A stretch of 64,000 nt of DNA from a plasmid: sequence record NZ_CP025192.1; one strand, given 5' to 3'. The translations under genes and the position numbers were made by a program. This document shows positions 1-64,000 of the stretch, one piece after another. The notes under the pieces were generated by a model that was not told where the DNA came from, did no database searches, and was given only the letters and a program-made list of their open reading frames with translations. Numbering within the stretch: the stretch's first letter is position 1; each line of letters opens with the position of its first letter.

Positions 1-646
1 GGCGTGGTGGTCAGCTACGAGAGTATCCGTCGCTGGTGCCTCCGCTTCGGCACGGAGTTCGCGGCCAAGCTGCGCAAGCGGCGGCCAAGACCGGGCGACA
101 CCTGGCACATGGATGAAGTTTACCTGAAGATCAACGGCGAGCTCTTTTATCTCTGGCGCGCGGTGGATCAGCACGGAGTCGTGCTCGACATCCTGGTGCA
201 GGAGCGCCGCAATGCCACGGCCGCCAAACGCTTCTTCAAGCGCCTGCTGGTGGGCCTCCAGTATAGACCCCGCAAGATCGTCACCGATGGGCTCCGCAGC
301 TATGGCGTTGCACAGCGAGAGGTCCTACCCGGTGTGCAGCATCGGACCAGCCGCTACCTGAACAATCGTGCCGAGAATTCCCATAGGCCGACCCGACGTC
401 GAGAACGCGCGATGCAGCGCTTCAAGTCAGCCGGGCAAGCCCAGCGGTTTTTGTCGGCGCACGCGATGATCTATGGCCACTTCCGTCCGCGGCGGCACCT
501 GATGGCCGCCGATCAATACCGGCGCGAGCGCTCCAAGGCCTTTCGGATCTGGCGGCAGGAGACGTGTGCCCATATGGCGGCGTAAGGTCACGCAAACTCC
601 GCCTCGCGGTCAAACTTGCTCGGTCCCCAAACAACGTGACAATGCC
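1..646 (+). mobile_element. IS6-family insertion sequence, copy A (left end lies outside the window)
   Basis: Carries the transposase ORF 4-585. The sequence after the tnp stop up to ...caacgtgacaatgcc (about 633-646) is the exact reverse complement of the terminus of copy B at 48224-48240. Element identical to copy B over its length. Confidence 0.85.
4..585 (+). CDS. tnpA: IS6-family (IS26/IS6100-like) DDE transposase, N-terminally truncated by window edge
   Basis: 193-aa translation is identical to the C-terminal 193 aa of ORF 48285-49064. It carries the IS6-type DDE core (...WHMDEVYLKINGE...YLWRAVD...). Confidence 0.9.
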   Translation: MVVSYESIRRWCLRFGTEFAAKLRKRRPRPGDTWHMDEVYLKINGELFYLWRAVDQHGVVLDILVQERRNATAAKRFFKRLLVGLQYRPRKIVTDGLRSYGVAQREVLPGVQHRTSRYLNNRAENSHRPTRRRERAMQRFKSAGQAQRFLSAHAMIYGHFRPRRHLMAADQYRRERSKAFRIWRQETCAHMAA

Positions 647-918
647 CGGGCGTCTGAAGCGAAGCCGTGTGCCGAAGCCGTGCAACGACCGCGAGCTCTA
701 CCGGAGAGCGCTGGACGAGGTTGTACGAGAGCTGGAGACGCGGTGGCCGGAATCGACAGCCCGGCCTCGCTCTCTCAAGCCCGCGCAGTGGCCTATGGCG
801 GGAGATTGAGGCTGCCTGGAGGCCATCGGCCGCCTGGTGAGCAGCCTCGCGCCCTCTGCGACGGAAACCGGTCTCGTGGCTCATCGGGTGAGGCTGCCGA
901 TCGCGCCCTGCAACATGA

Positions 919-994
919 CGCTTTCCTCGGACGGCATGCCGCCAGCTTCGCCTGACGAGTTCGTTCCAGCCAGAGCTGGCCAACGTGACAATGC
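919..994 (+). mobile_element. 76-bp orphan fragment of the IS6 left end (IRL plus transposase start region)
   Basis: gacggcatgccgccagcttcgcctgacgagttcgttccagccagagctggccaacgtgacaatgcc is identical to 48978-49053 of copy B. It abuts the truncated IS5-family gene. Confidence 0.8.
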
Positions 995-1508
995 CGCAAC
1001 GGGCCCTCTCGTAAAGGCGGCTGTCGGTCGGATGCGCGATGGCCTTCTCCATAACGGTGGTGTCCACCGCGATCTCGGACAGGCTGCGCGACGTCACGGC
1101 CCCGCAGGCACGACCCGCCTCGATAGTCTTGGTAAGCAGCCACTCCACGCCCTCCTCGCCGATGCGGCCGCGCCAGCGGCTGAGCGAGGAGGGGTGAATG
1201 GGCGGGCGGTGCTGGAAGCAGGTCTCGCCAGTGAAGTGCTGGAAGTACGGGTTCTCCACCCATCGGGCGAGCACCGCCTCGTCCGAAAGGTTGAAGGCGT
1301 GCTGCAGGTACATCAGCCCCGCCACCAGGCGCGGATGGGTGGCGGGCCGTCCCTCACCAGCTGGAAAGAAGCCCGCCCACTCCCGCTCGAACCATGGCCA
1401 GTCGATCAACCCGGCGAGCCGGACCAGCTCATGCCGTCCATCGATCATGTCGACCAGCCGTGGCCGCAGCAGGTCGGCCTGTTCCAAAGGGCGGGGACGA
1501 TGCTTCAT
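995..1508 (-). pseudogene. IS5-family transposase, N-terminal fragment (C-terminus removed at the IS6-fragment junction)
   Basis: ORF 588-1589 minus strand: MKHRPRPLEQADLLRPRLVDMIDGRHELVRLAGLIDWPWFEREWAGFF...MYLQHAFNLSDEAVLARWVENPYFQHFTGE matches the IS5/DUF772-type N-terminal domain. The reading frame runs into IS6-fragment sequence at about 994. Confidence 0.6.
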
Positions 1509-1624
1509 GCCCGCCAGAATCGCAGGATTATCGCATGGTTCCAACTGATCCCTGCAATTCCGGAGCGCCCAAACCAACAATTCTCCCAAGCAAATCAGTG
1601 CCCGGGAGCTTGTTCAGACCCGAC

Positions 1625-2837
1625 GACCACACTACACGACAGTGATGGCTGGGAGGTCAGGGATGAGTTGAAATGGAGGATTCATCCCTCGCGCAGAAGG
1701 ATCCTGGCCATGACTGCTCTGCCCGGCTCTCTCATGTCGACGCTATCGTCGCATCTGGCCCTGAGCAGCAGCCGCCTGGAAACGATGGTGGTGATCATCC
1801 TGGGGCTGGTGAACGGCCGCACCGTGAACCTGAGCCACATCGCCAGCCAGTTTTCCGGGCCGGCGCGTCTTTCCTCCAATTACCGTCGTCTGCAGCGTTT
1901 CTTCCAGTTCGTGCGGCTCGACGAAGCATGGCTTGCCCGCACCCTGATCGGACTTTTGAACCTGCGCGCACCGTTCACGCTATGTCTGGACCGGACCAGC
2001 TGGAAGGTGGGTGCGAAGGACATCAACCTTCTGGTGCTGGCGATTGCCGCGCGTCGGGTGCGCATCCCCATCCTGTGGAGCGTGCTTGCGGCGGGCTGCA
2101 GCAGCACCACTGACCGCAAGGACCTGATGACGCGCTACCTGGCCATATTCGGCGCGGGCTCGATCGATACCCTGCTTGCCGACCGCGAGTTCGTCGGCAA
2201 TCACTGGTTCGAGTTCCTGCTGGGCAACGACATCCCTTTCGCGATCAGGGTCAAGGAGAACCTTGACGTCGTTCTGGATGACGGCCGCAAAGCCGCGCTT
2301 GCCTCCCTGACCAGACACAAGAGGACGCGCCTTCAACTGGCCGGCCACAAAGGACACTTCGCGGGAATGAGTGCGGCCTACGCCAGAACGATGGCGTTCG
2401 TTGCCAAACGACGCGAAGACGGCACCATGATCGTCATCGCCACCAATCGCGAGCCGAAAACTGCCTTGTCCATCTACAGGAAGCGCTGGCAGATCGAATG
2501 CCTCTTCTCCGATACCAAGACGCGGGGCTTCAACATGGAGGACACCAGGATCACCCGTCCTGCCAAGTTGCACCTGCTTGTCGCCATGGTCACGCTGGCT
2601 CTGGCATGGGCTCATGCCTGCGCATCACGGAGCAAAGGCCGGACCAACATTGAAACGGCAGGTCATGGCTACCGGCGAAAGTCCTGGTTCCGCACCGGCC
2701 TCGACATCCTCCGGCATTGGATCCTCACACAGCCAGGCGCCGCCCAAGACCTTTGGCAACATATCTGGGCTCAAGCCAAATACAGGTCGTTCAGAACCAG
2801 CGTCGTGTAGTGTGCCCGACGACGTAGTGCGGGTCTC
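1625..2837 (+). mobile_element. IS4-family insertion sequence (about 1.2 kb) with imperfect terminal inverted repeats
   Basis: Left end cagacccgacgaccacactacacgac at 1625-1650. Right end gtcgtgtagtgtgcccgacgacgtagtgcgggtctc at 2803-2837. Termini CAGACCCG.../...CGGGTCTG-like, sharing a cacactacacgac core in inverted orientation. Confidence 0.6.
1713..2810 (+). CDS. IS4-family DDE transposase
   Basis: Internal Met of ORF 837-2810 (MTALPGSLMS...). C-terminal YRKRWQIECLFSDTKTRGFNMEDTRI block is typical of IS4/IS10-like transposases. Upstream part of the long ORF is read-through of IS debris. Confidence 0.75.
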   Translation, partial: TALPGSLMSTLSSHLALSSSRLETMVVIILGLVNGRTVNLSHIASQFSGPARLSSNYRRLQRFFQFVRLDEAWLARTLIGLLNLRAPFTLCLDRTSWKVGAKDINLLVLAIAARRVRIPILWSVLAAGCSSTTDRKDLMTRYLAIFGAGSIDTLLADREFVGNHWFEFLLGNDIPFAIRVKENLDVVLDDGRKAALASLTRHKRTRLQLAGHKGHFAGMSAAYARTMAFVAKRREDGTMIVIATNREPKTALSIYRKRWQIECLFSDTKTRGFNMEDTRITRPAKLHLLVAMVTLALAWAHACASRSKGRTNIETAGHGYRRKSWFRTGLDILRHWILTQPGAAQDLWQHIWAQAKYRSFRTSVV

Positions 2838-3198
2838 CGCGGAGTTCGTGCTCCGCCTCGGTCAGTGCGAAGCGTGCCAGGATGCGGTCCATCCAGGGCT
2901 GTGTACGTAGCTTACGGTCGGCATAGATCACGAAGCGCCGCGTCGGGATGTGATAGACGACACGTCCGCGCGGCCACTCCTCATACTCCGACCAGAGCGG
3001 TGCGCCCGGCAGTCCGAGGCGACGCAGGCCTGACGCTCCCATCCTGGCCAGCTTCGTCCAGTATTCGTAGTGGCCGCCATGGGTCAGGAACTCCCCGTAG
3101 GTTTCTCCGCCCGCAAGCGGCACGAGGTCGACCAGCAATGCTGGCTGCTGGCCAGCTCCGACGATGCCCCAGAAGATGCCGATGGAGGGTTGCGTCAT
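2791..3198 (-). CDS. hypothetical protein (possibly DUF4291-like); 3' end lies inside the IS4 terminal repeat, so the C-terminus may be altered
   Basis: 135-aa ORF with balanced composition (GETYGEFLTHGGHYEYWTKL...PLWSEYEEWPRGRVVYHIPTRRFVIYADRKL). Co-directional with and immediately downstream of the UDG-like gene. Last about 15 codons overlap IS4 right end 2803-2837. Confidence 0.45.
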   Translation of the reverse strand: MTQPSIGIFWGIVGAGQQPALLVDLVPLAGGETYGEFLTHGGHYEYWTKLARMGASGLRRLGLPGAPLWSEYEEWPRGRVVYHIPTRRFVIYADRKLRTQPWMDRILARFALTEAEHELRGDPHYVVGHTTRRWF

Positions 3199-3306
3199 CC
3201 GGGCTTCCTGCCGCGGGTCACCCTTCCGCGATCCGCAATGTGCCCTGATCCCGGCTGTGGATCACTCCGGACAGGGGGCGAGGATCCGTGGGGCGACGGA
3301 AGCGGC

Positions 3307-4035
3307 TCAAGCTTGCCATCCCCGCATCCTGTCGCGCGCCTGCGCGATCTTCTCCCTGGCTCTGTCCGTCAGGGGCCAGCCCCTGCTCACCCTTGGGCTC
3401 GGATGGGGCAGCCCCAGCATCGCGCAGGAATGCTGGCCGTACTCGCCGAGGTCGAAGGTCACCTTCTCTTCCCATTGCCCGTCCGCCGACTGGTCCGCAT
3501 CGGACGGCACCCAGTGTACGTCGTACCTTCGACCCTGACCTGGCCTGGGATGACGCAGGAGTGCCAGTGCGCTGAGCGCCTCGCCGTTGCCCAGGCAGAC
3601 CACCACGGCCGGGCGCACCACATGCAGGAGGAACCGGTGCACCGGCCAGCAGTGCTGCCACCACAGGTCCCACGGTCTTTCCAGCGCGCCCGCGTCGTTC
3701 GACTTCACGAAAAGGGCGTTGGTGGAGAGGGTTTTCCGTGGATCGACGTTCAGTTCCTTGAAGACCGAGCAGATCCTGCTCTGCAATATGCTGTGGCCTG
3801 AGCCACCGTAGTTGTCGTCGACCCATTCGTTCCACGCGACCTTTCCCCGTGACCGCTCGATCGATGCCCCGATCGTGAGGCTCTCCGCCGTACCGTCGCC
3901 CTCGGCACTGCCGCCCGGATTGAAGCCCATGACATACAGCGGGCCGGGCACGAGCGTGTCGGCGCCGCTGACCAGAACGGCGCCAGGCTTTTCGGCGATG
4001 CCGCTCAGCAGTTCGGCGATAGTGTCGAGATGCAT
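3307..4035 (-). CDS. uracil-DNA glycosylase superfamily protein (Mug/SMUG-like motifs)
   Basis: 242-aa ORF starting MHLDTIAELL (ATG at 4035) carries motif A GFNPGG (GxNPG of Mug/TDG/SMUG families) and C-terminal HPSPRVS (SMUG/UDG HPSPxx motif). The long Arg/Pro-rich N-terminal extension in the ORF track (to 4998) is rejected. Confidence 0.65.
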   Translation of the reverse strand: MHLDTIAELLSGIAEKPGAVLVSGADTLVPGPLYVMGFNPGGSAEGDGTAESLTIGASIERSRGKVAWNEWVDDNYGGSGHSILQSRICSVFKELNVDPRKTLSTNALFVKSNDAGALERPWDLWWQHCWPVHRFLLHVVRPAVVVCLGNGEALSALALLRHPRPGQGRRYDVHWVPSDADQSADGQWEEKVTFDLGEYGQHSCAMLGLPHPSPRVSRGWPLTDRAREKIAQARDRMRGWQA

Positions 4036-4112
4036 GCCCTGTCTTCCGGTATCTGTTGGGACGGTTGGTTCAACGCGCCGCTCGCGCCGATCGGTGAAGC
4101 CGCCTTCATACC

Positions 4113-5228
4113 TCAGCCCTCCTCGGCGTTCTTCCAGATCCGTTGCGTGGGGTTGTTGCGCCACAGATCCGCCGGCCGCAGATAGCCCAGCGCGACCTCG
4201 GCGGAGCGGTGCCGGGTCTGTCGCATGACCTGGGCGAGGTCGGCGCCCTGCTCGCCGGCCGCGGTGGCCAGCCCTGCGCGCAGAGAGTGCCCCGAGAAGC
4301 GCTCCCACCCCTCCAGCCCGGCCGCCTCGGCTGCCCCCTTCACCAGCCGCCACACCGCCTTGTCCGACAGCGCGGCGGTGGAGAGCTTCCCTGCCTTGCT
4401 CATGCCCACAAAGAGCGGCCGCTCCCGATCGGAGCCCCCGCCGGTGATGTCGGAAGCCCCCTTCCGGAAACCCAGCCAGGCCTCCAGCGCCGCCAGCGGA
4501 CAGCAGCCCGGCTCGGCCGGGTTGGCCCAGACGGCGACCTCCTGGCCGGCGCCGCGCTGGTCGGTCTTGGAGCGGCGGATCAGCACGCGCAGGCCCCGGC
4601 CCGGGACGACCTCCACATCCCCCAGTGCCAGACCCACCAGCTCGCTGCGCCGCAGCGCCGCCCCGAAGCCCACCAGCAGCAGCGCCCGGTCGCGGGCGCC
4701 GAGCGGGGTGGTGGCGGGCGGACGGGCGGCCAGCATCAGCCGCAGGGCGTCCGGGCCGGCCGCGGCGGCGCGCCTGCGGGGGCGGGTGCCGTGGCTGCGG
4801 GCGATGCCCTCGAGCACCATGGCCAGCCGCGGCTCGCGCGGATCCAGCGCCACCCCGGCCAGGCGGTGGGCGGCCTGGATGGCGGCGAGGTGGACGCGCA
4901 GGCTGGCGGGGCTGAGGCCCCGGCCGGCGCAGGCGGTGGCATAGAGGGCCAGCGTGCCGGCATCGCCCGAAAGCGGCTCGCGGCCGAGCGAGCGGCACCA
5001 GCGCTCGTAGCCGCTCCAGGCGGAGCGGTAGGCGCGCCGGGTGCCGGGGCCGCGGGCGCGGGTGGCATAGACCGCGGCCTGGGCGGCGAGTTCGCGGAGT
5101 TCGGCGGCGCGGGCGGCGCCACCCGGCACCACCAGGTCGCCCAGCAGCGTGGTGTGCAGGATCAGGCTGCCGTCCGCGGCCGGCGTCGCCGGGGAGGCGG
5201 GCGGGGCAGGGGAGCCGGCGCCGGTCAT
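4113..5228 (-). CDS. int: tyrosine site-specific recombinase/integrase
   Basis: C-terminal catalytic signature LRRSELVGL...VLIRRSKTDQ...GHSLRAGLAT...ALGYL. Start taken at internal ATG (MTGAGSP..., 5228) overlapping vapC stop. Paralogous to integrase at 11180-12181. Confidence 0.8.
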   Translation of the reverse strand: MTGAGSPAPPASPATPAADGSLILHTTLLGDLVVPGGAARAAELRELAAQAAVYATRARGPGTRRAYRSAWSGYERWCRSLGREPLSGDAGTLALYATACAGRGLSPASLRVHLAAIQAAHRLAGVALDPREPRLAMVLEGIARSHGTRPRRRAAAAGPDALRLMLAARPPATTPLGARDRALLLVGFGAALRRSELVGLALGDVEVVPGRGLRVLIRRSKTDQRGAGQEVAVWANPAEPGCCPLAALEAWLGFRKGASDITGGGSDRERPLFVGMSKAGKLSTAALSDKAVWRLVKGAAEAAGLEGWERFSGHSLRAGLATAAGEQGADLAQVMRQTRHRSAEVALGYLRPADLWRNNPTQRIWKNAEEG

Positions 5229-5632
5229 GGCGCGGCGAAGGGGTTGCGGATGGTCAGTTGCCCTTCGACCACCTGCCCGTCCTGCAGATCCTCGGAGAAG
5301 AGCGTGTCGCAGCCGGCCTCCAGGGCCGAGGCCAGGATCAAGGCATCGTAGATCGTGTAGCCCAGCCTCTCCGCCAGCCCAACGGCCGCCTCGTGCGTCG
5401 CGACGGTGAGCGGCCGGGGCGCCGGACAGAGAGTCCGGATGGCGGCCAGCGCCTGCATGACCTCGGGCCAGGGCCGGCGTAGCTTGCGGCGGGCGACGGC
5501 GGTGAACTCGTTGAGCACCTGGACGCTGACCAGGCCGCCCCGGGCCAGGAGGCCGCGCGCCGTCTCGGAACGCGGATCCGGCTGCAGGGCAGCGTAGAGC
5601 AGGATGTTGGTATCGAGGAAGGGCCGGTTCAT
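5225..5632 (-). CDS. vapC: PIN-domain toxin VapC
   Basis: 135-aa MNRPFLDTNILLYAA...D...D with PIN acidic residues. ATG at 5632 overlaps vapB stop by 4 nt. Confidence 0.85.
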   Translation of the reverse strand: MNRPFLDTNILLYAALQPDPRSETARGLLARGGLVSVQVLNEFTAVARRKLRRPWPEVMQALAAIRTLCPAPRPLTVATHEAAVGLAERLGYTIYDALILASALEAGCDTLFSEDLQDGQVVEGQLTIRNPFAAP

Positions 5633-5865
5633 CCGCCACGCTCGTTGGCTTCGTCGCGCGAGAAACGGAAGCCGTCGGGCAGGTGCCAGCCGAGACCGCG
5701 CAGCGCCTCGATCGCCTCGTCGCGGCGGCGGTCGCGGGCCACGCGGAAGGTGTGGGAGTCGGCCACCTCGATGGCGACCTCGTCGCCCTCGCGCAGGCCC
5801 AAAGCCTCGACCACGGCGGCGGGGAGGCGAACGGCGAGGCTGTTGCCCCAGCGGCTGACCTGCAT
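5629..5865 (-). CDS. vapB: AbrB/SpoVT-family antitoxin VapB
   Basis: 78-aa MQVSRWGNSLAVRLPAAVVEALGLREGDEVAIEV is a swapped-hairpin AbrB/MazE-like domain, immediately upstream of and overlapping vapC. Confidence 0.8.
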   Translation of the reverse strand: MQVSRWGNSLAVRLPAAVVEALGLREGDEVAIEVADSHTFRVARDRRRDEAIEALRGLGWHLPDGFRFSRDEANERGG

Positions 5866-6082
5866 GGCGATCTCCTAAGGATATACTTTGTGAATGGTAT
5901 ATCCTCCGTGCGGCGCGAGCAAGCTTTTCCGTCCGCAAATGGGGATTAGCGGACGGAAGAACGGGCGCTGCCTGCGGGGGCGCGACACGGTCGCCGGGGG
6001 CGTTTGGCGGGGCGGCTGAGTAGCACAAGTGAAGCCCGTCTTTTGATTTCATTTCGCGTTTCAGGACACTGTTTTTATACAT

Positions 6083-6146
6083 ATCCTCAGTACGAAGAAT
6101 AGGAGCCTCGAAGCCCCTTCAACAGCTCCCAGCAGAGGTTGGCGGC
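6083..6146 (+). promoter_or_regulatory. AT-rich putative promoter region upstream of ORF 6147
   Basis: ttttgatttcatttcgcgtttcaggacactgtttttatacatatcctcagtacgaagaataggag is sharply AT-rich against a 67% GC background, followed by a GGAG-like RBS. Confidence 0.25.
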
Positions 6147-7259
6147 ATGGTAGACTGGGACGAAAACGATCCCGACGACGGCAGCACGCCGCCCTGCGCC
6201 GCGCGCCGGCCCGGTGCACGCCTACCGGCGACCGCGCCCGATCCCGCCCGGCTGCTGCTCCCGCTGGCCCAGGCTGAGGACCTCGTCTCGCGCCTCGACG
6301 CCCGCGCCGGGGCCGCTTCGGAGGCGCTGCGCGAGGGCCTGGTCGCCCGCCTGGCGCTGGCCGAGGCTAGCTCCTGGCTCACCCAGGCGGGCCTGCCCAC
6401 CCACCCGCACGACCTCGCCCTTCGTGCCGCCGGCCTCACCGGCTCCTGGAGTGCCGCCTCCGACCTGCACCGCCTGGAGCGCGCCATGCCCGCCACCTGG
6501 GGTGGCCGCGACGGCGAGGTGGGCGCGGTCGCCGCCGAGCACCCGGTGGAGCAGGCGCTGGCGCTCGCCCGCCTGCTGGCCCGGCTGCCGGTGTTCCGGA
6601 CGGATCCGCTGGACGCGGCGGAGACGCTCGCCGCGGCGCTGCGCGCCCTGGGCGACAGCGCCTGGCCCGCCGCCATCGCTTCGCCCGGCGCCGCGGTCCC
6701 GGACGTCGCGGCCTGGCGGCGAGGCTGGTTGCGGGCGGGGGAGGGGTTGCCGGCCCTGCTGGCCGCCGCGGAGGCCACGGCCTGCTGGATGCGCGAGGCC
6801 GGGGAGGGGGACATCGCCCGGCCGGAGCCGCAGCAGGCGGTGTTCCTGGCCGCCGTGCTGCTGAAGCGCCGGCGGCGGCTGGGCCATGTGCCTTTGGTCT
6901 TCTGGAGCGGGGCGGGGCCGGGGGAGCGTCTGCCGCGTCCCACCGCGGATCCGGCCGCGTGGCCCGTGCTGTTCCTTGCTCGCGTGGCGACGGCAGCCCG
7001 GCGTGGGCTGGAGGTGCTGGACCGCCTGGAGGTGGCACAGCAGCGACTTGCCGTGCTGGCCGAGGGCGCGCGGCGCTCCTCCTCGCTGCCCGCCGCGGCG
7101 GCGCTGCTGCTGCGCCGGCCGCTCGTCACCGCGCCACAGCTGGCGAAGGACCTCGGCCTGACCCATCAGGGCGCGCTGCTGATCCTGGCCAAGCTGCAGG
7201 GGGCCCGGATCGTCCAGGAGGTGACGGGCAGGGGGAGCTTCAGGGCATACGTCACATGA
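6147..7259 (+). CDS. hypothetical Ala/Leu-rich protein with C-terminal helix-turn-helix (possibly DUF1612-type)
   Basis: 370-aa ORF. C-terminal VTAPQLAKDLGLTHQGALLILAKLQGARIVQEVTGRGSFRAY resembles a winged-HTH. No catalytic motif recognised. Confidence 0.45.
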   Translation: MVDWDENDPDDGSTPPCAARRPGARLPATAPDPARLLLPLAQAEDLVSRLDARAGAASEALREGLVARLALAEASSWLTQAGLPTHPHDLALRAAGLTGSWSAASDLHRLERAMPATWGGRDGEVGAVAAEHPVEQALALARLLARLPVFRTDPLDAAETLAAALRALGDSAWPAAIASPGAAVPDVAAWRRGWLRAGEGLPALLAAAEATACWMREAGEGDIARPEPQQAVFLAAVLLKRRRRLGHVPLVFWSGAGPGERLPRPTADPAAWPVLFLARVATAARRGLEVLDRLEVAQQRLAVLAEGARRSSSLPAAAALLLRRPLVTAPQLAKDLGLTHQGALLILAKLQGARIVQEVTGRGSFRAYVT

Positions 7260-7525
7260 TGCTTTGAGACAGGGGGTTATCCGGGAGATAGGTACGTCGT
7301 TGTTCTTGGCGCCAGACCTGGACACTATGGCAACAGATCTTGTGCTGAAGCCGATCAGTGTGGGCTAGCGGCAACACAGGATGGGAGGGTTGCCTTGAGG
7401 ACCTGCTTCGGAGCGCGATCGAGCGTTGACACGGCGCGCCCTACGGGCACGCCAAGCGTCCGAAGGCCTCCGAGGCGAGGACTCACCGTCGCGCGCCCCG
7501 TGAAGGCCCTCGTCCCACCTGAACC

Positions 7526-9390
7526 TCAAAATGTCAGCGTCATGAGGAAGCGAAAGGTGCGCCCAGGCAGCAGCACCTCGTCCTTCTTGAAGGAGGCGAC
7601 GTTGCGAATGTCGGAGTCCAGCAGGTTGCTGCCGATGACCGAAAAGTTCGCGCTACGGACGTCATCGAGGCGAGCCGTGTAGCCAATGCTGGCGTTGAGC
7701 AGCTCATAGCCCTTGGTCGAGGTCTCGTTCTCGCTCACTTTGTTCTGGTTGAAGGCGTGAAGGTAGTCGACGGTGCTCTGGAAGTCACCGCCGCGCCAGA
7801 AGACGCCACCACCCAGGCGGTGGGGAGGGATGCGGGGCAGGTTTCCGGCGCCGTTCGTGAACTGTGCCCGCACGAAGTCGTAGCGGCCCAATATGCCGAC
7901 GATACCATCCCCGATGCTGAAGAGGTCTTGCTCCGCCTTAGCCTCCATGCCGTAGAAGCGGGCATTGCGCTGGCCGTAAGCGGTTTGCCGAAACTCCCCG
8001 TCTCCGCCGACCGCACAGGAGCTGAACTCCTCGCCGCAATTGGCCCCGGTGAGGACCCGATAGATGAAGTTGTCGAAGTGCGAGTAGTAGGCGCTGCCGT
8101 CAAAGCGCGTGCGCCCGATCACTCGTGCCAGGCCCAGCTCCACCGTGGCTGCGGCTTCCTTGCGGAGGTTTGGGTCGCCGATGTCGAAGGTGCCCGAGGC
8201 ATCGTGGGCGCCGCGCGAGTAGAGTTCGGCCGCGCTGGGCGCGCGCTCCACATACTGCCCGGTCAGGCGCGCCTGCATGGCCCAGGGCAGGTCGTAAAGA
8301 GCACCGGCGCTGAAGCTGACCGGCGTGAAGCGGCGCCGACGGCCGGTGTTCTCCAGTTCTACATCGGGATCAACAGGCAGATTTCCGTCCGGAAAGTCCG
8401 CCGTAGCGCCAGCGACACGGGCGAGCTCGATACGCGTGGAGGCCTGCAGACGCAGCCGCGAGGTCAAAGTCAGCTCCTCGAACAGATAGGCGGCGTAATT
8501 GTCGGTACGGGAGGGCGGGATGAACTCGAAGAACTCGCCGGTGGTCCGCAGCCGCTCCGACTCGGCAGAGAGGCCGAAGGTGCCGTTCAGCATGCCGATT
8601 CCGGTTTCCACCGGAACATGCTGCATCTCCAGCCGGCCGTCCCAGGTGTTGTTGCGGAATCCACCATGAACCACCCGGTTGTCATAGGCCGCGAAAGGAT
8701 CGTCGCCTCCCTCATCCTCATCGGCAGCCCCGATTTCCTCGTGGTGGTAGGTGGTGAAGCCGAACCAGCCGCTGATGCGCTGGATGGGGCCGCGGTCGGG
8801 CCGGTACTCGGCACGGTTGGACCAGCGCACCTGCTCCGCGTCGATCGCTGTGCGCGCCGCGGCATCCTCGCCACCGGGGATCTCGTAAAGGCTGCGGAAG
8901 TGCGACACGGAGGTGCCGACGAAGCCCTGGTTGAAGATGTAACTCAGCCCCGCCGATTTTCCGTCGGTGCGCACGCCGCTGTTCTCTTGCCGCCTGCCGC
9001 CTGGGATACGGTAGTCGCTGTCGTAGCGGCCAAACAGGTCGAAATGGGCCACCCAGTTGCCGGCACGGACGTCGGTGCTGCCCACCCCGTTCCAGCCACG
9101 CGTTCCGGTGTTCCAGCCACCGGAGAGATGCCCTTGCACGGCGCGGTCCGGTAGCATGGTGGGAATGCGGTTGTTGATGACGTTCACCACACCGCCGATG
9201 GCCTGGGAGCCCCAGCGCAGCGCGGCAGGACCACGCACCACCTCGATCCGTTCCGCCGTCAGCGGATCAAGCGGAACCACATGATCCTCGCCGTAGGAAG
9301 AGACATCGCCAGAGGCAAAGCCGTTCTCCTGCAGGCGTGTGGATCGGCATGGAATAGGAACCCTGTTGGAGGGGTGATCGGCGTCCAAAA
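7526..9390 (-). pseudogene. TonB-dependent outer-membrane receptor, 5'-truncated by ISL3 insertion
   Basis: C-terminus ...RTFRFLMTLTF (terminal aromatic) plus plug-end/barrel motifs (IEVVRGPAALRWGSQAIGGVVNVI). No signal peptide or TonB box. Frame runs directly into the ISL3 terminus at about 9391. Confidence 0.7.
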
Positions 9391-11036
9391 GGGGCTCTGA
9401 CGCAATTTCGATGGCGGTCATCGGCCTGCTGCTATGACGCGGGCCTGGAGCAGGTCGAGATTCCCTCTGCCATACATCTGGCGTTTGACCACCTTCAGCT
9501 TGTTGATCTGCCCCTCGGCTTGGGCGTTGGACCAAGCGGAGGAAATTGCGGCTCGGACGGCGACATGATCCCGGGCGAGCCCGCGCGCGAACGGGGCCAG
9601 GAGGCTGGCTGCCGCCCTGTCGAGCCAGCCATCCAACGCGGCCTCATGTTTTCGGCGGATCAAGGCGTGAAAGGCTTCGACGATCTCCCGCGCCTGGACC
9701 AGGGTAGGCACCGCTGCTTCGATAGCAGCCACCGTCACAGTCTGCGTCTTGGACAGGCTGTCACGCGCCATGGTCATCAGGCGTGCCACGGTGCGGGCCG
9801 ACGGAACACGGCTCAGCCCCTCGACGTTGACCTGCTCTGACCGGCGGCGACGCGTCGCCCACTCTGCGACCACCCGCAGCGAGCCGTGGAAGCCGAGATC
9901 GCGAAGCTCGCGCCACAGCGCGGCGCCGTTGCGGACTCCAGCCGCCCAGCGCGCGTCCAGCCAGGGGAGGTGTGCGTCGAGCGAGCTTTCCCGCGTGCGG
10001 AACACATCCGCGCGCTGGCCGCGCAGGATGCGCCGCACCGTTCCGCGGCTATGACCGGTGCACCGGACGATCTCCTTGATCGCCTTGCCCGCCTTGTGCA
10101 GCGCCAAGACCGCGGCGTTGGCGTCCTCACGTCGGAGATAACCCTCGTACTGGAGCTTCTCCGCCGCGGTCAGCAGCCGGGGGTCGACCGTGGTGGCGCC
10201 GATAGCCGCGCGCACCTGGCGCATGCAGGCTCGGGTCGCGGCCAGAAAAGCCTGGCTGGCGTTCTCCATCAGGTGCCAACGATCGGCTACCTGCATCGCA
10301 TCAGGTAGCGCCCGTGCCGCGGCCAGGGCGTAGGCGCCACCGCGGTCGCGGGTCACGATCTCGATCTGCGGCTGGCCGGACAACCAGGCCTGCGCCGTTG
10401 CGGGCTCGCGGTCGGGCAAGAGGGCGATAGTGCGTCGTCGCTCCAGGTCGCAGATCAGCGTGCCGTAACGGTGGTTGCGCTTCCACGCCCAATCATCGAT
10501 CCCGACCGCCTGCGGTGGCGTGAACGCTGGGCTTCCACGGCGCCGGACGACCCGCAGCAAGGTGTCGTTGCTGACCGGTAATCGCAGCCTCTGGGCGAAG
10601 CTCGCGGCCGGACGGCCGCCAAGCGCCAGGCCGAGGTGGTGGACGATCTCGTCCAGCCGGGCCGTGCGCCGAGCCCATGGCGTCGCAGCCACGAACCGTT
10701 CGGAGAAGATGCGGCGGGGGCACAGGGCACGGTCGCAGCGGAACCGCCGGACGAGGAGCTTCAATTCCACAGGACGCCCGCTCAACGGGAGATCGGCCAA
10801 GTTCCGAGTGTAGCGGCTGTGCACTCGATGGCTGACGCCACCACAGCCGGGACAGATCCCTGCTACCGTTGATGGTCGCACCGTCATCACCACCGCTGTG
10901 CCGGTCTCGTCCACGCTCTCCAGGACGAATCCTGGCGGGATTAAAGCTGCTGGACTGAGGTTCCTCGCCATCCTGCTGATCCCTGACTGACCAGGGAACC
11001 CAGCACGTCAACTTCAGCAAAATTGAGTCAGAACCC
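9391..11036 (-). mobile_element. ISL3-family insertion sequence
   Basis: Imperfect terminal inverted repeats ggggctctgacgcaattt (9391-9408) and aaattgagtcagaaccct (11019-11036), 15/18 match. Encodes ISL3 transposase. Confidence 0.65.
9418..10971 (-). CDS. ISL3-family transposase
   Basis: 517 aa. N-terminal zinc ribbon CPGCG...H..H, GIDDWAWKRNHRYGTLICDLERRR, and C-terminal AEGQINKLKVVKRQMYGRGNLDLLQARV are ISL3 hallmarks. Confidence 0.85.
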   Translation of the reverse strand: MARNLSPAALIPPGFVLESVDETGTAVVMTVRPSTVAGICPGCGGVSHRVHSRYTRNLADLPLSGRPVELKLLVRRFRCDRALCPRRIFSERFVAATPWARRTARLDEIVHHLGLALGGRPAASFAQRLRLPVSNDTLLRVVRRRGSPAFTPPQAVGIDDWAWKRNHRYGTLICDLERRRTIALLPDREPATAQAWLSGQPQIEIVTRDRGGAYALAAARALPDAMQVADRWHLMENASQAFLAATRACMRQVRAAIGATTVDPRLLTAAEKLQYEGYLRREDANAAVLALHKAGKAIKEIVRCTGHSRGTVRRILRGQRADVFRTRESSLDAHLPWLDARWAAGVRNGAALWRELRDLGFHGSLRVVAEWATRRRRSEQVNVEGLSRVPSARTVARLMTMARDSLSKTQTVTVAAIEAAVPTLVQAREIVEAFHALIRRKHEAALDGWLDRAAASLLAPFARGLARDHVAVRAAISSAWSNAQAEGQINKLKVVKRQMYGRGNLDLLQARVIAAGR

Positions 11037-11179
11037 TGATTCAGTGCCGATTGACAGGCAACGGCGCGTTGTTCAGCTTCCGGCGCGAAGGCCTGCTGTA
11101 GCCGTGGATCAGGCTGGCGCAGGCGCATCGGCCGCCATCGTCCGATCGGAGTGAGCACAGTATGTCGTCGCCAGAGCAA

Positions 11180-12181
11180 CTATAGAAAGTCTCGCCCCGC
11201 GTGCTCCTCGAAGAGCCGCGCGTTGCGAACGTAGCCAGACAGCACCTGGACGCTCTTGTGCCGTGACTGCTGCTGCATCTGGAAGATGCTCGCCCCGGCG
11301 CGCGCCGCCGCGGTGAGGAAGCCCGCGCGTAGGCTGTGCCCGCCGAAGGTGCCGGCGTCGAGGCCCGCCGCGGCGACGCGCGCCTGCACGATGCGCGCGA
11401 TGGCGCGGTCGCTCATCGGGTCGGCGGTGACGCGTCGGCCGTCGTTGGAGATGCGGCGGAACACGGAGCCCTCGGCGATGCCGGCGCGCGCGAGCCAGGC
11501 CTCGAGGTGGCGCACGGGGTGCAGCCGCCGGCCCTCCGGCACGGCGATCTCGGCGCCGCGGCCCTCCTGGTCACCCTTGGAGCGGCGGATGGTGACGCGG
11601 TAGCCCTCCGGGACCCGGTGCAGGTCCTCGACGCGTAGCGCGACGAGCTCGCTCCGCCGCAGGCAGGCGGCCATGCCGAAGGCGATGAGCGCGCGGTCGC
11701 GCACCTCGCGCAGCCCGCCGCCGCGGATCGCGTGCAGCACGTCGCGCGTGACGTCGGCGTCGGCCGCGGCCTTGCGCGCCGGCGGCCGGCCGTGCGCGCG
11801 GCGGACGCCGGCCATGATCTCGTGGATGATCGCGCCCTGCCCGGTTTTCTGCGGCGGCTGGCGGCCGGCCCGGCGGTGGACCCAGCCGATGGCGGCGAGC
11901 TGCACCTGCACCCAGGCGGGCGACATGCCGCGGGCGGCCTCGGCGGCGAGCCAGCCGGCGACGACGGCCGGGTGCGCCGGCAGCGGGTCGTGGCCCTGGG
12001 CGGCGCACCAGGCGGCGAAGGCGTCCCAGGCGCGCTCGTACTTCAGCCGGGTGGAGGCGGCGCGCGACGCGGCGGCGTAGCCGCGCGCGGCCTCGACCAC
12101 CTCCGGGGCGAGCGCGGGCGACCGGTCCGCGGCCTCCGCCGCCGGCACGAGCGCCCCCGATCCCTCGTCCCCGGCCCCCAT
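11180..12181 (-). CDS. int: tyrosine site-specific recombinase/integrase (paralog of 4113-5228)
   Basis: LRRSELVALR...VTIRRSKGDQEGRGAEIAV...GHSLRAGFLT...LSGYV. Start at ATG 12181 (MGAGDEG...). Confidence 0.75.
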   Translation of the reverse strand: MGAGDEGSGALVPAAEAADRSPALAPEVVEAARGYAAASRAASTRLKYERAWDAFAAWCAAQGHDPLPAHPAVVAGWLAAEAARGMSPAWVQVQLAAIGWVHRRAGRQPPQKTGQGAIIHEIMAGVRRAHGRPPARKAAADADVTRDVLHAIRGGGLREVRDRALIAFGMAACLRRSELVALRVEDLHRVPEGYRVTIRRSKGDQEGRGAEIAVPEGRRLHPVRHLEAWLARAGIAEGSVFRRISNDGRRVTADPMSDRAIARIVQARVAAAGLDAGTFGGHSLRAGFLTAAARAGASIFQMQQQSRHKSVQVLSGYVRNARLFEEHAGRDFL

Positions 12182-12206
12182 GAGCCTCCCTGCCCCAGCG
12201 CGCGTC

Positions 12207-12239
12207 CTGTGTCCGGAAAAGAGAAGTTTCCGGACACAG
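12207..12239. promoter_or_regulatory. perfect inverted repeat (13-bp arms, 7-bp spacer) at the integrase start / divergent promoter region
   Basis: CTGTGTCCGGAAA-agagaag-TTTCCGGACACAG, 26 bp upstream of the int start codon, in the region shared with the divergent GmrSD-like gene. Confidence 0.55.
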
Positions 12240-12431
12240 CCACCGTAGCCGCAGGCTTGCTCCGAGGGCAAGCCTTCTGGCAGCCGCAATGCGGCAGGAG
12301 GTGAGCGGTGGTAAGGCCAGTTACCGCTCCTAACGCGGGCGCCGCTTGTTGCCGTCGCCAGCGACGCGCGTCCACACTCCTAGACAGCAACGAAGATGCT
12401 AATAGGCGTGTAGCCGGTAGAGGAGGCAAAG

Positions 12432-14198
12432 TTGTACAAACCGGGGGGCACCATCGCCGAGGCACTCAGCCGCATCCAGAACAAGACCTATGTTCTGCCG
12501 GCGATCCAGCGCGAATTCGTCTGGAAGCCAGAGCAGATCGAGCGGCTGTTCGACAGCCTGATGCAGGGCTATCCGTTCGGCACCTTCCTGTTTTGGAAGG
12601 TGGAGCCGAGCACCAGCGGCAAGTTCAAGTTTTACGACTTCGTGCTGAACTACCATCAGCGCGACGCCGCGCACTGCCCGGAGCTCGGCAAGATGCACCA
12701 CCAGAGCGTCACGGCAGTGCTCGACGGACAGCAGCGCCTCACTGCCCTCAACATCGGCCTACGCGGTTCGATGGCGATCAAGCAGCCGAACAAATGGTGG
12801 ACCAACCCGGACGCATTTCCAAAGCGAACGCTGCGCCTGGACCTGCTCGCACCGCAGACACCAGACGAGGACGGGGTGGTCTATCGGTTCCGCTTCCTCG
12901 ACGACGGCCAGGCTGCGCGAGATGAGAAAGCCCACTGGTTCAGTGTGCCCGAGATCCTAGGCATGGAGGACGGACCGGCCATGTTGTCCGCGCTTATGAC
13001 GCGCGGGCTGCAAGGTGACGCTCTAAGGGCCGCCTATTCGACCCTCGACCGCCTCCACCGAGTCGTCCACTCGCACAACCTGATCAACTACTATGAAGAG
13101 GAGACGCAGGACGTCGAGCGCGTACTGAACATCTTCATCCGCCTGAACTCCGGCGGAACGGTGCTTTCCTATTCCGACCTCCTGCTGAGCATCGCGGTCG
13201 CTCAATGGAAGCAGGTGGACGCACGCGCCGAGATCCATGCTCTGGTCGACGAGCTGAACCGGATCGGTACGGGCTTCTCATTGAGCCAGGATTTTGTGCT
13301 GAAGGCGGGGCTGATGCTGGCCGACATCGCCAGCGTCGGCTTCAAGGTCGAGAATTTCACCACCGCCAACATGGCCGCGCTCGAGGCGAACTGGCCCGCC
13401 ATCCGGGCGGCGCTCGTGCGGACGGTCGAGCTGGCGGCCAGCTTTGGCCTCAACGGTCAAACCCTCCGCGCCGACAGCGCCCTCCTGCCGATCGCCTATC
13501 ATCTCTATCGCCGGAACGTGCCTGCCAACTATGCCAGCCACAGCCAGTTCGCGGCAGATCGGGAGGCAATACGGGGTTGGTTGATCCGCTCGCTCCTGAA
13601 GGCGTCCGGCATCTGGGGCAGCGGCCTGGACACGCTGCTGACAGCCCTTCGCGAGGTCGTCCAGCAGCACGGGGCGGATGCCTTCCCGGTCATTCAGCTC
13701 AGGCAGGTGATGACGCAACGCGGCAAGTCGCTGACCTTCGAGCCGGCCGAAGTCGACGACCTTCTGCACATGGAATACGGCGACAAGCGGCTCTTTCCTC
13801 TGCTCGCCTTGCTGTTCCCGTTCGTCGACCTCAGGAACAACTTTCATGTCGATCACGTCTTCCCAATCTCTCGCTTCTCCCGCGCGAAGCTGCTGAAGGC
13901 GGGATTCAGCGGGGATCAGGCGGAGGACCTCGCCCGGCACGCGAACCAGCTGCCCAACCTGCAGCTGCTCGACGGCGCGATTAACAACGAGAAGCGCGCC
14001 GCCATGCCCGGCGAGTGGCTGGCCAAACAGTATCCTGATCCATCATCGGCGCAGCACTATCGAGAGAAGCATCTGCTTGGGAATGTGCCGGACGACCTCA
14101 CGGGCTTCGCGGCCTTCCACGCGGCGCGGCGGGACCGGTTGCGAACTGTGCTGACCGGGATGCTGGTAGGACCGGCGCAGGTGTCGGATCAGGGGTAG
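12432..14198 (+). CDS. GmrSD-family (DUF262 + DUF1524) type IV modification-dependent restriction endonuclease, BrxU-like
   Basis: N-terminal DUF262/ParB-like motif PAIQREFVWK...GYPFGTFLFW. C-terminal DUF1524 His-Me finger (FHVDHVFP...NLQLLDGAINNEK). TTG start at 12432 preceded by AGGAGG at a 5-nt spacer. Converges on brxA. Confidence 0.75.
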   Translation: MYKPGGTIAEALSRIQNKTYVLPAIQREFVWKPEQIERLFDSLMQGYPFGTFLFWKVEPSTSGKFKFYDFVLNYHQRDAAHCPELGKMHHQSVTAVLDGQQRLTALNIGLRGSMAIKQPNKWWTNPDAFPKRTLRLDLLAPQTPDEDGVVYRFRFLDDGQAARDEKAHWFSVPEILGMEDGPAMLSALMTRGLQGDALRAAYSTLDRLHRVVHSHNLINYYEEETQDVERVLNIFIRLNSGGTVLSYSDLLLSIAVAQWKQVDARAEIHALVDELNRIGTGFSLSQDFVLKAGLMLADIASVGFKVENFTTANMAALEANWPAIRAALVRTVELAASFGLNGQTLRADSALLPIAYHLYRRNVPANYASHSQFAADREAIRGWLIRSLLKASGIWGSGLDTLLTALREVVQQHGADAFPVIQLRQVMTQRGKSLTFEPAEVDDLLHMEYGDKRLFPLLALLFPFVDLRNNFHVDHVFPISRFSRAKLLKAGFSGDQAEDLARHANQLPNLQLLDGAINNEKRAAMPGEWLAKQYPDPSSAQHYREKHLLGNVPDDLTGFAAFHAARRDRLRTVLTGMLVGPAQVSDQG

Positions 14199-14379
14199 CT
14201 GACTGTCTGGAAACTCTGAGCAGGCGGCGCTTCGCCGGAGCATGGTGCGCGACATCGCCGCGCAGATCATGCCCCCGAACTTATTGAGAGGGCTTGGGTC
14301 ATCTTGAACCGTGCGCATGCCCAGCGGGCCTTTCAGCCCTACCCGTGGCGGCAGCTCTTTCAACTGCACCCGAGCCGGC

Positions 14380-15102
14380 TCAATAAGGGTTCGCCAAGGC
14401 CACGACCCGATTGCCCGCACCGTCGCCTCGCACCTCCAAGGCCGGCGATGTCGACAGGAGGTAAGCGGCCGAGTCGCCCAGCGCGAACGGGAACATGACC
14501 GGGCTCGACGAGATGCCATCGACCGGGAGCGCGCGCCCCGCATACCGCAGGCACGCTTCGCTGAGCCACGCCGCGACCGGCGAGCCGTGCAGATCGATGG
14601 CAGGGGCGCGGGTGATCCGCTTCCCGTTGTCCAACTTCTCGATCGTCCCCCAGCTCGCCTGCGACTGGAGCACCATGTTCGTCATGCGGCGCGTACCCTC
14701 GCGCTCCCCGTAGGTCTCCGCCATCCGCCGGTGGACTTCCGCCGACCTGCAGTCGCCGTGCAGCGCCGTCAGCCGGCCAACGATCTCAGCCACCCTTCCG
14801 AAGAAGCTGTAGGTCGCCAGGGCCATACCCCAGGTCAGCGGGACGGCCGTCGTGGACGGCGCAGCGCGATAGATTCGCGCCCCGCGCGCGGTGAAGTCGA
14901 GGAGGTCCGGGCGCGGCTCGAGCCACAGCCTGTTCAGAACCGTCCGGGTCTTCTTCTTGGCCGCCGGGCCGGGATGCGCGGCGTCCAGCAACGCCGTCAG
15001 CTCGCCGAGGCTCGCCAGCCCGGCGCTCACGCGAAGAGCCGCCTCGGCCAGCTCGAGCGGGACGAAGCGGTCGAAGCCAATCTGTGCGGCGGCCGTGCTC
15101 AT
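14380..15102 (-). CDS. brxA: putative BrxA (last gene of type-3 BREX operon)
   Basis: 240-aa ORF translationally coupled (4-nt overlap) to pglZ, at the position occupied by brxA in BREX type 3. The DUF1819 assignment is by position, not by a motif I can verify. Confidence 0.5.
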   Translation of the reverse strand: MSTAAAQIGFDRFVPLELAEAALRVSAGLASLGELTALLDAAHPGPAAKKKTRTVLNRLWLEPRPDLLDFTARGARIYRAAPSTTAVPLTWGMALATYSFFGRVAEIVGRLTALHGDCRSAEVHRRMAETYGEREGTRRMTNMVLQSQASWGTIEKLDNGKRITRAPAIDLHGSPVAAWLSEACLRYAGRALPVDGISSSPVMFPFALGDSAAYLLSTSPALEVRGDGAGNRVVALANPY

Positions 15103-17093
15103 TGATCGGCGTCCGCAACCTGCACCCGCACGAACGGCACGATGAGCTCCTCGACCGATGGTCCGCCGTGAGCGACGATCCGCTCCCCCCGCGGCACGAA
15201 CGCCTTCCGAGTGCCCGCGTACACCGGCAACACTTCTGGAGGTAGCCCGGGCACGCCGAGACGGAAGGTGTCGAGCTCCGAAGGGACGGACGCCGCCAAC
15301 GCGTCGCTACGGTATGTCCGAACCCTCTCGCCCTTGACCTCGGACACCACGCCCTGGCTGAGCCGCCCGATTCCTTCGGCCTCCACGTTCCCGTGGTCGG
15401 CCGTCAGGTAGACCTGGTAGCCGTGCCCGGCGAGCAAGCGGACGAGGCCTTCGGCAAACCCGGTGTCGCACCAAGCGGCGATTTGGCCGCTGATGCCCCG
15501 CTTCCCGAGCATCGCCCCGTGCACCAGCTCGTCGACCATGTCGACGACGATCCCGGCCACCTTCATTCCCGGCTTAGATATCGCCACGGCCAAGTCGGCC
15601 AGTTGCTCCGTCCGCTTCAACCCCTTCGCGTAGCACACCTCCGAGCTGCGGAGGCCGTTCTCCTGCCAGAAGCGCGCCCAAAGCTGCGGCTCCTGGGCCG
15701 TGGTGTCGATGGAGGTGGGGAACTCGCGCGGGCGGAGGCCGGAGAAGAGGGCCTGCCGGGAAACGGAGGTCAGGGTCGGAAGCCACGCGAAGCACGCGCC
15801 ATCGTCCGCGGCGAAGCCGCGGACCCGCGCGGCCAGGTGGTCGCGGACCTGTAGCCACTGGTCCATGGCCAGGCCGTCGAACACCACGAGCGCAACGCGC
15901 ACCTCGCCGGCGGCGCGGCGCAGCGCGAGGTACCTCGGCACGTGGTGGACCATGACCGGCCCCCTCGCGGCCGGGAGGGACGGAAGGTCCGCGAAATGCG
16001 TCGTGACCCAGAGCCTCAGGCGATCGTCGGCGTCGCGCTGTAGTTGACTCACCTGCTGCTCCAGCGGTTTCGCGGCATCCACGTTCAGGGAGTGGAAGCG
16101 GAAGATCAGCTCCCCGAGGCGGCGCGCGAAGTCGGCCCAGTCGCGGTGGGACGACCCCGTCGAAGGTAGATTGGTGGCAAGCCGCCTGGCCCCCTGGCCC
16201 ACCAAGTCTGCCTGCGTGTGCGGGTCTTCGACCAACCCCACCCTCACCCATTCCGGCACGCCGGCGGGCGGCCTCCCGACGCCGACCGGACGAAGCCCGC
16301 CATCGAGGAACAACGTGCCGACGATCGCCCGGACGTCGGGGTGCTCGAACGGCACCGCGATGGCAATCGACTCCACGGCTTCCGCGTCCGGGCCGCTGCC
16401 AGCGTCGATGCCCTGCTGGAGCAGGAACCGGCGCCAGGCATCCTGCAGGACGCGCAACGTGAAGCTCATGGATGAGAGCAGATCGGCGACCGGGAGACCT
16501 CCGATCGCGGTGTCCTTCAACAGCTGCGCGACGTGGTCGGCCAGCACCCTCGGCAGGCTCGATCCGCGGTAGTGCAGGCGCAGCAGCTCCCGCCAGAAGT
16601 CCTCCGGGCCGCCCAGCATGTAGGGGCTGATCCGGAAGACGCGGGTGAGGATGAAGTCCTTGGTCGCCGCCTCGCCCAGCGGCTGCGGCGCATGCCGGTC
16701 TTGCGCCTGGAACATCGCCTCGTGATGCTCCGAGGCGATCTGCCTCACCACGCTGTAGCTCAGCCTCGGGAAGAGGTCTGCCAAGCTGAGGCTTACCGTG
16801 CGAGCCTGACGGATGTAGTCCCACGGCAGCACGTTCACGTCGGTTCCGCGCAGCTGCAACACCAGCGCTTTTTCCGGTCCCGCCTCCCCCCGGTCCCACG
16901 CGTCCCGGTAGCGTTCCTCGAACTCCACGCGGAAGACGACCGGGTCGTCGAAGGGCAGAACCTCGAAGCCTCTCTCCCGGAGGCTGTGCAGCACGGCCTC
17001 GTCCAGTAGCACGTCGTCAGGATCGCAGGCGATCCAGAATCGGGCCAGCTCGGTGGGGAACTCCCGAAGGATCCGGTCGGTCCACGCGCTCAC
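15099..17093 (-). CDS. pglZ: BREX PglZ (alkaline-phosphatase-fold protein)
   Basis: 664 aa. C-terminal TADHGNVEAEG...VAHGGPSVEELIVPFVRV matches the PglZ-domain metal-binding region. Overlaps brxHII stop by 4 nt. Confidence 0.8.
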   Translation of the reverse strand: MSAWTDRILREFPTELARFWIACDPDDVLLDEAVLHSLRERGFEVLPFDDPVVFRVEFEERYRDAWDRGEAGPEKALVLQLRGTDVNVLPWDYIRQARTVSLSLADLFPRLSYSVVRQIASEHHEAMFQAQDRHAPQPLGEAATKDFILTRVFRISPYMLGGPEDFWRELLRLHYRGSSLPRVLADHVAQLLKDTAIGGLPVADLLSSMSFTLRVLQDAWRRFLLQQGIDAGSGPDAEAVESIAIAVPFEHPDVRAIVGTLFLDGGLRPVGVGRPPAGVPEWVRVGLVEDPHTQADLVGQGARRLATNLPSTGSSHRDWADFARRLGELIFRFHSLNVDAAKPLEQQVSQLQRDADDRLRLWVTTHFADLPSLPAARGPVMVHHVPRYLALRRAAGEVRVALVVFDGLAMDQWLQVRDHLAARVRGFAADDGACFAWLPTLTSVSRQALFSGLRPREFPTSIDTTAQEPQLWARFWQENGLRSSEVCYAKGLKRTEQLADLAVAISKPGMKVAGIVVDMVDELVHGAMLGKRGISGQIAAWCDTGFAEGLVRLLAGHGYQVYLTADHGNVEAEGIGRLSQGVVSEVKGERVRTYRSDALAASVPSELDTFRLGVPGLPPEVLPVYAGTRKAFVPRGERIVAHGGPSVEELIVPFVRVQVADADQ

Positions 17094-19903
17094 GACGCGC
17101 CGCCCGCCGGGCCGCCAACGCGCAGCATGAGAACGGAGTGGAGGTCGGGCACGCGGATCTCGGCGGCGTCGAGCCGCGCCATGCGGGTCTCGTGCTCCGC
17201 GCGCAGGCGCCTGCGGCGATACTCGCGCACGCTCGGGAGCCCGATGCGGCCGATGGCCTGATACCTGACTTCGTAGGCGTGGCGGGCGCGGTCGCGCTCC
17301 TCCCGGATGCGGGCTGCGTGCTCTTCCGCCAGCTCGGCGAAGACCTGCTCACCGTTGGAGACGGCCGCACGCTTGGCGTCGTGGAACCACCGGCCCGGGA
17401 CCTTCTCCGAGGAAAGCCCGACCAGCCGGATGCGCTCCGTGACGAGGAGATCCCAGATCCGCCTCGCGGTCGGCATGAACATGCGCCCCTCGTCGCTCAC
17501 GAAGACCGCCAGGAAGCGCCGCCTGCCGAAGTCCTCGGCCGACAGACCGATCTGCCAAAGGGACCACACGCCCCTGACGGTATCGGGCAGCCCGCCGACC
17601 TCGACCACCGGGAGCGGCTGACCGTCCACGCAGCGGGGCAGCTCGGTGATGACGGCCCGGGCCCGCGCGTCCTCGAGCGTGACCCACTCCACGTCCGGCC
17701 GGCTCGCCGCGGTACGCGCGTCGAAGCACGCACCGACAGATTCGCTGCCGTCGATCCAGCGGAGACGCCACGTATCGCCGTCCTTGATCGCAGCGCCCCC
17801 CTTCCCCGGCAGGCCGGTCGTGATCGCCCGCTCGAGCCAGAACTGCGCGGGGTGGTCCTGCCACTTGCGTGCGCCTTCCGCGTCGAGCTCCTGGTCGCCG
17901 GCGAGGAGGTCGACGTTCCTGCGGCTCTCTGCGACTGCCGACCGGAGCTGCGACGCCACCGCATCGCACTCGGCTTCGATCGCGTCCGGGTTCTGGAGGC
18001 CCTGCACGAACAGCTCGTCGAACAGCCCGTCCGCCTCAACCGAGTCCATCACGTCCGCCGCCTTGTCGACGCCAAACTCCTCCGCGATGACGGCGAGCTT
18101 CGCCTCGAGAACCTCGCGGACCCGGTGCTCGACGGTGTCCTCAAGGACCAGGTTGATCGCGCGCACCACATGCGGCTGGCCGATGCGATCGACGCGACCG
18201 ATGCGCTGCTCGACCCGCATGGGGTTCCACGGCATGTCGAAGTTGACGATCACGTGGCAGAACTGGAGGTTGAGCCCCTCGCCACCGGCGTCGGTGGAGA
18301 CGAGAATCCTGACGTCGCGGGCGAACGCCTGCTGCGCCCGCGTGCGGGTCTCAAGGTCCATGCCGCCGTTGAGCGTTGCGACCGAGAAGCCACGCGCCTC
18401 TAGGAGCGCGGCGAGCATGGCCTGCGTCGGCACGAACTCCGTGAAGACGAGGACCTTCAGCTGCGGGTCCCCTTCCTCCTGCTGGAGTTTGTAGATGAGA
18501 TCCAGCAGCGCCTCGGCTTTCGCGTCGGTCCCCTGGGCCTCAGTAGAGCGGGCGAGCTCGAGAAGCACCTTGACCTCCGCCTTCTCCGTCTGCCAGCCCC
18601 TCGCCTCGACGGCCAAGTCGATCTGCGCCTGGCCGTCCAGATCCGCCCACTCGTCGACGTCGGCGGTCTCGAAAAGGGACGGCTGGAGCTGCGGCTGGTC
18701 CAGCATTGCCAGGCGGTTCTCAAGCGTCGCGCGGATAGCCGCGGTGCTCGACGTCACCAGCCTCTGCATGAGTATCATGAGGAACCCGATGTGCCGCTGC
18801 TTCGCGGCCAGCGCCTGGTTGTAGCCGTGGCGGACGTAGTCGGTGATCGCCTCGTAGAGACTCCTCTGGGCCGCGTGGCGGTCCTGCCATGCTACGGGAT
18901 GCAGCCTCGTCATCCGCGGCTTGAAGAGGGCCCTGCCTTCCGCGTCGATCGCGGCGCGCTTCTCCGTCCGGATCACGAACGGCCGGACGCGGTCGCTCGT
19001 CACGCTACTCTCGTCGGGGAAGGAATCGCGGTCGAGCAGCTGCATGAGCCGGTGGAACTGGTCGGTCTTGCCCTGGTGGGGCGTCGCCGACAGGAGGAGC
19101 AGGTAGGGTGCGGCCTCGGCCAGCGCCGCCCCGAGCTTGTACCGCGCGACCTGGTCCGTGCTGCCGCCCATGCGGTGCGCTTCGTCGATGATGACCAGGT
19201 CCCACGACGCCGAGACCAGGTCCTCGAAGCGCTCCCGGTTGTACGTGCTGAGCTGCTCGAGGGTCCAGCCGCGGCGCCCGTCCAGGGGCTTTACGGAATC
19301 GAGCGAGCAGATCACCTGGTCGTGGAGTCGCCAGAGGTTCTCCTCGTCGCTGCGCCACTGGCGGAAAGCGGAGAGCTCGGCCGGTTCGACGAATTGGAAG
19401 CTCTCGCCGAAGTGCAGCCGCATCTCCGCCTGCCACTGGCGCACGAGCCCCTTGGGCGCGACGACGAGGATCCGCTTCGCCATGCCGCGGAGCTTCAGCT
19501 CGCGTAGGATCAGCCCGGCCTCGATCGTCTTCCCGAGGCCCACCTCGTCCGCCAGGAGGTAGCGGATCCGGTGGCGCGCCATCGCGCGGTTCAGCGCGTA
19601 GAGCTGGTGCGGCAGCGGCACCACGCTGGACTGGACCGGCGCGAGCAGGAGGTCGTCCTCCAGCGCGTCGAGCAACCTCGCCGCCGCTGCGGTATGCAGG
19701 ACGTGTTCGACCGTGGGCTGGACGGAGCCGAGCTGCGCGAGATCCTTCTCGCGGGCGCGTACGACAGCGTCACGGCTAGGCAGCCAAACCCGATAGGCGA
19801 CCTCGCCCCAGATCTCTTCCCGGTCGATCACCCGGCAGGGTGCGGCATGTCGTCCGTGCCAACACCAATCGCCTACCGAGTGCCTGCCGCCGAGCTTGTT
19901 CAC
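17090..19903 (-). CDS. brxHII: BREX type-3 helicase BrxHII (SNF2/DEAD-like superfamily-2 helicase)
   Basis: Walker A DEVGLGKT, DEAH box (IIDEAHRMG), helicase-C motifs (FTEF...STDAGGEGLNLQ...QRIGRVDRIGQ). GTG start at 19903 forms GTGA overlap with pglXI stop. Confidence 0.8.
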   Translation of the reverse strand: MNKLGGRHSVGDWCWHGRHAAPCRVIDREEIWGEVAYRVWLPSRDAVVRAREKDLAQLGSVQPTVEHVLHTAAAARLLDALEDDLLLAPVQSSVVPLPHQLYALNRAMARHRIRYLLADEVGLGKTIEAGLILRELKLRGMAKRILVVAPKGLVRQWQAEMRLHFGESFQFVEPAELSAFRQWRSDEENLWRLHDQVICSLDSVKPLDGRRGWTLEQLSTYNRERFEDLVSASWDLVIIDEAHRMGGSTDQVARYKLGAALAEAAPYLLLLSATPHQGKTDQFHRLMQLLDRDSFPDESSVTSDRVRPFVIRTEKRAAIDAEGRALFKPRMTRLHPVAWQDRHAAQRSLYEAITDYVRHGYNQALAAKQRHIGFLMILMQRLVTSSTAAIRATLENRLAMLDQPQLQPSLFETADVDEWADLDGQAQIDLAVEARGWQTEKAEVKVLLELARSTEAQGTDAKAEALLDLIYKLQQEEGDPQLKVLVFTEFVPTQAMLAALLEARGFSVATLNGGMDLETRTRAQQAFARDVRILVSTDAGGEGLNLQFCHVIVNFDMPWNPMRVEQRIGRVDRIGQPHVVRAINLVLEDTVEHRVREVLEAKLAVIAEEFGVDKAADVMDSVEADGLFDELFVQGLQNPDAIEAECDAVASQLRSAVAESRRNVDLLAGDQELDAEGARKWQDHPAQFWLERAITTGLPGKGGAAIKDGDTWRLRWIDGSESVGACFDARTAASRPDVEWVTLEDARARAVITELPRCVDGQPLPVVEVGGLPDTVRGVWSLWQIGLSAEDFGRRRFLAVFVSDEGRMFMPTARRIWDLLVTERIRLVGLSSEKVPGRWFHDAKRAAVSNGEQVFAELAEEHAARIREERDRARHAYEVRYQAIGRIGLPSVREYRRRRLRAEHETRMARLDAAEIRVPDLHSVLMLRVGGPAGGAS

Positions 19904-22677
19904 CCGCCCCCCTCGGTCCGGGTGAGCGCCTGATCGTACCAGAGGAGGAGCTTCTCGTCCTCCTGCAGCGCCTCCTCGGGAATCTTCTGGGCGACGTCGA
20001 TGATGATTTTGTAGTTCTTGGCCGACCAAGCCACCTTGAAGCCCGCGCGGAGCACTTCAAGACGGAACTCCTTCAGCCGTCGTCCGGGAGCTACTCGATA
20101 CCCCTCGAACTCTTTTAGCAAAGCCCTCTCACGCTTCTGCTCCAGATCTTGCGCCTTACCAGGATCCGGCACGAACCAGCGGTCCTTCGCTTTTGCTTTC
20201 AACACTGGATCAGATTTCTCGCGATTCCGCATTTCATGATAGTTTGTTGAAAGATAGTTATGGATTTGGCTGGGCACATCGCTAGATCCATCGTAGCGCA
20301 AGAAATTGTCCTCAAGAAGATCGGAAAGTTCGGGGCGTGTTTCGTGCTTTTTCCAGCCTGCCCCGAGCTGAGTGATGAACTCCGGGTGCAATTCCTGGTA
20401 GGTCGATGGCCGCTTCCGGAGAAAATCGGTCAACCAATCGATGGCGCTACGTTCGTCTGCAACGAACATTTCCATTTGCGGTGCCTTAGGCACTTGAGCG
20501 CGCTTCTTATCATACTCAATGACCTGATCAGGCAAGAATACCATGCCGTCTCGCTCTGGAAAGCGGCTCCGAAGACCTTCCTGAAACTCTTGGCTGGAAA
20601 GAGGCACAGGCACATTGTGCCGGATAAACCACGCCACCATACGGTCAAACAGGATGCGGGGATCGCGCTCCGCGATGAACTCGAGCGCGGCAGCCTTCTG
20701 TTTTGTCACTGGCAACTGACGAAGATGGGTCTGGACAAAATCCCAGGCTGACTCCATTGCAGGCTGGTTTTCAAACCGCTGTTCCAATCCGCCATTCGGT
20801 TTATATGCCGATATTATGAGATCCTGCTTTACTGCGACGGTAGTGGTAACGGACTTGAAACTTCCCTGCTTCTTGTCGAGAGTTGACACATCGGCAACCA
20901 CGAACCCAGCTTCTTGTAAAGCGGTTTGCAGGCTGTTCCAAACAGACGCTTGTGTATTCGAAAATACAACAGTCATCCACCGACCTGGTTTGAGGACACG
21001 GTAATATTCAGCGAAGCAAGAGGCCATTATTCGACGATAATCATCAAGAGATTTTTGTGATGCACGATTTTCTTTGGACCGGTCTACAATCGCATCAAGC
21101 CGTGCGTCCGTCATAACGCCATGCCATGCCTCAACAAGAAAATTGAGTTCTGCGTACGGTAGATTTTCTCCGAACGGAGGGTCGGTGAATACATAGTCGA
21201 TCGAGGAGTCTTCTAGGGGGAGTTTGGCTGCTGTGCCTGTGGTTGTGATAGCATTCTGTGATCTAAGCCTGAAGGCGTCGAAAGCCTTCTCAAGACGGCT
21301 CAGCTTACCTTCAAGAATATACCACGGACTGCATTCTGCATGCTGCGCTCCAACATAATAAACGCCAGCCAGATATTGGTTGACTTGCGAAAAGTGAGTT
21401 GGCGCATATCGCGCGAGGATGGACATACCCCAAATCGCTTGCTCTACGAAGTACATCAACATCGATCGAATGCGGCCATCTTTGTAATTACACGCGCTCC
21501 GCCACAAAGCTCCCATGCCGTGCGCTGCACGAGACAGAAACATGTCTTGAACAGACGTAACGCCTTTGTCACGCATTCGTGGAGCTTCCCACATATCGGC
21601 ATATGGGAAGCCGGTGGTGGGGACCTCTTCTGGAATAGGAAGGTCGTTGATTTTCTTGATGAGAGCTAGGTCAGCAGCATCTGGCTTCTTCTCATACCGG
21701 GTGCCGCCCACTTTATACGAGATTAACGAAGGCGCGCGCTTGGGGACGCTTATCGTCTTGCCGGACAGAGCATCAATCTTCGTCTCATAGCGACGATCCA
21801 GCTTCTTTTTCGTAAGTGTTGCGCCGCAGTGGGGGCATGGAAATTCGTCCCGCACTCGCTTAGTCGAATCATCGAGTGCTTCGTCGATGAAATTCACTTC
21901 GTCGGCGCAGTCGGGACACGTGAAGAGTTCGCTCCAAACCGTGAACTCAATTCGCCCCTTCGTTTTCCGATCTACATGCAATGTTTCATACATCCAGCCA
22001 ATCTCGCGCTCGACTTCAGCGAGCAACCGCTTCCCGGCGGCGGCAAAGGCGCCGACATCAAATGGTAGATTATAGTTCGCGGCGATGAAGGTCGCCGCCG
22101 GCGACAGGTCGTTCAAAACGACCTTGCGTGCGCCCCATCGGGGCGCTGGTTGGCCAGCCTTCTTCCACTCCATCTCGAGCTGCTGGCGGTAGGTGGCGGG
22201 CGCCGTGCCGCACCATTGTGCCGCCACGCCTGTCATGCCTGACCCAGCAAAGCCGTCGAGCACGACGTCACCCGGTTCGGTGAAGTGCAGGATAGACGGC
22301 ACGATGGCCAAGTGCGGCACTTTGGTGTGATAGGAGTGCGCCTTATAGATCGGGTCCGTCTTACCGACCGAGACATCAATCGCCATCGGCTCGCGCGCAT
22401 ACTCCTTGGCCGGGTCGTAGGGCTTGCCGCAGTGCTTCACGAAATCGGCTAGCCAAGGGTTAGGGCAGGCCGTGTAGTAGGGCGGATCCGACATGGCCAG
22501 GATCGCCTCGTCGGTCCCCTTCGGGAACCCCTCCTGTGTGCGGAAGGCGGGGTCCTTCAGCTTCTCGGCCAGCAGCTTCCGGAAATGCTCGCGGCGCGCG
22601 TCCTCGTTCGGAAAGGTCAGCCCCAGGCATGTCACCGCACCTGCCGCGCCAGGGCGAGGGATCAGAGTCTCATTCAT
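19900..22677 (-). CDS. pglXI: BREX type-3 DNA methyltransferase PglXI
   Basis: 925 aa. SAM motif I VLDGFAGSGMTG. Two (D/N)PP(Y/F) motifs (SDPPYYTACPNPW; FTDPPFGENLPY). Zinc-ribbon CPDC...CPHC. Distinctly AT-richer (about 50% GC) than flanking genes. Confidence 0.8.
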   Translation of the reverse strand: MNETLIPRPGAAGAVTCLGLTFPNEDARREHFRKLLAEKLKDPAFRTQEGFPKGTDEAILAMSDPPYYTACPNPWLADFVKHCGKPYDPAKEYAREPMAIDVSVGKTDPIYKAHSYHTKVPHLAIVPSILHFTEPGDVVLDGFAGSGMTGVAAQWCGTAPATYRQQLEMEWKKAGQPAPRWGARKVVLNDLSPAATFIAANYNLPFDVGAFAAAGKRLLAEVEREIGWMYETLHVDRKTKGRIEFTVWSELFTCPDCADEVNFIDEALDDSTKRVRDEFPCPHCGATLTKKKLDRRYETKIDALSGKTISVPKRAPSLISYKVGGTRYEKKPDAADLALIKKINDLPIPEEVPTTGFPYADMWEAPRMRDKGVTSVQDMFLSRAAHGMGALWRSACNYKDGRIRSMLMYFVEQAIWGMSILARYAPTHFSQVNQYLAGVYYVGAQHAECSPWYILEGKLSRLEKAFDAFRLRSQNAITTTGTAAKLPLEDSSIDYVFTDPPFGENLPYAELNFLVEAWHGVMTDARLDAIVDRSKENRASQKSLDDYRRIMASCFAEYYRVLKPGRWMTVVFSNTQASVWNSLQTALQEAGFVVADVSTLDKKQGSFKSVTTTVAVKQDLIISAYKPNGGLEQRFENQPAMESAWDFVQTHLRQLPVTKQKAAALEFIAERDPRILFDRMVAWFIRHNVPVPLSSQEFQEGLRSRFPERDGMVFLPDQVIEYDKKRAQVPKAPQMEMFVADERSAIDWLTDFLRKRPSTYQELHPEFITQLGAGWKKHETRPELSDLLEDNFLRYDGSSDVPSQIHNYLSTNYHEMRNREKSDPVLKAKAKDRWFVPDPGKAQDLEQKRERALLKEFEGYRVAPGRRLKEFRLEVLRAGFKVAWSAKNYKIIIDVAQKIPEEALQEDEKLLLWYDQALTRTEGGG

Positions 22678-24544
22678 TGTCGGCCTCGTTCGTGGGGCGC
22701 GCCGCGGGCTGACGGCCTGCGCGCAGCGCTCGGAGCTTGATGCCGGCCTCCGTCAGCACATACTGCTGGTTTGGCGACCGAGGTTTGTCCGGTACGGTCA
22801 TTCGCAGTACGCGCGCCTGCAGAAGCGGCTCGAGGTACTGTGCCATGAAGTGCGGACGCTGCTTGTAGCCCGCCCGCGCCATGAGATCTGCGAGGCTGCG
22901 CGGCACGTCCGCGTGCTCGACGACGCGCCACTGGCCTTCAGTCAACCGATCAAGCGACCGAACAAGCTCGGGCTGGCTGTCGGCAGCTTGTTCGGTGGCT
23001 TGTTCGGTCGTGGATGACGCCGTTGTCTGGTCCCCGCCCCCTTGGCCCTGTGGCGCCGCACCGGCCAGCGACGGCCCGTAACGCGAGCGGAGATGGGCGG
23101 GCAGCGTGTACTGAGCCCCCCCGGTTTCTAGCGGTGCCACCAGAACCTGGGCAACCAGGCGCTCGATAACCGCCTTCGCCGCAGCACTGGTCAGGCCCGT
23201 GAGCGCCTTGACGTCGGTGAGGTCGATGTGGCCGCGGCGGGTAAGGTACGCGAAGACCGCCGCCTCGTGCTCCGACAGGCTGGCCCCGAGGCTCGCCTGA
23301 GCCAGGAGCTGCTCCTCGGTGATCAGCTTCTCCTTCCGCATCGTCAGCCGGAAGGTCTTGTCCGCCTTGTCGTTGTCGATCTCCGGCGGGAGATAGCCGA
23401 GGCTCCGCCAGCCGTTGAAGATCGCGCCGACCCCGGTGCCGCCCTGGTCGGACAGACCGATACGCCGGAAGGCGTTCACGACGCTTGGGTTGCGGACCTC
23501 CTTGTCGCCGGGGTCCAGCAGCCTTTCCCTCGGGGAGAACGCATCGCCCGGATTGAAGAACTCGGTCTGGTTATGGAAGAACCTGATCACCGGGAGCCGT
23601 GTGTGGTCAGAGAAGTCCTGGTGGATGAGCAGGTTGATGGCCGCCTCGCGGAAGGACACGTAATCGGCGGGGTCATCGTCGCGTCTAAAGGTCGCCGCGT
23701 CGACCGAGAACGGGCGCTCGCTGTGCTTGAAGTAGAAGCCGACGATGCTCTGCCAGGTCTGGATCAGGTTCTCTTCGCAGGTCACGCGGTCCGCCCAGCG
23801 GACGCTCGGGGAGTAGTCATCCGCGCCGCTCCGATACAGCTGCAGGTCTACCGCCATGCGGGGTAGGATTTGACGGAAGTAGCCGTCCGCGCCCAGCGTG
23901 AGGATCGCTGCCCGAGTCGGGAGCAGGACGCCGCCGTGCTCGACGACGAAGCTCCACCTGCGCAGGAAGGCGTCATCGTCGTCGCCCTCGTTCCTCCCTG
24001 GGTTGCTGGCGTTGAAGCGTGCCCGGTACCACCGCAGCGATGCTGCGTCGAAGCACTGTTTGATGTCCAAATCCAACGGCTCAGCATCGAAGCGCTCGGT
24101 GGCCCCATCCCGATAGAAGCGGAGCAACTCGTCGGCGGTGCACGTGTCATCGCGACCACCCCGACGGATGAATGCCTTGCGCAGATCCCGGTCGATGTAG
24201 ACCGGCTTAGCGCGACGTTCGGCCTCGGGGATCCAGAAGGCCAGCACCGTGCCTTCGGGCAGATTGTGCAGGTGAGCGCGGACAGGCAGCCGTACGCTAA
24301 TCTTGTTCAGATCGCGCAATTGGCCGAGGAAGTCGTTCTGAACATTGTCCGCCTCGACGACGCCGGTGACCGAGAAGGAGCCGCGCGTCTCCTTGACCCC
24401 GAACACGAGGTACCCACCCGACGTATTGGCGAACGCGCTCACCGTGGAGAAGGCATTGCGCGGCACCATCGTGGCGGCCTCCTTGAACTCCACGTCGTTC
24501 CATTCGATGGACTGGAGCTTCGCCAGCAACTCGTCGCGGGTCAT
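22670..24544 (-). CDS. accessory ATP-binding protein embedded in the BREX operon (Schlafen/AlbA_2-like N-domain plus HATPase_c_4-like region and C-terminal wHTH-like tail)
   Basis: 624 aa from ATG 24544 (MTRDELLAKLQSIEWNDVEFKEA...). N-terminus resembles divergent AAA/AlbA_2 putative DNA-binding domain. Sits between brxC (2-nt gap) and pglXI (8-nt overlap). Confidence 0.6.
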   Translation of the reverse strand: MTRDELLAKLQSIEWNDVEFKEAATMVPRNAFSTVSAFANTSGGYLVFGVKETRGSFSVTGVVEADNVQNDFLGQLRDLNKISVRLPVRAHLHNLPEGTVLAFWIPEAERRAKPVYIDRDLRKAFIRRGGRDDTCTADELLRFYRDGATERFDAEPLDLDIKQCFDAASLRWYRARFNASNPGRNEGDDDDAFLRRWSFVVEHGGVLLPTRAAILTLGADGYFRQILPRMAVDLQLYRSGADDYSPSVRWADRVTCEENLIQTWQSIVGFYFKHSERPFSVDAATFRRDDDPADYVSFREAAINLLIHQDFSDHTRLPVIRFFHNQTEFFNPGDAFSPRERLLDPGDKEVRNPSVVNAFRRIGLSDQGGTGVGAIFNGWRSLGYLPPEIDNDKADKTFRLTMRKEKLITEEQLLAQASLGASLSEHEAAVFAYLTRRGHIDLTDVKALTGLTSAAAKAVIERLVAQVLVAPLETGGAQYTLPAHLRSRYGPSLAGAAPQGQGGGDQTTASSTTEQATEQAADSQPELVRSLDRLTEGQWRVVEHADVPRSLADLMARAGYKQRPHFMAQYLEPLLQARVLRMTVPDKPRSPNQQYVLTEAGIKLRALRAGRQPAARPTNEADNE

Positions 24545-24546
24545 GG

Positions 24547-27500
24547 CTACTCCACCACGAACCGCAGTTTGGTGGTGTCCCTGCCCTTGCACCGGTCGCT
24601 CAGGAACGTCTCGAAACGCTTGCGCAGGTCCTCGGGCGTGGCCGGCGAACCGCCCTGGAGCAGCGCCTGCTTGATCTCGCCGCCGGTGACTGGGATCTTC
24701 TCGAGGCCTGACAGCGCCTCCTGCACCGCCGCGACGAAGTCCGAGCCCACCGGATCGGGAAGCGCCTTCGACGCGACGAACCCGTCGACCAGCTTCCGGG
24801 TCGCGGGCTTGAGCAGGTCGAAGTTCGCCTGGATTATCGGGTCTTCCAGGTTGTCCAGCAGCGTCTGCTGCCACCCATCGAGCAGCCGGTCGAGCTCGCC
24901 GTCCAGCTGCTTCAGCATGGTCGCTGCCGGCAGCATGTCGCCCTGTTCGCTCGTCGGCCGGAAGTGGCAGTGTGGGCAAACAGGACTGGCTGCGAGGTCC
25001 GCATCCATCAAAGAGTCGCAGCTCTTTAGCTTGCCGAGCTTGTCCTCGAAGCTGTCGAGCTGGCTGGTGGGCATCAAGGAAATGTTGCGGAGCACTCGCA
25101 TTGCGATCAGCCGACCGTCCTTGCGCAGAGCTTCCTTACTCTTGTTCTCCGCCACGCCGAGGCGCGCTCTGCTATGCTGCCCGACGTAGGCAGCAACGTA
25201 GTCTTTCTTCAGGCGTGCCAGGATTTGCCGGTACTCGCCTGCGTGCTGCGCAGTTCGATCGGTTGCGAGCCGCTCAAACACCTGCTTGCGCGCCGCTTGC
25301 GCCTGCTGCACCCAGGGATCATCGCCCGTCAGCACCATCTCGGCCTGCGAGAGGTAGCCGGCCGCGGTGCCCAATTCCGCGACGAGTTCCAGCATGCGTT
25401 CGACGGCGTCCAGCGCCTCCAGGTGCTTCTTTTGCGCCGCCACGTCGTCCGAGCCGACGCGCAGGTTCTTGAGCTTGCCCACCGTGTTGTACGGAGACAG
25501 ACTCTCCGCGAAGGCCTTCAGCGCATCCAGCTTCGCCCGCCAGTCGGCGAGCTCGTTCTCGCGCAGGAGCGGCTGCCCCCAGAAGCTCAGCCGTCCCGCC
25601 ATATCGGTCGTCGCGGCGAGCACGCGCCGCGTCAGCTTCGTGACCTCCTCCTGCAGCCGCTTGACCGGCTCGTCGGACCCCTGCGCGGCCTGCTGCGCGA
25701 GACCGGGCTGGAGGCCGAGCATCTCGAATAGCGCGCGAAGGACGGCGACGTTGATCTCCCGCGGGGCCTCGACGTGCTTAAACTGCCGGAGCTCGTCGAG
25801 CGGCCGCTCGGCGAGCAGCGCGATCTTGCCAGGATCGATCTTGTCGCCGGCGACCGCCAGCACGATGTCGCCCGAGTAGACGAGTGCGCCCAGCACCGCG
25901 ACGAGCAGATCGGGCTCTAGCCGGAACTTGAGCGGCGCGAAGTACTCGACGTCGGCGCCGCCGCTCAGCAGCTCGCCGCGGTTCAGCACCTGCCCGTGGC
26001 CCTTCGCCTTGAGACGCGAGAGGACCTCCTGCGCGTAGCGGGACCGCTCCGGGTCGAGGCGATCGCCGTCCAGCATCTCGAGGCCGTCCAGGATGACCAC
26101 CGCGTCCTTGGTGCGGGGCCCGCCGGCGAGGGCGCGCAGCGCGTTCCCAACGAGCTGCTTTCGGTTCGCCTCGGTCAGCAGCGCAGTGAACGTCGGGTAC
26201 TCGGGCGCCACCTCAGCGAACCGGTTGCCCAGCGCCACGCCGGCGATCACGTTCACCACGTCGCGGAAGTTGATGCGCTCGTCGGGCCGCAGCCGCGCCT
26301 TGTCGCGCAGCGAGATCCCCTTCGTCCACTCCTGTAGGGTCCGGGCCTTGCCCTGGTAGGTGACCTCGTAGGCCGCCATTTGCTTTTCCTGCAGCCACTT
26401 GCCCATCTCGCGCAGGGCGTCGTTCGCCTTGTCGAGGTAGACGCTTTTGGCGGCGCCGCTGGCGGTCGACGCGAGGTCCTGCGCAGCGGCGTAGCAGGAC
26501 AGGTGCCGCCTGATCGCGTCGTCGGGGCCCTTGAGCCGGAAGAACACCTCGTCGGCCTTGTGCTCGTCGCGAAAGCGCGGCGGCTCGAACGGCTGGATGA
26601 AGTAGATGTAGAAGTCGCGCTCGGGCTGCGCCGTCGGCCGGTCGTTCGGCGCGCCGAAGAAGAGGTAGCCGATGCGCTCGACGCGGCGCTCCTGCCACTC
26701 GATCTGGTACTGCCAGATCTGGTGGCCGGCGACGTAGGTGGTCTCGTCCGTGCGCTCCATGAGCTGGCGGACCGCGCTGAAGTAGGCGCGGTCGAGCGCG
26801 TCGTCCGAGAGCGCCTCGGCCCGCTTCTCGATCTGGGCGTCGTAGTCGACGTCCTTCTTTAAATCCAGGAAGTACTGGTCGGTGTCGGGCGCCCTGGAGA
26901 TGAACTGGCCGTTGACGGTCTTCAGCGTCTCGCGGAGGACGGTCTGCACCAGGGAAAGCAGGTCGGCGTCGGGCTCGCCGCCCATCGCGTCGATGCCCGG
27001 TTGGAACAGGCAGAGCGTGTCCCGCAGTTCGGTGGCGGTTGGCCCCACGGGCACGTAGATGTCCCCGCCCGTCGTCAGCCGGTGCACCGAGAGGCCGTTG
27101 ATGATCCGGAGCGCCATTGGCCGGTAGGCGGGACGGGTGAACGCCTTCCTTACCCGTTCGGACAGAACCTCGGAAACTTTCAGCACCGGCCCGATGCTCG
27201 GGTCGGCGCGGAGGACGGAGTTGGCCGTGATCGTGTCCCAGAACCTGTCGTAGCCGATCAGCCCCGGGCGGTCGCCCGGTACCTCGTCGTCCAGGATGTC
27301 CTGGATCTGGTCGCGGAGGGTGACCAGCGCGCCGCGCTTCTCGGCGAAGACCAGGCGCTCGAACGTCCCGATGTAGTCGGGGTGCACCGGGAACAGCCGC
27401 ACGTAGTCGTCCATGCGCTCGTTCATGGACCCGTAAAACTTGGAGAACGGCGCCAGGTACGCCCGGATCCGCTCCTGCTGGTCGGCGGTCTTCTTCAGCA

Positions 27501-28302
27501 GACGCTCCGCCACGACGAAGCTGACGTCCTGCCGGGCGAGCAGGATCTGCGTGAACCGGTCCTTCACGCGGCGCAGGCTGTCGGCCACGTGCTGGAAGCG
27601 GCTGCTGTCGAAGACCGCCTCCTGGACGCCGGCGACGAAGCGGAACCTCAGGTGCTTCGTGACCTCGCCGATCTCCCGCAGGAAGGACAGGTCGAGGACG
27701 AGGTCGTGGTCCCTCCGGGACCGCAGGTACTCGAGGAACTCGTCGACGACGAGGAGTACGCCCTGGTTTGGGTGGCGCTCGGCGAAGGCCGCCATCATCT
27801 CCTCGAAGGCGGCCTTGTTGTTGATGACCTTGTTGGCCGGCGGGAAGACGTAGCTTACCCCGTTCTTCTCTAAGAAGATCTCGAGCTGCTGCGTGACGAT
27901 GTCCCGCAGGGACATCTGGCTCGAGATCTCGATGCGGTGCACCTTGAACTTCCCGGCGATCGCCGCGGCCGCCTCGGCGACCTTAGGATGGCGGATCATC
28001 GGGACGTACGCGGCGTCTTCGGCCACCAGCGAGAGTACCGACATGAGGTGCGACTTGCCGGTGCCGTAGTTCCCGACGACGAGCACCCCCTTGTGGTCCA
28101 CCGCCTCGTCGAACGAGAGCTGCGGGACGATGAGCTTCGCGATCCGCTCAGCCATGTCGTCCGAGATCACGTAGGTCGACACCAGCTTCCGCGCCTCGTC
28201 CGGGCGGTTGGCGTCCAGAAGTTGGATGACGGACTCGATCGGCTCGAACTGGATCAGGTCGCCATAGCGCATCGGCATCCGGTCTTTCCTGCTAACCAAC
28301 AT
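24547..28302 (-). CDS. brxC: BREX P-loop ATPase BrxC/PglY
   Basis: 1251 aa, N-terminal P-loop GNYGTGKSHL, length and architecture typical of BrxC. Overlaps brxF 3' end. Confidence 0.85.
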   Translation of the reverse strand: MLVSRKDRMPMRYGDLIQFEPIESVIQLLDANRPDEARKLVSTYVISDDMAERIAKLIVPQLSFDEAVDHKGVLVVGNYGTGKSHLMSVLSLVAEDAAYVPMIRHPKVAEAAAAIAGKFKVHRIEISSQMSLRDIVTQQLEIFLEKNGVSYVFPPANKVINNKAAFEEMMAAFAERHPNQGVLLVVDEFLEYLRSRRDHDLVLDLSFLREIGEVTKHLRFRFVAGVQEAVFDSSRFQHVADSLRRVKDRFTQILLARQDVSFVVAERLLKKTADQQERIRAYLAPFSKFYGSMNERMDDYVRLFPVHPDYIGTFERLVFAEKRGALVTLRDQIQDILDDEVPGDRPGLIGYDRFWDTITANSVLRADPSIGPVLKVSEVLSERVRKAFTRPAYRPMALRIINGLSVHRLTTGGDIYVPVGPTATELRDTLCLFQPGIDAMGGEPDADLLSLVQTVLRETLKTVNGQFISRAPDTDQYFLDLKKDVDYDAQIEKRAEALSDDALDRAYFSAVRQLMERTDETTYVAGHQIWQYQIEWQERRVERIGYLFFGAPNDRPTAQPERDFYIYFIQPFEPPRFRDEHKADEVFFRLKGPDDAIRRHLSCYAAAQDLASTASGAAKSVYLDKANDALREMGKWLQEKQMAAYEVTYQGKARTLQEWTKGISLRDKARLRPDERINFRDVVNVIAGVALGNRFAEVAPEYPTFTALLTEANRKQLVGNALRALAGGPRTKDAVVILDGLEMLDGDRLDPERSRYAQEVLSRLKAKGHGQVLNRGELLSGGADVEYFAPLKFRLEPDLLVAVLGALVYSGDIVLAVAGDKIDPGKIALLAERPLDELRQFKHVEAPREINVAVLRALFEMLGLQPGLAQQAAQGSDEPVKRLQEEVTKLTRRVLAATTDMAGRLSFWGQPLLRENELADWRAKLDALKAFAESLSPYNTVGKLKNLRVGSDDVAAQKKHLEALDAVERMLELVAELGTAAGYLSQAEMVLTGDDPWVQQAQAARKQVFERLATDRTAQHAGEYRQILARLKKDYVAAYVGQHSRARLGVAENKSKEALRKDGRLIAMRVLRNISLMPTSQLDSFEDKLGKLKSCDSLMDADLAASPVCPHCHFRPTSEQGDMLPAATMLKQLDGELDRLLDGWQQTLLDNLEDPIIQANFDLLKPATRKLVDGFVASKALPDPVGSDFVAAVQEALSGLEKIPVTGGEIKQALLQGGSPATPEDLRKRFETFLSDRCKGRDTTKLRFVVE

Positions 28303-28831
28303 TGAACGGCACCCACCCTTCCGTGCCGTAGTTCTGGTGCTCCGGGTGGCCCGGCACCGCGTAGACCAGACGCCCGTCCCGCAGCTCTCCCGGCCAAGCG
28401 GCGACGACGCGGCGCCCGTGGGAGTGCCGCCTCATCAGGTCCAGGGGACTGAGCCGTAGGGTCCAGTCGAAGAGGAGCTCTATGTTGTCCCAGAGCAGCA
28501 GGTCACGGCCGACCGTCCCGTCGGCCAGTTCCTTCAGCAGGTCGGGAGCCATGAGGTGCCGTTGGGACGCGGGCAGCGGGACGAGGAGGCGGCCGAGAGC
28601 CTCGCCCAGCCGCATGACGGGGGCATTCCGGCGCGTGGAAAGCTGCCCCAGCAGCTTGCTCTTGCCGGATCCCGGAGGACCGACGAGGAGCACGAGCTTG
28701 CTATTCAAGCCCGCGACGTCTTCGACGAGGCGCTCAAGGATGTCGATCACGGTACGCGCCTTGAACAGAGCCGAAGGTTCCGACCTCGAGCCGCATCGAG
28801 CGCCGACGCGAGGCTCTCTGGCGGAGGGCAC
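28292..28831 (-). CDS. brxF: BREX type-3 small P-loop protein BrxF (start uncertain)
   Basis: 179-aa ORF with Walker A LLVGPPGSGKSKLL and the short length characteristic of BrxF. First gene of the operon. Actual start may be downstream of 28831. Confidence 0.65.
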   Translation of the reverse strand: MPSAREPRVGARCGSRSEPSALFKARTVIDILERLVEDVAGLNSKLVLLVGPPGSGKSKLLGQLSTRRNAPVMRLGEALGRLLVPLPASQRHLMAPDLLKELADGTVGRDLLLWDNIELLFDWTLRLSPLDLMRRHSHGRRVVAAWPGELRDGRLVYAVPGHPEHQNYGTEGWVPFNVG

Positions 28832-28859
28832 GGAGCGGCTCGATCAGGGGTGCTCATCG

Positions 28860-29060
28860 TCAGGATTTGGACTGGGCAGGCACAGGGCGGACGGGGGATG
28901 AGCGACCCGCCTCGATCGCCTTGAGGCGGTCGAACTCCTCGAAGGCCATCACCACGACGACCGGTCGTCCGTGCTTGGCGACGATCAGCGGCTCGATCCG
29001 GGCGAGGTCGATCAGCCGACCGAACCCGTACTTCGCCTCCTTGGCGGTCAGCGTCTTCAT
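28860..29060 (-). CDS. orphan Phd/YefM-family antitoxin-like protein upstream of brxF
   Basis: 66 aa MKTLTAKEAKYGFGRLIDLARIEPLIVAKHGRPVVVVMAFEEFDRLKAIEA is the canonical Phd/YefM fold sequence. No toxin ORF follows; next gene is brxF 29 bp downstream. Confidence 0.7.
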   Translation of the reverse strand: MKTLTAKEAKYGFGRLIDLARIEPLIVAKHGRPVVVVMAFEEFDRLKAIEAGRSSPVRPVPAQSKS

Positions 29061-29264
29061 GCTCCACTCCGGATACGAGACGACCATCGGCCAAAATGGC
29101 CAAAATTTCAATCTCCGCGGGATGAGCAGACCCGGCACCGCGCCGTGCGGGCGGGGTGACTTGCCGGTGCAGGGCATGCGGCCCGTTGGCAAGTACTGGT
29201 CCGCTCATGGAGATGACGACTGCCAGCAGGATTGCCTGCTCGCGCCGAGGCAAGCCCACCGCAT

Positions 29265-29305
29265 ATCGAATAGATGCTAGCAATTACCTTGTTGGCGCTA
29301 GCTTG
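29265..29305. promoter_or_regulatory. GCTAGC-palindrome pair in parA promoter region (candidate parS/operator); related GCTAGCAG motifs recur at 30022-30048, 30405-30425, 31775-31800 and 32448-32485
   Basis: atgCTAGCAattaccttgttggcGCTAGCttg upstream of parA. tatGCTAGCAGGTAtg after parA. agcaGCTAGCAGCTAcgg after parG. gaaGCTAGCAGGTAgg after rep. gcTTAGCTtgTAGCAcgTAGCAgcaAGCTAgta before 32494. Confidence 0.45.
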
Positions 29306-29359
29306 AGGATGCTACGACCTGCGTGATGACGTGCGTCGGTAGGGCCGAAGGGGGACGGA

Positions 29360-30022
29360 GTGGCTGCGACGGTGCTGACGGTGGCGTCCACAAAGGGCGG
29401 CGCCGGCAAGACGACGATCGTGATGGCGCTCGCCGGCACCCTCGCCGCCGAGGGGCTGCGCGTCGCTGTCGTGGACGCAGACCCGAACCGCGCCTACGCC
29501 TCCTGGGCCGAGCAGGCCTACGAGGGCCCCGCCATCGCGGTCCGCGCCGAGGCAGACGAGGCGCGGCTCGCGGCGGCGATCGACGAGCTATCGCCCCAGG
29601 CCGACCTGGTCCTGGTGGACACGGCCGGCTTCGGCAACCGCGCCGCCCTGCTCGCCATGGCCGCGGCCGACGCCGTGCTCGTGCCCTGCACCCCGAGCCG
29701 CGCCGACGTCGAGCAGGCCGCTAAGACACTGGAACTGGTGGATGGCGCCGCTCGGGCGGCGCGGCGCGCCATCCCCGCGCGCGTTGTTCCATCGCGCCTG
29801 AAGCAGGCGACCGCGGTGTCGCGCCATGCGGTGGCCGAGCTCGACGCGGCCGCCCTCCCCCGCACCGCCGCCGGGGTCGGCGACCGCGTCGCCTTCGCCG
29901 AGATGACCTTCTCCGGCCGCGTCCCCGCCGGCGGCGACGCCGGGCAGGAGGTCGCGAAGCTGGTCGCGGAGCTGCGCAAGCTCGGCTGGTTGCCGCCCAA
30001 GCCGAGGGCGGCTCGCGCGTAG
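29360..30022 (+). CDS. parA: ParA-family partition ATPase
   Basis: Deviant Walker A STKGGAGKTT, ParA/MinD fold. GTG start (alternative GTG at 29372). Confidence 0.85.
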   Translation: MAATVLTVASTKGGAGKTTIVMALAGTLAAEGLRVAVVDADPNRAYASWAEQAYEGPAIAVRAEADEARLAAAIDELSPQADLVLVDTAGFGNRAALLAMAAADAVLVPCTPSRADVEQAAKTLELVDGAARAARRAIPARVVPSRLKQATAVSRHAVAELDAAALPRTAAGVGDRVAFAEMTFSGRVPAGGDAGQEVAKLVAELRKLGWLPPKPRAARA

Positions 30023-30064
30023 CGCCTATATGCTAGCAGGTATGAGCAAGCACGAGGACCTACC

Positions 30065-30412
30065 ATGTCCAGCAAGGGCCTGAAGCCTGCCATTGCCCGT
30101 CCCTCCGCGCGGGAAGCACTCGCCGCCGCGGACGCCGTCGCCCAGCAGGCCGGGCTGCCGCCCGCCGCCCTCTCGCCACGCCCCCCACCCCCTGCCCCGG
30201 CTGCTCCTCCCTCGGCGCCGCCCGAAGAGGAACTCGTGCAGGTGAACATTCGCGTCCGCCGCGGCCTCGGCGACCAGCTCGCGGATAGGGCGCGGGCGGA
30301 TGGTACGACGCAGAAGGTGCTGGTCTGCCGGGCGCTCGCGGCCGCCGGCTTCGACGTGCATCCGGAGGACCTCCGGGCGACCCCCGCGCCGCGCCGCCGC
30401 GGCAGCAGCTAG
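30065..30412 (+). CDS. parG: ParG-like ribbon-helix-helix centromere-binding protein
   Basis: 115 aa. Disordered Pro/Ala-rich N-tail then RHH (VNIRVRRGLGDQLADRARADGTTQKVLVCRALA). Position between parA and iterons. Confidence 0.6.
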   Translation: MSSKGLKPAIARPSAREALAAADAVAQQAGLPPAALSPRPPPPAPAAPPSAPPEEELVQVNIRVRRGLGDQLADRARADGTTQKVLVCRALAAAGFDVHPEDLRATPAPRRRGSS

Positions 30413-30439
30413 CAGCTACGGAGATGGTGTCGGTAGCGT

Positions 30440-30760
30440 ACGAACCGAAGCGCCATCTCCCCTCCCCCGCCGAGCGCCTTCGGAGCCAAACGCATCACGG
30501 GTCGGAAATTCGTACCCTGGTGACGCTCTGGTGCGGACCGATCCGGTATCGGTTACCCACAGCCGATTCGTACCTTGGTGACGCCAGTTCGTACCCGACC
30601 GACGCAGGACGAGTCGTCCCCCGTACCCTGGTGACGCATCCAAATATGGATTCAATTAGCTTTCCTAGGACCGTCAGCAGAGTACGAGCCGGCACAGGGG
30701 AAAAACCTCGCCCGGAAGAGGCGTCGGCAGGGTACGAATTGCGCCAGCTGCCCTGGATGT
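30440..30760. repeat. iteron cluster / putative oriV upstream of rep
   Basis: Three direct repeats TCGTACC(C/T)TGGTGACGC at about 30509, 30567 and 30625, plus partial copies (GTACGAACCGAAGCGCC, GGGTACGAATTGCGCC). An AT-richer stretch (catccaaatatggattcaattagctttcc) lies between the iterons and rep. Confidence 0.6.
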
Positions 30761-30775
30761 GCAGCGTGCTCCCGC

Positions 30776-31786
30776 ATGGACGATTCCACCGACACCGCTT
30801 GGCCGCTTTCCGTGGGAGCCGACGAGGCCCTTGAAGGGCGCCTGCGCGGCCGGCTCGAGGTTCTAGGCATCCAGCAGGCGCTCAATCTCGCCCCGACGGC
30901 CCTCGACCGGCGCTGCATCGAGGCCATCCACATGGTCCTTACCGACGAGGATGGTGCGCCCAACTTCGTGCACGCCGGCTTCGCAATGACCGCCCTCCCT
31001 CACAAGCGCATCGAGGCAACTGAATGGGTCCGCGACGGCGCCGACATCCGCCTGCGGATCGAGAGCGGCAAGACCCATGACGGAACGGCGGTCGGGGTAC
31101 CGTTCGGCTATGTGGCCCGCCTGATCCTCCTCTATCTGCAGACGGAGGCCATCAAGACCCGCTCCCGTGAGGTCGAGCTCGGCCGCTCCATGCACAGCTG
31201 GCTGAAGGCAATGGGCCTGAACAGCGGCGGCAAGGGCTACGAAGCGGTCCGCGAGCAGAGCCGGCGCCTCAGCCTCTGCCGGCTGACCTTCTATCGGATC
31301 GGCGAGGGCGGCGAGGCCGTGATGAACGGCGGCTTCGTCCGGGAGGCGATCCTGCCAGGCAGGGACAGCGGCGGCACGCAGCTCTCCCTCTGGCGGGAGA
31401 CGGTCGTGCTCGACGAGGTGTTCTACGAAAGCCTCATCCGACACCCCCTCCCCGTCCGCGAGACCGCCATTCGGGCGCTGGCCGGCCGGAGCATGGCGAT
31501 CGACCTCTACATCTGGCTCGCCTACCGGCTCCACCATTTGGCGAAGCCGACTCGGGTACCATGGCCGGCGCTCTACCGACAGTTCGGCGCGGGCTTCGCG
31601 CTCCAGCGTCAGTTCAAGGCGCACGCGCGCGAGGCGCTCGCCCTCGCCCTCTCCGCCTACCCGGAGGCGCAGGTGCGGGTGGACGACGAGGCCATCACCC
31701 TCATGCCCTCCCCTGCCCCGGTCCCCGAGCGCGCACGGGCGCCCGCCGCGAGCGCCGTGCCGAAACGCCTACTGCATAGGCGGTAG
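30776..31786 (+). CDS. rep: putative plasmid replication initiator protein
   Basis: 336-aa ORF immediately downstream of iterons and the parAG module. Family not recognised by eye. Assignment is by position. Confidence 0.5.
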   Translation: MDDSTDTAWPLSVGADEALEGRLRGRLEVLGIQQALNLAPTALDRRCIEAIHMVLTDEDGAPNFVHAGFAMTALPHKRIEATEWVRDGADIRLRIESGKTHDGTAVGVPFGYVARLILLYLQTEAIKTRSREVELGRSMHSWLKAMGLNSGGKGYEAVREQSRRLSLCRLTFYRIGEGGEAVMNGGFVREAILPGRDSGGTQLSLWRETVVLDEVFYESLIRHPLPVRETAIRALAGRSMAIDLYIWLAYRLHHLAKPTRVPWPALYRQFGAGFALQRQFKAHAREALALALSAYPEAQVRVDDEAITLMPSPAPVPERARAPAASAVPKRLLHRR

Positions 31787-31927
31787 AAGCTAGCAGGTAG
31801 GTGCTGCGGGATTGGCCGGGCGACTCAACAAGAAGGTCCTCCTCCTCATCGACGAGTACGGGACCGTCGGCGCCGAGGATCTCTAGCTCGGCGCCGTGGT
31901 TGCCCTGGCGCGCGGCGGCCCCGCCCG

Positions 31928-32242
31928 GTGCTCTACGCGGCCGCCGTCGTCGAGACGGCGAACGCCGGGCTCGCCCGGTTCGGGCGCGAGACGATCGGCA
32001 ACGTCGACGTCATCACGGACGTGAACCACAACGACGACCACCCTGCCTTCGAGGCAGAGACCGAGCGGGCGCGGCGCGAGGACGGGTGGTTCCTCGGGGT
32101 GAACCGGGTCGCCCGCTTGGCCTCGGCCGCCTCGCGGCTCCTCCAGCTGACGGACGTGGTAGCCTACTCACGGAAATGGATTGTGGGCGCCGAGATTAAC
32201 GCCGCCGGGCTGCGGGAGCGGTTCGGGATCCAGCCGCCCTGA
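31928..32242 (+). CDS. hypothetical small protein (possible gene remnant)
   Basis: 104-aa ORF with normal composition (ETIGNVDVITDVNHNDDHPAFEAETERARREDGWFLGVNRVARL...). No motif recognised. Confidence 0.25.
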   Translation: MLYAAAVVETANAGLARFGRETIGNVDVITDVNHNDDHPAFEAETERARREDGWFLGVNRVARLASAASRLLQLTDVVAYSRKWIVGAEINAAGLRERFGIQPP

Positions 32243-32493
32243 AACGGCGAGAGCCGCTCGATGGGGCGGCTCCCGGAAGAGGGTAGGGAGGGTGGCCGAC
32301 AACCGGGGCTTTCGGTCTCCGGGTGGCCACCGCGCCCGCCCGATACGCAGCAGGACGGGTCGCACGCAGGGACCCCCTCTTATGACACCATAGGTATCCC
32401 CGCCGCTGGCGGGTTTCAAGGAAAAGGGCCGCGCGGCAACGTTTCTTGCTTAGCTTGTAGCACGTAGCAGCAAGCTAGTAACAGATAGGAGGT

Positions 32494-33010
32494 ATGACCT
32501 ATACTGCGACGCCGGGCTGCTTCGAGGCGGCGATCCCGATGCTCGACGCGCCACCAGGCCATGCCCCGACCCTCCACATGTTGTGCGGCAAGGCTGGCCG
32601 AAGCGCCCGCCACCGTCGTCGTCGCACAGGATCCCTGGATGGCGGCCCTCTACCCCGAGGAACTCCGGTCAATCGCCGACTACGTGCGCTTGGTGCCGCG
32701 GCTGCGGGCCGCCATGGGGCCGCACGTCGCCGACCTGCTGCGCGCCGGGCTCTCCGCCGTCCTCGACTGGCCGGCGAACACCAGGACGAGCCGCGCCTGG
32801 ATGCGGGGCGTCTTCGAGGCGGCGGGGGCCGCCCACCGGCTGCACGTCCTCGACGTGCCGGACAAGGTCTGCCTCGCCCGGCTGGCGGCCAGGAACGCCG
32901 GGGGCATCCACGAGTACCAGGTGAGCGAGGCCGAGTTTGCGGAGCTGGCGCGCCACTTCGAGCAGCCGGCGCTGGACGAGGGGTTCGACGTCGTGGTGAA
33001 TCCGCCGCGG
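32494..33010 (+). pseudogene. P-loop kinase-like (AAA_33/zeta-like) gene with disrupted Walker A / frame break
   Basis: Frame 1 reads ...TLHMLCGKAG then junk. Frame 2 (32561) continues RLAEAPATVVVAQDPW...LDWP...VLDVPDKVCLARLAARNAGG. The two frames split what should be one GKAGSGKS(T)...RLAEA segment. 3' part of ORF 32561-33232 is Arg/Ser-rich junk overlapping the convergent gene. Confidence 0.4.
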
Positions 33011-33110
33011 TGGCCCGGGCGATGGGGCTCCGCCTCTGGGCGCGGCTTCGGTCAAGATCCTTCGAAAAGGGGGACGGCCTGGACCGCTCCCTCAGAAGGC
33101 CTGTCCAGGG

Positions 33111-34238
33111 TCAGACGTCGTAGTTCGTCCGGATGGCCTCGATGCAGGTGGTGCAGCTCAGCATCGCGAGGTGCTCTTCGACACGGCGGGCGAGTTCCCT
33201 GTTATTGCGCAGCTTCGCCTGCACGATCCTGAAGTAGTAGGGAATTTCCGCCTTGAGGTCCCGGTGGATGCGGTTGAGCGCCGCCGCGATGTAGGGGTCG
33301 GGATGCGCGAATGAACTCGTTGGACGGTTGATGACGGACGGATCGAATTTCTGGGCGCTTGCGAAGTTGCTTTCGATGTCCTTCTTGGCCATGCTGTGCT
33401 TTAGGTCGCTCAGCCGCATTTTGGTGAGGTCGAACCGTTCCTCACGCTTGAGGAAGCCGGTTTCGTCGGTTTCCTCCATCCTGAGTGTTTCCAATTTGAT
33501 GATACTGTTGATCATCGTCTGAGCGCTGTGGAAGGCGCGCCACCGAAGAATTTGGTCGACCTCTTCGTTCTTCTTGGCCTGGTCCAGGTGATCGTTCATG
33601 AACTCGAAGAAGGAGGTCTTCCCGAGCTTGGCCGGCGGCGCCTCAAAGGGCTGAGGTCCCTCGGCGAGCGCGGCTTGAACCCGGCGAATGGCCTCGCCCG
33701 GGGTGTTGAAGACGAGCTTTGCCGGCAGGTGCAGCGTGGTGAAGCGCTTGCCACGCAGGAAGCTGTCGCGCAGGCTGTCCTTCTTGAGGGCTTCCAGGCT
33801 GGAGTGGTGGGCGGCGCCGTCGATCTCGACGACCAGCCAGTCGTTGATCAGGAAGTCGACCCTGTAGAGGCGCCATGCGCCGTTTTTCTCGTACCGCTTA
33901 ACCTCGACCTGGAGGTTCATGCGGATGCCCGAGCCCACGAGCAGTCCGCTGGAGGGTTCGAGGGCGTAGGCAGGGATCATCGCCCGCAGGAAAGCCTCCT
34001 CCGCCGGCGATTCACAGGCGGCGAGATAGATCGCAAGCCAGTTCGGTGTGCTCGGGGTTGTGGACTCGCGCGCGTAGAAGCGCGCGTCCGGCCGGTGCTC
34101 GGGCTCCTTCTGCTCGGGCTGCCTCTCGTCGCGGGACATGAAGGGCAAGCTCCCGAGGACTAAGAAGGCAAGCACGACAACGATGATCATCATGGACGTG
34201 GTCCTGTTATCCGCACGTTGGGGGCTGACCCGCGACAT
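33111..34238 (-). CDS. membrane-anchored DUF559/Vsr-like endonuclease-fold protein with uncharacterised C-terminal domain
   Basis: N-terminal TM helix (MMIIVVVLAFLVLGSLPF). YRVDFLINDWLVVEIDGAAHHSS...D matches the DUF559 (very-short-patch-repair-like) core. About 200-aa C-terminal region has no recognised motif. Gene lies in an AT-richer (about 52% GC) islet. Confidence 0.55.
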   Translation of the reverse strand: MSRVSPQRADNRTTSMMIIVVVLAFLVLGSLPFMSRDERQPEQKEPEHRPDARFYARESTTPSTPNWLAIYLAACESPAEEAFLRAMIPAYALEPSSGLLVGSGIRMNLQVEVKRYEKNGAWRLYRVDFLINDWLVVEIDGAAHHSSLEALKKDSLRDSFLRGKRFTTLHLPAKLVFNTPGEAIRRVQAALAEGPQPFEAPPAKLGKTSFFEFMNDHLDQAKKNEEVDQILRWRAFHSAQTMINSIIKLETLRMEETDETGFLKREERFDLTKMRLSDLKHSMAKKDIESNFASAQKFDPSVINRPTSSFAHPDPYIAAALNRIHRDLKAEIPYYFRIVQAKLRNNRELARRVEEHLAMLSCTTCIEAIRTNYDV

Positions 34239-35111
34239 GCTGCATGAGGCGAGATGCTCTCGCCTCGTGGTGACGTAATAGCCGTTCGCATGTCGTTGCG
34301 CAGGATGGGCGGTCGGCCAGAGTTGAAGCGGATGCGGATGCTCATATGATGGACGTGCGCTGACGCTGGGCCGCCAGCGCTAGGCTCTGGCTGCTAAGCT
34401 TAGCGACTATCATCTACCAGTCGCGCTGCTCAGCGCGCCGCGCCGATCCAGACCGGTGGGAGGTCGCAGGCCCGGCGGCCCGCCTGCTCGTAGCCCGTCC
34501 GCTCGCAGTGGCGGCGCAGGTACGACACTGAGGTAGGTCGTCCTTGCTGCATCGCAACAGGCCGGCGCATGGCTCGGATGCGGCAACCTGAACTTTGTCG
34601 GGAAATCTCCGCATTTCATTCCGTTTTGCCATTGAAAATGCAGGCCCCACTTTCCATATGAGTGGAGGTGAAGCCGGGAGCCTGTCTGTTGCTCTCCGCC
34701 TTCCGGGCGCCTGTCGCCCCCCACCTCCCCATCCCATCCTCATCCTGGCGGACCGATGCGCGCGCCTTCTGGCGGCACGCCGGTCCTGGACCGCGCATCC
34801 GGCACTGAGCCGGCCGTCTTCTGCGAACCTCCTGCCCTGCCAGCGGTGGCAGCCCGATGACCGGGATGGGCCGCCCGGCGCCGCCCCTCGCCCGGGGCCC
34901 TGCGCCGGCCCCGCCGCGTGCGCGCGGCGGATCCTCTTCGCTACCCCTTCGGCTTTCCTTCCCTTCTCCCGGCTTCACCACGCCTTCTCCCGATCCGCCT
35001 TCGCGGCTCTCCGGTGATCACCGGCGGGGGGCGCCACACCATCGCGCCCTCTTTTCCTCCTCCCGTTGTCCCGGCCGGTCTCGGTAGCTCCCAAGCCGAC
35101 CGTCGCGGCCC

Positions 35112-35708
35112 TTGAGCAAGGCCGAAACCACCCTTCAGGACACCACGATGCTCTTCAGCACCGACGTTCCCGACGACGAGGCCGAGCGCCAACGGGCCCG
35201 GCTCTTCCGGCATTTCGCCGCCCAGTTCATGCCGGCGACCGCGGTGATGGAAGCCGGCGATGCCAGCCTTCCGGCGGTGGAGTTCGCGCGCCTGCACCGG
35301 CGTCTCGATGTCCTCGAGCGCCACATGGCCGACCTGATGTTCCTCCAGCTCTCCGCGCAGGACCTCCTGCTTGGCAAGCGGCGCCCCTTCTCGGCCCGCA
35401 GCCGCGAGCTCATCGTCGCGGCCCTGCGCCGGACACCCTACCGGGGCCGCTGCCCCTGCTGCGGCCACGAGCCCGTCCTCGACGAGGCGGGCGCACCGCT
35501 GGAGGGGGCCGAGTTCGACCACGCCTTCCACCGCGGGCTGAACCGGCCCGAGCATGGCTGGCTGGTCTGCCGGCCCTGCCACCGCGAGATGACCCATGGC
35601 GGCTATCTCGCGCGCTTCTCGCGCATCCACCAGTTCCGCGCCTTCCAGGGCGCGGTGCTGGCCGGGTGGGAGCGATCCCGGGCCAAGCCCGCGGACGCCC
35701 CGTCCTGA
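35112..35708 (+). CDS. HNH-endonuclease-like zinc-finger protein
   Basis: CPCCGHEP...DHAFHRGLNRPEHGWLVCRPCH has the HNH ββα-Me arrangement (C-x2-C...DH...N...C-x2-CH). TTG start at 35112 (alternative ATG at 35148). Confidence 0.55.
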   Translation: MSKAETTLQDTTMLFSTDVPDDEAERQRARLFRHFAAQFMPATAVMEAGDASLPAVEFARLHRRLDVLERHMADLMFLQLSAQDLLLGKRRPFSARSRELIVAALRRTPYRGRCPCCGHEPVLDEAGAPLEGAEFDHAFHRGLNRPEHGWLVCRPCHREMTHGGYLARFSRIHQFRAFQGAVLAGWERSRAKPADAPS

Positions 35709-35939
35709 CGCTGGCTCCCGCCAGCACACGAAGCCCCCGGCCATCACGGCCGGGGGCTTTTCTCGTTTCCGGGGTCGTTGGATCCGGCGTCACCGGGCCG
35801 GAGCCGCGGCCTGTGGCAAACCGGGAACACGGCGCACCTGGGACAAATCCTGAGACGCACGCGTATCGAAATAACGCATTCGTTGCCTTGATGAGACAAA
35901 CGTCAGCGGTTACCGCCTTCCCCTGACCTCGGAGGGGAT

Positions 35940-37700
35940 TTGCCAGACGTGTCCGGAACGCTGCCCACGGTTTCCCTCTTCGTCGCGAAGTCGACCCTGA
36001 CCGAGGGGGCCGATACGGCCCTGAACGCGATCGTCACCCGCACGCCGTCCGAGCTGACGAGTTCCGTGACCGTGGAATTCTACATCCCCGTCACCACGCG
36101 CAATGTCGCCGGAGCGGACGACTTCGTCGGCGGCCTCGCCCCGAAGGTGGTGACCTTCGCCCCGGGCGAGACGTCCCAGGCGGTGAGCTGGGGCCTCGTC
36201 GACGACAACGTCCCGGAGGTCCCCGGCGCGATCGGCCTGTGGCTGCGCAACCCGGTCAATGCCACCGTCAGCACGAATGGCGGAGGATCGGCCGGCGTGG
36301 TCATCCAGGACAACGATCCGACCGATACGATGAGCATCGCCGCTGTCGGCGCCTCGGCCGTGCGGGAGGGCGATGCCTCGGACCAGGGCACGCACAAGCT
36401 CACCTTCGACATCGTGCGTGAGGGCAACACCTCCTGGCCGGTCACCGCAGCGATCGTGATCGAGGCCGACACCTCGGCCGGCGCGCATTCGGCCTCATCC
36501 AGTGACATCGTGGGCGGCTTCACCACGCAGTGGGTCTATTTCAATTACGGCGAGACCCATAAGACCTTCGAGGTCACCATCGCCGGCGACAACCTCCTCG
36601 AGGGCAACGAGACCTTCGTGGTCCGTATTAGCAACACCTGGAGCCCGTCGGGCGCACCGGGCTTCCTGACCGGGATCGGCACCGCCGCGGTCACCGCGAC
36701 GATCCTCGACGACGATACGCCGGTCGTGCCGGGCACCGCCGGCAACGACGTCCTGCACCATGCCGACGGCTCCCACATCTACGACGGCGGGGCCGGCTTC
36801 GACGTGCTGGACTACGGTGCCGTGGGCCGCCGCGGCCTCGCCGTGACCCGCTCCGCCGAGGGCGACGTCGTCATCACCCATGGCGGCCAGACGGACACGC
36901 TGCGCTCGGTGGAGGAGGTCCGCCTGGCCGACGGGCGCCTTGTCTTCAACGAGGCCGACCCGGCGGCACAGGTGGTGCGGCTCTACCACGCGGCCCTCGA
37001 CCGCGATCCCGAGCAGCAGGGCCTGAACTTCTGGATCGGCCAGCTCAGGGAAGGCCATGGCCTGCTCGATCTGGCACAGAGCTTCCTCGCCAGCCCCGAG
37101 TTCAACTCACGCTACGGCAGCCTGACGGACAGCCAGTATGTCGACCGCCTCTACCAGAACGTCCTGGGCCGCGAGGGCGAGGCGGCGGGCAAGGCCTGGT
37201 GGCTGTCCCAGCTGGACAGCGGCCACAGCCGTGCCGAGGTGCTGCAGGGCTTCTCCGAGAGCGCCGAGAACAAGGCCAACACGGCCAGCCTCTGGCAGAA
37301 CGGCATCTGGGACGTCGACGAGCATGCCCTGCAGGCCGCCCGGCTCTACGACACGGTGCTGGGCCGGCTGCCCGACGCCCCGGGCCTGGCGTTCCAGGCC
37401 TCGCTGCTCGACAGCGGCGTCGCGCTGAGGGACATCGCCGCGGCCTTCACCCGCAGCCCCGAGTTCCAGGCGAAATACGGCACGCTGGATGACCGCCAGT
37501 TCGTGTCCAACCTCTACCTGAACACGCTGCACCGCGCCGCCGAGCCGGCCGGGCTGGAACACTGGGTGGCCCAGATCCAGGGCGGTGCGTCGCGCAGCGA
37601 CGTGGTGCTGGGTTTCTCCGAGAGCCCGGAGCACATCGCCCTGACCAACCCGGACTTCATGTCCGACGATCCGGGCCGCTACGGCATCGCCTTCGCCTGA
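35940..37700 (+). CDS. secreted Calx-beta / RTX calcium-binding / DUF4214-repeat protein
   Basis: N-terminal Calx-beta-like repeats (VTFAPGETSQAVSWGLVDDNVPE). Hemolysin-type Ca-binding nonapeptides (GTAGNDVLHHADGSHIYDGGAGFDVLDY). Three DUF4214-like repeats (LYHAALDRDPEQQGLNFW..., LYQNVLGREGEAAGKAWW..., LYLNTLHRAAEPAGLEHW...). Confidence 0.7.
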   Translation: MPDVSGTLPTVSLFVAKSTLTEGADTALNAIVTRTPSELTSSVTVEFYIPVTTRNVAGADDFVGGLAPKVVTFAPGETSQAVSWGLVDDNVPEVPGAIGLWLRNPVNATVSTNGGGSAGVVIQDNDPTDTMSIAAVGASAVREGDASDQGTHKLTFDIVREGNTSWPVTAAIVIEADTSAGAHSASSSDIVGGFTTQWVYFNYGETHKTFEVTIAGDNLLEGNETFVVRISNTWSPSGAPGFLTGIGTAAVTATILDDDTPVVPGTAGNDVLHHADGSHIYDGGAGFDVLDYGAVGRRGLAVTRSAEGDVVITHGGQTDTLRSVEEVRLADGRLVFNEADPAAQVVRLYHAALDRDPEQQGLNFWIGQLREGHGLLDLAQSFLASPEFNSRYGSLTDSQYVDRLYQNVLGREGEAAGKAWWLSQLDSGHSRAEVLQGFSESAENKANTASLWQNGIWDVDEHALQAARLYDTVLGRLPDAPGLAFQASLLDSGVALRDIAAAFTRSPEFQAKYGTLDDRQFVSNLYLNTLHRAAEPAGLEHWVAQIQGGASRSDVVLGFSESPEHIALTNPDFMSDDPGRYGIAFA

Positions 37701-37880
37701 AAAGGCTTGGTTCCGGGGCGTCGGATGCGTCGCCCCGACGCCGGCAGCCGCGGCGAACACCCGGGGCCCCAGCCATCGCGGCCGGGAGCTTTTCGCGTTC
37801 CGGCCTGTTGGCGGCACAGCCGCGCCCTGCAGAACAGACGGATCAGTGGCGCGAGGGGGAGGTTTTCCCCTCCCGCCCGG

Positions 37881-38246
37881 TCAGCGCCGTCGCATCCGGA
37901 TGGCGGCCATGCCCAGCAGGAACAGGGATGCCCCGATCAGGACAAGGCCCGCCAGAAACAGGAGGTCGGGCCAGCTGTCCGCTTCCGTGGGCGTGAAAGC
38001 GGTGCGGCCTCGCACGATACCGGCGAGGATGGAGCCCAGCACGATGCCACCGGACGCGGCAAGCACCAGGAGGCTGGCCATTCCCGCGCAAGTCAGCCAC
38101 ACCGGCGGATCCCCGGGCAGCTGCCACCAATGGCTGTTGGCGTGGGCTTCCTGCCGGCGGAGTTCGCGCAGCATCCGCCTGCGCAGGAGGTCGTTGATCT
38201 CCTGGTTCTCGCGCCTGCGCTCCTCGTTCGAGACACCATCGCTCAT
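37881..38246 (-). CDS. small two-TM membrane protein
   Basis: About 121 aa from internal ATG (MSDGVSNEERRR...). Two hydrophobic helices (WLTCAGMASLLVLAASGGIVLGSILAGIV; LLFLAGLVLIGASLFLLGMAAI). Confidence 0.4.
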   Translation of the reverse strand: MSDGVSNEERRRENQEINDLLRRRMLRELRRQEAHANSHWWQLPGDPPVWLTCAGMASLLVLAASGGIVLGSILAGIVRGRTAFTPTEADSWPDLLFLAGLVLIGASLFLLGMAAIRMRRR

Positions 38247-38437
38247 CGGAGTATCGCTCCTTCGCCACCCCTCACCTCCGGAGTTGGTCGGGGGCAAGTG
38301 GGCCGGCAGTGGAAGGCTTCAGGCGGGCACCACGTGGGATATCCCCGGCGTCCGCATAGGCCAGAAGCGGACATCCTTCCCGGTCTGCGGCAGGAGCATA
38401 GGGGGAGGAGAAGTGGAACAGCAAACCGTGACCGTCC

Positions 38438-39457
38438 TCATCGCACCCTGTTTCCCTGGCGCCGCCTGCGGATGACCTGGGCGTAGAGGGCGGCGGCGCG
38501 GTGCTGGCCCGCATGGTTGTAGCCCTGCGCCACGGCCGGCGTGTTGCCCACCACCGCTGCCCCGAAGGCCGACGTCTCCCCCAGCCGCATCGCCGCGGTG
38601 GTGACCACGCTGTGGCGGATGCGGTGCGTCCCGAAGCCGATCCCGAAACGCTTGCGGGAGAGCCGCTGGATCCGGCTGGTGATACCCTGCGCAGTCAGCG
38701 GCGTGCCCTGCCGGGTGATCCACAGCGCCTCCTGCCGCTGCCCCGCCAGCAGCGCCAGGCGGATCACCGCCAGGTAGTGCCGCATCCACGGCGTGAAGGC
38801 CGGATGCAGCTCGAAGCGGTCCGGCCGCTTCGTCTTGGTCTGCGCCGCGGTCAGCTCGACCCGGAAGCACTCCCCCACCTGGCGCAGCTCGTGACCCGGC
38901 CGCAGCAGGCTCACCGAGCGCAACCGCCGGCCGCACAGCGCCAGCAGGACGATCAGCAGCCCGTCGCGATAGGCGATCAGGGCCCCGGGGTCGTCCCCCT
39001 GTTCCAGCCGCGCCAGCGCCCACTCCATCATCGCGAAGCCCCATTCGGCGATCACCTGCCCGTCGGGCACCACCAGGTGCCGCCTGTCCTTGGGCAGCAG
39101 CGCGTTCACCGACACGCCGTCGGGCCTCTGGATCCAGGCCACGTCCGCCTCCGGCACGATCACCGACAGCGCCATGGCCAGGTGCCTGAAGCGGCCGATG
39201 ATGGTGTGGTCCGCGTTGCCGGCCCGGCGCAGCGTGCGGAAATAGGCCCGCAGCCGTGGGCGCGTGACACGCTCCAGCGGCGGCTCGTCCGGATCGAGCC
39301 AGCCGCGGCTGTCGAGGAAGGACAGCCGCGGCCATAGCCCTTGGTCAGCGTGGCGAGCGAGGCCGCGCGCAGCCGGGTACCGGGGCGGACATCCCGGAAG
39401 GGCTCGCCCGGCGTGCAGTGCAGCCGCCAGGCGGCACGGTCGGCCTCGGGCCAGCAT
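38438..39457 (-). CDS. tyrosine recombinase (smaller member of tandem pair)
   Basis: C-terminal R...HRIRHSVVT...Y-type catalytic region (GIGFGTHRIRHSVVTTAAMRLGE). N-terminal extension in the ORF track to 39604 is rejected. Confidence 0.65.
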   Translation of the reverse strand: MLARGRPCRLAAALHAGRALPGCPPRYPAARGLARHADQGLWPRLSFLDSRGWLDPDEPPLERVTRPRLRAYFRTLRRAGNADHTIIGRFRHLAMALSVIVPEADVAWIQRPDGVSVNALLPKDRRHLVVPDGQVIAEWGFAMMEWALARLEQGDDPGALIAYRDGLLIVLLALCGRRLRSVSLLRPGHELRQVGECFRVELTAAQTKTKRPDRFELHPAFTPWMRHYLAVIRLALLAGQRQEALWITRQGTPLTAQGITSRIQRLSRKRFGIGFGTHRIRHSVVTTAAMRLGETSAFGAAVVGNTPAVAQGYNHAGQHRAAALYAQVIRRRRQGNRVR

Positions 39458-39494
39458 GCCAGCGGCCAGCACAGGCGGGATCGCGGGATCGCGC

Positions 39495-41303
39495 TCATCG
39501 CCGGCTACCCCGCCGCGTGTCGCGCTGTCCGCCCCCCGGCGTGCCGCCACTCCGGCGGCCCATGACGAGGTCCTGGTAGCGGCGCGCGGCCCGGCCCTGC
39601 ACATTGCCGCTGTAGCGCCTGGTGATCTCGAAGGAGGAATGGCCGAGCAGCTGGCGCAGCTCCTCGTAGTGGTCGGGGAAGGCTTCCAGGAACAGCGTCG
39701 CTGCCAGGTGACGGAACTGGTGCGGCGTCATGTTCACCCCGACATGCGTGGCGATCGCCCCCTTGATGGCATCGCGCAGGCCCTGATGGCCGATCCGCTC
39801 GCCCGGCCTGCCGTACCCCGGGAACAGCCAGCGGCAACCCGGGATGGCGGGGCGGTAGTCCGCGATCCATTCGCGGATCAGCGCCGAGAGCCCGGCCGGG
39901 ATCGGCATCCTGATCTCCTTCCTGCCCTTGGTCTCTCCGGGCGGGATCCACAGCTCGGTGATGGCACCGCGCCGGGGATCGGGACGGTAGAGGTTCCGGT
40001 CCAGATCGAGGCCCGCGAGGTTGGCCAGGCGCAGCGGCAGGTGCGTCAGGATGGCGATCGCCAACGCCCGCATGGCCAGCGACCGGGCCTGCGGCGGCGC
40101 CTCGTCACGCAGCCGTCGCGCGGCGCCCATCAGCACCCCGGGCAGCTCCAGCAGCGCCGTCAGCTTGTCCGGCTGCAGGATGGCCTGCATCGTGCGCTCG
40201 TTGCGCAGGGTCATGCCGTCGTATTTCAGCGCGACCCTGTCCCGCCAACCCTGGAGCCGTTCCAGCTGCCGCGGGGACAGCGCCCCATGGTGCTTCGCGA
40301 TGATGCGCAACACCTCGGCCACGTGGTGGCCGGCCGCCGATGGCCGGCGTTCCCGCTCGCCCTCGGCGGCCTCGGCGCGGCGGTAGAGGAAGCCGATCGC
40401 CGCCTCGATGCGCCCGAAGGGCGACACCAGGTCCCGCAGCGAGGTGATCTGCTCCATCGGCACCGCGCCGCTGGCCACCAGCGCGCTCGCCGCCCAGCGG
40501 GCGTGGTCCACCCGCATCGCCACGGTGGAGGGACGCAGCGGCCGCATGTCCAGCAGCCTGTTCTCCTCCTCCGCCGATCCGGGCTCGGGCAGGTCGAGCA
40601 CGTTGCTGCCCAGCCGCCGCCGGAAGGCCTCGAGATCGGCCCGGAAGCTCGCTGGGAAGGCCTCGGGCGGCAGCACGTAGGCCTTGGGCCGGGCCAGCCG
40701 GCCCAGCGGCCGTCCCGGCCAGTCCGCCACCTCGCGGCAGGCACGGTTCCAGCCGCCGCGGACATCGCCGGCCGTCTTGCGGGGTTTGGGCGTCAGGTTG
40801 CGCTCCGTGAGCCAGGCCTCGAAGTCCGCCAGCGCCGCGTCGTCCACCGCCTCCGGCGCCACGCCCCGGACGCTGCAGAAGCGGGCGAAGGCGATCAGGC
40901 CGTAGGGGCGGTAGGCGGGCAGGCCTGCCAGCGCCGCCCGCCAGGCGGGCGAGAGGGGCGCGTCCGCGGGATCCATCAGGCCCAGGCGCCGCAGCACGTA
41001 GCGCAGCGCCGAGCGCAGGGTGCACATGGTCGGGCGCTTGACGCCGTGATGGGTGGCGGTGCGGTCGAAGACCCGCTCGCGCAGGAAGACGGGGCTCAGC
41101 TCGACGGCCGCGGGCGGCAGGTCCGCCAGCCTGCAGACGCCGCGCAGGGCGGAGGCGAGGTCGCGCCGGCGGGTGGGGGTGAGGTCGTCCCAGCGGGCGA
41201 CCTCGGCCAGCGCCATGGCGACGGTGAGCGGGATCCCGGCGGACAGGCCGGAGGCCTGCTCCAGGGGTGCCGCGGGGGCGGGAGGACGGGCGGAAAGATG
41301 CAT
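39495..41303 (-). CDS. large tyrosine recombinase (about 600 aa)
   Basis: C-terminus MTPHQFRHLAATLFL...LLGHSSFEITRRY gives the R-H-R-Y tetrad. Start at internal ATG 41303 (MHLSARPP...). Confidence 0.7.
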   Translation of the reverse strand: MHLSARPPAPAAPLEQASGLSAGIPLTVAMALAEVARWDDLTPTRRRDLASALRGVCRLADLPPAAVELSPVFLRERVFDRTATHHGVKRPTMCTLRSALRYVLRRLGLMDPADAPLSPAWRAALAGLPAYRPYGLIAFARFCSVRGVAPEAVDDAALADFEAWLTERNLTPKPRKTAGDVRGGWNRACREVADWPGRPLGRLARPKAYVLPPEAFPASFRADLEAFRRRLGSNVLDLPEPGSAEEENRLLDMRPLRPSTVAMRVDHARWAASALVASGAVPMEQITSLRDLVSPFGRIEAAIGFLYRRAEAAEGERERRPSAAGHHVAEVLRIIAKHHGALSPRQLERLQGWRDRVALKYDGMTLRNERTMQAILQPDKLTALLELPGVLMGAARRLRDEAPPQARSLAMRALAIAILTHLPLRLANLAGLDLDRNLYRPDPRRGAITELWIPPGETKGRKEIRMPIPAGLSALIREWIADYRPAIPGCRWLFPGYGRPGERIGHQGLRDAIKGAIATHVGVNMTPHQFRHLAATLFLEAFPDHYEELRQLLGHSSFEITRRYSGNVQGRAARRYQDLVMGRRSGGTPGGGQRDTRRGSRR

Positions 41304-41404
41304 TCGGCAATCTCCGGAAAGATGCGGCGAATCGGGAGCACACAGCACTCTAATCCCAGGCCGATTGGCGCCCCGGGGTCTCACGACAGGCTCGTAAGGG
41401 GTTG

Positions 41405-41857
41405 TCATGACGGAGTTTTCCCGCGGGCCGGCCCACCGGCAGCGGGAGCATCGGCACGGCCCTCACGGCTGCCGCCGGAGCGGTCCCGCCGGCTCTCCAG
41501 GATGGCCTGGCGCATGCGGCCGCCGAGCAGGGCGCGGACCTCCTCCTCGCGGAAGTAGACCGCGCGTCCGACGCGCAGCGGCGCGAGGTATCCCCGTCGC
41601 ACCCAGTCGCGCAGGGCCCGCTCGGAGCGACGGAACACGGCCGCCACCTCGGCCGCCGTCAGCAGCTTCGGCAGGGATGCGGCGGGGGATCGGTCGGGCG
41701 CTGACGGCGTGGTGTCCGCAGCGCCGTCCGGGTGCGAGAAATCCGCCGTGGCCGGAGGCGCCCGTGGCGGGCGCGGCAGGAGCGGCGAGACGTTGCGTCC
41801 CGGTCCAGGATCGGGGCGGCGGGCCGGTGCCGGCCTGCGTTGCGGGTGTGTGACCAT
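41405..41857 (-). CDS. excisionase/AlpA-like helix-turn-helix DNA-binding protein (start uncertain)
   Basis: LLTAAEVAAVFRRSERALRDWVRRGYLAPLRVGRAVYFREEEV is a MerR/Xis-type HTH. Immediately upstream of and co-directional with the two recombinase genes. Confidence 0.55.
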   Translation of the reverse strand: MVTHPQRRPAPARRPDPGPGRNVSPLLPRPPRAPPATADFSHPDGAADTTPSAPDRSPAASLPKLLTAAEVAAVFRRSERALRDWVRRGYLAPLRVGRAVYFREEEVRALLGGRMRQAILESRRDRSGGSREGRADAPAAGGPARGKTPS

Positions 41858-41986
41858 GGACAGGCCACTTGCATCACGACCGCCGCGTTCGTCCGCTGAG
41901 TTAATTGAACGTTTGATATCGTAACGAATCAGGCCCGGCCATGTGAGCCTGGGCGCTGGCCAGATCGGTGCTGCCTGACGCCGGGA

Positions 41987-43066
41987 TCAGCGCGATGTGC
42001 GGCGGGTGGCCTTCAGCACGGTGGCGGCGATCCGGCGGTAGTTGCGACGTTCCGCGTCTGTCATCTCCGCCGGGAATTCCCGGTGATAGGCATGCTCGAT
42101 GCCGAGAAATCGCCGGCGCAGATCCTCCGCATCCGCCTCGCCCAGGGTGACCTGCTCCGGATCCCCTCCCTGCCAGCTCGTGGCCGCCTTCCTGGCGTGC
42201 AGGATCTCCTCCTCCGCCACCTCGCGGATCGCATCGCCCAGCCGGTAGCGGCCACGCCGGACATCGTGCCAGCGGCAGGCCAGCCGGGCGCGGACGGACT
42301 GCGCGAGAAGGAACGTATCGCCGCGCGGACGGCCAGGACCGGCGGGCGGTACCTGGCCGGAAAGCCGGATGGCCTCCGCGCCGAGCTTGGCCAGATCCTG
42401 GACATGGCGAAAGTCAGTGGGTGCAAGCTCCCCTTCCCCATCGAGCCAGCGGGGAAGGCGCCGGAGCAGGTCCTGGATCTCGCGTGCCGCCGCGGCGTTG
42501 CCGGAACGGCGCCCGCCTTTGCGTTCGGGAACAGCCACGGAGCGGCCGAGCCTGCCGATCTCGGCACCGGCCTTCGTGACCAGCAGCAGGGTCTGCAGCG
42601 CCGGCAACCCGGCCCATTCGCCACGCCGGAGGGCACGCAGCGTCTCCAGGACGAGACGCAACAGCCCGTCGCCCGCCGCGACGATCAGGGGGTGCCGGCG
42701 GATCTCCTCGAACCGCTGGCGCGATGGCGCGGTTCGGTGAGGATGCGGCCGTGGAGGTGCGGGCGAGCGCCGCGGCCGCCTGCTGTCCGAGGGCCGGATC
42801 CGCCCGCGCCTTGCCGCCTCGAGGAAGTCCGGCAGCGGCCAGGACCAGCGCTCGTTGGCGGAGGTAAAGCCGCGGACGATGCCGTCCGCGATCCGGGTGA
42901 TCCTGCGGGTCTCGCCATCCTCCAGGAAGACCGCGCCGGGCCGGACCCAGGCCGCATGGTCCGCGTCGGGTGGATCGGTTGGGGGAGGCAGCGTGTCCGG
43001 CACCGGCGAAGCATCCGATTGTACTTCCCACCGATGCCACCACCCGGAATATCTGTCGACGATCAT
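41987..43066 (-). CDS. hypothetical protein
   Basis: 359-aa ORF co-directional with the recombinase cluster. No motif recognised. Confidence 0.4.
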   Translation of the reverse strand: MIVDRYSGWWHRWEVQSDASPVPDTLPPPTDPPDADHAAWVRPGAVFLEDGETRRITRIADGIVRGFTSANERWSWPLPDFLEAARRGRIRPSDSRRPRRSPAPPRPHPHRTAPSRQRFEEIRRHPLIVAAGDGLLRLVLETLRALRRGEWAGLPALQTLLLVTKAGAEIGRLGRSVAVPERKGGRRSGNAAAAREIQDLLRRLPRWLDGEGELAPTDFRHVQDLAKLGAEAIRLSGQVPPAGPGRPRGDTFLLAQSVRARLACRWHDVRRGRYRLGDAIREVAEEEILHARKAATSWQGGDPEQVTLGEADAEDLRRRFLGIEHAYHREFPAEMTDAERRNYRRIAATVLKATRRTSR

Positions 43067-43120
43067 GACGGTGACCGGCCAGGGGACGACAGGCCACCGC
43101 CGGCACTTTCCGCTCTCCCC

Positions 43121-43606
43121 TCAGTTTGTTGCGGCCGGCGGTCTCCAGCAGGCCTGCAGGTCGCGGGCGATGGACCAGGCGATGTATTCGCCGCCGTGGC
43201 GAGGAGTCATGGGCAAGGGCCGCAGATGTCCCCGGTTCTCCAGACGCTGTGCTACCCGCAGCTTGGCCTGCAGGCCGTCGCGTCCCCGGGCAGGGGTCGC
43301 GATCAGCGCCTGCTCGACCTCGGAGAGCCAGTCGGTGGCGGCATCGAGCTCGGGCTTGAGCCGGTCCTCATCGGCGAGGGTCCGTGCCCGCGCCTGCAGC
43401 GCTCCCAGGGCGGCGTAGGCATTCCGCCACTCGGCATGGAGGCGCTGGAGCTTCGTGTCCGGATCACCGGCCGGCCTCATTGCCGATACGGCATTGCGGA
43501 AGGCGGCAAGGTTCAGGCTGCCGGCAATCAGTGCGGCAAGCGCGGCACGACGGGAAAGGCCGCCTCTGCTTCGGTGGCGGTTTGTGATACGGGCATGCTT
43601 AGCCAT
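43121..43606 (-). CDS. hypothetical exported protein (Tat-like signal peptide)
   Basis: N-terminus SRRAALAALIAGSLNLAAF has twin-arginine-like signal features. 161 aa. Confidence 0.45.
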   Translation of the reverse strand: MAKHARITNRHRSRGGLSRRAALAALIAGSLNLAAFRNAVSAMRPAGDPDTKLQRLHAEWRNAYAALGALQARARTLADEDRLKPELDAATDWLSEVEQALIATPARGRDGLQAKLRVAQRLENRGHLRPLPMTPRHGGEYIAWSIARDLQACWRPPAATN

Positions 43607-43761
43607 GGCCGGCTGATCCCTTCAGCAGCTGTGGTCAGGCCGGGCGGGAGGGGTCCAGCCTCTCGTCCGGTCGCTCTGATATTGTGAAGGTTCCTCCTCA
43701 CACGTAATGTGTAACCCTACTCATTCAGTTGAACAACTCAATTTGAGTAAGGTAACTCGTT

Positions 43762-44001
43762 TTGGAAATCACGCCCGCGCAGTGCCGTGCGGCTCGTGCT
43801 CTGCTGAATTGGTCGCAGGATCAGCTGGAGACAGCGGCCAAGGTAGCGCGCAAGACCATCGCCGATTTCGAACGCGAAGTCCGCCGGCCGTACGCGCGGA
43901 CGCTGGAGGCTCTTCGTGCCGCTCTGGAAGCGGCAGGAGTGGAATTCATTCCCGAGAACGGAGGAGGCGCCGGGGTGCGCCTGCGGAAGCAATCCTCGTG
44001 A
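43762..44001 (+). CDS. XRE-family (Cro/C1-type) HTH transcriptional regulator
   Basis: CRAARALLNWSQDQLETAAKVARKTIADFE is a classic HTH_3 pattern. 79 aa. Confidence 0.7.
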   Translation: MEITPAQCRAARALLNWSQDQLETAAKVARKTIADFEREVRRPYARTLEALRAALEAAGVEFIPENGGGAGVRLRKQSS

Positions 44002-44336
44002 AGGCCTGGATTGTCGCTCCTGGCCTGCTCCTCACCCAGGCGGGCACTGCCATGGCACAGGCCATCGCCGTCCCGTCCGATCCCCGGGCGCGCTACGAGC
44101 TGGTCAGGAAGGTCAGGCGCGACGATGGCCTGGTCGAGATCACCACGCGCCGCCAGGGCCCGTCCGGTACGTCCTTCGCCCGGCGTGAGGTCGATTGCCG
44201 CCGGCGGTTGTTCCGCTACCTCAGTGAGGGTGACACCCTGGAAGAGGCTAGGCGCCCGGCCCCCAGTCCCGGCAGGATGTCTCCCCTCTTCGACGGCTCC
44301 ATCTCCGACCACATCGCGCGCTTCGCATGCCGGTAG
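43998..44336 (+). CDS. small secreted protein (signal peptide)
   Basis: GTG start overlapping the XRE stop. KAWIVAPGLLLTQAGTAMAQA|IAVPS signal-peptide-like N-terminus. About 112 aa. Confidence 0.4.
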   Translation: MKAWIVAPGLLLTQAGTAMAQAIAVPSDPRARYELVRKVRRDDGLVEITTRRQGPSGTSFARREVDCRRRLFRYLSEGDTLEEARRPAPSPGRMSPLFDGSISDHIARFACR

Positions 44337-44677
44337 CCGGTGAGGCGAGCGCTCCGGCCGGTGCCGTCTATGACGGCGATGGCCGGCTGGTCCTGGGCAG
44401 TGGTCCCGCCTTCTCGCTCGGCCTGATCACGGACCGTGCCTTCCAGGCGGTGCTGCACAACCTGGACGAACCGGGGGATACGATCGAGCCGGAGGACCGC
44501 CTCTGGCTCCTGCCCGAAGGGCTGATCCCAGACGCTCCCCTGCACGTCCTGGCCAGCCTCGCCGCGGTCGTGCGGGCCGGCCGCAAGGTCGTCGTGATGG
44601 CGGATAGTGCCGAGGCCGGCAACCGGGCCTGCGAGGCCATCGGGCAGGCCCTCGATGCGAGGCAGGGCAGCGCCTGA
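44327..44677 (+). CDS. hypothetical protein
   Basis: 116-aa ORF with balanced composition. No motif recognised. Confidence 0.35.
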   Translation: MPVAGEASAPAGAVYDGDGRLVLGSGPAFSLGLITDRAFQAVLHNLDEPGDTIEPEDRLWLLPEGLIPDAPLHVLASLAAVVRAGRKVVVMADSAEAGNRACEAIGQALDARQGSA

Positions 44678-44742
44678 GCGCGCGTCACACAGCGTTCTGT
44701 CCGGATGGCCAGATCACACCGTCCGGCCGGCCCTCCCCGGCA

Positions 44743-45135
44743 TCAACCGCGCCGGCTGGCCCGTAGCCACGCCGCGAAGGCCGCTTCGTCCAGCCCACCT
44801 TCGACCAGCCGCAGCATCTGCTCCACGGCCCGTGGCGCGGCGACGTCGATCTCGACACCGTTGGCCTTGAGGAAGAGCACGCAACAGCCCCAGGCGGTCC
44901 GCTTGTTGCCATCGTTGAAAGGATGGTTGGCCGCGAGACCATAGGCATAAGCCGCGGCCAGATCGAACAGGTCGGGGACGCCGGCATCGGCATAGGCGAG
45001 CTTGTTGCCGGGACGGCCCAGCGCGCTGTGCAGCATGCCCTCGTCCTTGACGCCCTGGACCCCGCCATACTCCCGCAGGGCTTGGTCGTGCAGGAACAGC
45101 ACGACATCGGCCTCCAGGAACTCCGGGCCGCTCAA
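44743..45135 (-). CDS. doc: Doc (death-on-curing) Fic-family toxin
   Basis: HPFNDGNKRTA is the Doc variant of the Fic motif HxFx(D/N)GNKR. 130 aa. Confidence 0.85.
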   Translation of the reverse strand: MSGPEFLEADVVLFLHDQALREYGGVQGVKDEGMLHSALGRPGNKLAYADAGVPDLFDLAAAYAYGLAANHPFNDGNKRTAWGCCVLFLKANGVEIDVAAPRAVEQMLRLVEGGLDEAAFAAWLRASRRG

Positions 45136-45371
45136 CGCCTGGCGAGTTCCTGCAGCGCGTCGGCCTGCTCGCGCAGGACCTCGCGGGCCAGCTGCATCTG
45201 CCGCTCGAGCTTCAGGTTGCGCTTCACCAGCTTCACCCCATCCGCCAGTTCCACCAGGGTCAGGTCCTGGCCGACCTCCAGCCCCATGCGGATCCTCGTC
45301 TCGGCCGGGAACGTCACCCCGACCGAGTTGCCCTGCCGGCGTAGTGTCACCGTGGTCATGATGCGCCTCAT
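45132..45371 (-). CDS. phd: Phd/AbrB-type antitoxin partner of Doc
   Basis: 79-aa ORF overlapping doc start by 4 nt. MTTVTLRRQGNSVGVTFPAETRIRMGLEVGQDLTLVE is SpoVT/AbrB-like. Confidence 0.7.
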   Translation of the reverse strand: MRRIMTTVTLRRQGNSVGVTFPAETRIRMGLEVGQDLTLVELADGVKLVKRNLKLERQMQLAREVLREQADALQELARR

Positions 45372-46084
45372 CCCGTCTTACGTTCAGTAAGACTAGGGCT
45401 TGTACTCCGCCCCCTCAAGGGTCATCGACGCCCGCGGATCGTGCGGGCCGCCATCATGGCCCTCCCCGGGGCGCCCGATGTCCACGCCTTCACCCCTCGC
45501 GTTCCGCCGCGAGCGGGCAGCAGGCCTCGGCGGTGACATGGGCCAGCCGGCTCAGCCGCAGCACCGTGACGCTGCTGCCCGGCACGGCCGCGGCGATGTG
45601 CTGCAGCACCGGGATCCGGCCCAGCACCTGCTCGCTCACCGCCTGTGCCACCAGGTCGGCCCCCGACACGCCGGCCGGCGTCCACACCGCCCGCCGGGCA
45701 AGGTCTCCTCCGCTGCCAGCAGCATCGGCCCGGTCGAAGGAGCGGGAGGAGTCACCGCTTCTCTCTCCCCCTGCCCTGTCCGTAGTTGTTGCACCAGTTC
45801 AGGGACAGCACGGCGCCTACTGAGGCCAACACGCTGGGCAGCAACGCGGCGGATGGAAGGCCCGACGGTCGGCGGCCGAAACCATAATTTCCAGGTAAGG
45901 CTACAAGCCACCTTCACCAGCCGCGTCCTCTACCAGTGTCAAAAGCGCTGTAGCTTGGCCGGGCTGGCACCAAGCCCCTGGCCGCAGAGCAGCTGAGCCG
46001 CACCATGCCATAGCCTGATGCCGAGGCCCTGAACGGCCTGTTCGAGCGGTACGGCAAGCCGCCGATCGCGCTGGCGGATGCGAT

Positions 46085-46200
46085 AAAGCTGACAGCAAAC
46101 CGTCGTCAGACGGCTGACAGCCACCAGACTGACAACAGCCAGCCAATGGAGAATAGTGTGCCAACTGTTGTCTATTGACAAACTGACAACAATTTGAGCT
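46085..46200. repeat. direct/inverted CTGACA(A/G)C repeats upstream of second parA (candidate centromere/operator)
   Basis: gCTGACAGCaaac, gGCTGACAGCcac, gaCTGACAACagc, then aacTGTTGTCtatTGACAAaCTGACAACaat (inverted pair TTGTC/GACAA). Related caactgtcaactgttg also occurs within parG2 (about 47100-47130). Confidence 0.5.
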
Positions 46201-46239
46201 TCTTTCGGAGGGGAAACATCTAATCGAGGGAATCATTCG

Positions 46240-46935
46240 ATGCCGACCATATCTCTTGCCAGCTCTAAAGGTGGCGCTGGCAAGTCCACGACAGCCGTCG
46301 TCCTGGCGACCGAACTCGCCGCGCGTGGCGCGACCGTCACTCTCATTGATGCCGACCCGAACCAGCCGGTCGTCCGATGGAGCCGGAAGGCCGGGAAGCC
46401 GGAAGGTGTTATTGTCATCGGCGGCGTCACCGAGGAAACAGTGTCGGAGGTGATCGATGAGGCTGCCGGCCAGACGCAATTCGTCATTGTTGACCTGGAA
46501 GGCACGGCGTCCGTCATGGTCGCCTATGCCATGAGCCGGTCGGATCTGGTCATCATACCGATGCAGGGGTCGGAACTCGACGGTGTCGAGGCGGCCAAGG
46601 TGATCGGCTTCATCAGGCGGCAGGAGAAGGCCTACAAGCTGTCGATCCCATACGCTGTCCTGTTCACTAAGACGAACCCGGCCGTCCGGCCGCGGACGCT
46701 GAAAGCGCTTGAAGCGGACTTCCTGAAGCAGGGCATCCCCGTTTTCTCGACCGCCCTGCATGAACGGGACGCGTTCCGCGCCGTGTTTAGCTTCGGCGGC
46801 GGCTTGGCCAGCTTGGCCGACAAGCCTGTCGGCGGATTGAAGCCCGCAGCCGAGAACGCCCGCGCCCTGATGACCGAAGTCGTAACCCGCCTGGATAAGC
46901 AGGCGGCGCCAGCCCAAGCCGCGGAGGTCGCATAA
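46240..46935 (+). CDS. parA: ParA-family partition ATPase (second copy, different lineage)
   Basis: Deviant Walker A SSKGGAGKSTTA. 231 aa. Confidence 0.85.
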   Translation: MPTISLASSKGGAGKSTTAVVLATELAARGATVTLIDADPNQPVVRWSRKAGKPEGVIVIGGVTEETVSEVIDEAAGQTQFVIVDLEGTASVMVAYAMSRSDLVIIPMQGSELDGVEAAKVIGFIRRQEKAYKLSIPYAVLFTKTNPAVRPRTLKALEADFLKQGIPVFSTALHERDAFRAVFSFGGGLASLADKPVGGLKPAAENARALMTEVVTRLDKQAAPAQAAEVA

Positions 46936-47360
46936 TGTCCAACATACGCCCCAGCATCTTCGCCGAGGACTCTGACGACGACGTCGACCTTACCCGTTTC
47001 GCGCCGAAGGCTCTGAAGCCACCGCCTGTGCCAGCCGCCGACATACGCCGCCTGTCCGAGGAATCCGGCTTTCCCAGTCGTGCGCCGTCATCTGGCGACA
47101 GACAGACAACAGTAGCGCAACTGTCAACTGTTGGCACTTTGCCAGCACCTGTGCGCCGCCCCGCAAAGACAGGCCGGACCCAGCTGTTGAACGCCCGCGT
47201 CACGCCGAAGGCGCTTGAGCGCTATCATGCGATCGTCGCAGCCGAGCAGCAGCGGTACGAGGCCGGGGAAATCACGCATAAGCCGACGCTCGGTGAGATC
47301 GTCGAGATGGCCCTGGCGGCCCTGGAGAGGGAGCGCGCCAAGAAGGGAAGGGGGGCATGA
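46935..47360 (+). CDS. ParG/ParB-like small partition protein (RHH C-terminus)
   Basis: 141 aa, start overlapping parA stop. C-terminal TQLLNARVTPKALERYHAIVAAEQ resembles an RHH beta-strand/helix. Position downstream of parA. Confidence 0.5.
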   Translation: MSNIRPSIFAEDSDDDVDLTRFAPKALKPPPVPAADIRRLSEESGFPSRAPSSGDRQTTVAQLSTVGTLPAPVRRPAKTGRTQLLNARVTPKALERYHAIVAAEQQRYEAGEITHKPTLGEIVEMALAALERERAKKGRGA

Positions 47361-48223
47361 GCGGAAAGCGCCCGGTCGTCCGGCCCCAGCTGGACCTGTT
47401 TGTCCCGTTCCTGTCCGACATCGATCTGCGCGACCAGATGGAGCTGATGGAGCGGCCGTTCTTCAGCCTGTCCAAGAACAAGCGGATGAGGGAGATCGAC
47501 TACAGGAGCCCGGACGGCACAGTCAGCCTCAAGGTGAAGCCGCACCAGGCCTATGGTATGGCGACGATCTGGGATGCCGACATCCTGATCTGGGCGGCGT
47601 CGCAGCTGAGCAGCATGAAGAACAAGGGCGTCAACGACCTGCCCCGCACGCTGCACACCCGCACCTATGATCTGTTGAAGGCGATCGGCCGTGGCACGGG
47701 CGGCGACCATGCGAAGCTGCTGGTCGTCGGCATCGCTCGCCTTAAATCGATGATGATCGAGACGAACATCGGCCGCAAGGACGGAGAAGAGATGGCGATC
47801 TTCAGCTGGATCGACGCCGGCGGCGGGACGGCATACTGGTCGGTGACGACGATGCCGGGATCTCGATCACGCTGTCGGACTGGTTCTATCGCCGCGTGCT
47901 GGACGACCGCGCCCTGCTGACGATCGACCCGGCTTATTTCGCGATCACCGGCGGCCGCGAACGCTGGCTGTACCGCGTCGCGCGCAAGCATGGCGGCGGC
48001 AACGGCGGCAACGGCTTCGCCATCAGCTTCCCAACTCTGTTCGAGAAATCCGGTGCCGAGGGCACCTATCGGCGCTTCAAGTTCGAGCTGCTGAAAATCA
48101 TCGAGCGCAACGCGCTGCCAGGATTCGACCTGTTCCTGGAGACGGGGAGAGGAGGGGACCCAGCCCTGCGTATGGTGCGCGCGACGGAGCCTAAGGCCGA
48201 GCCGGCAGACGATCAGCTCCTGG
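47357..48223 (+). pseudogene. repA: RPA-family replication initiator repA, frameshifted near 47818-47830 (G-run) and abutted at its 3' end by IS6 copy B
   Basis: Frame A (47357-47920): LMERPFFSLSKNKRMREIDYRSPDGTVSLKVKPHQAYGMATIWDADILIWAASQL...LLKAIGRGTGGDHAKL...IETNIGRKDGEE. Frame B (47896-48282) continues ...ITLSDWFYRRVLDDRALLTIDPAYFAITGGRERWLYRVARKHGGG...RRFKFELLKIIERN. The IS6 terminus starts at 48224. Confidence 0.6.
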
Positions 48224-49053
48224 GGCATTGTCACGTTGTTTGGGGACCGAGCAAGTTTGACCGCGAGGCGGAGTTTGCGTGACCTTACGCCGCCATATGG
48301 GCACACGTCTCCTGCCGCCAGATCCGAAAGGCCTTGGAGCGCTCGCGCCGGTATTGATCGGCGGCCATCAGGTGCCGCCGCGGACGGAAGTGGCCATAGA
48401 TCATCGCGTGCGCCGACAAAAACCGCTGGGCTTGCCCGGCTGACTTGAAGCGCTGCATCGCGCGTTCTCGACGTCGGGTCGGCCTATGGGAATTCTCGGC
48501 ACGATTGTTCAGGTAGCGGCTGGTCCGATGCTGCACACCGGGTAGGACCTCTCGCTGTGCAACGCCATAGCTGCGGAGCCCATCGGTGACGATCTTGCGG
48601 GGTCTATACTGGAGGCCCACCAGCAGGCGCTTGAAGAAGCGTTTGGCGGCCGTGGCATTGCGGCGCTCCTGCACCAGGATGTCGAGCACGACTCCGTGCT
48701 GATCCACCGCGCGCCAGAGATAAAAGAGCTCGCCGTTGATCTTCAGGTAAACTTCATCCATGTGCCAGGTGTCGCCCGGTCTTGGCCGCCGCTTGCGCAG
48801 CTTGGCCGCGAACTCCGTGCCGAAGCGGAGGCACCAGCGACGGATACTCTCGTAGCTGACCACCACGCCCCGCTCGGCCAGGATCAGCTCGATGTCGCGT
48901 AGGCTCAGGCTGAACAGGTGGTAGAGCCAGACAGCATGCTGGATGACCTCGGCCGGGAAACGGTAGCCGGGGTAGGTGGTGGGCTCGGACGGCATGCCGC
49001 CAGCTTCGCCTGACGAGTTCGTTCCAGCCAGAGCTGGCCAACGTGACAATGCC
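48224..49053 (-). mobile_element. IS6-family insertion sequence, copy B (complete, inverted relative to copy A)
   Basis: Terminal inverted repeats GGCATTGTCACGTTG (48224-48238) and CAACGTGACAATGCC (49039-49053). 830 bp. Confidence 0.85.
48285..48995 (-). CDS. tnpA: IS6-family transposase
   Basis: 236 aa from ATG 48995 (MPSEPTTYPGYRFPAEVIQHAVWLYHLF...). Identical to partial copy A. Confidence 0.9.
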   Translation of the reverse strand: MPSEPTTYPGYRFPAEVIQHAVWLYHLFSLSLRDIELILAERGVVVSYESIRRWCLRFGTEFAAKLRKRRPRPGDTWHMDEVYLKINGELFYLWRAVDQHGVVLDILVQERRNATAAKRFFKRLLVGLQYRPRKIVTDGLRSYGVAQREVLPGVQHRTSRYLNNRAENSHRPTRRRERAMQRFKSAGQAQRFLSAHAMIYGHFRPRRHLMAADQYRRERSKAFRIWRQETCAHMAA

Positions 49054-49196
49054 CCGGGTCGCACTGGAGAATGGCCAGGGCGTCACCGAATTCGAGCCCA
49101 ATCACAGCGCGGCCAATGAGATCAGGGGCGTGTGGAAGTGGTTGAAGACCGAACTTGGTATCGCTCGGCAAAGGCAGGAGAGGGCGGCTTAAGAAG

Positions 49197-49577
49197 ATGG
49201 CACGACGCAGCAGCGCGATTGCCAACCTGGATATCGAGGCGGAAGGTTTGGCACAGCCGGATGGCCTGGCGGAACGTCTTCAGCGGAACCGCGAGACCCG
49301 AACCACAACGGTATCTGCGATCACCTCTCCGACGAAAGGAGCCGCACAGCCTGCCGATCCGGCTTCTGCTGTCAACATGCCGCCTGGACGCAGTGGAGGC
49401 CGAGGCCGAAATGACTGGCGCAACGGGAAGGCCATGGTCCAGGTGGCTCTCGATGAGGAGATGCACACCGAACTGAGCATCATCGCCAAGCGTCGAAGGA
49501 TGACGCTGAGCCAGCTTGCCCGCGAAGCCATGAACCTTTGGCTCGAAACCCACGGGCATACCCTTCGCATCCGATGA
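49197..49577 (+). CDS. ribbon-helix-helix (CopG/Arc-like) DNA-binding protein
   Basis: 126 aa from MARRSSAIANLD. C-terminal KAMVQVALDEEMHTELSIIAKRRRMTLSQLAREAMNLWLE is an RHH. Followed immediately by dyad operators. Confidence 0.6.
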   Translation: MARRSSAIANLDIEAEGLAQPDGLAERLQRNRETRTTTVSAITSPTKGAAQPADPASAVNMPPGRSGGRGRNDWRNGKAMVQVALDEEMHTELSIIAKRRRMTLSQLAREAMNLWLETHGHTLRIR

Positions 49578-49584
49578 AGCTAGA

Positions 49585-49640
49585 CCTCATTACCTCATGA
49601 GGTAACTTCATGTCCTCATGGTCTCATGAGGAATATTAAC
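49585..49640. promoter_or_regulatory. dyad-symmetric operator cluster (TACCTCATGAGGTA palindrome and TGTCCTCATG-gtct-CATGAGGAAT)
   Basis: cattaCCTCATGAGGtaacttcatgTCCTCATGgtctCATGAGGAatatt. The second dyad recurs at 62568-62597 as TGTCCTCATGaacaCATGAGGGAAT. Confidence 0.55.
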
Positions 49641-49879
49641 TGCCTTGTCTGCGGTGGTCCGCAGTCTCCGTCTAGCCATTACGTCCGAACGATAACCGAG
49701 CCGGCCGCTACAGCGGCTCGGCGCATTCGTGGTTCCGGACTGCTGGGTAGGCGGCAAGGACATGAAGTCCCTCACAGCGATTGCCGTTTCCGTTCGCACC
49801 GCAGCTGACAATCCTCGAACCGGGCCGGATTGGAGGGCAACGGGTATGAGAGGACATCTGGGGGGCAGGGAAGATCCGC

Positions 49880-49990
49880 TACCGCTAGCGTCGGACGCGC
49901 GACAAGGGTTCGTCGCTGCGCTCCCGCGCCGGGGCAGGCCCCGGCCGCGCCCTTGTCCCGCCTCCGCCTCGCGGTCGCCGGGTGGAATCC
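49880..49990 (+). repeat. GC-rich structured repeat element, copy A (upstream of Toprim gene)
   Basis: core cgcgcGACAAGGGttcgtcgctgcgctcccgcgcc...gcgCCCTTGTCccgcc, same family as copies at 54245, 56180, 59290 and 62625. ATG of next gene about 20 bp downstream. Confidence 0.6.
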
Positions 49991-50009
49991 AGGCGAAGGA
50001 TTCCGGGCG

Positions 50010-50963
50010 ATGAGTGGGCATGACGAGGAACTGCAGCGGCTGCGCGAGGGGGTGAACTGTGCAGCCCTGCTTGAACGGTTGACGCCCCCATGGCGGCTGG
50101 ACAAGGCCGCCAGCACACGGGACTGCCTCAAGTACCGCCGGGGCAAGGGCGAGATCATCATCGTCAACCATGGCGGCCACGGCTGGTGGGACGCCGGGGG
50201 CACCGCCAAGGGCGACGTGTTCGGGCTGGTGCAGCACCTGAACCCCGGACTGAGCTTCGGCCATGTCCGCAAGCTGCTGCGGGAGATGATCGGGCTCCAG
50301 CCCAGCTTTCCCGAGCACCCTCGGACGGTCAGGGCCGCCGGCGACGGCATCCCAGCAGCGGATCGCTGGACCGCGGCCCGTCCTCTCCGCCCGGGCGGCA
50401 GGGCCTGGCGCTACCTGACGGAAGCCCGCCGGCTGCCGGGCCCGATCCTGCGGGCCGCCGTAGCGTCCGATGCGATCCGGGAGGGCGCCTATGGCACGGC
50501 CTGGTTCGCTCACCGCGACGAGTTGGGCGCCCTGACCGGCTTCGAGATGCGGGGCGCGGATTTCCGTGGCTTCGCCAAGGGGGCGGACAAGACCCTGTTC
50601 CGGCTGCCCGGTTGGATCCCGTCGCAGCCACGGCGCCCGAGCCGGCTGGCCGTGGCCGAGGCGCCGATCGACGCCCTCAGCCTCGCGGCCATCGAACGGT
50701 TGCGGGGCGACACCCTCTACGTGGCGACGTCCGGAGGCATGGGCCCCGGAACGGTACGCGGTCTCGCCCTCCTGCTGGCGGACCTGGCCACCTTCCCGGA
50801 TGCCCTGCTGGCCAGCGCGACCGACAACGATCCGGCTGGCGATCGCTATGCCGCCATGCTGGCCGAGCAGGCCGCGGCGGTCGGCGTGCGCTGCGAACGG
50901 CTGGCGCCGCCCGCGCCACTGAACGACTGGAACGACGCGCTGACACAGGGGAGGGGGGCATGA
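50010..50963 (+). CDS. DUF3991/Toprim-domain protein (conjugative-plasmid primase-like)
   Basis: 317 aa from ATG 50010. C-terminal Toprim-like acidic motifs (LAVAEAPIDALSLAAIE...ATDNDPAGDRYA). Typical leading-region gene. Confidence 0.6.
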   Translation: MSGHDEELQRLREGVNCAALLERLTPPWRLDKAASTRDCLKYRRGKGEIIIVNHGGHGWWDAGGTAKGDVFGLVQHLNPGLSFGHVRKLLREMIGLQPSFPEHPRTVRAAGDGIPAADRWTAARPLRPGGRAWRYLTEARRLPGPILRAAVASDAIREGAYGTAWFAHRDELGALTGFEMRGADFRGFAKGADKTLFRLPGWIPSQPRRPSRLAVAEAPIDALSLAAIERLRGDTLYVATSGGMGPGTVRGLALLLADLATFPDALLASATDNDPAGDRYAAMLAEQAAAVGVRCERLAPPAPLNDWNDALTQGRGA

Positions 50964-51298
50964 CCGCCTTCACGGAAACCCCGACGACACCTCTCAGCCA
51001 GGACGCGGTGGATCTTGCGCGAGCACTGCGCGCTGCCTTCCAGCGCATGCCCGAGCGCCGGCGACAACGCTGCACGGTCCCGCCCACCGGCGACGCCGGC
51101 ATCGACCGCCCCGTGCTGGTCGAGGCCTTCGACGGCTCGGACCACTACGCGGGGGTGATCGTCAGGGGAGAGCGTGACGACGCCGGCGCCTGGCTTCTGG
51201 ACGAGGCCTTCACTCTGCTCACCCTCGACCACGGTGACGGCGCCGACGCCGCGCTGGTGGCGTGCAACGGATGGAACTGCCATGTCGAGCGCCTCTGA
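50960..51298 (+). CDS. hypothetical protein
   Basis: 113-aa ORF, ATGA overlap with preceding gene stop. No motif recognised. Confidence 0.35.
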   Translation: MTAFTETPTTPLSQDAVDLARALRAAFQRMPERRRQRCTVPPTGDAGIDRPVLVEAFDGSDHYAGVIVRGERDDAGAWLLDEAFTLLTLDHGDGADAALVACNGWNCHVERL

Positions 51299-53324
51299 TC
51301 TCGCCGTGCAGGGCCGGCCGATCGCCGGTCTGACGCGCACCCAGGCCGAGGCGGCTTCGCTGACCGGAGCGGTGCTGGTGCTGGCCGGTGCCGGGACCGG
51401 CAAGACCAGCACCCTCACCGCCGGCGTCGCGCTGCGCATCGCCGAGCGTGGCATCCCGGCCGCCCGGATCCTGGCCGTGACCTTCACCAACAAGGCTGCC
51501 GGCGAGATGCGGGCGCGCATCGTCGCGCTGCTCGGGGGACAGTCCGCGCCGTCCTGGATCGGCACCTTCCACGGGCTCGGTGCCCGGCAGCTCCGGCTGG
51601 AGCCGGAGATGGCCGGTCTGCGGGCGGATTTCGATGTGCTCGATGCCGACGATGCCAGGCGACTGCTCAGGCGCGTCATGAAGGCGTCCGGGACGGAGGC
51701 GGGCGAGGACGAGATCATCGGCAAGGACCCCGTCAAGGCGATCGCCGGCCATATCGGGCGCTTCAAGGAGAACATGGTCACGCCCGCCCAGGCGGCGGTC
51801 CGGGTCGAGGCCATGCTGGCCGCCAGTCCGCTGGCCGATGCCTCTGGGCTGCGCGCCGCAGCGCGCCTCTACCCGGAGTATCAGCGCCGGCTGCGAGACG
51901 CCAATGCCGCCGACTTCGGGGACCTCCTGCTCTGGCCCGCCGTGGCGATGGCAGCCGACGAGGAGCGCCGCCGCCGCCTTGCCGGCCGCTTCTCCTGCCT
52001 GCTCGCCGACGAGTACCAGGACGTGAATGCCGTGCAGTACCGCTGGCTTCGGCTGATGGCGCAGGACCACGGTGAGATCTTCGCGGTGGGCGACGACGAT
52101 CAGGCGGTGTTCGGCTGGCGAGGCGCCGATATCGAGTACATCCGGCGCTTCACGCGGGACTTCCACGGCTCTGCCGTGGTCAAGCTGGAGGAGAACTTCC
52201 GCTCCACCGGGCATATCCTCGCCGCGGCCAATGCGGTGATCGCGCGCGACGACACTCGGCTCGGCAAGACGCTCCGACCCACGCGCGAGCAGGGCCAGCC
52301 GATCGAGGTGGTGAGGTTCCGCAACGACGAGGCCGAGGCCACCGGCCTCGCCTCGGAGATCCGCAGCCGCCACGCAGAAGGCGTACAATGGCAGGACATG
52401 GCCATCCTCTACCGCGCCAACCACCTCTCGCGCGGAATCGAAGACGAGTTGCTGCGGGCCAAGGTGCCCTACGTCCTCGTCGGCGACGTCGCCTTCTACC
52501 AGCGTGCCGAGATCAAGGATGCCCTCGCGCTGCTGCGCCTCGCCAACTCGCCAGACGACTGCCAGTCCGACGAGGCCTTCCGCCGTGCCTGCAACAACCC
52601 GCCCCGTGGCATCGGTCCGAAAGCCCTCGACCTGCTGGAGCGCGACGCGGAGTGGCGTGGATCGTCCCTGCTGGCGGCGTGCCACACCGCCGACTTGCCG
52701 CCCCGGGTCCGGGGCACGGCGGGAACCTTCGCCGATGCCATTCGAGGCGTCGCGGCCGATTCCACGGCCTCGGTCGCCGACCGGCTCTCCCAGCTGCTCG
52801 ACCGCACCGGCTATCGCCAGTGGCTCCGCGACAGCAGGGCCGAGACGGTCGAAGGGAGGCTGGAGAACCTCGCGGAGCTGGTGCAGCTGGCCAGTGGTTT
52901 CCATTCCGCGACCGATCTGCTGGAGCATGCCGCCCTGGCCAGCGCAGCTCCCGGCGAGGAGACCGAAGGGCGGGTGCAACTCCTCACCCTCCACCGGGCC
53001 AAGGGCCTGGAGTTCGGGCACGTCTTCCTGCCTGCCTGGAACGACACGATCTTTCCGAGCCAGTACGGTGATGCTGCCGAGGAACGGCGCCTGGCCTATG
53101 TGGCCCTGACCCGGGGCAAGGAGCGGGTGGCCGTCAGCTACGCCGAGTTCCGGCGCGGCTACGTCGATCCCTCGCCGTTCCTCGACGACATCCCGGCCGA
53201 CAACCGCCACGAGGGCTGGCTGCGGCCCGTGGCGCGGCGGCCAGCGCGGATCTCGCCCCGTCAGGCCGGTATGGACGCCCTCAACGAGATGGTCGCCGGC
53301 CTTCGGTCCCGGCCGACGGCATAG
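51282..53324 (+). CDS. UvrD/Rep/PcrA-family superfamily-1 DNA helicase
   Basis: Walker A AGAGTGKTSTL, motif Ia VTFTNKAAGEM, motif II (LADEYQDVN), VGDDDQAVFGWRGA, C-terminal LTLHRAKGLEFGHVFL and YVALTRGKE. About 680 aa. Confidence 0.85.
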   Translation: MSSASDLAVQGRPIAGLTRTQAEAASLTGAVLVLAGAGTGKTSTLTAGVALRIAERGIPAARILAVTFTNKAAGEMRARIVALLGGQSAPSWIGTFHGLGARQLRLEPEMAGLRADFDVLDADDARRLLRRVMKASGTEAGEDEIIGKDPVKAIAGHIGRFKENMVTPAQAAVRVEAMLAASPLADASGLRAAARLYPEYQRRLRDANAADFGDLLLWPAVAMAADEERRRRLAGRFSCLLADEYQDVNAVQYRWLRLMAQDHGEIFAVGDDDQAVFGWRGADIEYIRRFTRDFHGSAVVKLEENFRSTGHILAAANAVIARDDTRLGKTLRPTREQGQPIEVVRFRNDEAEATGLASEIRSRHAEGVQWQDMAILYRANHLSRGIEDELLRAKVPYVLVGDVAFYQRAEIKDALALLRLANSPDDCQSDEAFRRACNNPPRGIGPKALDLLERDAEWRGSSLLAACHTADLPPRVRGTAGTFADAIRGVAADSTASVADRLSQLLDRTGYRQWLRDSRAETVEGRLENLAELVQLASGFHSATDLLEHAALASAAPGEETEGRVQLLTLHRAKGLEFGHVFLPAWNDTIFPSQYGDAAEERRLAYVALTRGKERVAVSYAEFRRGYVDPSPFLDDIPADNRHEGWLRPVARRPARISPRQAGMDALNEMVAGLRSRPTA

Positions 53325-53363
53325 CAGGCCGCTGCTCGATCACATCCCCACAGGAAACCAGCG

Positions 53364-54209
53364 ATGCACACCGAAGCCTCCTTCATCCAGCGCCTCGAGC
53401 GCTACCGTTCCTCGAACACCGTGCCCCATGCGGTTTGGGTCGCGGACTGGCAAGCCGAGACCGATCGATGGAGCGATCCCGTGCTCCTGCCCCGCAGCAA
53501 CGTCGAGCCGGCCCTCGCGGCGGCCGAATTCGTGCAGAGCCTGGACCGGGAGATGGACCGTCAGGCCGCGGACAGGTTCTTCTCCGCCTGGGGCGGTCGC
53601 GTGGCATGGTTCTTCTGCCGCCGGGAGGGGGACGTCGCGGTCGCCTACCTTCGTCAGGCCGTGGGACATCATTCTCCCATCCTTATGGGCTGGACGGACA
53701 GGGTGGAGAACAAGATCCAGGACGTGGCGCACGCCCATCCGCTCCTGGCACGCTTCCTGGGCATGAGAGAGTACAGTTGGGACACCCCGGAGTACCGGAC
53801 CCTGTGTGCCGACCTCGGCCTCGATCCGGACTTCCAGCGGCCCTGTCCCCTGCCGGAGCATGCGGAGATGGGCGGCCAGCTGATCCGCTGGCTCGGCAAG
53901 CAACTCAACATCCTGGGTGTCATCGGGCCGGCGATGGACGATCCGCGGTGGGTGTACCTGAACTTGGGGAGGGACATGGTCACGGCCCTGCTACCCGAGG
54001 GCCGTGAACGCCCCTGGACCATCCGCGAGATCCTCGGGCGTCTCAAGGCGGTGCCCCCGCATGCCGTGCCATGCCGTGACGAGTTCCTGCGGGCCTTCGC
54101 AGACGTTCCTGCCGCCGAGCCGGGAGAGCGGCCGTGGCGGCCAGTTCCGCCGCCGAGCTTTTTCGCCCGTGTCGAGGCACTGCTGAGGCGTCCCGTGCAA
54201 GGGCGCTGA
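53364..54209 (+). CDS. hypothetical protein
   Basis: 281-aa ORF between the helicase and GHKL genes. No motif recognised. Confidence 0.4.
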   Translation: MHTEASFIQRLERYRSSNTVPHAVWVADWQAETDRWSDPVLLPRSNVEPALAAAEFVQSLDREMDRQAADRFFSAWGGRVAWFFCRREGDVAVAYLRQAVGHHSPILMGWTDRVENKIQDVAHAHPLLARFLGMREYSWDTPEYRTLCADLGLDPDFQRPCPLPEHAEMGGQLIRWLGKQLNILGVIGPAMDDPRWVYLNLGRDMVTALLPEGRERPWTIREILGRLKAVPPHAVPCRDEFLRAFADVPAAEPGERPWRPVPPPSFFARVEALLRRPVQGR

Positions 54210-54244
54210 GGAGCGTCGAAGGAAAGGGAGGTGGAGTGGCAGGA

Positions 54245-54380
54245 GGCCCTGCCACCCTCGCCCGGTGCGCAGCAAGGGTTCGTCGGCTGGTGCCTCCCGC
54301 CGCTGCGCGGCGCCCTTGTCTCGCCCCGGATCGGGGCGGCTGCGGGGAGGGGTCTTCAAGAAGAAGACCAGCAGGAGATT
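54245..54380 (+). repeat. GC-rich structured repeat element, copy B (upstream of GHKL ATPase gene)
   Basis: ctgccaccctcgcccggtgcgcAGCAAGGGttcgtcggctggtgcctcccgccgctgcgcggcgCCCTTGTCtcgccccgg, then gaagaagaccagcaggagattcc before GTG 54387. Confidence 0.6.
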
Positions 54381-54386
54381 CCACCC

Positions 54387-56144
54387 GTGCCCCACATCAC
54401 CCCCGTCTCACCTAACCCCTGTGTTCCCGTCACCCGGATCCGCGGCGCCCTGGGCGACAAGGTGCTGCGCAAGAGCCCGGAACTGTTCAACCAGGGTTTG
54501 CCTACCGTGCTGGCCGAGGTGCTTCAGAACGCCCGCCGCGCCGGCGCCACCCGCGTCGGGATCGAGCTCCTCGGCGAGGAGGGCCGCGCCACCCTGGCAG
54601 TGCGCGACGACGGCCATGGCATCACCGACATGGCCAGGCTGGTGACCTTCGGTGCTTCCGCCTGGGACGAGCGCACCGACCTCGTGGAGAACGCCGCCGG
54701 CATGGGGGTGTTCTCGCTGGCCTCGCGCGGCGTCACTGTGCGCTCGCGCGGGCAGCGGGTGACGCTGAGTCGGGCTGTGTTCTGCGGTGAGGCCGAGGCC
54801 GCCGTGCTACCCGACCCGGAGATGGTGGTGGGCACCGAGCTACTGTTCCCGGTGGTCGAGCGGGCGGTCGAGCGGGCGTGCCGCTTCTACCCCCTGCCGG
54901 TGACGCTGAACGGCCGGCCGCAGCCGCAGCCGGGTTTCCTGGAAGGCGCCGAGCACGTCGTGGAATGGCAGGGGCTGCGGCTGGGCGTCTTCCGGGAGGT
55001 CGGCCCCAAGGTGCTGGACCTGTTCGACAGGCACCGCGGCTGGGACAGGCGCCTCTACCTGAACTTCCATGGCCATGTCGTGGAGTGCGGAGCGGCTGTC
55101 GCGCTTGCCGAGGTTGGCGGACCGACCCGTAACGTCTTCGTGGACGTGGTCTCGGCGCCGGACCTGCGGCTGGTGCTCCCGGTGCGGAACGAACCGATCG
55201 ACAACGACTTCTTCCGAGCCATGCGGGCCCGCGCCGAGCGAGCGCTGCTGGAAGCCGTCGCTCTTGGAACCACGCACTCGTTGCCCTTCGACGATGCCCG
55301 TCGGGCAAAGGCGATGGGTATCGAGCTTCCGTCTGTGCGGATCCCGCTCACACCCTGGCGTCTGAACACCGACGTCACACGCCACCGTATCGAGGAGCTT
55401 CCCGGACCTGTCGTGCTTGGCACGCCGGGTACGGAGGTGCTGTTGACCGACGCACTCGGCATCGAACAATGCAGTGCAATGAACCTCGATCTGATTCTGC
55501 GCGGATGGTCGGACAGGCCGCGGGTGGTCGTGGCGGATTCCAGATTCGAGGGCTATCGCGAGTATGACACCCTGCGCGTGGTGCGCGCGATCTCGGCGGT
55601 TGCGACCGATGCCGAAGGATCTGACGAGGAATTTCCGGGCTCGACGATACGGTCCGGAAGCGCGCCGCAGGACGCCGAGTACCAGGTGGTCGAGACGCTT
55701 TCCGCACGCCTCATGGTAGCGGCGGATGCCAGGAAATGGGCACAGCCCGCCGTAATGCACGAGGCGGCGGTTCCGTTCTTCTTCACCGATGAGCCGTCGT
55801 TCGATGGCATGCCGAGCTTCGTGGTTGTGCGCGGCACCGAGCCCGGGGACCTTTCGGACGCCTTGGTCGAGGGGTTCTTCGCGGAAAACGAGGACGTCGG
55901 CAACGACAGCAGCGATCGCCAGCTGGAAGCCTTCTCGGCCGAGGCCCGCGACCTCTCTCGCACCCTCCTCCTGGACGGCGACGCGGCCACGGCGGCCCGC
56001 ATTGTCGAGCATCTGCGCAACATTCGCTGGGAGCTGCGTAGCCTTCAGAAGGGTAGCATCGAACTGCACATCGTGGAGGACCAGATCGGCAGCACGATCC
56101 GTATCGTCGGTCCAAGCGGCCGGGAAGTGACCGCGATCCTCTGA
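54387..56144 (+). CDS. GHKL-family (Bergerat-fold) ATPase domain protein
   Basis: N-box VLAEVLQNARRAG, G1 VRDDGHGI, G2-like GMGVFSLASRG. About 585 aa from GTG 54387. The start is placed after the repeat element, by analogy with the other copies. Confidence 0.6.
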   Translation: MPHITPVSPNPCVPVTRIRGALGDKVLRKSPELFNQGLPTVLAEVLQNARRAGATRVGIELLGEEGRATLAVRDDGHGITDMARLVTFGASAWDERTDLVENAAGMGVFSLASRGVTVRSRGQRVTLSRAVFCGEAEAAVLPDPEMVVGTELLFPVVERAVERACRFYPLPVTLNGRPQPQPGFLEGAEHVVEWQGLRLGVFREVGPKVLDLFDRHRGWDRRLYLNFHGHVVECGAAVALAEVGGPTRNVFVDVVSAPDLRLVLPVRNEPIDNDFFRAMRARAERALLEAVALGTTHSLPFDDARRAKAMGIELPSVRIPLTPWRLNTDVTRHRIEELPGPVVLGTPGTEVLLTDALGIEQCSAMNLDLILRGWSDRPRVVVADSRFEGYREYDTLRVVRAISAVATDAEGSDEEFPGSTIRSGSAPQDAEYQVVETLSARLMVAADARKWAQPAVMHEAAVPFFFTDEPSFDGMPSFVVVRGTEPGDLSDALVEGFFAENEDVGNDSSDRQLEAFSAEARDLSRTLLLDGDAATAARIVEHLRNIRWELRSLQKGSIELHIVEDQIGSTIRIVGPSGREVTAIL

Positions 56145-56179
56145 GGAGGACGGGGAAGGGCGAATGAGCAGGACGGGGG

Positions 56180-56320
56180 AGGGCGCTGCCACCCTCTCCC
56201 GGCGCGCGGCAAGGGTTCGTCGGCTCACGCCTCCCGCCGCTCCGCGGCGCCCTTGCCCCACCCCGGCAGGGGCGGCCGGCGGGCTGGGTCTTCGGGAAGA
56301 AGACTCAGCAGAAGGATGAG
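56180..56320 (+). repeat. GC-rich structured repeat element, copy C
   Basis: gcgctgccaccctctcccggcgcgcGGCAAGGGttcgtcggctcacgcctcccgccgctccgcggcgCCCTTGCCccaccccgg...gaagaagactcagcagaaggatgagatcc before ATG 56325. Confidence 0.6.
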
Positions 56321-56324
56321 ATCC

Positions 56325-56498
56325 ATGGATCTCCACGAACGGCTCGCCAGGCGCCAGGGACGTCACGAGGACATGAAGGCCATCGCCGGCCTCGCCCTGA
56401 TCGTCTGCATCCTCCTTGCAGGCGCCATGCTGCCTGGCTTCCTGGCAGATCACGCCTCCACTGTCCGTGTGCCTGCCCAGCAGGAGGCCCGCCGATGA
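56325..56498 (+). CDS. small single-TM membrane protein
   Basis: 57 aa MDLHERLARRQGRHEDMKAIAGLALIVCILLAGAMLPGFLADH. ATGA overlap with next ORF. Confidence 0.4.
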   Translation: MDLHERLARRQGRHEDMKAIAGLALIVCILLAGAMLPGFLADHASTVRVPAQQEARR

Positions 56499-56842
56499 GC
56501 AGGATCACGCCGCTCACCGACGGCCAGGACCTCTCCATCCTGGTGCTGGAGGATGTGGTGTCAGACGGTTACGGCCTTATCAGGACCGAAGCCAGCCCCG
56601 CGACACAGGTGGCCGTTGCCCATGACGGAACACTCCGCGGCACGGAGCAGGCCAAGGCCTATGTCGCGCTCCTCGCGCGTGCTCCGGCCATGCGCCGTCT
56701 CCTCGACCAGGCGCTGATCTTCGAGGCCGACGCCTTCGACGCCGACGAGCCGGTATCGGGCGCCGACCTCGTCGAATGGTTTGCCTTCTGGCGGCTGGAG
56801 GTTCGGACCGCGCTATCGCGGCCGGCGCTCGCCGCCTCGTAG
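56495..56842 (+). CDS. hypothetical protein
   Basis: 115-aa ORF translationally coupled to 56325-56498. Confidence 0.4.
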   Translation: MSRITPLTDGQDLSILVLEDVVSDGYGLIRTEASPATQVAVAHDGTLRGTEQAKAYVALLARAPAMRRLLDQALIFEADAFDADEPVSGADLVEWFAFWRLEVRTALSRPALAAS

Positions 56843-56916
56843 GACGCCCTGCCTGCCTGAGGGAGCAACACGTCCATCCGGTTGCCCGATCCATCACGAT
56901 CCACAGGATCCGAGAC

Positions 56917-57507
56917 ATGCCTCATCCGGCACATCTTCCGCGCTTCCTCGTAGTGCGGCCCTATCTGGGCCATGCCTCGCGAGAGGGCGCCTACGCACAT
57001 CTCGAAGCTCTGGTCATGTACTCGCGTGGCGACGTGCAACCCACACGGTACGGCGACCTGCGGCCACTGCTTCGCTGGGACGATACGCCGCGTCCGATCC
57101 TGCACGAGGGGCTGCGTTGGTCGTGCCAGATCGACGACCGCACCCCCGAGGTCTACGGCATCCATTACGGCTACACGTCCGAGCACGCCGACATCTTCAC
57201 CGCGGCGGACCTCGCCCGCTACGGCAGGTCGATCCCTGCCCTTCGCAGGGCCATGGATCGGCTGCAGGAACGCGACGGGCCGGCCGGACACGTTGCCGTG
57301 CTGCTGCTCCGGCTGGCCCGGGTCCTGAAGGTGCGCGGCATCGCACTGCTCGAACCCCGGCTCGGCGAAGCCTTCTTTGCCGACGACCATCGCTTCCGGC
57401 GGCTGGAGATAGTGCCCGACTACGGCCCCGTGTTCGCCGAGATTGGCAACGTGGCGGCGGAACTGCACCGTCACTGTGCCGCGCGATGCGGCCGTGCGGC
57501 GGCCTGA
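56917..57507 (+). CDS. hypothetical protein
   Basis: 196 aa from internal ATG 56917 (MPHPAHLPRFLVVRPYLGHASREGAYAHLE...). Confidence 0.4.
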   Translation: MPHPAHLPRFLVVRPYLGHASREGAYAHLEALVMYSRGDVQPTRYGDLRPLLRWDDTPRPILHEGLRWSCQIDDRTPEVYGIHYGYTSEHADIFTAADLARYGRSIPALRRAMDRLQERDGPAGHVAVLLLRLARVLKVRGIALLEPRLGEAFFADDHRFRRLEIVPDYGPVFAEIGNVAAELHRHCAARCGRAAA

Positions 57508-57510
57508 GCC

Positions 57511-58293
57511 GTGACCCCGATCCAGCCCGCCCTATGCCAGCACTGCGGGGAGCCGTCGGTACTGGAGATCGCGGAGGCGTGGTCCGACCACGCCTTCCTG
57601 CTCGATACCTGTTGCCTGGCCGCCCACGAGGAGGTCTGCGCCGGCATGGCTGACGATCCGGCCTGGGCACGCGACCTGCTGCGGCATCTAGGTGCCGAGG
57701 AAATGCTCGGCCACCGCCTCCGGCGCATCGCCGACACCGGCTGCGGCCAGTTGCTGCTCGACTGGAAGCTGGCGATCCGGCCGGTGAGCTTCGCGGCAGC
57801 GGCGGGGTTCGTGCGTCGCCACCACGCCCATAACGCGGCACCGACCGTCTGGCGCTATGGGGCCGCCATCGCGAATGGCCCGACGTGGCTGGGCGTGGTG
57901 ATGGTGGGAAATCCCGTTGCGAGGGGGTTGATGGGACGGGGCATCGTCGAGGTGAACCGGCTGTGCCTGCGCCGCGATGTGCCACGCGCCCTGGCCTGGA
58001 ACGCCTGCTCACAGCTTTACGGCTGGGCTGCCCGCGAAGCCGCCGCGCGGGGCTTCACGGGCATCGTCACCTACACCCGCGAAGACGAGGACGGTGGCAG
58101 CCTGACGGCCGCCGGCTGGTCTCTCGAGACCCGCATCCGTGGACGCTCGTGGAGCAGCGGAAGCCGCGTCCGCGTCGATCGGGGACCGCCGGTCGACAAA
58201 AACCGCTGGAGCCGCTCGCTCAGGCCACTCACCAAAGTCCAGAAGCGCTCGGCACCGCCGGCCATGATGCCGCTTACCCTGGGCACCGATTGA
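57511..58293 (+). CDS. hypothetical protein with N-terminal Cys cluster (possible GNAT-like fold)
   Basis: 260 aa. CQHCGEP...TCCLAAHEE cysteine cluster. Central GIVEVNRLCL...NACSQLYGWAAREAAARGFTGIVTYT...GGSLTAAGWS resembles a family recurring on plasmids/phages. No confident assignment. Confidence 0.4.
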   Translation: MTPIQPALCQHCGEPSVLEIAEAWSDHAFLLDTCCLAAHEEVCAGMADDPAWARDLLRHLGAEEMLGHRLRRIADTGCGQLLLDWKLAIRPVSFAAAAGFVRRHHAHNAAPTVWRYGAAIANGPTWLGVVMVGNPVARGLMGRGIVEVNRLCLRRDVPRALAWNACSQLYGWAAREAAARGFTGIVTYTREDEDGGSLTAAGWSLETRIRGRSWSSGSRVRVDRGPPVDKNRWSRSLRPLTKVQKRSAPPAMMPLTLGTD

Positions 58294-58495
58294 GGGGGCG
58301 GCCGCCGACGGTCCGATGAAGGGAAGAGTCGAGAAAGAGGTGTGAACCGGATACCGCGGAACGGGGCGGGAGGGGTGCCGCACCCCGTCCTCCGCCGCAA
58401 GGGCAAGGGCCTGGCGGCCCGCCGCGATGCGGCGCCCCTGCCCCGGAGGAACGGCGCCGCGGCGGCCTGGGAGTTGTTCGGAAAGGAACATCCCC

Positions 58496-58831
58496 ATGGA
58501 AATCCGCCGCCTCGCTCCCCGGGCACCCGCCGCGCTCTCCCGATCGCTTCCACTGGCCGATGCCGGCGAGGCGCTCGCCTGCACCCGCTGCGGCAGTGCC
58601 TACCAGGGCGACCCCACCCTGCTGGTGGCCTGCCCGGTGTGCTTCGTCGCGCCGGGCGTTCCCTGCTGCAAGCCCGATCATGGCCGGGTCCGGCAGTCGC
58701 ACCTCTCCCGAAGCCGCGATGCCCTGGCGGCAGGGCGCATGCCGGCCTGCGGCGCCCTGACCTGGGACGGGCTGCACGCCTTCGCGGTGCCGGTGCCGGC
58801 CGCGCCTCGACACGTCTCCAGCTCGATCTGA
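58496..58831 (+). CDS. zinc-ribbon hypothetical protein
   Basis: 111 aa from ATG 58496. CTRCG...CPVCF...CC Cys pairs. Confidence 0.35.
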   Translation: MEIRRLAPRAPAALSRSLPLADAGEALACTRCGSAYQGDPTLLVACPVCFVAPGVPCCKPDHGRVRQSHLSRSRDALAAGRMPACGALTWDGLHAFAVPVPAAPRHVSSSI

Positions 58832-58841
58832 GGGCGATCCG

Positions 58842-59177
58842 ATGACCCATGTTCGCCGCTTCCTCGACCTGTCCACCGCCCACCTCGCGCTGGAGGACCG
58901 CACCTGCCTGATCGGCGCGGCCCAGGCCGGGGTGCGCGGCGAGGTGTGCTGCGGCGCGATGCCCTATGGCTGGTTCGTCTACGCCCATGACGAGCGCCCG
59001 GACATCGCCGATACGCTCTGGGCCCTCATGGTCGAAGCCCGCCGACAGGGTTGCGAGTACCTGCTGTTCGACGCCGACGGCCCGGCCCTCCCGGATTTCC
59101 CTTGCTTCGACTGGGATGAGCCTTCGGCATCGCCCTTCGTCGCCGAGGTGGCGCGACGCCCGGACGGATCACCCTGA
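58842..59177 (+). CDS. hypothetical protein
   Basis: 111 aa (MTHVRRFLDLSTAHLALEDRTCLIGAA...YGWFVYAHDE...YLLFDADGP). Resembles small conserved proteins of conjugative-element leading regions. Confidence 0.4.
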   Translation: MTHVRRFLDLSTAHLALEDRTCLIGAAQAGVRGEVCCGAMPYGWFVYAHDERPDIADTLWALMVEARRQGCEYLLFDADGPALPDFPCFDWDEPSASPFVAEVARRPDGSP

Positions 59178-59289
59178 GAATCCGGACCGAACGTCCGAGC
59201 GCCGGACATCGAGTACATCTGGAGATCAGGAAAGCGGGCAACCACGAAATCGGGAAAGTAGGAGATCAGGAGAGCGGGAGAGGAGAGGC

Positions 59290-59410
59290 CGTTCCGCACC
59301 GGTCCGGCCGCCGCAAGGGTTCGTCGCTGCGCTCCCGCGCTCCGCGCGCCCTTGCCCCGGCCCGCCCGGATGCGGGGCTGGGGAGGTGTTCCGAGAAGAT
59401 GAAAGGGAAC
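59290..59410 (+). repeat. GC-rich structured repeat element, copy D (upstream of ardC)
   Basis: ccgCAAGGGttcgtcgctgcgctcccgcgctccgcgcgCCCTTGccccggcccgcccgg...gaagatgaaagggaacaccg before ATG 59415. Confidence 0.6.
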
Positions 59411-59414
59411 ACCG

Positions 59415-60380
59415 ATGGCTCAGCCTCGCCGTCAGACCGCCGATCGCCCGGCTCCCCGCGACCATTACGCCGAGATCACCAGCCAGATCGTGGAGGCCCT
59501 GGAGGCCGGCACGGTGCCGTGGCGCCGGCCCTGGGACCAGGACAAGGCCGGTGCCGGTCCGCTGTCGCCCCGCAACGGGGTCACCGGGCGCCGCTACCAC
59601 GGGATCAATGTGCTGCTGCTGGGCATGACCGGCCTGGCCTTCGCCGGCACGGATCCCCGCTGGCTCACCTACAGGCAGGCCGAGGAGAAGGGGTGGCAGG
59701 TCCGCCGCGGCGAGCGCGGCAGCCGCGTCTTCTTCTTCCGCAAGCTGACCCTGCGGGACGGCGACGCCGCACCCGAGGCGGGAGGCGAGGGCACCCGCAC
59801 CGTGCCGGTGCTTCGTGCGTACACGGTGTTCCACGCGAGCCAGGTGGAGGGCATCCCGAGCTTCGAGGCCCCGTCCACCGAGAAGGCCTCCTGGCGCACG
59901 CCCGAGGCGGCCGAGACGATCATGCGCAACAGCGGCGTGGCGTTCCGGGAAGGAGGCGACCGCGCCTACTACTGGCCGGCGACGGACCACATCCAGATGC
60001 CGCCGCGCGCGGCCTTCGCCACGCCGGAGGGCTACTGCGCCACGGGCCTGCACGAGCTGGCTCACGCCTCCGGCGCGAAGCACCGCCTCGACCGTGACCT
60101 GACGGGTCGCTTCGGCAGCCACGCCTATGCCCAGGAGGAGCTCCGTGCCGAGCTGACATCCTGCTTCGTCGGCGCCGAGCTGGGCCTGCCCTGCGACATC
60201 CCGAACCACGCCAGCTACGTCTCATCGTGGCTCAGGACGCTTCGGCAGGACAAGCGCGAGATCTTCCGCGCCGCGGCCGAGGCCCAGCGCATGGCCGACT
60301 ACCTGCTCGGCTTCCATCCCGGGCACGCCCGACGGGCGGCCGAGGAGGCGCGGCGCGACGAGGCCGCGGAGGCGGCGTGA
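59415..60380 (+). CDS. ardC: ArdC-like antirestriction protein (ssDNA-binding N-domain + zincin-like metalloprotease domain)
   Basis: N-domain IVEALEAGTVPWRRPW...GRRYHGINVLLL...WLTYRQAEEKGWQVRRGERGS is ArdC-like. C-domain HELAHAS (HExxH) zincin motif. 321 aa. Confidence 0.8.
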   Translation: MAQPRRQTADRPAPRDHYAEITSQIVEALEAGTVPWRRPWDQDKAGAGPLSPRNGVTGRRYHGINVLLLGMTGLAFAGTDPRWLTYRQAEEKGWQVRRGERGSRVFFFRKLTLRDGDAAPEAGGEGTRTVPVLRAYTVFHASQVEGIPSFEAPSTEKASWRTPEAAETIMRNSGVAFREGGDRAYYWPATDHIQMPPRAAFATPEGYCATGLHELAHASGAKHRLDRDLTGRFGSHAYAQEELRAELTSCFVGAELGLPCDIPNHASYVSSWLRTLRQDKREIFRAAAEAQRMADYLLGFHPGHARRAAEEARRDEAAEAA

Positions 60381-61390
60381 GCGCCGCCCTGCTGCCCGGC
60401 GCGGCGGCGCTGGCCCCGGAGCTGCGCTCCTACGACCACGTCATCCTGTTCACCTCGGGGGGCAAGGACGCCACGGCCTGCCTGGTCGAGCTGCTGGAGC
60501 GCGGCGTGCCGCCCGCGCGCATCGAGCTGCACCACCACGAGGTGGATGGCCGCGGCGAGGCCTCCATGGACTGGCCCGTGACCGGCGCCTACGTCGCGGC
60601 ACAGGCGGCGGCGTTCGGGCTGCCGCTCTACCGCTCCTGGCGCGAGGGCGGCTTCGAGCGGGAGATGCTGCGCCAGGATGCACCGACGGCGCCGATCCTG
60701 TTCGAGACCCCTCATGGCCTCATGAGGACAGGAGGGGCCGGACCGCGCAACACCCGGCTGCTGTTCCCGCAGGTCTCGGCCGACCTGTCGGTGCGCTGGT
60801 GGTGCTCGGCGGCCCTCAAGATCGGCGTCGGCGCGGCCGCCATCGCCGGCCAGGCCCGCTTCCTCGGGCGCCGGACCCTGGTCGTGACCGGCGAGCGGGC
60901 GCAGGAGAGCCCGGCCCGGGCGCGCTACGCCATCTTCGAGCCGCACCGTACCGACACGCGCGGCGGCTCGCGCCGGTCCCGCCACGTCGATCACTGGCGA
61001 CCGGTCCATGGCTGGGACGAGGTGCGGGTCTGGGACGCGCTGCGGCGTCACGGCGTGCGGCCGCACCCGGCCTACGAGCTGGGCTGGTCGCGGCTGTCCT
61101 GCATGTCCTGCATCTTCGGGTCGGCCTCGCAGTGGGCGACGATCCGCCTGATCGCGCCGGTCCTGTTCGAGCGCATCGCGGCCTACGAGGAGCGCTTCGG
61201 CCGCACCATCCAGCGCGCCCGCTCCGTTCGCGCGCTGGCCGATCTCGGCCGCCCCTATCCCGCCGCCCTCGCGCGACCCGATCTCGTCTCCCTCGCCCTG
61301 AGCACGCTCTGGGACCTGCCGATCCTCGGCCCGCCCGCAGGCTGGACGCATCCGGCCGGCGCCTTCGGCGAGGCCGCCGGCCCGACCTGA
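60377..61390 (+). CDS. PAPS-reductase-family PP-loop ATP pyrophosphatase-like protein
   Basis: N-terminal PP-loop ILFTSGGKDATAC. GTG start forming GTGA overlap with ardC stop, preceded by GGAGG. 337 aa. Confidence 0.6.
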   Translation: MSAALLPGAAALAPELRSYDHVILFTSGGKDATACLVELLERGVPPARIELHHHEVDGRGEASMDWPVTGAYVAAQAAAFGLPLYRSWREGGFEREMLRQDAPTAPILFETPHGLMRTGGAGPRNTRLLFPQVSADLSVRWWCSAALKIGVGAAAIAGQARFLGRRTLVVTGERAQESPARARYAIFEPHRTDTRGGSRRSRHVDHWRPVHGWDEVRVWDALRRHGVRPHPAYELGWSRLSCMSCIFGSASQWATIRLIAPVLFERIAAYEERFGRTIQRARSVRALADLGRPYPAALARPDLVSLALSTLWDLPILGPPAGWTHPAGAFGEAAGPT

Positions 61391-61459
61391 ACCCTGCACG
61401 GGCGGCCGCACCCGGCTCCGCGCGATGCCACCACCCCGACCGAACACAAAGGAGGCCCC

Positions 61460-62074
61460 ATGGGCTGGCTCGTTTCCGATCGCCCGCTCGTCCGCGAGAC
61501 GCCGGCAGAGCACCTGACACGCGACTACACGACCGACGACGAGCACGGCCGCACCGAGGTCCTGGCCGCATCGCAGGTCGGCCGCGCGGTCTACATGGCG
61601 GTACGCCGGACGGAGAAGGCCGGTCCGCGTGCCGGCCGTCCCTATGTCTTCGCCGCCGTGATCCTGGTGTTCAACAACGCCCGGGACGGCTTCGGCCGCA
61701 AGGACATGGACGAGACCGCTGGCCCCTGCGAGGTGGCCTGCCCACCCCGCATCATGGCGCTCCTTTCCCCGGTCGAGGAGCTGCCATCGCCCGGCTACGC
61801 GGCCGACTGGCGCGCGCGGGTGGACTCAGCCCGGCTGGAGCGGCGCGGGGTCGCCGCCAGCAGGAAGCATCTGCTCCCGGGTCAGCGGGTGCGGCTGACC
61901 GAGCCCCTGAGTTTCTGCAAGGGCGCCGTGGTCGCCACCGAGTTCGAGGTGGTGCCGACGCCCGCCGGACGGCGAGGCCCGATCTTCCGGCCGGTCGGGC
62001 ATGCTTTCCTGTGCCGCCTGCCCTCGCGCCTCCTGACCGTGGCCATGACGGTCCCGGCCCCGGCGGTGACGTGA
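61460..62074 (+). CDS. hypothetical protein
   Basis: 204-aa ORF. No motif recognised. Confidence 0.4.
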   Translation: MGWLVSDRPLVRETPAEHLTRDYTTDDEHGRTEVLAASQVGRAVYMAVRRTEKAGPRAGRPYVFAAVILVFNNARDGFGRKDMDETAGPCEVACPPRIMALLSPVEELPSPGYAADWRARVDSARLERRGVAASRKHLLPGQRVRLTEPLSFCKGAVVATEFEVVPTPAGRRGPIFRPVGHAFLCRLPSRLLTVAMTVPAPAVT

Positions 62075-62537
62075 TCCCCAGGGAGGATGCACCGGACCCG
62101 GTGCCGGGACCGGGGCCGCATCCCCTCGACAGCTGCGAGGACCGCTGTCGCCTGCGGCTGACGCTGCGCGACGGCCGCGTGATCGAAGGCCTGCACAATG
62201 CCGTCCCCCCGAGGTGCGGACCGACCCGTTCTCGGTCCCGAACATGCTCGCCGCGCTGCTCGGGCGGGGCCTCAAGGCACAAATCACCCGATTGGGTGAC
62301 CCGTCGCATCAGCGCGGCCACATCCAGGTGGAGATGCCCGTGAAGGGCCGGGCGCGCTTCGTGCTGATCGGGGAGCCACGCCACGGCACGATCGGCTGGC
62401 GGGCGGTCTGGGACGGCAACGACAGCAAGCCCGGCCTTCGGCGGCGGCGACTGTCCGAGGCGACCGAGGCCTACCGCCGGATGCTCGCGGCCATGCGGGA
62501 GGGGTGCCGCTCCGTCCAACCGGACCTGTTCGGCTGA
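62071..62537 (+). CDS. hypothetical protein with apparent +1/-1 frame break at a C6 run (about 62205-62212)
   Basis: GTG at 62071 (GTGA overlap with previous stop) reads VIPREDAPDPVPGPGPHPLDSCEDRCRLRLTLRDGRVIEGLHNAVPP. After the ccccccg run the coding signal continues in ORF 62214-62537 (MRTDPFSVPNML...). Confidence 0.35.
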
Positions 62538-62554
62538 ACCATACCCTCCTGTGC

Positions 62555-62597
62555 TCATGGGCGCCTGTCCTCATGAACACATGAGGGAATGAGGAAA
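62555..62597. promoter_or_regulatory. second copy of TGTCCTCATG-N4-CATGAGG(G)AAT dyad operator
   Basis: ctgtgctcatgggcgccTGTCCTCATGaacaCATGAGGGAATgagg. Shares both half-sites with 49612-49640. Confidence 0.5.
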
Positions 62598-62624
62598 GGA
62601 GGGGAGACGGGGCAGGACGAGGAG

Positions 62625-62760
62625 ATGGGCGCTGCCACCGCGCTCCGGGGCGCGGCAAGGGTGCGTCGGCTACCGCCTCCCGCCGCTGCGCGGCGCCCTT
62701 GCCCCGCCCCGGACCGGGCGGCCGGCTCGGAAGTGTCTTGAGAGACAGGATACGAGGAGA
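62625..62760 (+). repeat. GC-rich structured repeat element, copy E
   Basis: gggcgctgccaccgcgctccggggcgcGGCAAGGGtgcgtcggctaccgcctcccgccgctgcgcggcgCCCTTGCCccgccccgg...caggatacgaggagagcagggc before ATG 62768. Confidence 0.6.
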
Positions 62761-62767
62761 GCAGGGC

Positions 62768-63034
62768 ATGAGGCAGCGATACAGGGTCTGGCTGGAGGGG
62801 CTGGACGAGCGCAGCCGGGCGCTGGTGCGCCTCGGCGGTGCCTGGTCCCAGCGCCACTGGGCCAACACCGGCTTCTTCGACGTTCCCGGCCAGGTGATGC
62901 GGGATCTGGTCGCGGCAGGCTACGCCGAGAGCCGCAAGCCATCCCCGAATTGCCCCACCGAGTACCGTGGGCTGCCGCCGGCGGTGTTCGCCGCGCAGCC
63001 GATCAAGCGGACCAGCCCCGCCTTCGGCACCTGA
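62768..63034 (+). CDS. hypothetical small protein
   Basis: 88 aa MRQRYRVWLEGLDERSRALVRLGGAWSQRHWANTGFFDVPGQVMRDLVAAGYAESRKP. Confidence 0.4.
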   Translation: MRQRYRVWLEGLDERSRALVRLGGAWSQRHWANTGFFDVPGQVMRDLVAAGYAESRKPSPNCPTEYRGLPPAVFAAQPIKRTSPAFGT

Positions 63035-63165
63035 GCCGCTGACGGGCGCCTGAGCGCCCGGACCGCGGACCCTACGAACCCCCACCACGCAGAACGCCGC
63101 CGCGCCAACCCGGTCGCCCCTTCGGGCCACCGGGCGCTCGCGCGTGCGCGCACGGAGCCGATCCC

Positions 63166-64000
63166 ATGGCCAAGGCCGCCCCGTCCTCCCAGCTCAGCCT
63201 GTTCGATACCACCGCGCTCTCCTCGCCCTTCTCGCTGTTCGGCGACGGCGGCGGCGGCCTCCTGCCTGCCGCGGGAGGCGAGGACGACGAGGAGGAGAGC
63301 GCGTCGGCGCCGCTCGCGCCCGCCATCCCGCGCGTGGTGGCCCGGGACTTCCGACTCACCACCGAACGCGGCCTCGCCGCCGGCTGGAAGGCCCGCGCGG
63401 CCGACAACCTGGCCGCCATCCGGCTGATGCAGCGGATCGAGGGCGAGACCCGGCCGGCCACGGCCGAGGAGCAGGCGATCCTGGCGCGCTTCGTCGGCTA
63501 CGGGGCAGGCGATCTCGCCAACACCCTGTTCCGCCGCCCTGGCGAGGACTGGCGCGACGGCTGGGCCGAGCAGGGGGATGGGCTGGAGCAGGCAGTGTCG
63601 GCCAGCGAGCACGCCTCTCTCAGCCGCTGCACGCAATATGCCCACTTCACCCCGGAATACATCGTGCGGGCAGTCTGGGCCGGCCTGGGCCGCATGGGCT
63701 TCCGGCGCGGTGCCATCCTGGAGCCGGGCTGCGGCACCGGCCAGTTCCTGGCCCTGCGCCCGGATGGGATCGAGGACTGCTCGGCCGTCACCGGCATCGA
63801 GATGGACCCGGTGACCGCCCGCATCGCGGCGTTGCTGTATCCGAAGGCCTGGATCCGCAACGAGGATTTCTGCCGCGCGAAGCTGGTCGAGAATTACGAC
63901 CTCGCCATCGGCAACCCGCCCTTCTCGGACCGCACCGTGCGCGCCGAGGACCCGGCTGGCCGGCTCGGCCTCAAGCTGCACGACTACTTCATCGCCCGCG
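63166..64000 (+). CDS. N6-adenine DNA methyltransferase domain protein, 3'-partial (runs off window; likely large plasmid MTase/helicase)
   Basis: ATG 63166. SAM motif I ILEPGCGTGQFL, motif IV IGNPPFSD (N/D-PP-F). Open frame continues to the end of the window. Confidence 0.7.
   Translation, partial: MAKAAPSSQLSLFDTTALSSPFSLFGDGGGGLLPAAGGEDDEEESASAPLAPAIPRVVARDFRLTTERGLAAGWKARAADNLAAIRLMQRIEGETRPATAEEQAILARFVGYGAGDLANTLFRRPGEDWRDGWAEQGDGLEQAVSASEHASLSRCTQYAHFTPEYIVRAVWAGLGRMGFRRGAILEPGCGTGQFLALRPDGIEDCSAVTGIEMDPVTARIAALLYPKAWIRNEDFCRAKLVENYDLAIGNPPFSDRTVRAEDPAGRLGLKLHDYFIAR

Follow-up and report, generated by a model that had tools for sequence, protein, structure and literature searches.

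Canonically, a type 3 BREX (BREX-3) operon places pglXI directly after brxC. The plasmid DNA analyzed here (64,000 nucleotides of sequence record NZ_CP025192.1, called the window below) holds another gene between the two, which raises the question of whether this gene is a part of the BREX machinery, an effector that works beside it, or a passenger with no functional connection to it.

The intervening gene is a genuine one, coding for a protein of 624 aa between an ATG start and a TGA stop on the minus strand. The mechanical ORF begins earlier, with a TTG at position 24979, and we place the true start at 24544 because every homolog begins at the same MTRDELL sequence. A Roseomonas mucosa protein on record is 100% identical, and relatives with 65 to 90% identity were found spread over several phyla in a search of the protein database. 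A chance ORF in GC-rich DNA is ruled out by this homology and by the domain scores given below. Public names of the relatives include "RNA-binding domain-containing protein" and "ATP-dependent DNA helicase RecG," and some sources use "transcriptional regulator." The PADLOC v2 models, HEC and PDC models included, gave no match to the protein at E<=1e-3, nor did NCBIfam at E<=0.01. In place of the current names, we propose the annotation "BREX-3-associated Schlafen-family RNase (Schlatpase-HTH)."

The operon that surrounds the gene runs from brxF to a last gene in the brxA position (Table 1). The product of the latter has no Pfam or NCBIfam match; it is conserved at 37 to 68% identity in more than 60 BREX-3 loci, where its gene closes the operon behind pglZ. 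Within pglXI there is an internal low-GC block (approximately 20050 to 22000, with a GC of 0.45 to 0.57 versus 0.62 to 0.71 in the flanks), and the true start of brxHII is near 19880 to 19900, the mechanical ORF reaching 20029. When the whole operon was compared with the PLSDB plasmids by megablast, there was no real match, so this collection does not contain the replicon.

Table 1. Coordinates of the BREX-3 operon genes, of the gene junctions, and of the domains of the Schlafen protein in the window
Feature	Position	Strand	Basis
brxF, start codon uncertain	28292..28831	-	PADLOC BrxF, E=2e-36, residues 29-170
brxC, BREX-3 ATPase, DUF6079	24547..28302	-	Pfam DUF6079 1896 bits; PADLOC BrxC 1753 bits
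brxC/Schlafen junction	24542..24553	-	GGAG 24553..24550, brxC TAG 24549..24547, 2-nt gap, ATG 24544..24542; read directly
Schlafen(AlbA_2)-GHKL-wHTH gene ("Schlatpase-HTH"), 624 aa	22670..24544	-	ORF, translation, 3 Pfam domains, homologs
Catalytic motif E14-x4-E19-x-K21	24482..24505	-	Read from translation
Schlafen/AlbA_2 nuclease domain, residues 14-135	24140..24505	-	PF04326, E=3e-15
GHKL (Bergerat-fold) ATP-binding module, residues ~296-401	23342..23659	-	PF13749, E=5e-9
First winged-helix-like region, residues ~425-474	23123..23272	-	Model helices, weak 3lmm alignment; low confidence
C-terminal wHTH (Fic-like_C), residues 550-598	22751..22897	-	PF21247, E=1e-14
Schlafen/pglXI junction	22670..22687	-	GAGG 22687..22684, pglXI ATG 22677..22675, Schlafen TGA 22672..22670; read directly
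pglXI methyltransferase	19900..22677	-	PADLOC PglXI 1331 bits
brxHII helicase	17090..19900	-	PADLOC BrxHI|BrxHII 1400 bits; Pfam SNF2-rel_dom + Helicase_C
pglZ	15099..17093	-	PADLOC PglZ 730 bits; Pfam PglZ
Last operon gene, brxA-position protein, 240 aa	14380..15102	-	Conserved position after pglZ

Direct reading of the junctions bears out the arrangement given in the original prediction, that is, an extra gene separated from brxC by 2 nt and overlapping the start of pglXI by 8 nt (ATGAATGA). The gap to brxC is kept at 2 to 5 nt in 21 other loci, while the 8-nt overlap with pglXI recurs in loci L003-L005 and the spacing elsewhere varies from -8 to +5 nt. More than 30 other loci share such tight junctions of this gene. 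The gene is nested between brxC and pglXI and co-oriented with both, it has the GC content of brxC, no promoter-like site was found for it, and terminator-like sites are at or below the shuffle expectation. Because the junctions are tight and SD-bearing, with no promoter-like site, no excess of terminators, and the GC of brxC, the co-transcription and translational coupling that had been proposed are plausible. We also considered a mobile insertion that brought a promoter and terminators of its own, and rejected it, as no promoter-like site was found, terminator-like sites do not exceed the shuffle expectation, the GC is like that of the neighbors, and the junctions show no IS or repeat boundaries.

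As had been predicted, the protein contains AlbA_2 and HATPase_c_4 domains, both above their Pfam cut-offs: SLFN_AlbA_2 (PF04326) reaches 57.1 bits versus a gathering score of 25.3, and HATPase_c_4 (PF13749), matched at residues 320-401, 36 bits versus 26. To these we can add a C-terminal wHTH that the prediction did not list (Fic-like_C, PF21247, 54 bits versus 27), with a conserved block at P585..G601. Compared with the PDB, the family profile matches 2kyy (E=9e-13) and, aligned at the catalytic region, SLFN5/8/14 (approximately 1e-3), and at the C-terminal wHTH it matches 4rgl (E=1e-7), while the GHKL module aligns to 3lmm residues 299-395. The region at residues ~425-474 may be a first winged helix, being helical in the structural model, weakly aligned to the C-terminal wHTH of 3lmm, and matched by MarR/ArsR-type proteins in Foldseek. 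The AF2 model itself, built from 45 close homologs, is poor (mean pLDDT of 56, below 45 in the nuclease domain), so the fold of the nuclease domain is taken from sequence profiles; Foldseek with this model ranked 3lmm and wHTH proteins first.

The residues that matter for both predicted activities are strongly conserved in 76 sequences (31 derived from our loci and 45 from databases), which include a sister clade with 45% identity. The nuclease motif, E14-WNDV-E19-F-K21, fits the E-x4-(E/D)-x-K pattern defined for this family in the available texts of 10.1101/2025.07.24.666596 and 10.64898/2026.05.29.728809, and its E-x4-E-x-K is invariant. Each position of the SAFAN box (S36-A-F-A-N40) and of the following G43-G44-Y-L-V-F-G-V is kept in at least 74 of the 76. 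The position aligned to the Asp of the mammalian SLFN "GVxD," the third acidic residue of the active site, is E52 here but Q in 33 of 45 clade members, a variation that counts against the RNase reading; D66 is invariant in the Schlafen domain and could take over as the acidic metal ligand that completes the triad. The GHKL module has an invariant N-box (E300-x3-N304), D310, N331-P-G-D334, and a G-rich lid (G363..G369-x-G371), with E300/N304 corresponding to E314/N318 of RzAgo by motif spacing rather than by direct alignment. The conserved Schlafen motif points to an RNase effector, which the label "ATP-binding" understates.

A transcriptional regulator of the operon, similar to BrxR, is another way of reading a protein with one or two C-terminal wHTH domains. 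Some relatives are named "transcriptional regulator" (compare the COG2865-type annotation [quoted passage not shown]), and the window has no WYL BrxR upstream of brxF. We consider this role highly improbable, as invariant nuclease and ATPase residues would be superfluous in a pure DNA-binding regulator, the gene lies in the middle of the operon with no promoter of its own, and the characterized relatives are RNases. BrxR proteins have a WHD-WYL-CTD architecture and are encoded upstream of the operon, whereas the Schlafen protein has no WYL domain; moreover, in two loci (L001 and L086) the Schlafen gene is accompanied by a separate WYL BrxR.

To place this arrangement among other BREX-3 systems, we used a main survey that took PglXI as its anchor, was limited to one genome per species, and gave 74 informative loci. 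The order that the original prediction had taken as the rule, with brxC adjoining pglXI, was seen in only 12 of them, while in the other 62 something occupies the slot between the two genes. In approximately 25 of the 74, about one third, it is a Schlafen gene. The sister clade with 45% identity occupies a second slot, between pglXI and brxHII, in approximately 13 of 70 loci, and a Schlafen-type gene is found in one of the two slots in approximately 38 of 80; 30 of the 63 fully observed loci have none. BREX-3 thus has two defined cargo slots that are filled more often than empty in this sample, and the Schlafen gene is their commonest cargo. Elsewhere they hold established or candidate defense modules (HEC-01A/B, HEC-02A/B, SIR2+HerA, PD-T7-3, OLD/AriA-like proteins) and unknowns. 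Of the ORFs called at these sites in the other loci, nearly all are co-oriented, and the few exceptions, on the minus strand, are short or unclustered. The Schlafen gene is at the same position in P. aeruginosa, in a Verrucomicrobiota MAG, and in the Roseicitreum plasmid pRA04. A 630-aa GHKL partner protein sometimes co-occurs with the BREX-3 Schlafen genes.

The Schlafen clade is essentially restricted to BREX-3, co-evolves with BrxC, and is often gained and lost. When the Schlafen gene was taken as the anchor, BREX-3 genes were present in 71 of 73 loci. Outside BREX-3, the clade (down to approximately 45% identity) is represented only by a 5'-truncated copy (L117) and by one contig too short to judge, and it is the remote Schlatpases with 25 to 30% identity that stand alone elsewhere. 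The correlation between Schlafen and BrxC distances (Spearman 0.59, Mantel p=5e-4) is about as tight as that between BrxC and PglXI (0.66), and each of the two sister clades is confined to its own slot. At the same time, we count approximately 18 gains or losses over 63 BrxC tips, and the closest BrxC relatives of this window have no Schlafen gene.

Translational coupling on either side, co-evolution with BrxC and PglXI, restriction to BREX-3, and DNA-binding wHTH domains would all suit an integral subunit or sensor of BREX-3, present in stoichiometric amounts and needed for methylation or restriction wherever it is carried. This is very unlikely, given that the gene is missing from about half of the loci surveyed, among them those of the closest BrxC relatives just mentioned, that two different slots are used, and that unrelated defense modules are positionally interchangeable with it. 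In addition, no PADLOC or NCBIfam BREX model matches the protein, and it keeps the full nuclease motif seen in autonomous Schlafen effectors. The same frequent gain and loss, together with the unrelated modules in the same slot, argue against the stoichiometric coupling to the BREX complex suggested in the original prediction.

Such turnover is better suited to an independent hitch-hiker, a self-contained defense gene or a selfish toxin-like gene in a permissive "sink," functionally unconnected to BREX. What it would gain from this location is co-expression and co-transfer. The mix-and-match content of the slots fits this reading, embedding with 96.7% co-orientation is general in BREX, DISARM, and R-M systems (Payne et al. 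2024, 10.1101/2024.01.29.577857), and the majority of Schlatpases are described as small, stand-alone proteins in the available part of 10.64898/2026.05.29.728809. However, a gene of this kind would be expected in other contexts too, and both the slot-specific junctions and the co-phylogeny with BrxC exceed what random insertion predicts. We regard a passenger without any link to BREX as possible, if somewhat unlikely.

Our preferred explanation is that the gene probably codes for an ATP-gated Schlafen tRNase, co-expressed with BREX-3 as its second-line effector. From pSlfn5, Cash, and SLFN-pAgo we infer the RNase activity, the ATP gating, and the role in defense. The pSlfn proteins act against phages through tRNA cleavage, for which the E-x4-(E/D)-x-K motif is required, and two of the seven pSlfn genes tested in that screen defended; the available text does not state that the HisKinase-HTH type was among the active ones (Taboada et al. 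2025, 10.1101/2025.07.24.666596). In SLFN-pAgo, ATP binding by the PF13749 GHKL domain leads to tetramerization and tRNase activity, with activation of the nuclease by ATP-driven oligomerization shown for RzAgo only, according to the available part of 10.64898/2026.05.29.728809. By analogy, the Schlafen gene would share the transcript of the BREX-3 operon, its translation would be coupled to that of brxC, and its product would stay idle in uninfected cells. An infection cue would then cause the GHKL module to bind ATP and the protein to oligomerize, so that the active Schlafen nuclease cuts tRNA or other RNA. The resulting shutdown of translation would be a second line, of the abortive-infection type, that backs the methylation-based BREX. 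Candidate triggers are a component of the phage, DNA to which the wHTH domains bind, and the inactivation of BREX itself.

The last of these triggers leads to a more specific version of the tRNase effector, not in contradiction with it. The protein could be a PrrC-like guard, bound to BrxC and/or PglXI, kept inactive as long as the BREX complex is intact, and freed as a tRNase only when a phage anti-BREX protein, such as an Ocr-like DNA mimic, disables BREX. PrrC, an anticodon nuclease whose gene lies inside the EcoprrI R-M operon and which Stp activates, is the precedent (10.1101/2024.01.29.577857), and the near-exclusive presence in BREX-3, the co-evolution with BrxC, the conserved start just past the brxC stop, and the fidelity of each sister clade to its slot would all fit. 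Linkage and co-transfer alone could nevertheless account for the co-evolution and the restriction to BREX-3; the same slots house systems known to work alone, and a guard sits poorly with its absence from about half of otherwise complete loci and with its repeated gain and loss. On balance we find the guard unlikely. A further extension, in which both clades consist of dedicated guards, each docked on the product of the gene immediately upstream (brxC for one clade, pglXI for the other), held off by intact BREX-3, and sometimes aided by the 630-aa GHKL partner, is a tentative conjecture and a decidedly doubtful one. If true, it would represent a fail-safe in the style of PrrC/EcoprrI built from a Schlafen nuclease, firing as a tRNase once an anti-BREX factor disables BREX-3.

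The gene is of a kind already known. Such genes are common passengers in BREX operons and have been published, so this one is not the candidate new component of the original prediction; about one third of the loci carry such a gene at this slot and about half in either. The possibility raised there, that the gene sits here in most BREX-3 loci and is described under another name, holds for the name, already in print, but not for the frequency. Little is therefore new in kind: catalogues from 2026 already list BREX-embedded Schlafen-GHKL-wHTH genes, and related Schlafen effectors have an established biochemistry. The finer picture may be useful, and because of its pattern of two slots and two clades that co-evolve with BrxC, BREX-3 is a good system for deciding whether an embedded effector is an independent passenger or a guard that is wired to the system carrying it.

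Among solved structures, DIP2311 of Corynebacterium diphtheriae (3lmm) has the same AlbA_2-GHKL-wHTH order and is both the best sequence match of the GHKL module and the best fold match. Like 2kyy, which matches the Schlafen domain, it is a structural-genomics target; both share approximately 16 to 18% identity with the Schlafen protein, and neither has a BREX context. At the family level, the architecture has been published as the HisKinase-HTH class of prokaryotic Schlafens (Taboada et al. 2025, 10.1101/2025.07.24.666596, available text) and, under another name, as the "Schlatpase" supradomain with a C-terminal HTH (10.64898/2026.05.29.728809, available part). Judged by its sequence, our protein is a member of this family, with the SLFN domain first and the GHKL domain second on one polypeptide, the same PF04326, PF13749, and HTH order, and the same nuclease motif, SAFAN box, and GHKL E/N residues. 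The characterized Schlafens differ in their sensor, which is an Ig-like domain (pSlfn5), DUF262, or an Argonaute core (RzAgo), according to the available texts. In the part of the literature consulted, we found no published biochemistry or defense phenotype for a stand-alone Schlatpase-HTH and no published experiment on the BREX-embedded clade.

Two recent catalogues already place a Schlafen-ATPase-wHTH gene within or beside BREX core loci, as seen here. [quoted passage not shown] The other work (Nat Commun 2026, PMC13462974, available text) reports its Schlafen-ATPase-DNA-binding cluster 2 as "tightly associated" with BREX. As far as their available texts go, both remain at the catalogue level and do not cover the division into two clades by slot, the conserved coupling junctions, or the co-phylogeny with BrxC found here.

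The likeness to PrrC/EcoprrI lies in a tRNA nuclease (an activity that is predicted for the Schlafen protein) that has an NTPase switch and is encoded in the middle of a methylation-based defense operon. There is no homology, since PrrC combines an ABC-ATPase with an anticodon-nuclease domain of its own, whereas SLFN, GHKL, and wHTH are the only domains found in our protein, which is not of the PrrC family. Last, the gene resembles the "guilt-by-embedding" cargo that Payne et al. (2024) describe for BREX, DISARM, R-M, and Hma operons, including BrxU and PARIS in type 1 BREX, in being co-oriented and nested between core genes, in a slot that holds recognized defense modules elsewhere. Unlike most embedded systems, this Schlafen clade seems to be confined to a single host system, BREX-3.

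The Schlafen gene is embedded in a BREX-3 operon with the order brxF-brxC-(Schlafen gene)-pglXI-brxHII-pglZ plus a terminal gene in the brxA position (PADLOC and Pfam). Direct reading of the junctions gives a 2-nt gap between the brxC stop and the ATG of the Schlafen gene, and an 8-nt overlap, ATGAATGA, between the Schlafen gene and pglXI; with the ORF list, these readings bear out the coordinates, length, gap and overlap of the original prediction. The mechanical ORF extends upstream to a TTG at 24979, and we place the start at 24544 because MTRDELL is the common start in every homologue.

Features of the Schlafen gene, its junctions, its product and the surrounding region (window positions unless residues are indicated)
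Feature	Position	Strand	Basis or remark
brxC	28302..24547	-	ORF list; PADLOC/Pfam
Schlafen gene	24544..22670	-	624-aa product; ORF list, translation from 24544
pglXI	22677..19900	-	ORF list; PADLOC/Pfam
GGAG ahead of Schlafen gene start	24553..24550	-	junction read directly
brxC stop TAG	24549..24547	-	junction read directly
Schlafen gene start ATG	24544..24542	-	junction read directly
GAGG ahead of pglXI start	22687..22684	-	junction read directly
pglXI ATG	22677..22675	-	overlaps last codons and TGA of Schlafen gene
Schlafen gene stop TGA	22672..22670	-	junction read directly
SLFN_AlbA_2	residues 14-135 of Schlafen protein		Pfam, 57 bits, above gathering cut-off
HATPase_c_4 (GHKL-type ATP-binding domain)	residues 320-401 of Schlafen protein		Pfam, 36 bits, above gathering cut-off
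Fic-like_C winged helix	residues 550-598 of Schlafen protein		Pfam, 54 bits, above gathering cut-off
ParA/VirC1-like and RepA_C plasmid replication genes	29360-30022 and 30776-31786	+	directly upstream of brxF
Tyrosine recombinase, ISL3 transposase, another integrase-like gene	12289..11180, 10971..9418, 39604..38438	-	near operon

The two domains first proposed for the protein, SLFN_AlbA_2 and HATPase_c_4, both pass their Pfam gathering cut-offs, while PADLOC v2 and NCBIfam, both scanned, contain no model for it. Bacterial Schlafens have been shown to require the nuclease motif E-x4-(E/D)-x-K for cutting tRNA and for defence (10.1101/2025.07.24.666596; 10.64898/2026.05.29.728809); in the window protein this motif reads E14-WNDV-E19-F-K21. 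This motif, the SAFAN box (S36-N40), the GHKL N-box (E300-x3-N304...D310) and the glycine-rich lid (G363...G371) are invariant or near-invariant in 31 locus-derived and 45 database sequences, the 31 coming from related loci, among them those of a sister clade with just about 45% identity. At the position aligned with the third acidic ligand in the active site of mammalian Schlafens, the window protein has E52, and most relatives have Q. Against the PDB, the family profile matched 2kyy (9e-13), the Fic-type C-terminal wHTH of 4rgl (1e-7) and, in 3lmm, the GHKL region (6.5e-6). At about 1e-3 it also reached SLFN5, SLFN8 and SLFN14, where the alignment lies in the catalytic C-lobe and exactly over the motif. 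The AF2 model is poor (pLDDT 56), but its top fold match is again 3lmm, itself uncharacterised and built in the same three parts, ahead of winged helices of the MarR/ArsR type. Homology to characterised Schlafen effectors suggests that the protein is an RNase, probably a tRNase, whose activity would depend on ATP-driven oligomerisation of the GHKL module. Co-expressed with BREX-3, it would act as a second line of defence that arrests translation. We regard this general model of a second-line RNase effector as fairly probable; that a protein with these conserved catalytic and ATP-binding residues acts purely as a regulator seems very unlikely.

To place the gene among its relatives, we scanned one genome per species with PglXI, found a relative in 406 genomes, and took the best 80 of the 406 with 10-kb flanks, placing the BREX-3 genes by tblastn. 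The PglXI relatives surveyed are 64 to 76% identical to that of the window, so the sample represents a part of BREX-3 and not all of it. The original prediction took pglXI directly after brxC as the canonical arrangement, but in this sample it is the minority state: the two genes are adjacent (<150 nt) in 12 of the 74 loci in which the junction is visible, and extra DNA occupies the slot in the other 62. At the pglXI-brxHII junction, 47 of 70 loci are adjacent and 23 are not. ORF clustering and scans of representatives identify both gaps as cargo slots, with nearly all the cargo oriented along the operon.

The commonest cargo in these best 80 of 406 loci is a Schlafen-type gene. Clade A, the kind found in the window, occupies the brxC-pglXI slot (about 25 loci, 21 of them with intact orthologues 54 to 67% identical to the window protein), and its sister clade B occupies the pglXI-brxHII slot (about 13 loci, 44 to 46% identical). 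Other occupants are HEC-01A/B (ABC ATPase plus DUF4276), HEC-02A/B, SIR2+HerA, PD-T7-3, an OLD/AriA-like ATPase, a 630-aa HATPase_c_3 protein and several unknowns. Both slots are filled by Schlafen-type genes in one locus, L055, an Accumulibacter BREX-3 operon with clade A (6758-8632), clade B in the pglXI-brxHII slot, and HEC-01; this co-occurrence suggests that the clades are not redundant. Two further ORFs recur in the brxC-pglXI slot, one of about 640 aa without a Pfam or PADLOC match (L026, L067 and L073) and one of about 140 aa (L013, L020, L021 and L025), and both are candidate defence genes through guilt-by-embedding.

Junctions, co-evolution and patchiness describe the tie to BREX-3. 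Wherever brxC lies directly upstream (21 loci), clade A genes start 2 to 5 nt past its stop; where pglXI comes next, they overlap or abut it (-8 to +5 nt). Clade B genes start 18 to 22 nt past the pglXI stop and overlap brxHII by 1 to 14 nt. Across the 21 clade A loci, pairwise Schlafen identities correlate with BrxC identities (Spearman 0.59, Mantel p=5e-4) and with PglXI identities (0.57), the value for BrxC-PglXI being 0.66. Within the effector model, two forms are possible but rather tentative: an independent passenger and, slightly less probable, a PrrC-like guard, a nuclease that would be restrained by BrxC/PglXI. Of 63 fully observed loci placed on a BrxC tree, 30 lack a Schlafen gene, 22 carry clade A, 10 clade B and one both, with at least 18 changes of state versus 27 for shuffled labels; the nearest BrxC relatives of the window on this tree lack the gene. 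Given the conserved junctions, the co-evolution and the patchiness on the BrxC tree, the Schlafen gene is a long-term, BREX-3-specific resident, yet dispensable and often gained or lost. This profile is that of accessory cargo and not of a core subunit, so the stoichiometric coupling originally proposed, for all the close junctions, loses ground to the gene's absence from 30 of 63 loci and its frequent turnover; a stoichiometric BREX subunit is unlikely.

The brxC-pglXI slot holds the gene, by independent look-ups, in P. aeruginosa, a Verrucomicrobiota MAG (whose overlap is likewise 8 nt) and the Roseicitreum antarcticum plasmid pRA04, where PGAP names it 'RNA-binding domain-containing protein'. 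A Roseomonas mucosa entry matches the window protein at 100% identity, and identities within the family are 65 to 90% across Pseudomonadota, Verrucomicrobiota and Desulfuromonadales. Remote relatives (25 to 30% identical) stand alone on other plasmids, without BREX nearby. We rejected a mobile insertion with its own promoter and terminators, which had been named as the alternative: within window 14000-31000 no sigma-70-like promoter site was found, the 8 terminator-like sites (9.3 expected from shuffles) do not flank the gene, and the gene has the same GC as brxC (0.65-0.66).

Scanning metagenomes with the family alignment gave 80 loci (44 to 71% identical). Of these, 73 have a flank of 1.5 kb or more on at least one side, and in 71 of the 73 the contig also carries BREX-3 genes. 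The other two are L154, whose contig of 4.4 kb is too short to judge, and L117 (6701-10574), in which homology to the Schlafen gene (65% identical) begins abruptly at residue 59, so that the copy has neither nuclease motif nor SAFAN box. Phage-tail-like genes (DUF7483, DUF4376) lie upstream and a 630-aa GHKL gene follows; this copy may be what a rearrangement left behind, a chimera of the assembly, or a phage-borne derivative without the nuclease. This HATPase_c_3 (GHKL) gene of about 630 aa, without a PADLOC match, occurs in the brxC-pglXI slot of 12 of the 80 surveyed BREX-3 loci (L007, L031, L034, L036, L037, L038, L041, L051, L053, L062, L070 and L081), and further in P. aeruginosa L001, L117 and 10 other metagenome loci. 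A Schlafen-type gene is present in all 12, usually adjoining, and the pair is kept in L117, outside BREX; the two may form a two-gene module. The window lacks the GHKL gene.

The interior of pglXI (window 20050-22000, about 2 kb, roughly residues 226-876) has a GC of 0.45-0.57 versus 0.62-0.71 in the rest of the operon, which suggests a mosaic whose central and target-recognition part was exchanged for that of a donor with lower GC. Consistent with this, the closest Schlafen and PglXI relatives lie in different organisms: Teichococcus oryzae has the former (87%) next to a PglXI just 73% identical, and the closest PglXI is from Rhizobium (83%). Immediately beyond the operon at its brxA end, and convergent with it, a GmrSD-family (BrxU-like) type IV restriction enzyme gene (window 12432-14198, plus strand) gives, with BREX-3 and the Schlafen gene, a three-layer defence island. 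This island appears to lie on a plasmid-like replicon or integrated element, as replication, recombinase and transposase genes are nearby and the 64-kb window has no tRNA genes; the replicon had no match in PLSDB. The minus-strand ORFs 28747..29283 and 29518..30249 matched no family, and the latter is probably spurious, as it overlaps parA. No WYL-type BrxR gene was found upstream of brxF (window 28832-29360 and upstream), while P. aeruginosa L001 and Roseicitreum pRA04 (L086) have one there.

Overall, the observation behind the original prediction stands, but its interpretation is only partly supported. In particular, the gene is not a new BREX component but of an already known kind, since both its abundant class and the BREX association are published. 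The combination PF04326+PF13749 is named the 'Schlatpase' supradomain in a preprint on SLFN-pAgo, which finds it in 58.6% of 103,533 prokaryotic Schlafen proteins, mostly small and with or without a C-terminal HTH (10.64898/2026.05.29.728809). Taboada et al. (bioRxiv 2025, 10.1101/2025.07.24.666596) classified 5,930 prokaryotic Schlafens, with 19.2% in the HisKinase-HTH architecture, and describe tRNA cleavage and abortive infection for a class other than this one. The Cash paper (Nat Commun 2026, PMC13462974) describes a cluster of Schlafen-ATPase-DNA-binding proteins as 'tightly associated' with BREX, and Rakesh and Krishnan (NAR 2026, PMC12839542) read BREX-linked Schlafen RNase genes as backup suicidal effectors; the Schlafen, BREX and embedding papers cited here report no experiments on a BREX-embedded Schlafen. 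What our survey adds is descriptive: there are two cargo slots, each with a Schlafen clade of its own, the coupling is conserved, and co-phylogeny goes together with frequent turnover. Comparable embedding of defence genes is described in BREX, DISARM, R-M and Hma operons by Payne et al. (bioRxiv 2024, 10.1101/2024.01.29.577857), who discuss PrrC/EcoprrI as the model of an embedded guard nuclease.

Follow-up and report, generated by a model that had tools for sequence, protein, structure and literature searches.

A probable type Ib partition cassette, broken by an IS6-family element, and its predicted repeat arrays in plasmid record NZ_CP025192.1

We analyzed a window of 64,000 nt from the plasmid record NZ_CP025192.1 and found that the small gene at 49197-49577, together with the inverted repeats behind it, is probably what is left of a plasmid partition cassette. 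The gene is likely to encode the centromere-binding protein (CBP) of a type Ib, ParF/ParG-like system, and the repeats are likely to be its cognate binding arrays. As shown by comparison with related plasmids, the ancestral unit ran in the order box arrays, parA, ribbon-helix-helix (RHH) gene, box arrays; an IS6 insertion has removed most of parA, the upstream arrays and the promoter from the window. The partition function described here belongs to that ancestor, not to the window copy. The initial annotation had suggested a dedicated repressor of the establishment region. That view was not supported: the protein is a probable ParA partner. The parA stump and the IS6 had been overlooked.

49197..49577, + strand: candidate CBP gene, 126 aa (Pfam, profile, AF2, Foldseek and alignment)

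The open reading frame has 126 codons, from an ATG at 49197 to a TGA at 49575-49577. In the alignment, residues 1-32 of the protein form a conserved N-terminal peptide, the linker that follows is variable and probably disordered, and residues ~77-120 make up a C-terminal RHH domain. This is the layout of type Ib CBPs, which combine a flexible N-terminal part with a C-terminal RHH domain (PMC3074162). The RHH assignment, already proposed from the sequence alone, is supported by several comparisons and by the structural model. Pfam Antitox_RHH matched with 25.7 bits, slightly under its curated cut-off of 27.2; the family profile matched the RHH protein ORF56 (2k9i) in the PDB at E 2.5e-4; and NCBIfam and PDB gave weak matches to the ORF56 plasmid copy-control protein. 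The AF2 model reached pLDDT 78-92 across residues 80-120: the two-helix C-terminal module was confident, the extended segment before it less so, and the N-terminal half was of low confidence. The best Foldseek matches to the model were RHH proteins throughout, including ParG (1p94) at rank 5, with 26% identity across 39 residues. Foldseek E-values were weak because the RHH domain is small. When all PDB sequences were searched with the HMMER profile (E up to 10), the matches were ORF56, protein 56B and a single unrelated chain; ParG (1p94) and omega were not among them, and the Pfam and NCBIfam scans of the protein gave no ParG family. The RHH family is small (27 cluster representatives among 1.84 billion proteins) and currently labeled 'hypothetical protein'; our literature search on this family or on Roseomonas par systems found nothing specific.

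48224..49053, - strand: IS6-family insertion sequence, 830 bp (NCBIfam transpos_IS6, 225.9 bits; Pfam DDE_Tnp_IS240)
49054..49192, + strand: parA 3' remnant, the last 46 codons including the stop TAA at 49190-49192

The insertion sequence ends in terminal inverted repeats, GGCATTGTCACGTT, and cuts two genes, the RepA gene on its left side and parA on its right side. We found no target-site duplication around it, the flanking 8-mers being unlike (GCTCCTGG vs. CCGGGTCG). At the right edge, IS-only matches in many Roseomonas plasmids stop at 49053/49054, and homology with the plasmid NZ_CP024583.1 begins at 49054 and continues with 99-100% identity. This position equals 16001 of the NZ_CP024583.1 locus (L001), within an annotated ParA gene (L001 15477-16139). 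The intact ParA of that plasmid has 220 aa and lies directly before the RHH gene. It matches ParF of TP228 (4dzz) at E 1.5e-14, its nearest relative among solved structures, as well as NCBIfam and Pfam ParA families. The intact relative presents the type Ib trait of a small Walker ParA without N-terminal HTH, encoded directly upstream of the CBP gene. The parA stump is the remnant of a small ParF-like Walker ATPase gene. No second copy of the cassette was found within the 64-kb window and, because there is no ParA, the system of the window is no longer able to partition on its own.

Immediately after the RHH gene, we delimited two repeat arrays within a stretch of cassette-specific DNA:

49578..49867, no strand: cassette-specific tail (BLAST edges and by-eye alignment of the L015, L016 and L017 junctions)
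49586..49601, no strand: Array A, two tandem 8-bp boxes, CTCATTAC and CTCATGAG, 9 bp past the RHH stop codon
49607..49630, no strand: Array B, three in-phase 8-bp boxes, TTCATGTC, CTCATGGT and CTCATGAG

Both dyads of the initial annotation are present. The perfect palindrome is in fact 16 bp long (49590-49605); it contains TACCTCATGAGGTA (49591-49604), surrounds part of array A and fits a common 18-bp unit, CCTCATTACCTCATGAGG, at 49585-49602 with 1 mismatch. The second dyad, TGTCCTCATG-gtct-CATGAGGAAT at 49611-49634, corresponds to array B. Arrays A and B do not share one 8-bp phase, their CTCATGAG boxes being 29 bp apart (49594 to 49623), and array A is identical in L001 and L002. The tail was limited to plasmids with the same par allele. 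Homology with plasmids that carry another allele or no cassette restarts at 49868, which is the start of a structured element, and the BLAST matches of other Roseomonas plasmids begin at this same point (query position 829). Arrays A and B sit within cassette-specific DNA and outside the promoter region of the next gene (DUF3991/toprim), which begins 430 bp downstream of the RHH gene. The sigma-70-like scan found no promoter beside or downstream of them, the terminator scan around the dyads found no terminator-like site, and searching the entire window against Rfam at gathering thresholds returned nothing.

Rather than isolated dyads, these sequences are runs of in-phase tandem 8-bp boxes with the consensus CTCATGAG. 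With up to 2 mismatches allowed, we counted 5 copies of the pattern CCTCATG-N4-CATGAGG in the window, where 0.29 were expected; none of 100 shuffles reached that count, and three of the copies are perfect (49614, 60710 and 62569). In pTT14-4, a complete related replicon of 146.5 kb, double boxes were found at four places only: upstream of par, downstream of par, and at two distant sites that we call arrays C and D (10 matches vs. ~0.55 in shuffles). The refuting condition named in the initial annotation, a motif frequent at random positions, therefore does not apply in this replicon. The box CTCATGAG is 64-fold enriched in the par flanks, and boxes are enriched 50- to 64-fold across 11 loci; CATG-to-CATG spacing in these flanks is nearly always 8, 16, 24, 32, or 40 bp. 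The 280 bp before parA of NZ_CP024583.1 hold at least six further copies of the motif on both sides of a promoter-like site. By consensus scan, this site (L001 15295-15324) has two box pairs on its upstream side and, on the other side, a cluster of at least four boxes that immediately precedes parA.

The same arrangement recurs well beyond close relatives. Among 11 distant loci from other genomes, with RHH proteins 46-59% identical, parA lies directly upstream of the RHH gene in ten, and boxes precede parA in all ten. Boxes also follow right after the RHH stop codon in eight of the ten related loci that reach beyond it, and ParA is adjacent to the RHH gene in L027, L030, and L032 too. In diverged relatives, the box changes with the RHH sequence. 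Proteins with the beta-strand DKAMLMVPM go with CTCAATAT/ATATTGAGG boxes, those with GKTLLQVML with nnCAT(G/A)nn boxes, and those with GKKIVSIYI with TGCCTA(C/G)A boxes.

Within Roseomonas plasmids, the cassette occupies a par slot with the imuB/dnaE2 genes on one side and the DUF3991/toprim gene on the other; in cassette-less plasmids, dnaE2 is joined straight to the structured element and the DUF3991 gene. The same slot may hold an alternative cassette with TTTCCCGAAA-type repeats on both sides of par and an unrelated 134-aa protein, another one with an inverted parA and its own repeat set, or a fourth one annotated as ParA and ParG. Since the boxes flank most of the related cassettes, are exchanged together with the protein and co-vary with the RHH sequence, the dyads are very probably binding sites of the RHH protein, as the initial annotation had predicted.

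By analogy with ParG, omega, and pCXC100 ParB, one RHH dimer would bind each 8-bp box with its beta-ribbon in the major groove. The box can be read as CTCATGAG or, on the same analogy, as the tetramer (C)CTC with a 4-bp spacer resembling ATGA. Binding of dimers along a row of in-phase tandem boxes would be cooperative. The upstream arrays, overlapping the par promoter, would mediate autorepression, and the arrays flanking the operon, once coated with protein, would form the partition complex. The N-terminal peptide, MARR..LDIxAEGLAQQDGLAERLARxR, may contact ParA and stimulate its ATPase.

This scheme is closest to TP228 ParF-ParG, where OF/parH consist of ACTC boxes with 4-bp AT-rich spacers, one ParG dimer binds per box, and the arrays upstream of the operon are both operator and centromere (PMC3130281). 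In both systems a small Walker ATPase comes first and a small RHH protein, flexible in its N-terminal part, comes next; both have an 8-bp period with a 4-bp core ((C)CTC here, ACTC in TP228) and a 4-bp A/T-rich spacer, in direct or inverted orientation. However, our protein has 126 aa instead of the 76 of ParG, with a long conserved N-terminal peptide and a linker, and the link between them is at the fold level only; moreover, the arrays here also occur behind the operon and at two or three other sites. In that respect, the system resembles omega (ParB) of pSM19035, an RHH centromere-binding protein with delta as its ParA, which uses contiguous short repeats, direct and inverted, at several places for partition and for the repression of several promoters (PMC9499535), although for our protein the binding is predicted. 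Omega shows no sequence similarity to it and recognizes heptads (WATCACW, 7 bp) that are not palindromic and come 7 to 10 in a row, whereas here the boxes are 8-bp and palindrome-like in runs of 2 to 6; also, all the omega sites in pSM19035 overlap promoters, and no promoter was found here at A/B, C, or D. Repeat regions on both sides of the operon are known from par2 of pB171 (order parC1, parA, parB, parC2), with ParB repeats on either side of parAB (PMC4270457), where proteins and repeat sequences are unrelated to ours.

The initial annotation had compared the proposed control to that by the KorA/KorB operators of IncP plasmids. The KorB analogy is fair in the sense of 'works like', because KorB is also a partition protein, but ParG (TP228), omega (pSM19035), and StbA (R388) are closer analogues. 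MetJ is an RHH repressor that binds tandem 8-bp palindromic metboxes, one dimer per box; it is chromosomal, metabolic and co-repressor-dependent and has no ParA partner, so the likeness is geometric only.

Two other explanations of the gene and of the adjacent dyads have little in their favor. The RHH protein might be an antitoxin with a toxin partner, or an unrelated copy-number repressor of the CopG kind, with the dyads as its auto-operator; the top Pfam match to Antitox_RHH and the weak ORF56 matches would fit. Yet its neighbors are the parA stump upstream and the DUF3991/toprim gene downstream, with nothing toxin-like, the partner is a ParA ATPase in nearly all the distant loci and in the intact relatives, and the conserved N-terminal peptide is typical of CBPs that contact ParA. 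With the toxin gene absent and ParA as constant neighbor, we rejected the toxin-antitoxin pair, and this whole explanation is extremely improbable. Arrays A and B might instead act as RNA, as two hairpins that close the par operon at its 3' end and serve as terminator or mRNA stabilizer. Their RNA does fold into two hairpins (-24.1 kcal/mol, z-score -3.3, with 2 of 200 shuffles as stable), and both A/B and D begin 9 bp past a stop codon. Nevertheless, the hairpins lack a U-tract, the same boxes occur upstream of parA and repA, away from any 3' end, and several relatives have direct tandem repeats unable to form a long hairpin (CTCATGAGGACATGAGGTCATGAGG in L004). Conservation extends to the sequence and the 8-bp phase, beyond mere pairing, and we consider a role as RNA very unlikely.

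Outside the par flanks, the boxes form two distal arrays:

60711..60734, no strand: Array C, three boxes, CTCATGGC, CTCATGAG and GACAGGAG, within a PAPS-reductase-family gene, 60377-61390 (Pfam PAPS_reduct)
62546..62593, no strand: Array D, six in-phase positions, CTCCTGTG, CTCATGGG, CGCCTGTC, CTCATGAA, CACATGAG and GGAATGAG

Array D is intergenic and 48 bp long, inside an imperfect 60-bp palindrome (62544-62603) between the stop codon at 62535-62537 and structured-element copy E, whose core (62651) follows ~60 bp after the array ends. It includes the recurrence of the second dyad ~13 kb away described initially, with both half-sites intact, as TGTCCTCATG-aaca-CATGAGGGAAT at 62566-62590. Array C had been taken for a possibly coincidental copy within a coding sequence. 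It is no weak look-alike, since the copy at 60710 matches the pattern perfectly. The array encodes PHGLMRTG in rare codons (CCT 9%, AGG 9%, ACA 6%); for this peptide, the joint probability of such codons is 6e-4. The idea that it is a by-product of a conserved peptide was rejected, as box-less homologues encode varying peptides (PQGLMRAGG, PHGVMRTGG, PDGVRQTGG) and use common codons where those of the window are rare. Both arrays are genuine, non-random clusters. Most simply, they would be extra binding sites of the same RHH protein, and the hypotheses for their role are the silencing of leading-region genes, an accessory centromere, or a relic.

The first of these roles can be taken further: the RHH protein would chiefly repress the establishment (leading) region, with A/B and D as operators of two distant promoters and C as a possible roadblock, so that a partition protein doubles as global regulator like omega (pSM19035), StbA (R388), and KorB (RK2). 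There are precedents in omega, which binds repeats at the promoters of copS, delta, and omega (PMC9499535), and in StbA, with 2, 3, 5, or 10 stbDR repeats at the stbA, ardC, orf7, orf12, and orf14 promoters, some of them in the leading region (bioRxiv 10.1101/2022.04.29.490116). StbA and KorB, segregation proteins that repress leading-region or backbone promoters via small copies of centromere repeats, are helix-turn-helix and not RHH proteins, StbA works without ParA, and for our protein such repression is conjectured only. In favor, C and D are the sole clusters outside the par flanks in the complete 146.5-kb replicon, array D lies symmetric and intergenic just before a leading-region element and gene, and the rare codons of array C are not demanded by the peptide. 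In addition, four distant relatives have a third box cluster ahead of the oriV iterons and repA, which would make multi-site binding, as predicted, a family trait. On the other hand, the sigma-70-like consensus scan found no promoter at 62300-62900 around array D, none was predicted beside array C, and A/B belong to the cassette and not to the conserved region upstream of the DUF3991 gene. Of the five structured-element copies, just two have boxes in their vicinity. Array D is weaker in L015, in L017 and even in NZ_CP024583.1 with its intact cassette than in the window. Finally, TTTCCCGAAA-type repeats were not found in 21 kb of leading region beyond their own par cassette and its flank, so distal sites are no general property of the slot. 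Of the original proposal that one repressor controls two distant promoters, the distant recurrence is real; the promoters were not predicted, and C and D persist without the RHH cassette. We regard chief repression of the leading region as possible but rather unlikely.

That persistence is the main argument for a different explanation, namely that C and D are not RHH sites but relics, sites of another factor, or part of the local sequence repertoire. Both arrays are present in L015, L017, and L019, plasmids with another par allele or none; and a one-box form of array C occurs in L025 and L026, where the slot lacks a cassette. The arrays do not co-vary with the RHH cassette, although the comparison of 13 related plasmids carries little information, these being mosaic and closely related. 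The palindromic hexamer TCATGA could also be a restriction/modification target, and several methyltransferases are encoded in the leading region. Against this, a 14/14 match in the 8-bp phase of the par arrays occurs twice within 1.9 kb and is otherwise absent from 146 kb. Both arrays are degraded in L016, which carries another par allele, with D partly deleted. Moreover, strains harbor several co-resident plasmids, and so the RHH protein could act in trans. This explanation also seems to us a minority possibility, and we keep additional RHH sites as the simplest reading of C and D. As for the structured element, its stability as single-stranded DNA was like that of shuffled sequence (z-score -0.14).

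The overall picture will be unsurprising to plasmid biologists, but what appeared to be a stand-alone regulator with operators becomes an annotated partition module, and a small uncharacterized RHH family gains a candidate binding box, CTCATGAG, with an 8-bp phase. Coexisting Roseomonas plasmids swap whole par cassettes, together with their cognate repeats, at one fixed slot, which is a plausible escape from partition incompatibility. The distal arrays bear on whether RHH partition proteins regulate alphaproteobacterial leading regions, as StbA and KorB do in enterobacterial plasmids. It is a possible though doubtful idea that this partition protein also silences leading-region (establishment) genes via arrays D and C, a role that would survive the IS6 loss of ParA and might explain why the gene was retained.

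If its gene is still transcribed, the RHH protein of the window could continue to bind all four arrays, A to D. One sequence at the IS6 junction may be relevant to its transcription:

49043..49072, + strand: possible hybrid promoter, -35 GTGACA in the IS6 terminal repeat and -10 GAGAAT in the parA stump

This was the sole sigma-70-like match in 48900-50100 by consensus scan (9 of 12 positions; 0.3 expected) and, speculatively, it could drive the orphaned RHH gene.

The ribbon-helix-helix (RHH) gene lies in a new, uncharacterised cassette that very probably belongs to the well-known type Ib partition systems with an RHH protein and has been disabled in the window by an IS6 element. Re-reading the sequence placed the open reading frame where the initial annotation had it, from the ATG at 49197 to the TGA at 49577 (126 codons), and its assignment to the RHH proteins was borne out by profile and structure comparisons. 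The protein scored 25.7 bits against Antitox_RHH of Pfam, slightly below the cut-off of 27.2, and a family profile built from 14 members matched ORF56 of pRN1, itself an RHH protein, at E 2.5e-4. AlphaFold2 modelled the C-terminal module (residues 80-120) confidently (pLDDT 78-92) as two helices, with an extended segment of lower confidence before them and an N-terminal half of low confidence. The best Foldseek matches in the PDB were all RHH proteins (ORF56, StnY, ParG 1p94, CopA, Arc, AmrZ, and CopG), superposing at about 1 Å over 39-40 residues, with weak E-values because the RHH domain is small.

In the family alignment, the N-terminal peptide (residues 1-32) is strongly conserved, the linker variable, and the RHH domain conserved. 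This layout matches that of type Ib centromere-binding proteins, whose N-terminal tail touches and activates ParA (PMC3074162). The family is small (27 cluster representatives among 1.84 billion at E ≤ 1e-3), and the source names listed for close homologues were "hypothetical protein" in every case.

Rightwards from 49054, the window is 99-100% identical to the Roseomonas plasmids NZ_CP024583.1, NZ_CP034926.1, and CP099475.1, where an intact ParA gene (220 aa) stops 4 bp ahead of the RHH gene. ParF of TP228 was the closest solved structure to this cognate ParA (E 1.5e-14). The window has the following instead:

48224-49053, IS6-family element of 830 bp, left of the parA stump, with terminal repeats GGCATTGTCACGTT
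49054-49192, parA stump, the last 46 codons and all that the window retains

The transposase of the element scored 225.9 bits against NCBIfam transpos_IS6, and on the side away from the stump a RepA gene (PF10134) is cut short by the element. The 8-mers on either side are not alike, and simple insertion therefore does not account for the junction, which came about through recombination between IS6 copies; a search of the plasmid collection did not recover exactly this RepA-IS6-parA' junction. The RepA gene (47357-48223), which lost its 3' end to IS6, is also broken by a frameshift into a pair of overlapping ORFs, at 47357-47920 and at 47896-48282, a split annotated likewise in CP099475.1 and NZ_CP025063.1. 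In pTT14-4 (CP099475.1), the segments from 49054 on recur in another order and orientation: RepA-IS6 adjoins the gene for an ATP-binding protein, and some 80 kb away the par-DUF3991 block lies inverted beside another IS6 copy. Thus, IS6 copies are actively reshuffling the leading region. Upstream of RepA, a second, unrelated ParA gene (46240-46935, VirC1/ParA_partition-like) is followed by a 141-aa ORF (46935-47360) with no family match. The two genes probably form a partition pair belonging to another replicon module, and this pair may now be responsible for segregating the window's DNA.

Both dyads described directly after the RHH gene were found as claimed: the palindrome TACCTCATGAGGTA at 49591-49604, which is the core of a longer perfect palindrome of 16 bp (49590-49605), and TGTCCTCATG-gtct-CATGAGGAAT at 49611-49634, with its distant recurrence TGTCCTCATG-aaca-CATGAGGGAAT at 62566-62590. 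Allowing up to two mismatches, CCTCATG-N4-CATGAGG has five matches in the window against 0.29 expected, a count reached in none of 100 shuffles. Perfect copies start at 49614, 60710, and 62569, and the first palindrome belongs to a one-mismatch copy of this 18-bp unit (49585-49602). In NZ_CP024583.1, at least six more copies surround a promoter-like site within 280 bp upstream of parA.

We compared 11 loci from other genomes, with RHH proteins 46-59% identical to that of the window. ParA is encoded directly upstream in 10 of them, all 10 with boxes upstream of parA, and boxes directly follow the RHH stop codon in 8 of the 10 loci extending beyond it. In the par flanks, CTCATGAG is 64-fold enriched and CATG cores are spaced almost solely by 8, 16, 24, 32, or 40 bp, hence the sites are runs of tandem 8-bp boxes, and the supposed dyad with a 4-bp spacer is two adjoining boxes. 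Read differently, an array consists of (C)CTC tetramers, each with a 4-bp ATGA-like spacer, in both direct and inverted orientation. The OF operator and the parH centromere of TP228 are built in this way, with ACTC boxes, 4-bp AT-rich spacers, and one ParG dimer per box (PMC3130281). A far longer array than any in the window, about 20 uninterrupted in-phase 8-bp units nnCAT(G/A)nnn, precedes the parA of a diverged member (L030, 1-170). The arrays of the window are:

49586-49601, array A, two boxes
49607-49630, array B, three boxes
60711-60734, array C, three boxes, inside a PAPS-reductase-family gene
62546-62593, array D, six in-phase box positions in a 60-bp imperfect palindrome

In the window and related plasmids, the backbone slot that has dnaE2 on one side and the DUF3991/toprim gene on the other holds the RHH cassette (window 49054-49867), a ParA with an unrelated 134-aa protein and TTTCCCGAAA-type repeats on both sides (L015, L016, and L019; L015 5631-7500), an inverted ParA accompanied by different repeats (L018 5613-7196), or an inverted ParA with an annotated ParG (L024 13593-14970); it is empty in L017, L020, L025, and L026. 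At this one position, related Roseomonas plasmids differ in which of at least four par cassettes they carry, if any, and each cassette brings flanking repeats of its own. This looks like whole-cassette exchange, which perhaps avoids partition incompatibility among many co-resident plasmids. Homology between the alleles restarts only at 49868, so arrays A and B lie inside cassette-specific DNA.

Boxes also vary with the protein. A relative with the beta-strand DKAMLMVPM (GKALLQVAL in the window) has CTCAATAT/ATATTGAGG boxes upstream of its parA, with the 8-bp phase kept; one with GKTLLQVML retains CAT(G/A) cores in its array, which has about 20 boxes; and a more distant ParA-linked RHH protein with GKKIVSIYI has TGCCTA(C/G)A repeats. 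Together with cassette exchange, this co-variation suggests that the boxes belong to the RHH protein. A homologous RHH gene in L007 (4001-4420, on the 429-kb contig CAWGQB010000014.1) has CTCATGAGG boxes directly after its stop and no ParA gene upstream, an "orphan" like the window's copy.

Comparison shows the ancestral unit to be arrays-parA-RHH gene-arrays. The window keeps the RHH gene and downstream arrays, with C and D elsewhere; parA is gone from it, as are the upstream arrays and their promoter. By analogy with ParG, omega, and pCXC100 ParB, an RHH dimer would bind each box through its beta-ribbon and dimers would coat tandem boxes cooperatively; coated arrays would form the partition complex, the upstream ones would mediate autorepression, and the N-terminal peptide would activate the ParA ATPase. 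With its parA gone, the window's copy cannot partition DNA alone. The only promoter-like site is a speculative candidate for transcribing the RHH gene: its -35 hexamer belongs to the IS6 end and its -10 hexamer to the parA stump.

A scan for two adjoining boxes (at least 13 of 16 positions matching) found such pairs at only three places in the window, namely A/B, C, and D, and at four in the complete pTT14-4 (146.5 kb), which are C, D, and the upstream and downstream flanks of par. With 10 matches there against about 0.55 in shuffles, the motif is not common at random positions, and C and D are no coincidence. This includes the copy within a coding sequence (60711-60728), raised earlier as possibly typical or fortuitous: it is a perfect match in one of few clusters, and array C uses rare codons (CCT 9%, AGG 9%, and ACA 6%; joint probability of its six codons given the peptide, 6e-4), while PAPS-reductase homologues without the box have a variable peptide and common codons. 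Array D begins 9 bp past a stop codon, and about 60 bp separate its end from the core of a GC-rich structured element downstream. From their sequences, C and D are two extra putative binding-site clusters of the RHH protein. Just before array D, a hypothetical gene lacks, in the window (62200-62205) and pTT14-4, 480 bp present in NZ_CP024583.1 (L001 29866-30346).

The initial annotation suggested one repressor controlling at least two distant promoters; its sequence observation is confirmed and its interpretation partly supported. Action of the RHH protein at C and D as a global regulator is possible. In four distant relatives, another box cluster, their third, precedes the iterons and the repA gene, which favours multi-site action as a family trait; as precedents, centromere-binding proteins such as omega (PMC9499535) and StbA (bioRxiv 10.1101/2022.04.29.490116) also repress other promoters through short repeat arrays. 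Against a simple regulon model, C and D occur in L015, L017, and L019, all of which lack the RHH gene at the slot; NZ_CP024583.1, with its intact cassette, has a weaker D than the window; both are decayed in L016 (pTT14-2, CP099473.1), which has another par allele; and no sigma-70-like promoter was predicted at D or downstream of A/B. In L016, the copy of C (17849-17870) has a 1-bp deletion and a substitution, D has an 8-bp deletion, and the PAPS-reductase gene is not annotated.

Arrays acting as a terminator or RNA hairpin find some support in a fold z-score of -3.3, but such a role would not explain why boxes also stand upstream of parA and repA, why some arrangements are direct repeats, or why the 8-bp phase is kept. 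The RHH protein as an antitoxin was rejected: a toxin gene is missing, and the constant partner next to the RHH gene is ParA.

In the four metagenomic relatives (L005 1830-2180, L008 1850-2150, L010 1840-2190, and L013 1910-2150), boxes precede 4-5 iterons (GGGGACTYTTGCGGG) and repA (PF04796), followed by iterons, boxes, parA, and the RHH gene, with boxes again after it in two of the four (L010 and L013). RHH boxes thus bracket the whole basic replicon.

The structured element (about 110 nt, core CGSGRCAAGGGTKCGTCG ... CCCTTGYCCCGC) has five copies in the window against 0.13 expected, with cores at:

49898, + strand, first copy, preceding the DUF3991/toprim gene
54268, + strand, second copy
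56205, + strand, third copy
59309, + strand, fourth copy
62651, + strand, last copy (E), preceding a small ORF starting at 62769

It had no match in Rfam, and the first copy as single-stranded DNA was not more stable than shuffled sequence (z-score -0.14). CTCATGAG arrays lie upstream of the first and last copies only (two of five).

What the first reader, a model, noticed from the sequence alone, without database searches (positions are those of the whole stretch)
49880..62760. Five copies of a 110-130-bp GC-rich element with a conserved stem, each just upstream of consecutive plasmid-establishment genes (candidate Frpo-like leading-region promoters / structured leaders)
The five same-orientation copies, their sequences and the gene each precedes are given in the repeat features at 49880, 54245, 56180, 59290 and 62625. 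Each copy ends 20-70 bp before the start codon of a gene in the putative leading-region cluster: Toprim/DUF3991, GHKL ATPase, a small membrane protein operon, ardC, and a small ORF operon. Each carries the arm (A/G)(G/A)CAAGGG, then a spacer of about 35-45 nt, then CCCTTG(C/T)C. Copy A has GACAAGGG...CCCTTGTC whereas copies C, D and E have GGCAAGGG...CCCTTGCC. That is a compensatory change preserving base pairing, which argues for selection on a secondary structure rather than a protein-coding or simple operator sequence. Each copy is followed by a purine-rich AAGAAGA/GGAGA tract and then the start codon. Leading regions of conjugative plasmids are known to use single-strand-initiated hairpin promoters (Frpo/ssi) to express anti-defence genes (ArdC-type, SSB, PsiB) early after entry. 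These repeats are shorter and unrelated in sequence to F Frpo, so they may be an undescribed family doing the same job, or a shared riboregulatory leader.
Basis: partly seen in the sequence, partly recalled or inferred. Interest (0 to 1): 0.78.

Follow-up and report, generated by a model that had tools for sequence, protein, structure and literature searches.

The report
Single-strand DNA hairpins preceding establishment genes
Six copies of a ~100-base GC-rich hairpin sit just upstream of successive anti-restriction and establishment operons of a Roseomonas plasmid; their mismatches and loops suit folding in the DNA strand that, in related plasmids, enters a recipient cell during conjugation, so they are good but untested candidates for a new class of single-stranded-DNA promoter.

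Summary
There are six same-orientation copies, not five, all within 49.9-62.7 kb. Each ends 28-45 nt before the start codon of an operon in a plasmid establishment island (DUF3991-Toprim, GHKL ATPase, small membrane protein, small Cys-rich protein, ArdC, small ORF).

The conserved stem is a 25-30 bp imperfect hairpin (P1) capped by one or two small hairpins. A covariance model finds 79 distinct copies in Acetobacteraceae, Rhizobiales and other genomes. BLAST finds one subtype in 476 Rhizobiales plasmids, including pRi1724.

Three strand-specific signals show that P1 is selected to fold in the strand complementary to the mRNA:
- A.C exceeds G.T among isolated mismatches, 23 to 4.
- The other mismatches are G.G or G.A on that strand.
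- Triloops read GNA on that strand, 34 to 1.

In pRi1724 and an Ochrobactrum plasmid that strand is the transferred strand. A small hairpin next to the ribosome-binding site shows the opposite bias, so it is RNA.

Best reading: a new family of Frpo/ssp-like single-strand initiation elements. Promoter activity is unproven and no canonical -10 box is present. There is no Rfam match and no detectable homology to the F-plasmid leading region that carries Frpo.

The parts
49876..49980 (+). Copy A, hairpin P1 with cap. The structure is inferred to form on the minus strand.
   Evidence: Covariance model R1, 57.3 bits. Sequence.
49984..50004 (+). Copy A, small hairpin P4 (GGAATCC-AGGCGAA-GGATTCC), 5 nt before the ATG at 50010.
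   Evidence: Sequence; hairpin finder.
50010..50963 (+). DUF3991 + Toprim protein gene, downstream of copy A.
   Evidence: Pfam DUF3991 at 5.5e-19 and Toprim_2 at 4.4e-11.
51174..53324 (+). UvrD-like helicase gene inside the island. The ORF is as listed; the true start is probably near 51282.
   Evidence: ORF list; annotation of the 97.5%-identical plasmid.
54246..54345 (+). Copy B, hairpin P1 with cap.
   Evidence: R1, 80.2 bits. Sequence.
54351..54369 (+). Copy B, hairpin P4 (GGTCTTC-AAGAA-GAAGACC). AGGAG follows at 54373 and GTG at 54387.
   Evidence: Sequence.
54387..56144 (+). GHKL-type ATPase gene.
   Evidence: Pfam HATPase_c_3.
56183..56281 (+). Copy C, hairpin P1 with cap.
   Evidence: R1, 81.7 bits. 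Sequence.
56283..56309 (+). Copy C, hairpin P4 (GCTGGGTCTTC-GGGAA-GAAGACTCAGC), containing one G.U pair.
56316..56498 (+). Small membrane-protein gene and the operon that follows it.
   Evidence: cluster c5.
58372..58468 (+). Its 3' arm reads CCCCTG.
   Evidence: R1, 35.7 bits. Sequence.
58470..58495 (+). Sixth copy, hairpin P4 (GGAGTTGTTC-GGAAAG-GAACATCCCC), immediately followed by the ATG at 58496.
58496..58831 (+). Small Cys-rich protein gene (111 aa).
   Evidence: cluster c6. No Pfam match.
59288..59381 (+). Copy D, hairpin P1 with cap.
   Evidence: R1, 61.2 bits. MFE z-score -3.8.
59385..59413 (+). Copy D, hairpin P4 (GGTGTTCC-13 nt-GGAACACC). It overlaps the Shine-Dalgarno sequence; the ATG is at 59415.
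59415..60380 (+). ArdC-type gene (ArdcN + zincin metallopeptidase domains).
   Evidence: Pfam 3.6e-35 and 8.9e-49.
62629..62728 (+). Copy E, hairpin P1 with cap.
   Evidence: R1, 74.9 bits. Sequence.
62733..62753 (+). Copy E, hairpin P4 (GTGTCTTG-AGAGA-CAGGATAC), containing two G.U pairs.
62768..63034 (+). Small ORF (88 aa). The large helicase/methylase gene follows it.

Best explanation
Each element is a ~100-nt module whose main part, P1, is a 25-30 bp imperfect GC-rich hairpin.

Anatomy of P1:
- The basal helix is conserved: (T)GCCGCA(T) pairs with (A)TGCGGC(A).
- The middle helix is variable and covaries.
- A conserved 2x2 mismatch follows.
- The upper helix is conserved and 7 bp long: GCAAGGG pairs with CCCTTGC.
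- The cap is variable, with one or two mini-hairpins.

The hairpin is built to form in the strand complementary to the mRNA. That strand is the template strand of the downstream genes. In related conjugative plasmids it is the strand transferred into the recipient.

The most likely function is a single-strand initiation signal of the Frpo/ssp kind. When the plasmid enters a new cell as single-stranded DNA, each hairpin would offer a duplex landing site. Its TTGC box sits in the upper helix, and a mismatched A lies at the open fork 25-27 nt further on. RNA synthesis would start from there and run into the adjacent operon, so that anti-restriction and establishment genes are expressed before the complementary strand is made. 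The same RNA could prime complementary-strand synthesis. The very stable hairpins may also stall that synthesis until a helicase removes them.

The small hairpin P4 between P1 and the ribosome-binding site belongs to the mRNA 5' end.

Shown here: the family, its structure and covariation, its strand bias, its position, and the orientation of homologous islands relative to oriT.
Inferred: that the window's island is a leading region, and that the hairpins initiate transcription or priming.
For: Structure:
- P1 has covariation. Eight of 15 modelled pairs carry double changes, and 93.7% of cells are paired against 37-55% when the partner is slid by 1-3 columns.

Strand bias, tested three ways on 79 distinct copies:
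(a) Isolated 1x1 mismatches were taken from folds made with G.U forbidden. In P1, A.C (which is G.T on the minus strand) numbers 23, in 21 sequence contexts, against 4 G.T. In the adjoining P4 the ratio is reversed, 18 G.T to 3 A.C. Opposite biases a few nucleotides apart exclude mutational bias.
(b) With the cap replaced by GAAA, P1 is more stable on the minus strand in 69 of 79 copies (RNA parameters) and 75 of 79 (DNA parameters), by about 4 kcal/mol. The result holds for the 50 non-Roseomonas copies. The remaining mismatches on the + strand are C.C, T.C, C.T and T.T (244) against 24 purine-purine. On the minus strand these become G.G and G.A.
(c) Triloops of the cap hairpin P3 read TNC on the + strand in 34 copies. 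That is GNA closed by C-G on the minus strand, a very stable DNA mini-hairpin by my own knowledge. GNA on the + strand occurs once. The TGC loop is kept over seven different stems.

Control: in the F plasmid, the intergenic regions that hold the validated ssDNA promoters fold better on the T strand by about 7 kcal/mol. The region between psiB and the hok gene, which holds the hok/sok-type flm locus, folds better on the sense strand.

Context:
- All six window copies lie within 49.9-62.7 kb on the + strand, 28-45 nt before start codons.
- Across taxa the downstream genes are DUF3991-Toprim (12), ArdC (10), ParB-N (8), GHKL (4) and DUF1419 (4), among others.
- Related Roseomonas plasmids carry 5-8 copies in the same island, which continues to ssb and is flanked by imuB/dnaE2-type error-prone polymerase genes.
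- In pRi1724 and Ochrobactrum CP061776 the homologous island is transcribed towards oriT. The oriT minus strand carries an inverted repeat followed by TAATTGCGCCCT, which matches the RSF1010 nick motif TAAGTGCGCCCT as I recall it. That makes the minus strand both the T strand and the template of the island genes.

Precedent:
- In pESBL all six leading-region operons are preceded by hairpin ssDNA promoters of three unrelated classes (PMC12672017).
- F ssp2 is also a replication roadblock resolved by UvrD (bioRxiv 10.64898/2026.01.09.698686). The island here encodes its own UvrD-like helicase.
Against: - No canonical sigma-70 -10 hexamer is present. After the conserved mismatched A there is no T at +4 (4 of 60 copies), and the simple promoter scan finds nothing in or near the elements. 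The same scan also misses the validated F ssp2 and Frpo2 promoters, so this argument is weak.
- The stem is about 100 nt, against about 300 nt for Frpo.
- The window and most Roseomonas relatives have no recognised relaxase. MOB-suite types them 'non-mobilizable'. Whether these plasmids still transfer is unknown.
- The position next to the upper helix (T after CAAGGG, G before CCCTTG) is T.G in 51 of 80 copies, which would be a sense-strand wobble if it pairs.
- In copy D the basal mismatches are U.G on the sense strand (read).
- CCTCATG-N4-CATGAGG palindromes, which look like operator sites, lie upstream of copies A and E. If they mark conventional promoters, the hairpins are also transcribed as RNA in the resident plasmid.
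- T-strand identity rests on a motif match to RSF1010 recalled from memory.
Confidence: 0.55

Rival explanations
1. The hairpin is a single-strand priming site (ssi) only. It forms on the incoming T strand and is recognised by a primase, either the island's own DUF3991-Toprim protein or host DnaG. It starts discontinuous complementary-strand synthesis, as in phage G4 oric or RSF1010 ssiA/ssiB. It does not serve as a promoter for the downstream genes.
For: - The same minus-strand DNA evidence applies as for the best explanation.
- A pyrimidine-rich tract of at least 30 nt lies immediately 3' of the hairpin on the minus strand in nearly all copies. Primases and tail-initiated RNA polymerase start on such templates.
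- A Toprim-domain gene is the commonest neighbour, and in Rhizobiales it is flanked by two copies.
- No -10 box is present.
Against: - A priming site has no need for a fixed 28-45 nt distance to a start codon, for strict co-orientation with every operon, or for a coupled mRNA-level hairpin next to the ribosome-binding site.
- Six to eight sites within 13-27 kb is a high density for priming alone.
- In F, the promoter and primer functions reside in the same element (PMC9849209; bioRxiv 10.64898/2026.01.09.698686). The two readings therefore do not exclude each other.
Confidence: 0.15
2. The element is a sense-strand RNA element. It would be a structured 5' leader or intercistronic hairpin in a long polycistronic transcript. 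One possibility is an RNase III processing or stabiliser site, as between phage T7 early genes. Another is a binding site for a plasmid-encoded RNA-binding regulator.
For: - The hairpin sits in short gaps between co-directional genes: 37-39 nt after the upstream stop codon for copies B and C, which leaves no room for a conventional promoter.
- The sense-strand fold is still very stable, about -45 kcal/mol for P1 alone.
- P4 carries sense-strand G.U pairs and overlaps the Shine-Dalgarno sequence in some copies.
- The T.G opposition next to the upper helix is a sense-strand wobble in 51 of 80 copies.
- Palindromes that look like operator sites lie upstream of copies A and E. If they mark promoters, those copies are transcribed.
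Against: - All three strand tests on P1 and its cap favour the antisense strand: A.C to G.T 23 to 4; minus strand more stable in 69-75 of 79 copies; GNA to TNC triloops 34 to 1.
- On the sense strand the mismatches are the most destabilising kinds, C.C, C.U and A.C.
- No Rfam family matches, even at E <= 10.
Confidence: 0.15
3. The hairpin is mainly a structural roadblock or protective structure on the entering single strand. It would stall complementary-strand synthesis or exclude SSB and nucleases. Initiation would occur elsewhere.
For: - The minus-strand hairpins are very stable, about -29 kcal/mol for P1 alone with DNA parameters.
- A UvrD-like helicase is encoded in the island.
- F ssp2 stalls complementary-strand synthesis at its stem, and UvrD resolves the stall (bioRxiv 10.64898/2026.01.09.698686).
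Against: - It does not explain the fixed position before each start codon.
- It does not explain the conserved sequence boxes, TTGCGGCG and TGCGG(C/T)A, which are conserved beyond what pairing requires.
- In F, the roadblock is itself a promoter.
Confidence: 0.06
4. The element is a folded-ssDNA recombination site of the integron attC type. It would allow element-plus-gene cassettes to be shuffled among plasmids.
For: - The anatomy resembles attC: an imperfect hairpin with conserved boxes, fixed mismatches, a variable terminal structure and a strand bias.
- Gene content between elements differs among related plasmids.
- Tyrosine recombinase genes are present elsewhere in the window.
Against: - The one window/L001 indel I examined has breakpoints at the end of the upstream gene and inside the DUF4326 gene, not at the elements.
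- The element keeps a fixed distance to the downstream start codon, not to the upstream stop codon.
- No R-box motif (GTTRRRY) is visible in the aligned copies, and no integrase gene is annotated within or beside the island.
- Gene order across the island is conserved.
Confidence: 0.04
5. The element is a double-stranded operator for a global repressor, or a dispersed REP/MITE-type repeat with no specific role.
For: - It occurs in multiple copies with conserved sequence boxes.
- Plasmid R388 uses repeated operator sites before its establishment operons (my own knowledge).
Against: - Compensatory changes in the variable middle helix show selection on pairing, not on a duplex sequence.
- With filters off, the model finds no copy in the other 50 kb of the window. 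In the 49 kb beyond the island in NZ_CP024583.1, the default-filter search finds only the copy at the boundary with the island.
- All copies have one orientation and lie next to gene starts.
Confidence: 0.03

Closest known systems
Frpo1/Frpo2 of F and ssi1-3 of ColIb-P9/pESBL (class 1 single-stranded-DNA promoters)
   Same: - Several homologous copies per plasmid.
- Each copy lies upstream of a leading-region operon such as ssb, psiB or ardA, co-oriented with genes whose template is the T strand.
- Each is an imperfect hairpin that folds better on the T strand (control).
- A TTG-containing box lies in the upper stem, and unpaired bases lie where melting must start.
   Different: - No detectable homology: model R1 scores at most 15.9 bits, E = 0.46, in the F leading region.
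- About 100 nt instead of about 300.
- 80% G+C.
- No recognisable -10 hexamer.
- The stem ends in an open fork flanked by pyrimidine tracts.
- The hosts are Alphaproteobacteria with MOBQ/Ti-type transfer systems.
- Activity is untested.
ssp2 (class 2) and ssp3 (class 3) ssDNA promoters of F/pESBL (Wen et al. 2025, PMC12672017; Fraikin et al. 2026 preprint)
   Same: - They show that unrelated hairpin classes can do the Frpo job before klcA/ardB, ardA and methylase genes.
- ssp2 is GC-rich (68.6%) and is also a roadblock resolved by UvrD.
- The F ssp2 T strand carries CCCTTGCAT in its promoter arm; the elements here carry CCCTTGCGG. This is a lead, not a test.
   Different: - The hairpins differ in sequence and length.
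- -35 and -10 boxes are reported for ssp2 and ssp3, and their start sites were mapped by 5'-RACE. Neither is available here.
EGeRS1 and conAn (EGeRS2) regulatory repeats before establishment operons of pLS20-family plasmids (PMC8708921, PMC6294495)
   Same: Repeated structured sequences lie upstream of several establishment or anti-restriction operons on one plasmid.
   Different: - They are several hundred nt long and found in Gram-positive hosts.
- In pLS20 the transferred strand is the non-template strand, so those elements act as RNA or on dsDNA (conAn is processive antitermination).
- Here the strand bias points to the template strand.
Integron attC sites
   Same: They are folded single-strand hairpins with conserved boxes, fixed mismatches, a variable terminal structure, strand selectivity and one orientation along a gene array.
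   Different: - attC lies 3' of its cassette ORF and is cut by IntI at the R box.
- Here the element is tied to the downstream start codon, no integrase gene is annotated beside the island, and the indel examined is not bounded by elements.
Single-strand initiation and origin signals: RSF1010 ssiA/ssiB, phage G4 oric, and sso of rolling-circle plasmids
   Same: They are hairpins on a single-stranded template that recruit a primase or RNA polymerase. GNA-type DNA mini-hairpins are known at such origins (my own knowledge).
   Different: Those signals occur once or twice per replicon, at origins. They are not found before every operon and are not coupled to a ribosome-binding-site hairpin.

Membership tests
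Frpo/ssi class 1 ssDNA promoters | Sequence homology to Frpo/ssi | tested here: not met
   Covariance model R1, run with filters off on the F plasmid leading region 50-68 kb, gives a best hit of 15.9 bits, E = 0.46. No Rfam family matches.
ssDNA promoters as a functional kind (classes 1-3) | Located in the leading region, upstream of leading genes whose template strand is the transferred strand | tested here: inconclusive
   Met in relatives. In pRi1724 and Ochrobactrum CP061776 the homologous island runs towards oriT. The RSF1010-like nick motif, preceded by an inverted repeat, is on the strand complementary to the island genes. The window itself has no relaxase or oriT, and most Roseomonas relatives are typed non-mobilizable.
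ssDNA promoters as a functional kind (classes 1-3) | Stable imperfect stem-loop formed by the T (template) strand | tested here: met
   A.C to G.T is 23 to 4. The minus strand is more stable in 69-75 of 79 copies. GNA triloops on the minus strand number 34 against 1 on the plus strand. The F plasmid control behaves as expected.
ssDNA promoters as a functional kind (classes 1-3) | -35 and -10 boxes reconstituted in the stem | tested here: inconclusive
   TTGC(G/C)GCG is invariant in the upper helix, and a mismatched A lies at index 25-27. There is no T at A+4 and no hit in the consensus scan. The same scan also finds nothing in the validated F ssp2 and Frpo2 promoters.
ssDNA promoters as a functional kind (classes 1-3) | Transcription from single-stranded DNA, with transient induction in new transconjugants | not testable with these tools
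   Needs in vitro transcription, or 5'-RACE or RNA-seq during mating.
Integron attC | R''/R' boxes (RYYYAAC / GTTRRRY), an adjacent IntI gene, and cassette boundaries at the site | tested here: not met
   No such boxes are visible in the aligned copies. No integrase gene is annotated in or beside the island. The breakpoints of the window/L001 indel lie outside the elements.
REP/BIME/MITE dispersed repeats | Genome-wide dispersal with no tie to gene starts | tested here: not met
   Six copies lie within 13 kb and none in the other 50 kb of the window. In the 49 kb beyond the island of NZ_CP024583.1, the only copy is at the boundary with the island. All copies are co-oriented with a downstream ORF.
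Described RNA families (Rfam 15) | A match to a curated covariance model | tested here: not met
   The window has no hit at gathering score. At E <= 10, no hit overlaps any element.
RNase III-type intercistronic processing hairpins (T7 early-region type) | A long helix selected to form in the sense RNA | tested here: not met
   The helix exists, but its non-Watson-Crick positions favour the antisense strand. Cleavage itself cannot be tested here.
Primase-dependent ssi signals (G4 / RSF1010 type) | Specific primer synthesis on the folded single strand | not testable with these tools
   Only circumstantial evidence is available: the template-strand hairpin, the 3' pyrimidine tract and the neighbouring Toprim gene.

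The most novel reading that the evidence does not exclude
These hairpins would be a fourth, previously undescribed class of single-stranded-DNA promoter/initiator. The class would be widespread in alphaproteobacterial conjugative plasmids and ICEs, from Roseomonas skin isolates to Ri/Ti-type and symbiosis plasmids. It would work as a 'fork-junction' promoter: a duplex TTGC box, a mismatched adenine at the end of the stem, and permanently open pyrimidine-rich flanks in place of a -10 hexamer. It might depend on the island's own Toprim and UvrD-like proteins. It would be coupled to a 5'-terminal mRNA hairpin.
Probability: 0.4. Interest if true: 0.8.

Novelty: new variant of a known kind. Interest (0 to 1): 0.62.

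Why it matters
Single-stranded-DNA promoters explain how plasmids express anti-defence genes within minutes of entering a cell. So far they have been demonstrated only in enterobacterial IncF and IncI plasmids, where three classes are known.

A compact, easily recognised hairpin family in Alphaproteobacteria would extend the principle to MOBQ/Ti-type systems. These include Agrobacterium, Rhizobium and Sinorhizobium plasmids that are genetically tractable. The family would also serve as a sequence marker for leading regions and for unannotated anti-defence genes in this large group.

It would pose a mechanistic question too: how does initiation work without a -10 box in 80% G+C DNA?

Finally, the strand-asymmetry tests used here (A.C versus G.T, mismatch class, GNA triloops) are a general computational way to tell ssDNA elements from RNA elements.

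Tried and rejected
- Rfam at gathering score and at E <= 10: nothing on the elements.
- Sigma-70 and terminator consensus scan of 49-64 kb: no promoter-like site in or near any element, and no terminators between the operons. The scan proved uninformative, because it also misses the validated F ssDNA promoters.
- Search for a -10 hexamer or a T at A+4 on the minus-strand arm, anchored both on TTG and on the conserved A: none found.
- Whole-element MFE z-scores against dinucleotide shuffles: weak for four of five copies (-0.6 to -2.3), because any 80% G+C sequence folds well. I abandoned this in favour of covariation and strand tests.
- The MAFFT/RNAalifold consensus captured only 15 pairs, because internal loops vary in length. 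The outer helices were analysed by arm-to-arm alignment instead.
- A crude hairpin finder for P4 picked up many spurious long stems and gave equal wobble counts. The G.U-forbidden fold was used for the count instead.
- BLAST of a Roseomonas copy against PLSDB reaches only Roseomonas. The wider distribution needed the pattern scan plus the covariance model.
- A Ti-type nick motif is absent from the window.
- The attC-like cassette idea was rejected on the indel breakpoints.
- The covariance-model hit at 19615-19706 (E = 0.18) was inspected and dismissed.

Full report
**1. The observation**

The motif CAAGGG-N(20-50)-CCCTTG occurs five times in the window, at 49903, 54273, 56210, 59314 and 62656. 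All five are on the + strand. Dinucleotide shuffles expect 0.21, and none of 100 reached five. The direct-repeat finder groups the same sites.

I built covariance model R1 from 26 copies taken from the window and four related plasmids. It recovers the five copies at 57-82 bits. It also finds a sixth at 58372-58468 (35.7 bits), whose 3' arm reads CCCCTG. With all filters off, these six are the only significant hits in the 64 kb. The next hit scores 21 bits (E = 0.18) and is not a copy on inspection.

Each modelled core (P1-P3) ends 28-45 nt before a start codon. The downstream genes are:
- DUF3991+Toprim, GHKL ATPase and ArdC-type (ArdcN + zincin), all confirmed by Pfam;
- a 57-60 aa membrane protein, a 111-aa Cys-rich protein and an 88-aa ORF.

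**2. Where the window comes from**

The region is 97.5% identical to Roseomonas sp. plasmid NZ_CP024583.1 and 99-100% identical to parts of R. mucosa plasmids.

In that plasmid the island carries, in order:
- ParA, DUF3991-Toprim, a UvrD-like helicase and a GHKL ATPase;
- XF1762, DUF4326, ArdC and a PAPS-reductase-like protein;
- a 5-kb helicase/methylase, a ParB-N protein, a C5 methyltransferase and ssb.

Y-family and error-prone DNA polymerase genes (imuB/dnaE2 type) lie upstream of it. This is the gene content described for plasmid leading-region anti-defence islands, which are often flanked by umu-like genes (PMC11541004). Related Roseomonas plasmids carry 5-8 copies of the element in the same island, always in gene orientation.

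**3. Anatomy**

Reading the sense strand, the element contains the following parts:
- a basal helix, (C)TGCCGCA(T) paired with (A)TGCGGC(A)G;
- a variable middle helix;
- a nearly constant 2x2 C.C/C.C internal loop;
- the 7-bp helix GCAAGGG/CCCTTGC;
- a cap of variable design, made of one extended hairpin or two mini-hairpins (P2 and P3).

Upstream lies a tract of about 40-60 nt that is strongly purine-rich on the sense strand. Two to eight nt downstream comes a small hairpin, P4, of the type GGTCTTC-GAGAA-GAAGACC or GGTGTTCC-N13-GGAACACC. It abuts or overlaps the Shine-Dalgarno sequence.

Covariation is clear. On 81 distinct sequences aligned to the model, 93.7% of cells pair. Eight of 15 pairs show changes on both sides, in 128 cells, and no shuffle out of 500 reaches these values. 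Sliding the 3' partner by 1-3 columns drops pairing to 37-55%. That alignment was fitted to the model, which inflates the numbers somewhat. An independent MAFFT/RNAalifold analysis of 26 copies shows the same compensatory pairs.

**4. Distribution**

A pattern scan of one genome per species, followed by the model, gave 79 distinct copies. They come from:
- Acetobacteraceae: Roseomonas, Rhodopila, Acidiphilium, Acetobacter, Gluconobacter and many MAGs;
- Hyphomicrobiales: Rhodoblastus, Neorhizobium, Rhizobium, Shinella, Hoeflea and Xanthobacteraceae;
- a Caulobacteraceae MAG, a Burkholderiales MAG and two Acidobacteria MAGs.

Several copies lie on contigs of 0.1-1.3 Mb, so ICE-borne copies are likely.

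BLAST of the Rhizobium subtype finds 476 plasmid records in Agrobacterium, Rhizobium, Sinorhizobium, Bradyrhizobium and other genera. Of these, 351 are typed conjugative. The listed best matches lie at the DUF3991-Toprim gene. Model searches of two of these plasmids place one copy upstream of that gene and one at its 3' end.

Downstream genes across all 79 copies cluster as follows:
- DUF3991-Toprim, 12;
- ArdC, 10;
- ParB-N, 8;
- GHKL, 4;
- DUF1419, 4;
- small membrane proteins, DUF4326, a HerA-like ATPase and others.

**5. Which strand folds?**

This is the key result. A perfect Watson-Crick helix is equally stable on both strands, so only the non-Watson-Crick positions and the loops carry strand information. 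I used three tests.

(a) I folded each copy with G.U forbidden, which is unbiased between the strands. I then classified isolated 1x1 mismatches that are flanked by Watson-Crick pairs.
- In P1, A.C (a G.T wobble on the minus strand) occurs 23 times, in 21 distinct sequence contexts. G.T occurs 4 times.
- In the P4 region the ratio is reversed: 18 G.T (15 contexts) against 3 A.C.
- Both kinds arise from Watson-Crick pairs by single transitions that preserve purine and G+C content. Opposite biases a few nucleotides apart cannot be mutational.

(b) The other P1 mismatches on the sense strand are C.C 161, T.C 45, C.T 22 and T.T 16, against 24 purine-purine. On the minus strand they become G.G, G.A and A.A, which are the least destabilising mismatches in DNA.
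- With the cap replaced by GAAA, P1 is more stable on the minus strand in 69 of 79 copies (RNA parameters) and 75 of 79 (DNA parameters), by about 4 kcal/mol.
- The result holds in the 50 non-Roseomonas copies. Whole elements behave the same way.

(c) The triloop of cap hairpin P3 reads TNC on the sense strand in 34 copies: TGC 27, TTC 4, TCC 3. It is closed by C-G, and the stems below it covary (seven different stems carry TGC).
- On the minus strand this is C-GNA-G, known as an exceptionally stable DNA mini-hairpin (my own knowledge; Hirao and colleagues).
- GNA on the sense strand occurs once.

As a control I used the F plasmid. The intergenic regions that hold the validated ssDNA promoters are those upstream of the antirestriction gene, of ssb, and of the DUF932 gene at locus 14.4 kb. 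I assigned ssp2, Frpo2 and Frpo1 to them by position. All three fold better on the T strand by about 7 kcal/mol. The region between psiB and the hok gene, which holds the hok/sok-type flm locus, folds better on the sense strand.

Conclusion: P1 and its cap are selected to fold in the strand complementary to the mRNA, most plausibly as DNA. P4 is selected in the mRNA. The 42 nt downstream of the core fold better on the sense strand in 64 of 76 copies, but base composition contributes to that figure.

**6. Is that strand the transferred strand?**

The window has no relaxase, so I used relatives that have a complete transfer system.

In pRi1724 and in Ochrobactrum plasmid CP061776 the homologous island is on the + strand. 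It runs DUF3991-Toprim, DUF1419, helicase/methylase, ParB-N, ArdC, DUF736. It is followed by traG-traD-traC on the minus strand, then the traC-traA intergenic region, then traA-F-B-H on the + strand.

In that intergenic region the minus strand reads CGTCGC-ATCA-GCGACG, an inverted repeat, followed by TATAATTGCGCCCTTGG. This matches the RSF1010/R1162 nick region (inverted repeat, then ..GGTAAGTGCGCCCTCCC) at 11 of 12 positions of TAAGTGCGCCCT. The RSF1010 sequence is recalled from my own knowledge.

In MOBQ systems the inverted repeat lies 5' of the nick on the nicked strand, and the DNA 3' of the nick enters first. The minus strand is therefore the T strand, the island is on the leading side, and its genes use the T strand as template. 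This is the arrangement seen in F and reported as general by Samuel et al. (PMC11541004). The element copies in pRi1724 and pSmeSM11b are on the + strand, like the genes. For the Roseomonas plasmids this geometry is inferred by homology only.

**7. Mechanism**

The position is fixed and close to each start codon. The orientation is strict. The element is coupled to an mRNA-level hairpin. Together these argue for a role in expression of the downstream operon rather than priming alone.

On the minus strand, the arm that would act as the non-template strand reads CCC-TTGC(G/C)GCG, then about 11 nt, then (A)TGCGG(C/T)A.
- TTG is invariant in all 79 copies.
- The final A lies 25-27 nt after the first T of TTG, and it faces G, A or C rather than T.
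- Beyond it the stem ends. Both flanks are pyrimidine-rich on this strand, so they cannot pair with each other.

I therefore propose a fork-junction-like promoter: a duplex -35-like box, a spacer helix, an unpaired A where -11 would lie, and a permanently open region. Counting 11 nt from that position in copy C puts the start at the first G of P4. P4 would then be a 5'-terminal stabilising hairpin. This is inference only.

A -10 hexamer is not recognisable. T at A+4 occurs in 4 of 60 copies, and the consensus scan finds nothing. The same scan also misses the validated F promoters.

An alternative start, in the pyrimidine tract 3' of the hairpin, is equally possible. This would resemble initiation on a tailed template, or by a primase.

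The hairpins are very stable, and the island encodes a UvrD-like helicase. In F, ssp2 stalls complementary-strand synthesis until UvrD removes it, which prolongs early expression (bioRxiv 10.64898/2026.01.09.698686). That is a plausible additional role here.

**8. Rivals**

- An RNA leader or RNase III-type site is disfavoured by the strand tests. It is not excluded as a secondary role, since the hairpins are probably transcribed in the resident plasmid. Palindromes of the form CCTCATG-N4-CATGAGG, which look like operator sites, lie upstream of copies A and E.
- A pure priming site and a pure roadblock remain possible.
- An attC-like recombination site is unlikely. The 728-bp versus 46-bp indel between L001 and the window has breakpoints at the end of the upstream gene and inside the DUF4326 gene, not in the elements.
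- A dsDNA operator or REP-type repeat is excluded by the covariation and the confinement to the island.

**9. Comparison with known systems, and novelty**

Hairpin ssDNA promoters before every leading-region operon are established for pESBL and F, where three unrelated classes are known (PMC12672017, PMC9849209). Repeated structured regulators before establishment operons are also known in pLS20-type plasmids, but those act on the other strand (PMC8708921).

The present family shares the logic and the strand, but differs in these ways:
- It has no detectable homology to the F leading region that carries Frpo and no Rfam match.
- It is three times shorter.
- It lacks a -10 box.
- It occurs in Alphaproteobacteria.

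My literature searches, which covered leading regions, Frpo, ssDNA promoters, DUF3991 and ArdC, found no description of it. I rate it a new variant of a known kind. Function is unproven.

**10. Verdict**

- The structure, the family and the template-strand bias are solid. My confidence is about 0.8.
- A single-strand initiation function, as promoter and/or primer: about 0.55.
- The specific fork-junction promoter model: lower.
- Interest: 0.62.

Noticed in passing
window 49582-49602, 49611-49631, 60707-60727, 62566-62586: There are four copies of an 18-bp palindrome, CCTCATG-N4-CATGAGG. Two lie upstream of copy A, one about 45 nt upstream of copy E, and one near the end of the PAPS-reductase-like gene. 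They look like operator sites for a dimeric repressor controlling conventional promoters of the island.
   Followed up: partly
L128 10050-10095 (pRi1724 oriT) and L129 37835-37880: The Ti/Ri-type oriT nick region is itself framed by CAAGGGCG...CGCCCTTG, the same 6-8 nt arms as the upper helix of the element. It also contains CGTCGCTG, which is found in the cap of many Roseomonas copies. This could reflect a shared binding protein, common descent or coincidence. I estimate a chance of about 5e-4 for the 6-nt arms in a 250-bp region, judged post hoc.
   Followed up: partly
L130 6343-6755 (F plasmid, upstream of the antirestriction gene): The T strand of the F ssp2 region carries CCCTTGCAT in the arm that holds its promoter boxes, and GCGCAAGGG in the other arm. 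The elements here carry CCCTTGCGG and GCAAGGG. The Frpo region has GCAAGGGG and CCCCTTAC. This may be a convergent '-35 in a GC clamp' design.
   Followed up: no
L127 21238-37850 (pRi1724 island): Other intergenic regions of the Rhizobium island form long hairpins unrelated to this family. One example is about 170 nt long, before ArdC at 33092-33296, and is followed by a P4-like hairpin before the ATG. Nine of 13 intergenic regions fold better on the T strand. Several classes of candidate ssDNA elements may therefore coexist, as in pESBL.
   Followed up: partly
L127 26563-26675 (+), L129 17273-17384 (+), L002 25226-25301 (-): Known sRNA families are found inside related islands. They lie just downstream of the 5-kb helicase/methylase gene: ar15 (117 and 101 bits) and suhB/mmgR (57 bits), which belong to the same clan. 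The corresponding part of the window lies beyond 64000.
   Followed up: no
window, about 40-60 nt upstream of each copy (e.g. 59205-59287), and the same position in all related loci: These tracts are strongly purine-rich on the sense strand and often contain repeated GGGAAAG or CAGGAG units. On the putative T strand they are pyrimidine-rich. The feature is conserved across genera, is not explained, and could be an initiation zone or an SSB-loading tract.
   Followed up: partly
window 51174-53324; L001 5947-10744: The island encodes its own UvrD-like helicase, and in relatives it is preceded by Y-family and error-prone DNA polymerase genes (imuB/dnaE2 type). This fits published reports that UvrD resolves ssDNA-promoter hairpins and that umu-like genes flank anti-defence islands.
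   Followed up: no
L126 20041-20130, L127 20041-20129: In Rhizobiales the copy downstream of DUF3991-Toprim overlaps the annotated 3' end of that CDS. Either the protein's C-terminal tail is encoded by the hairpin or the stop codon is mis-annotated.
   Followed up: no
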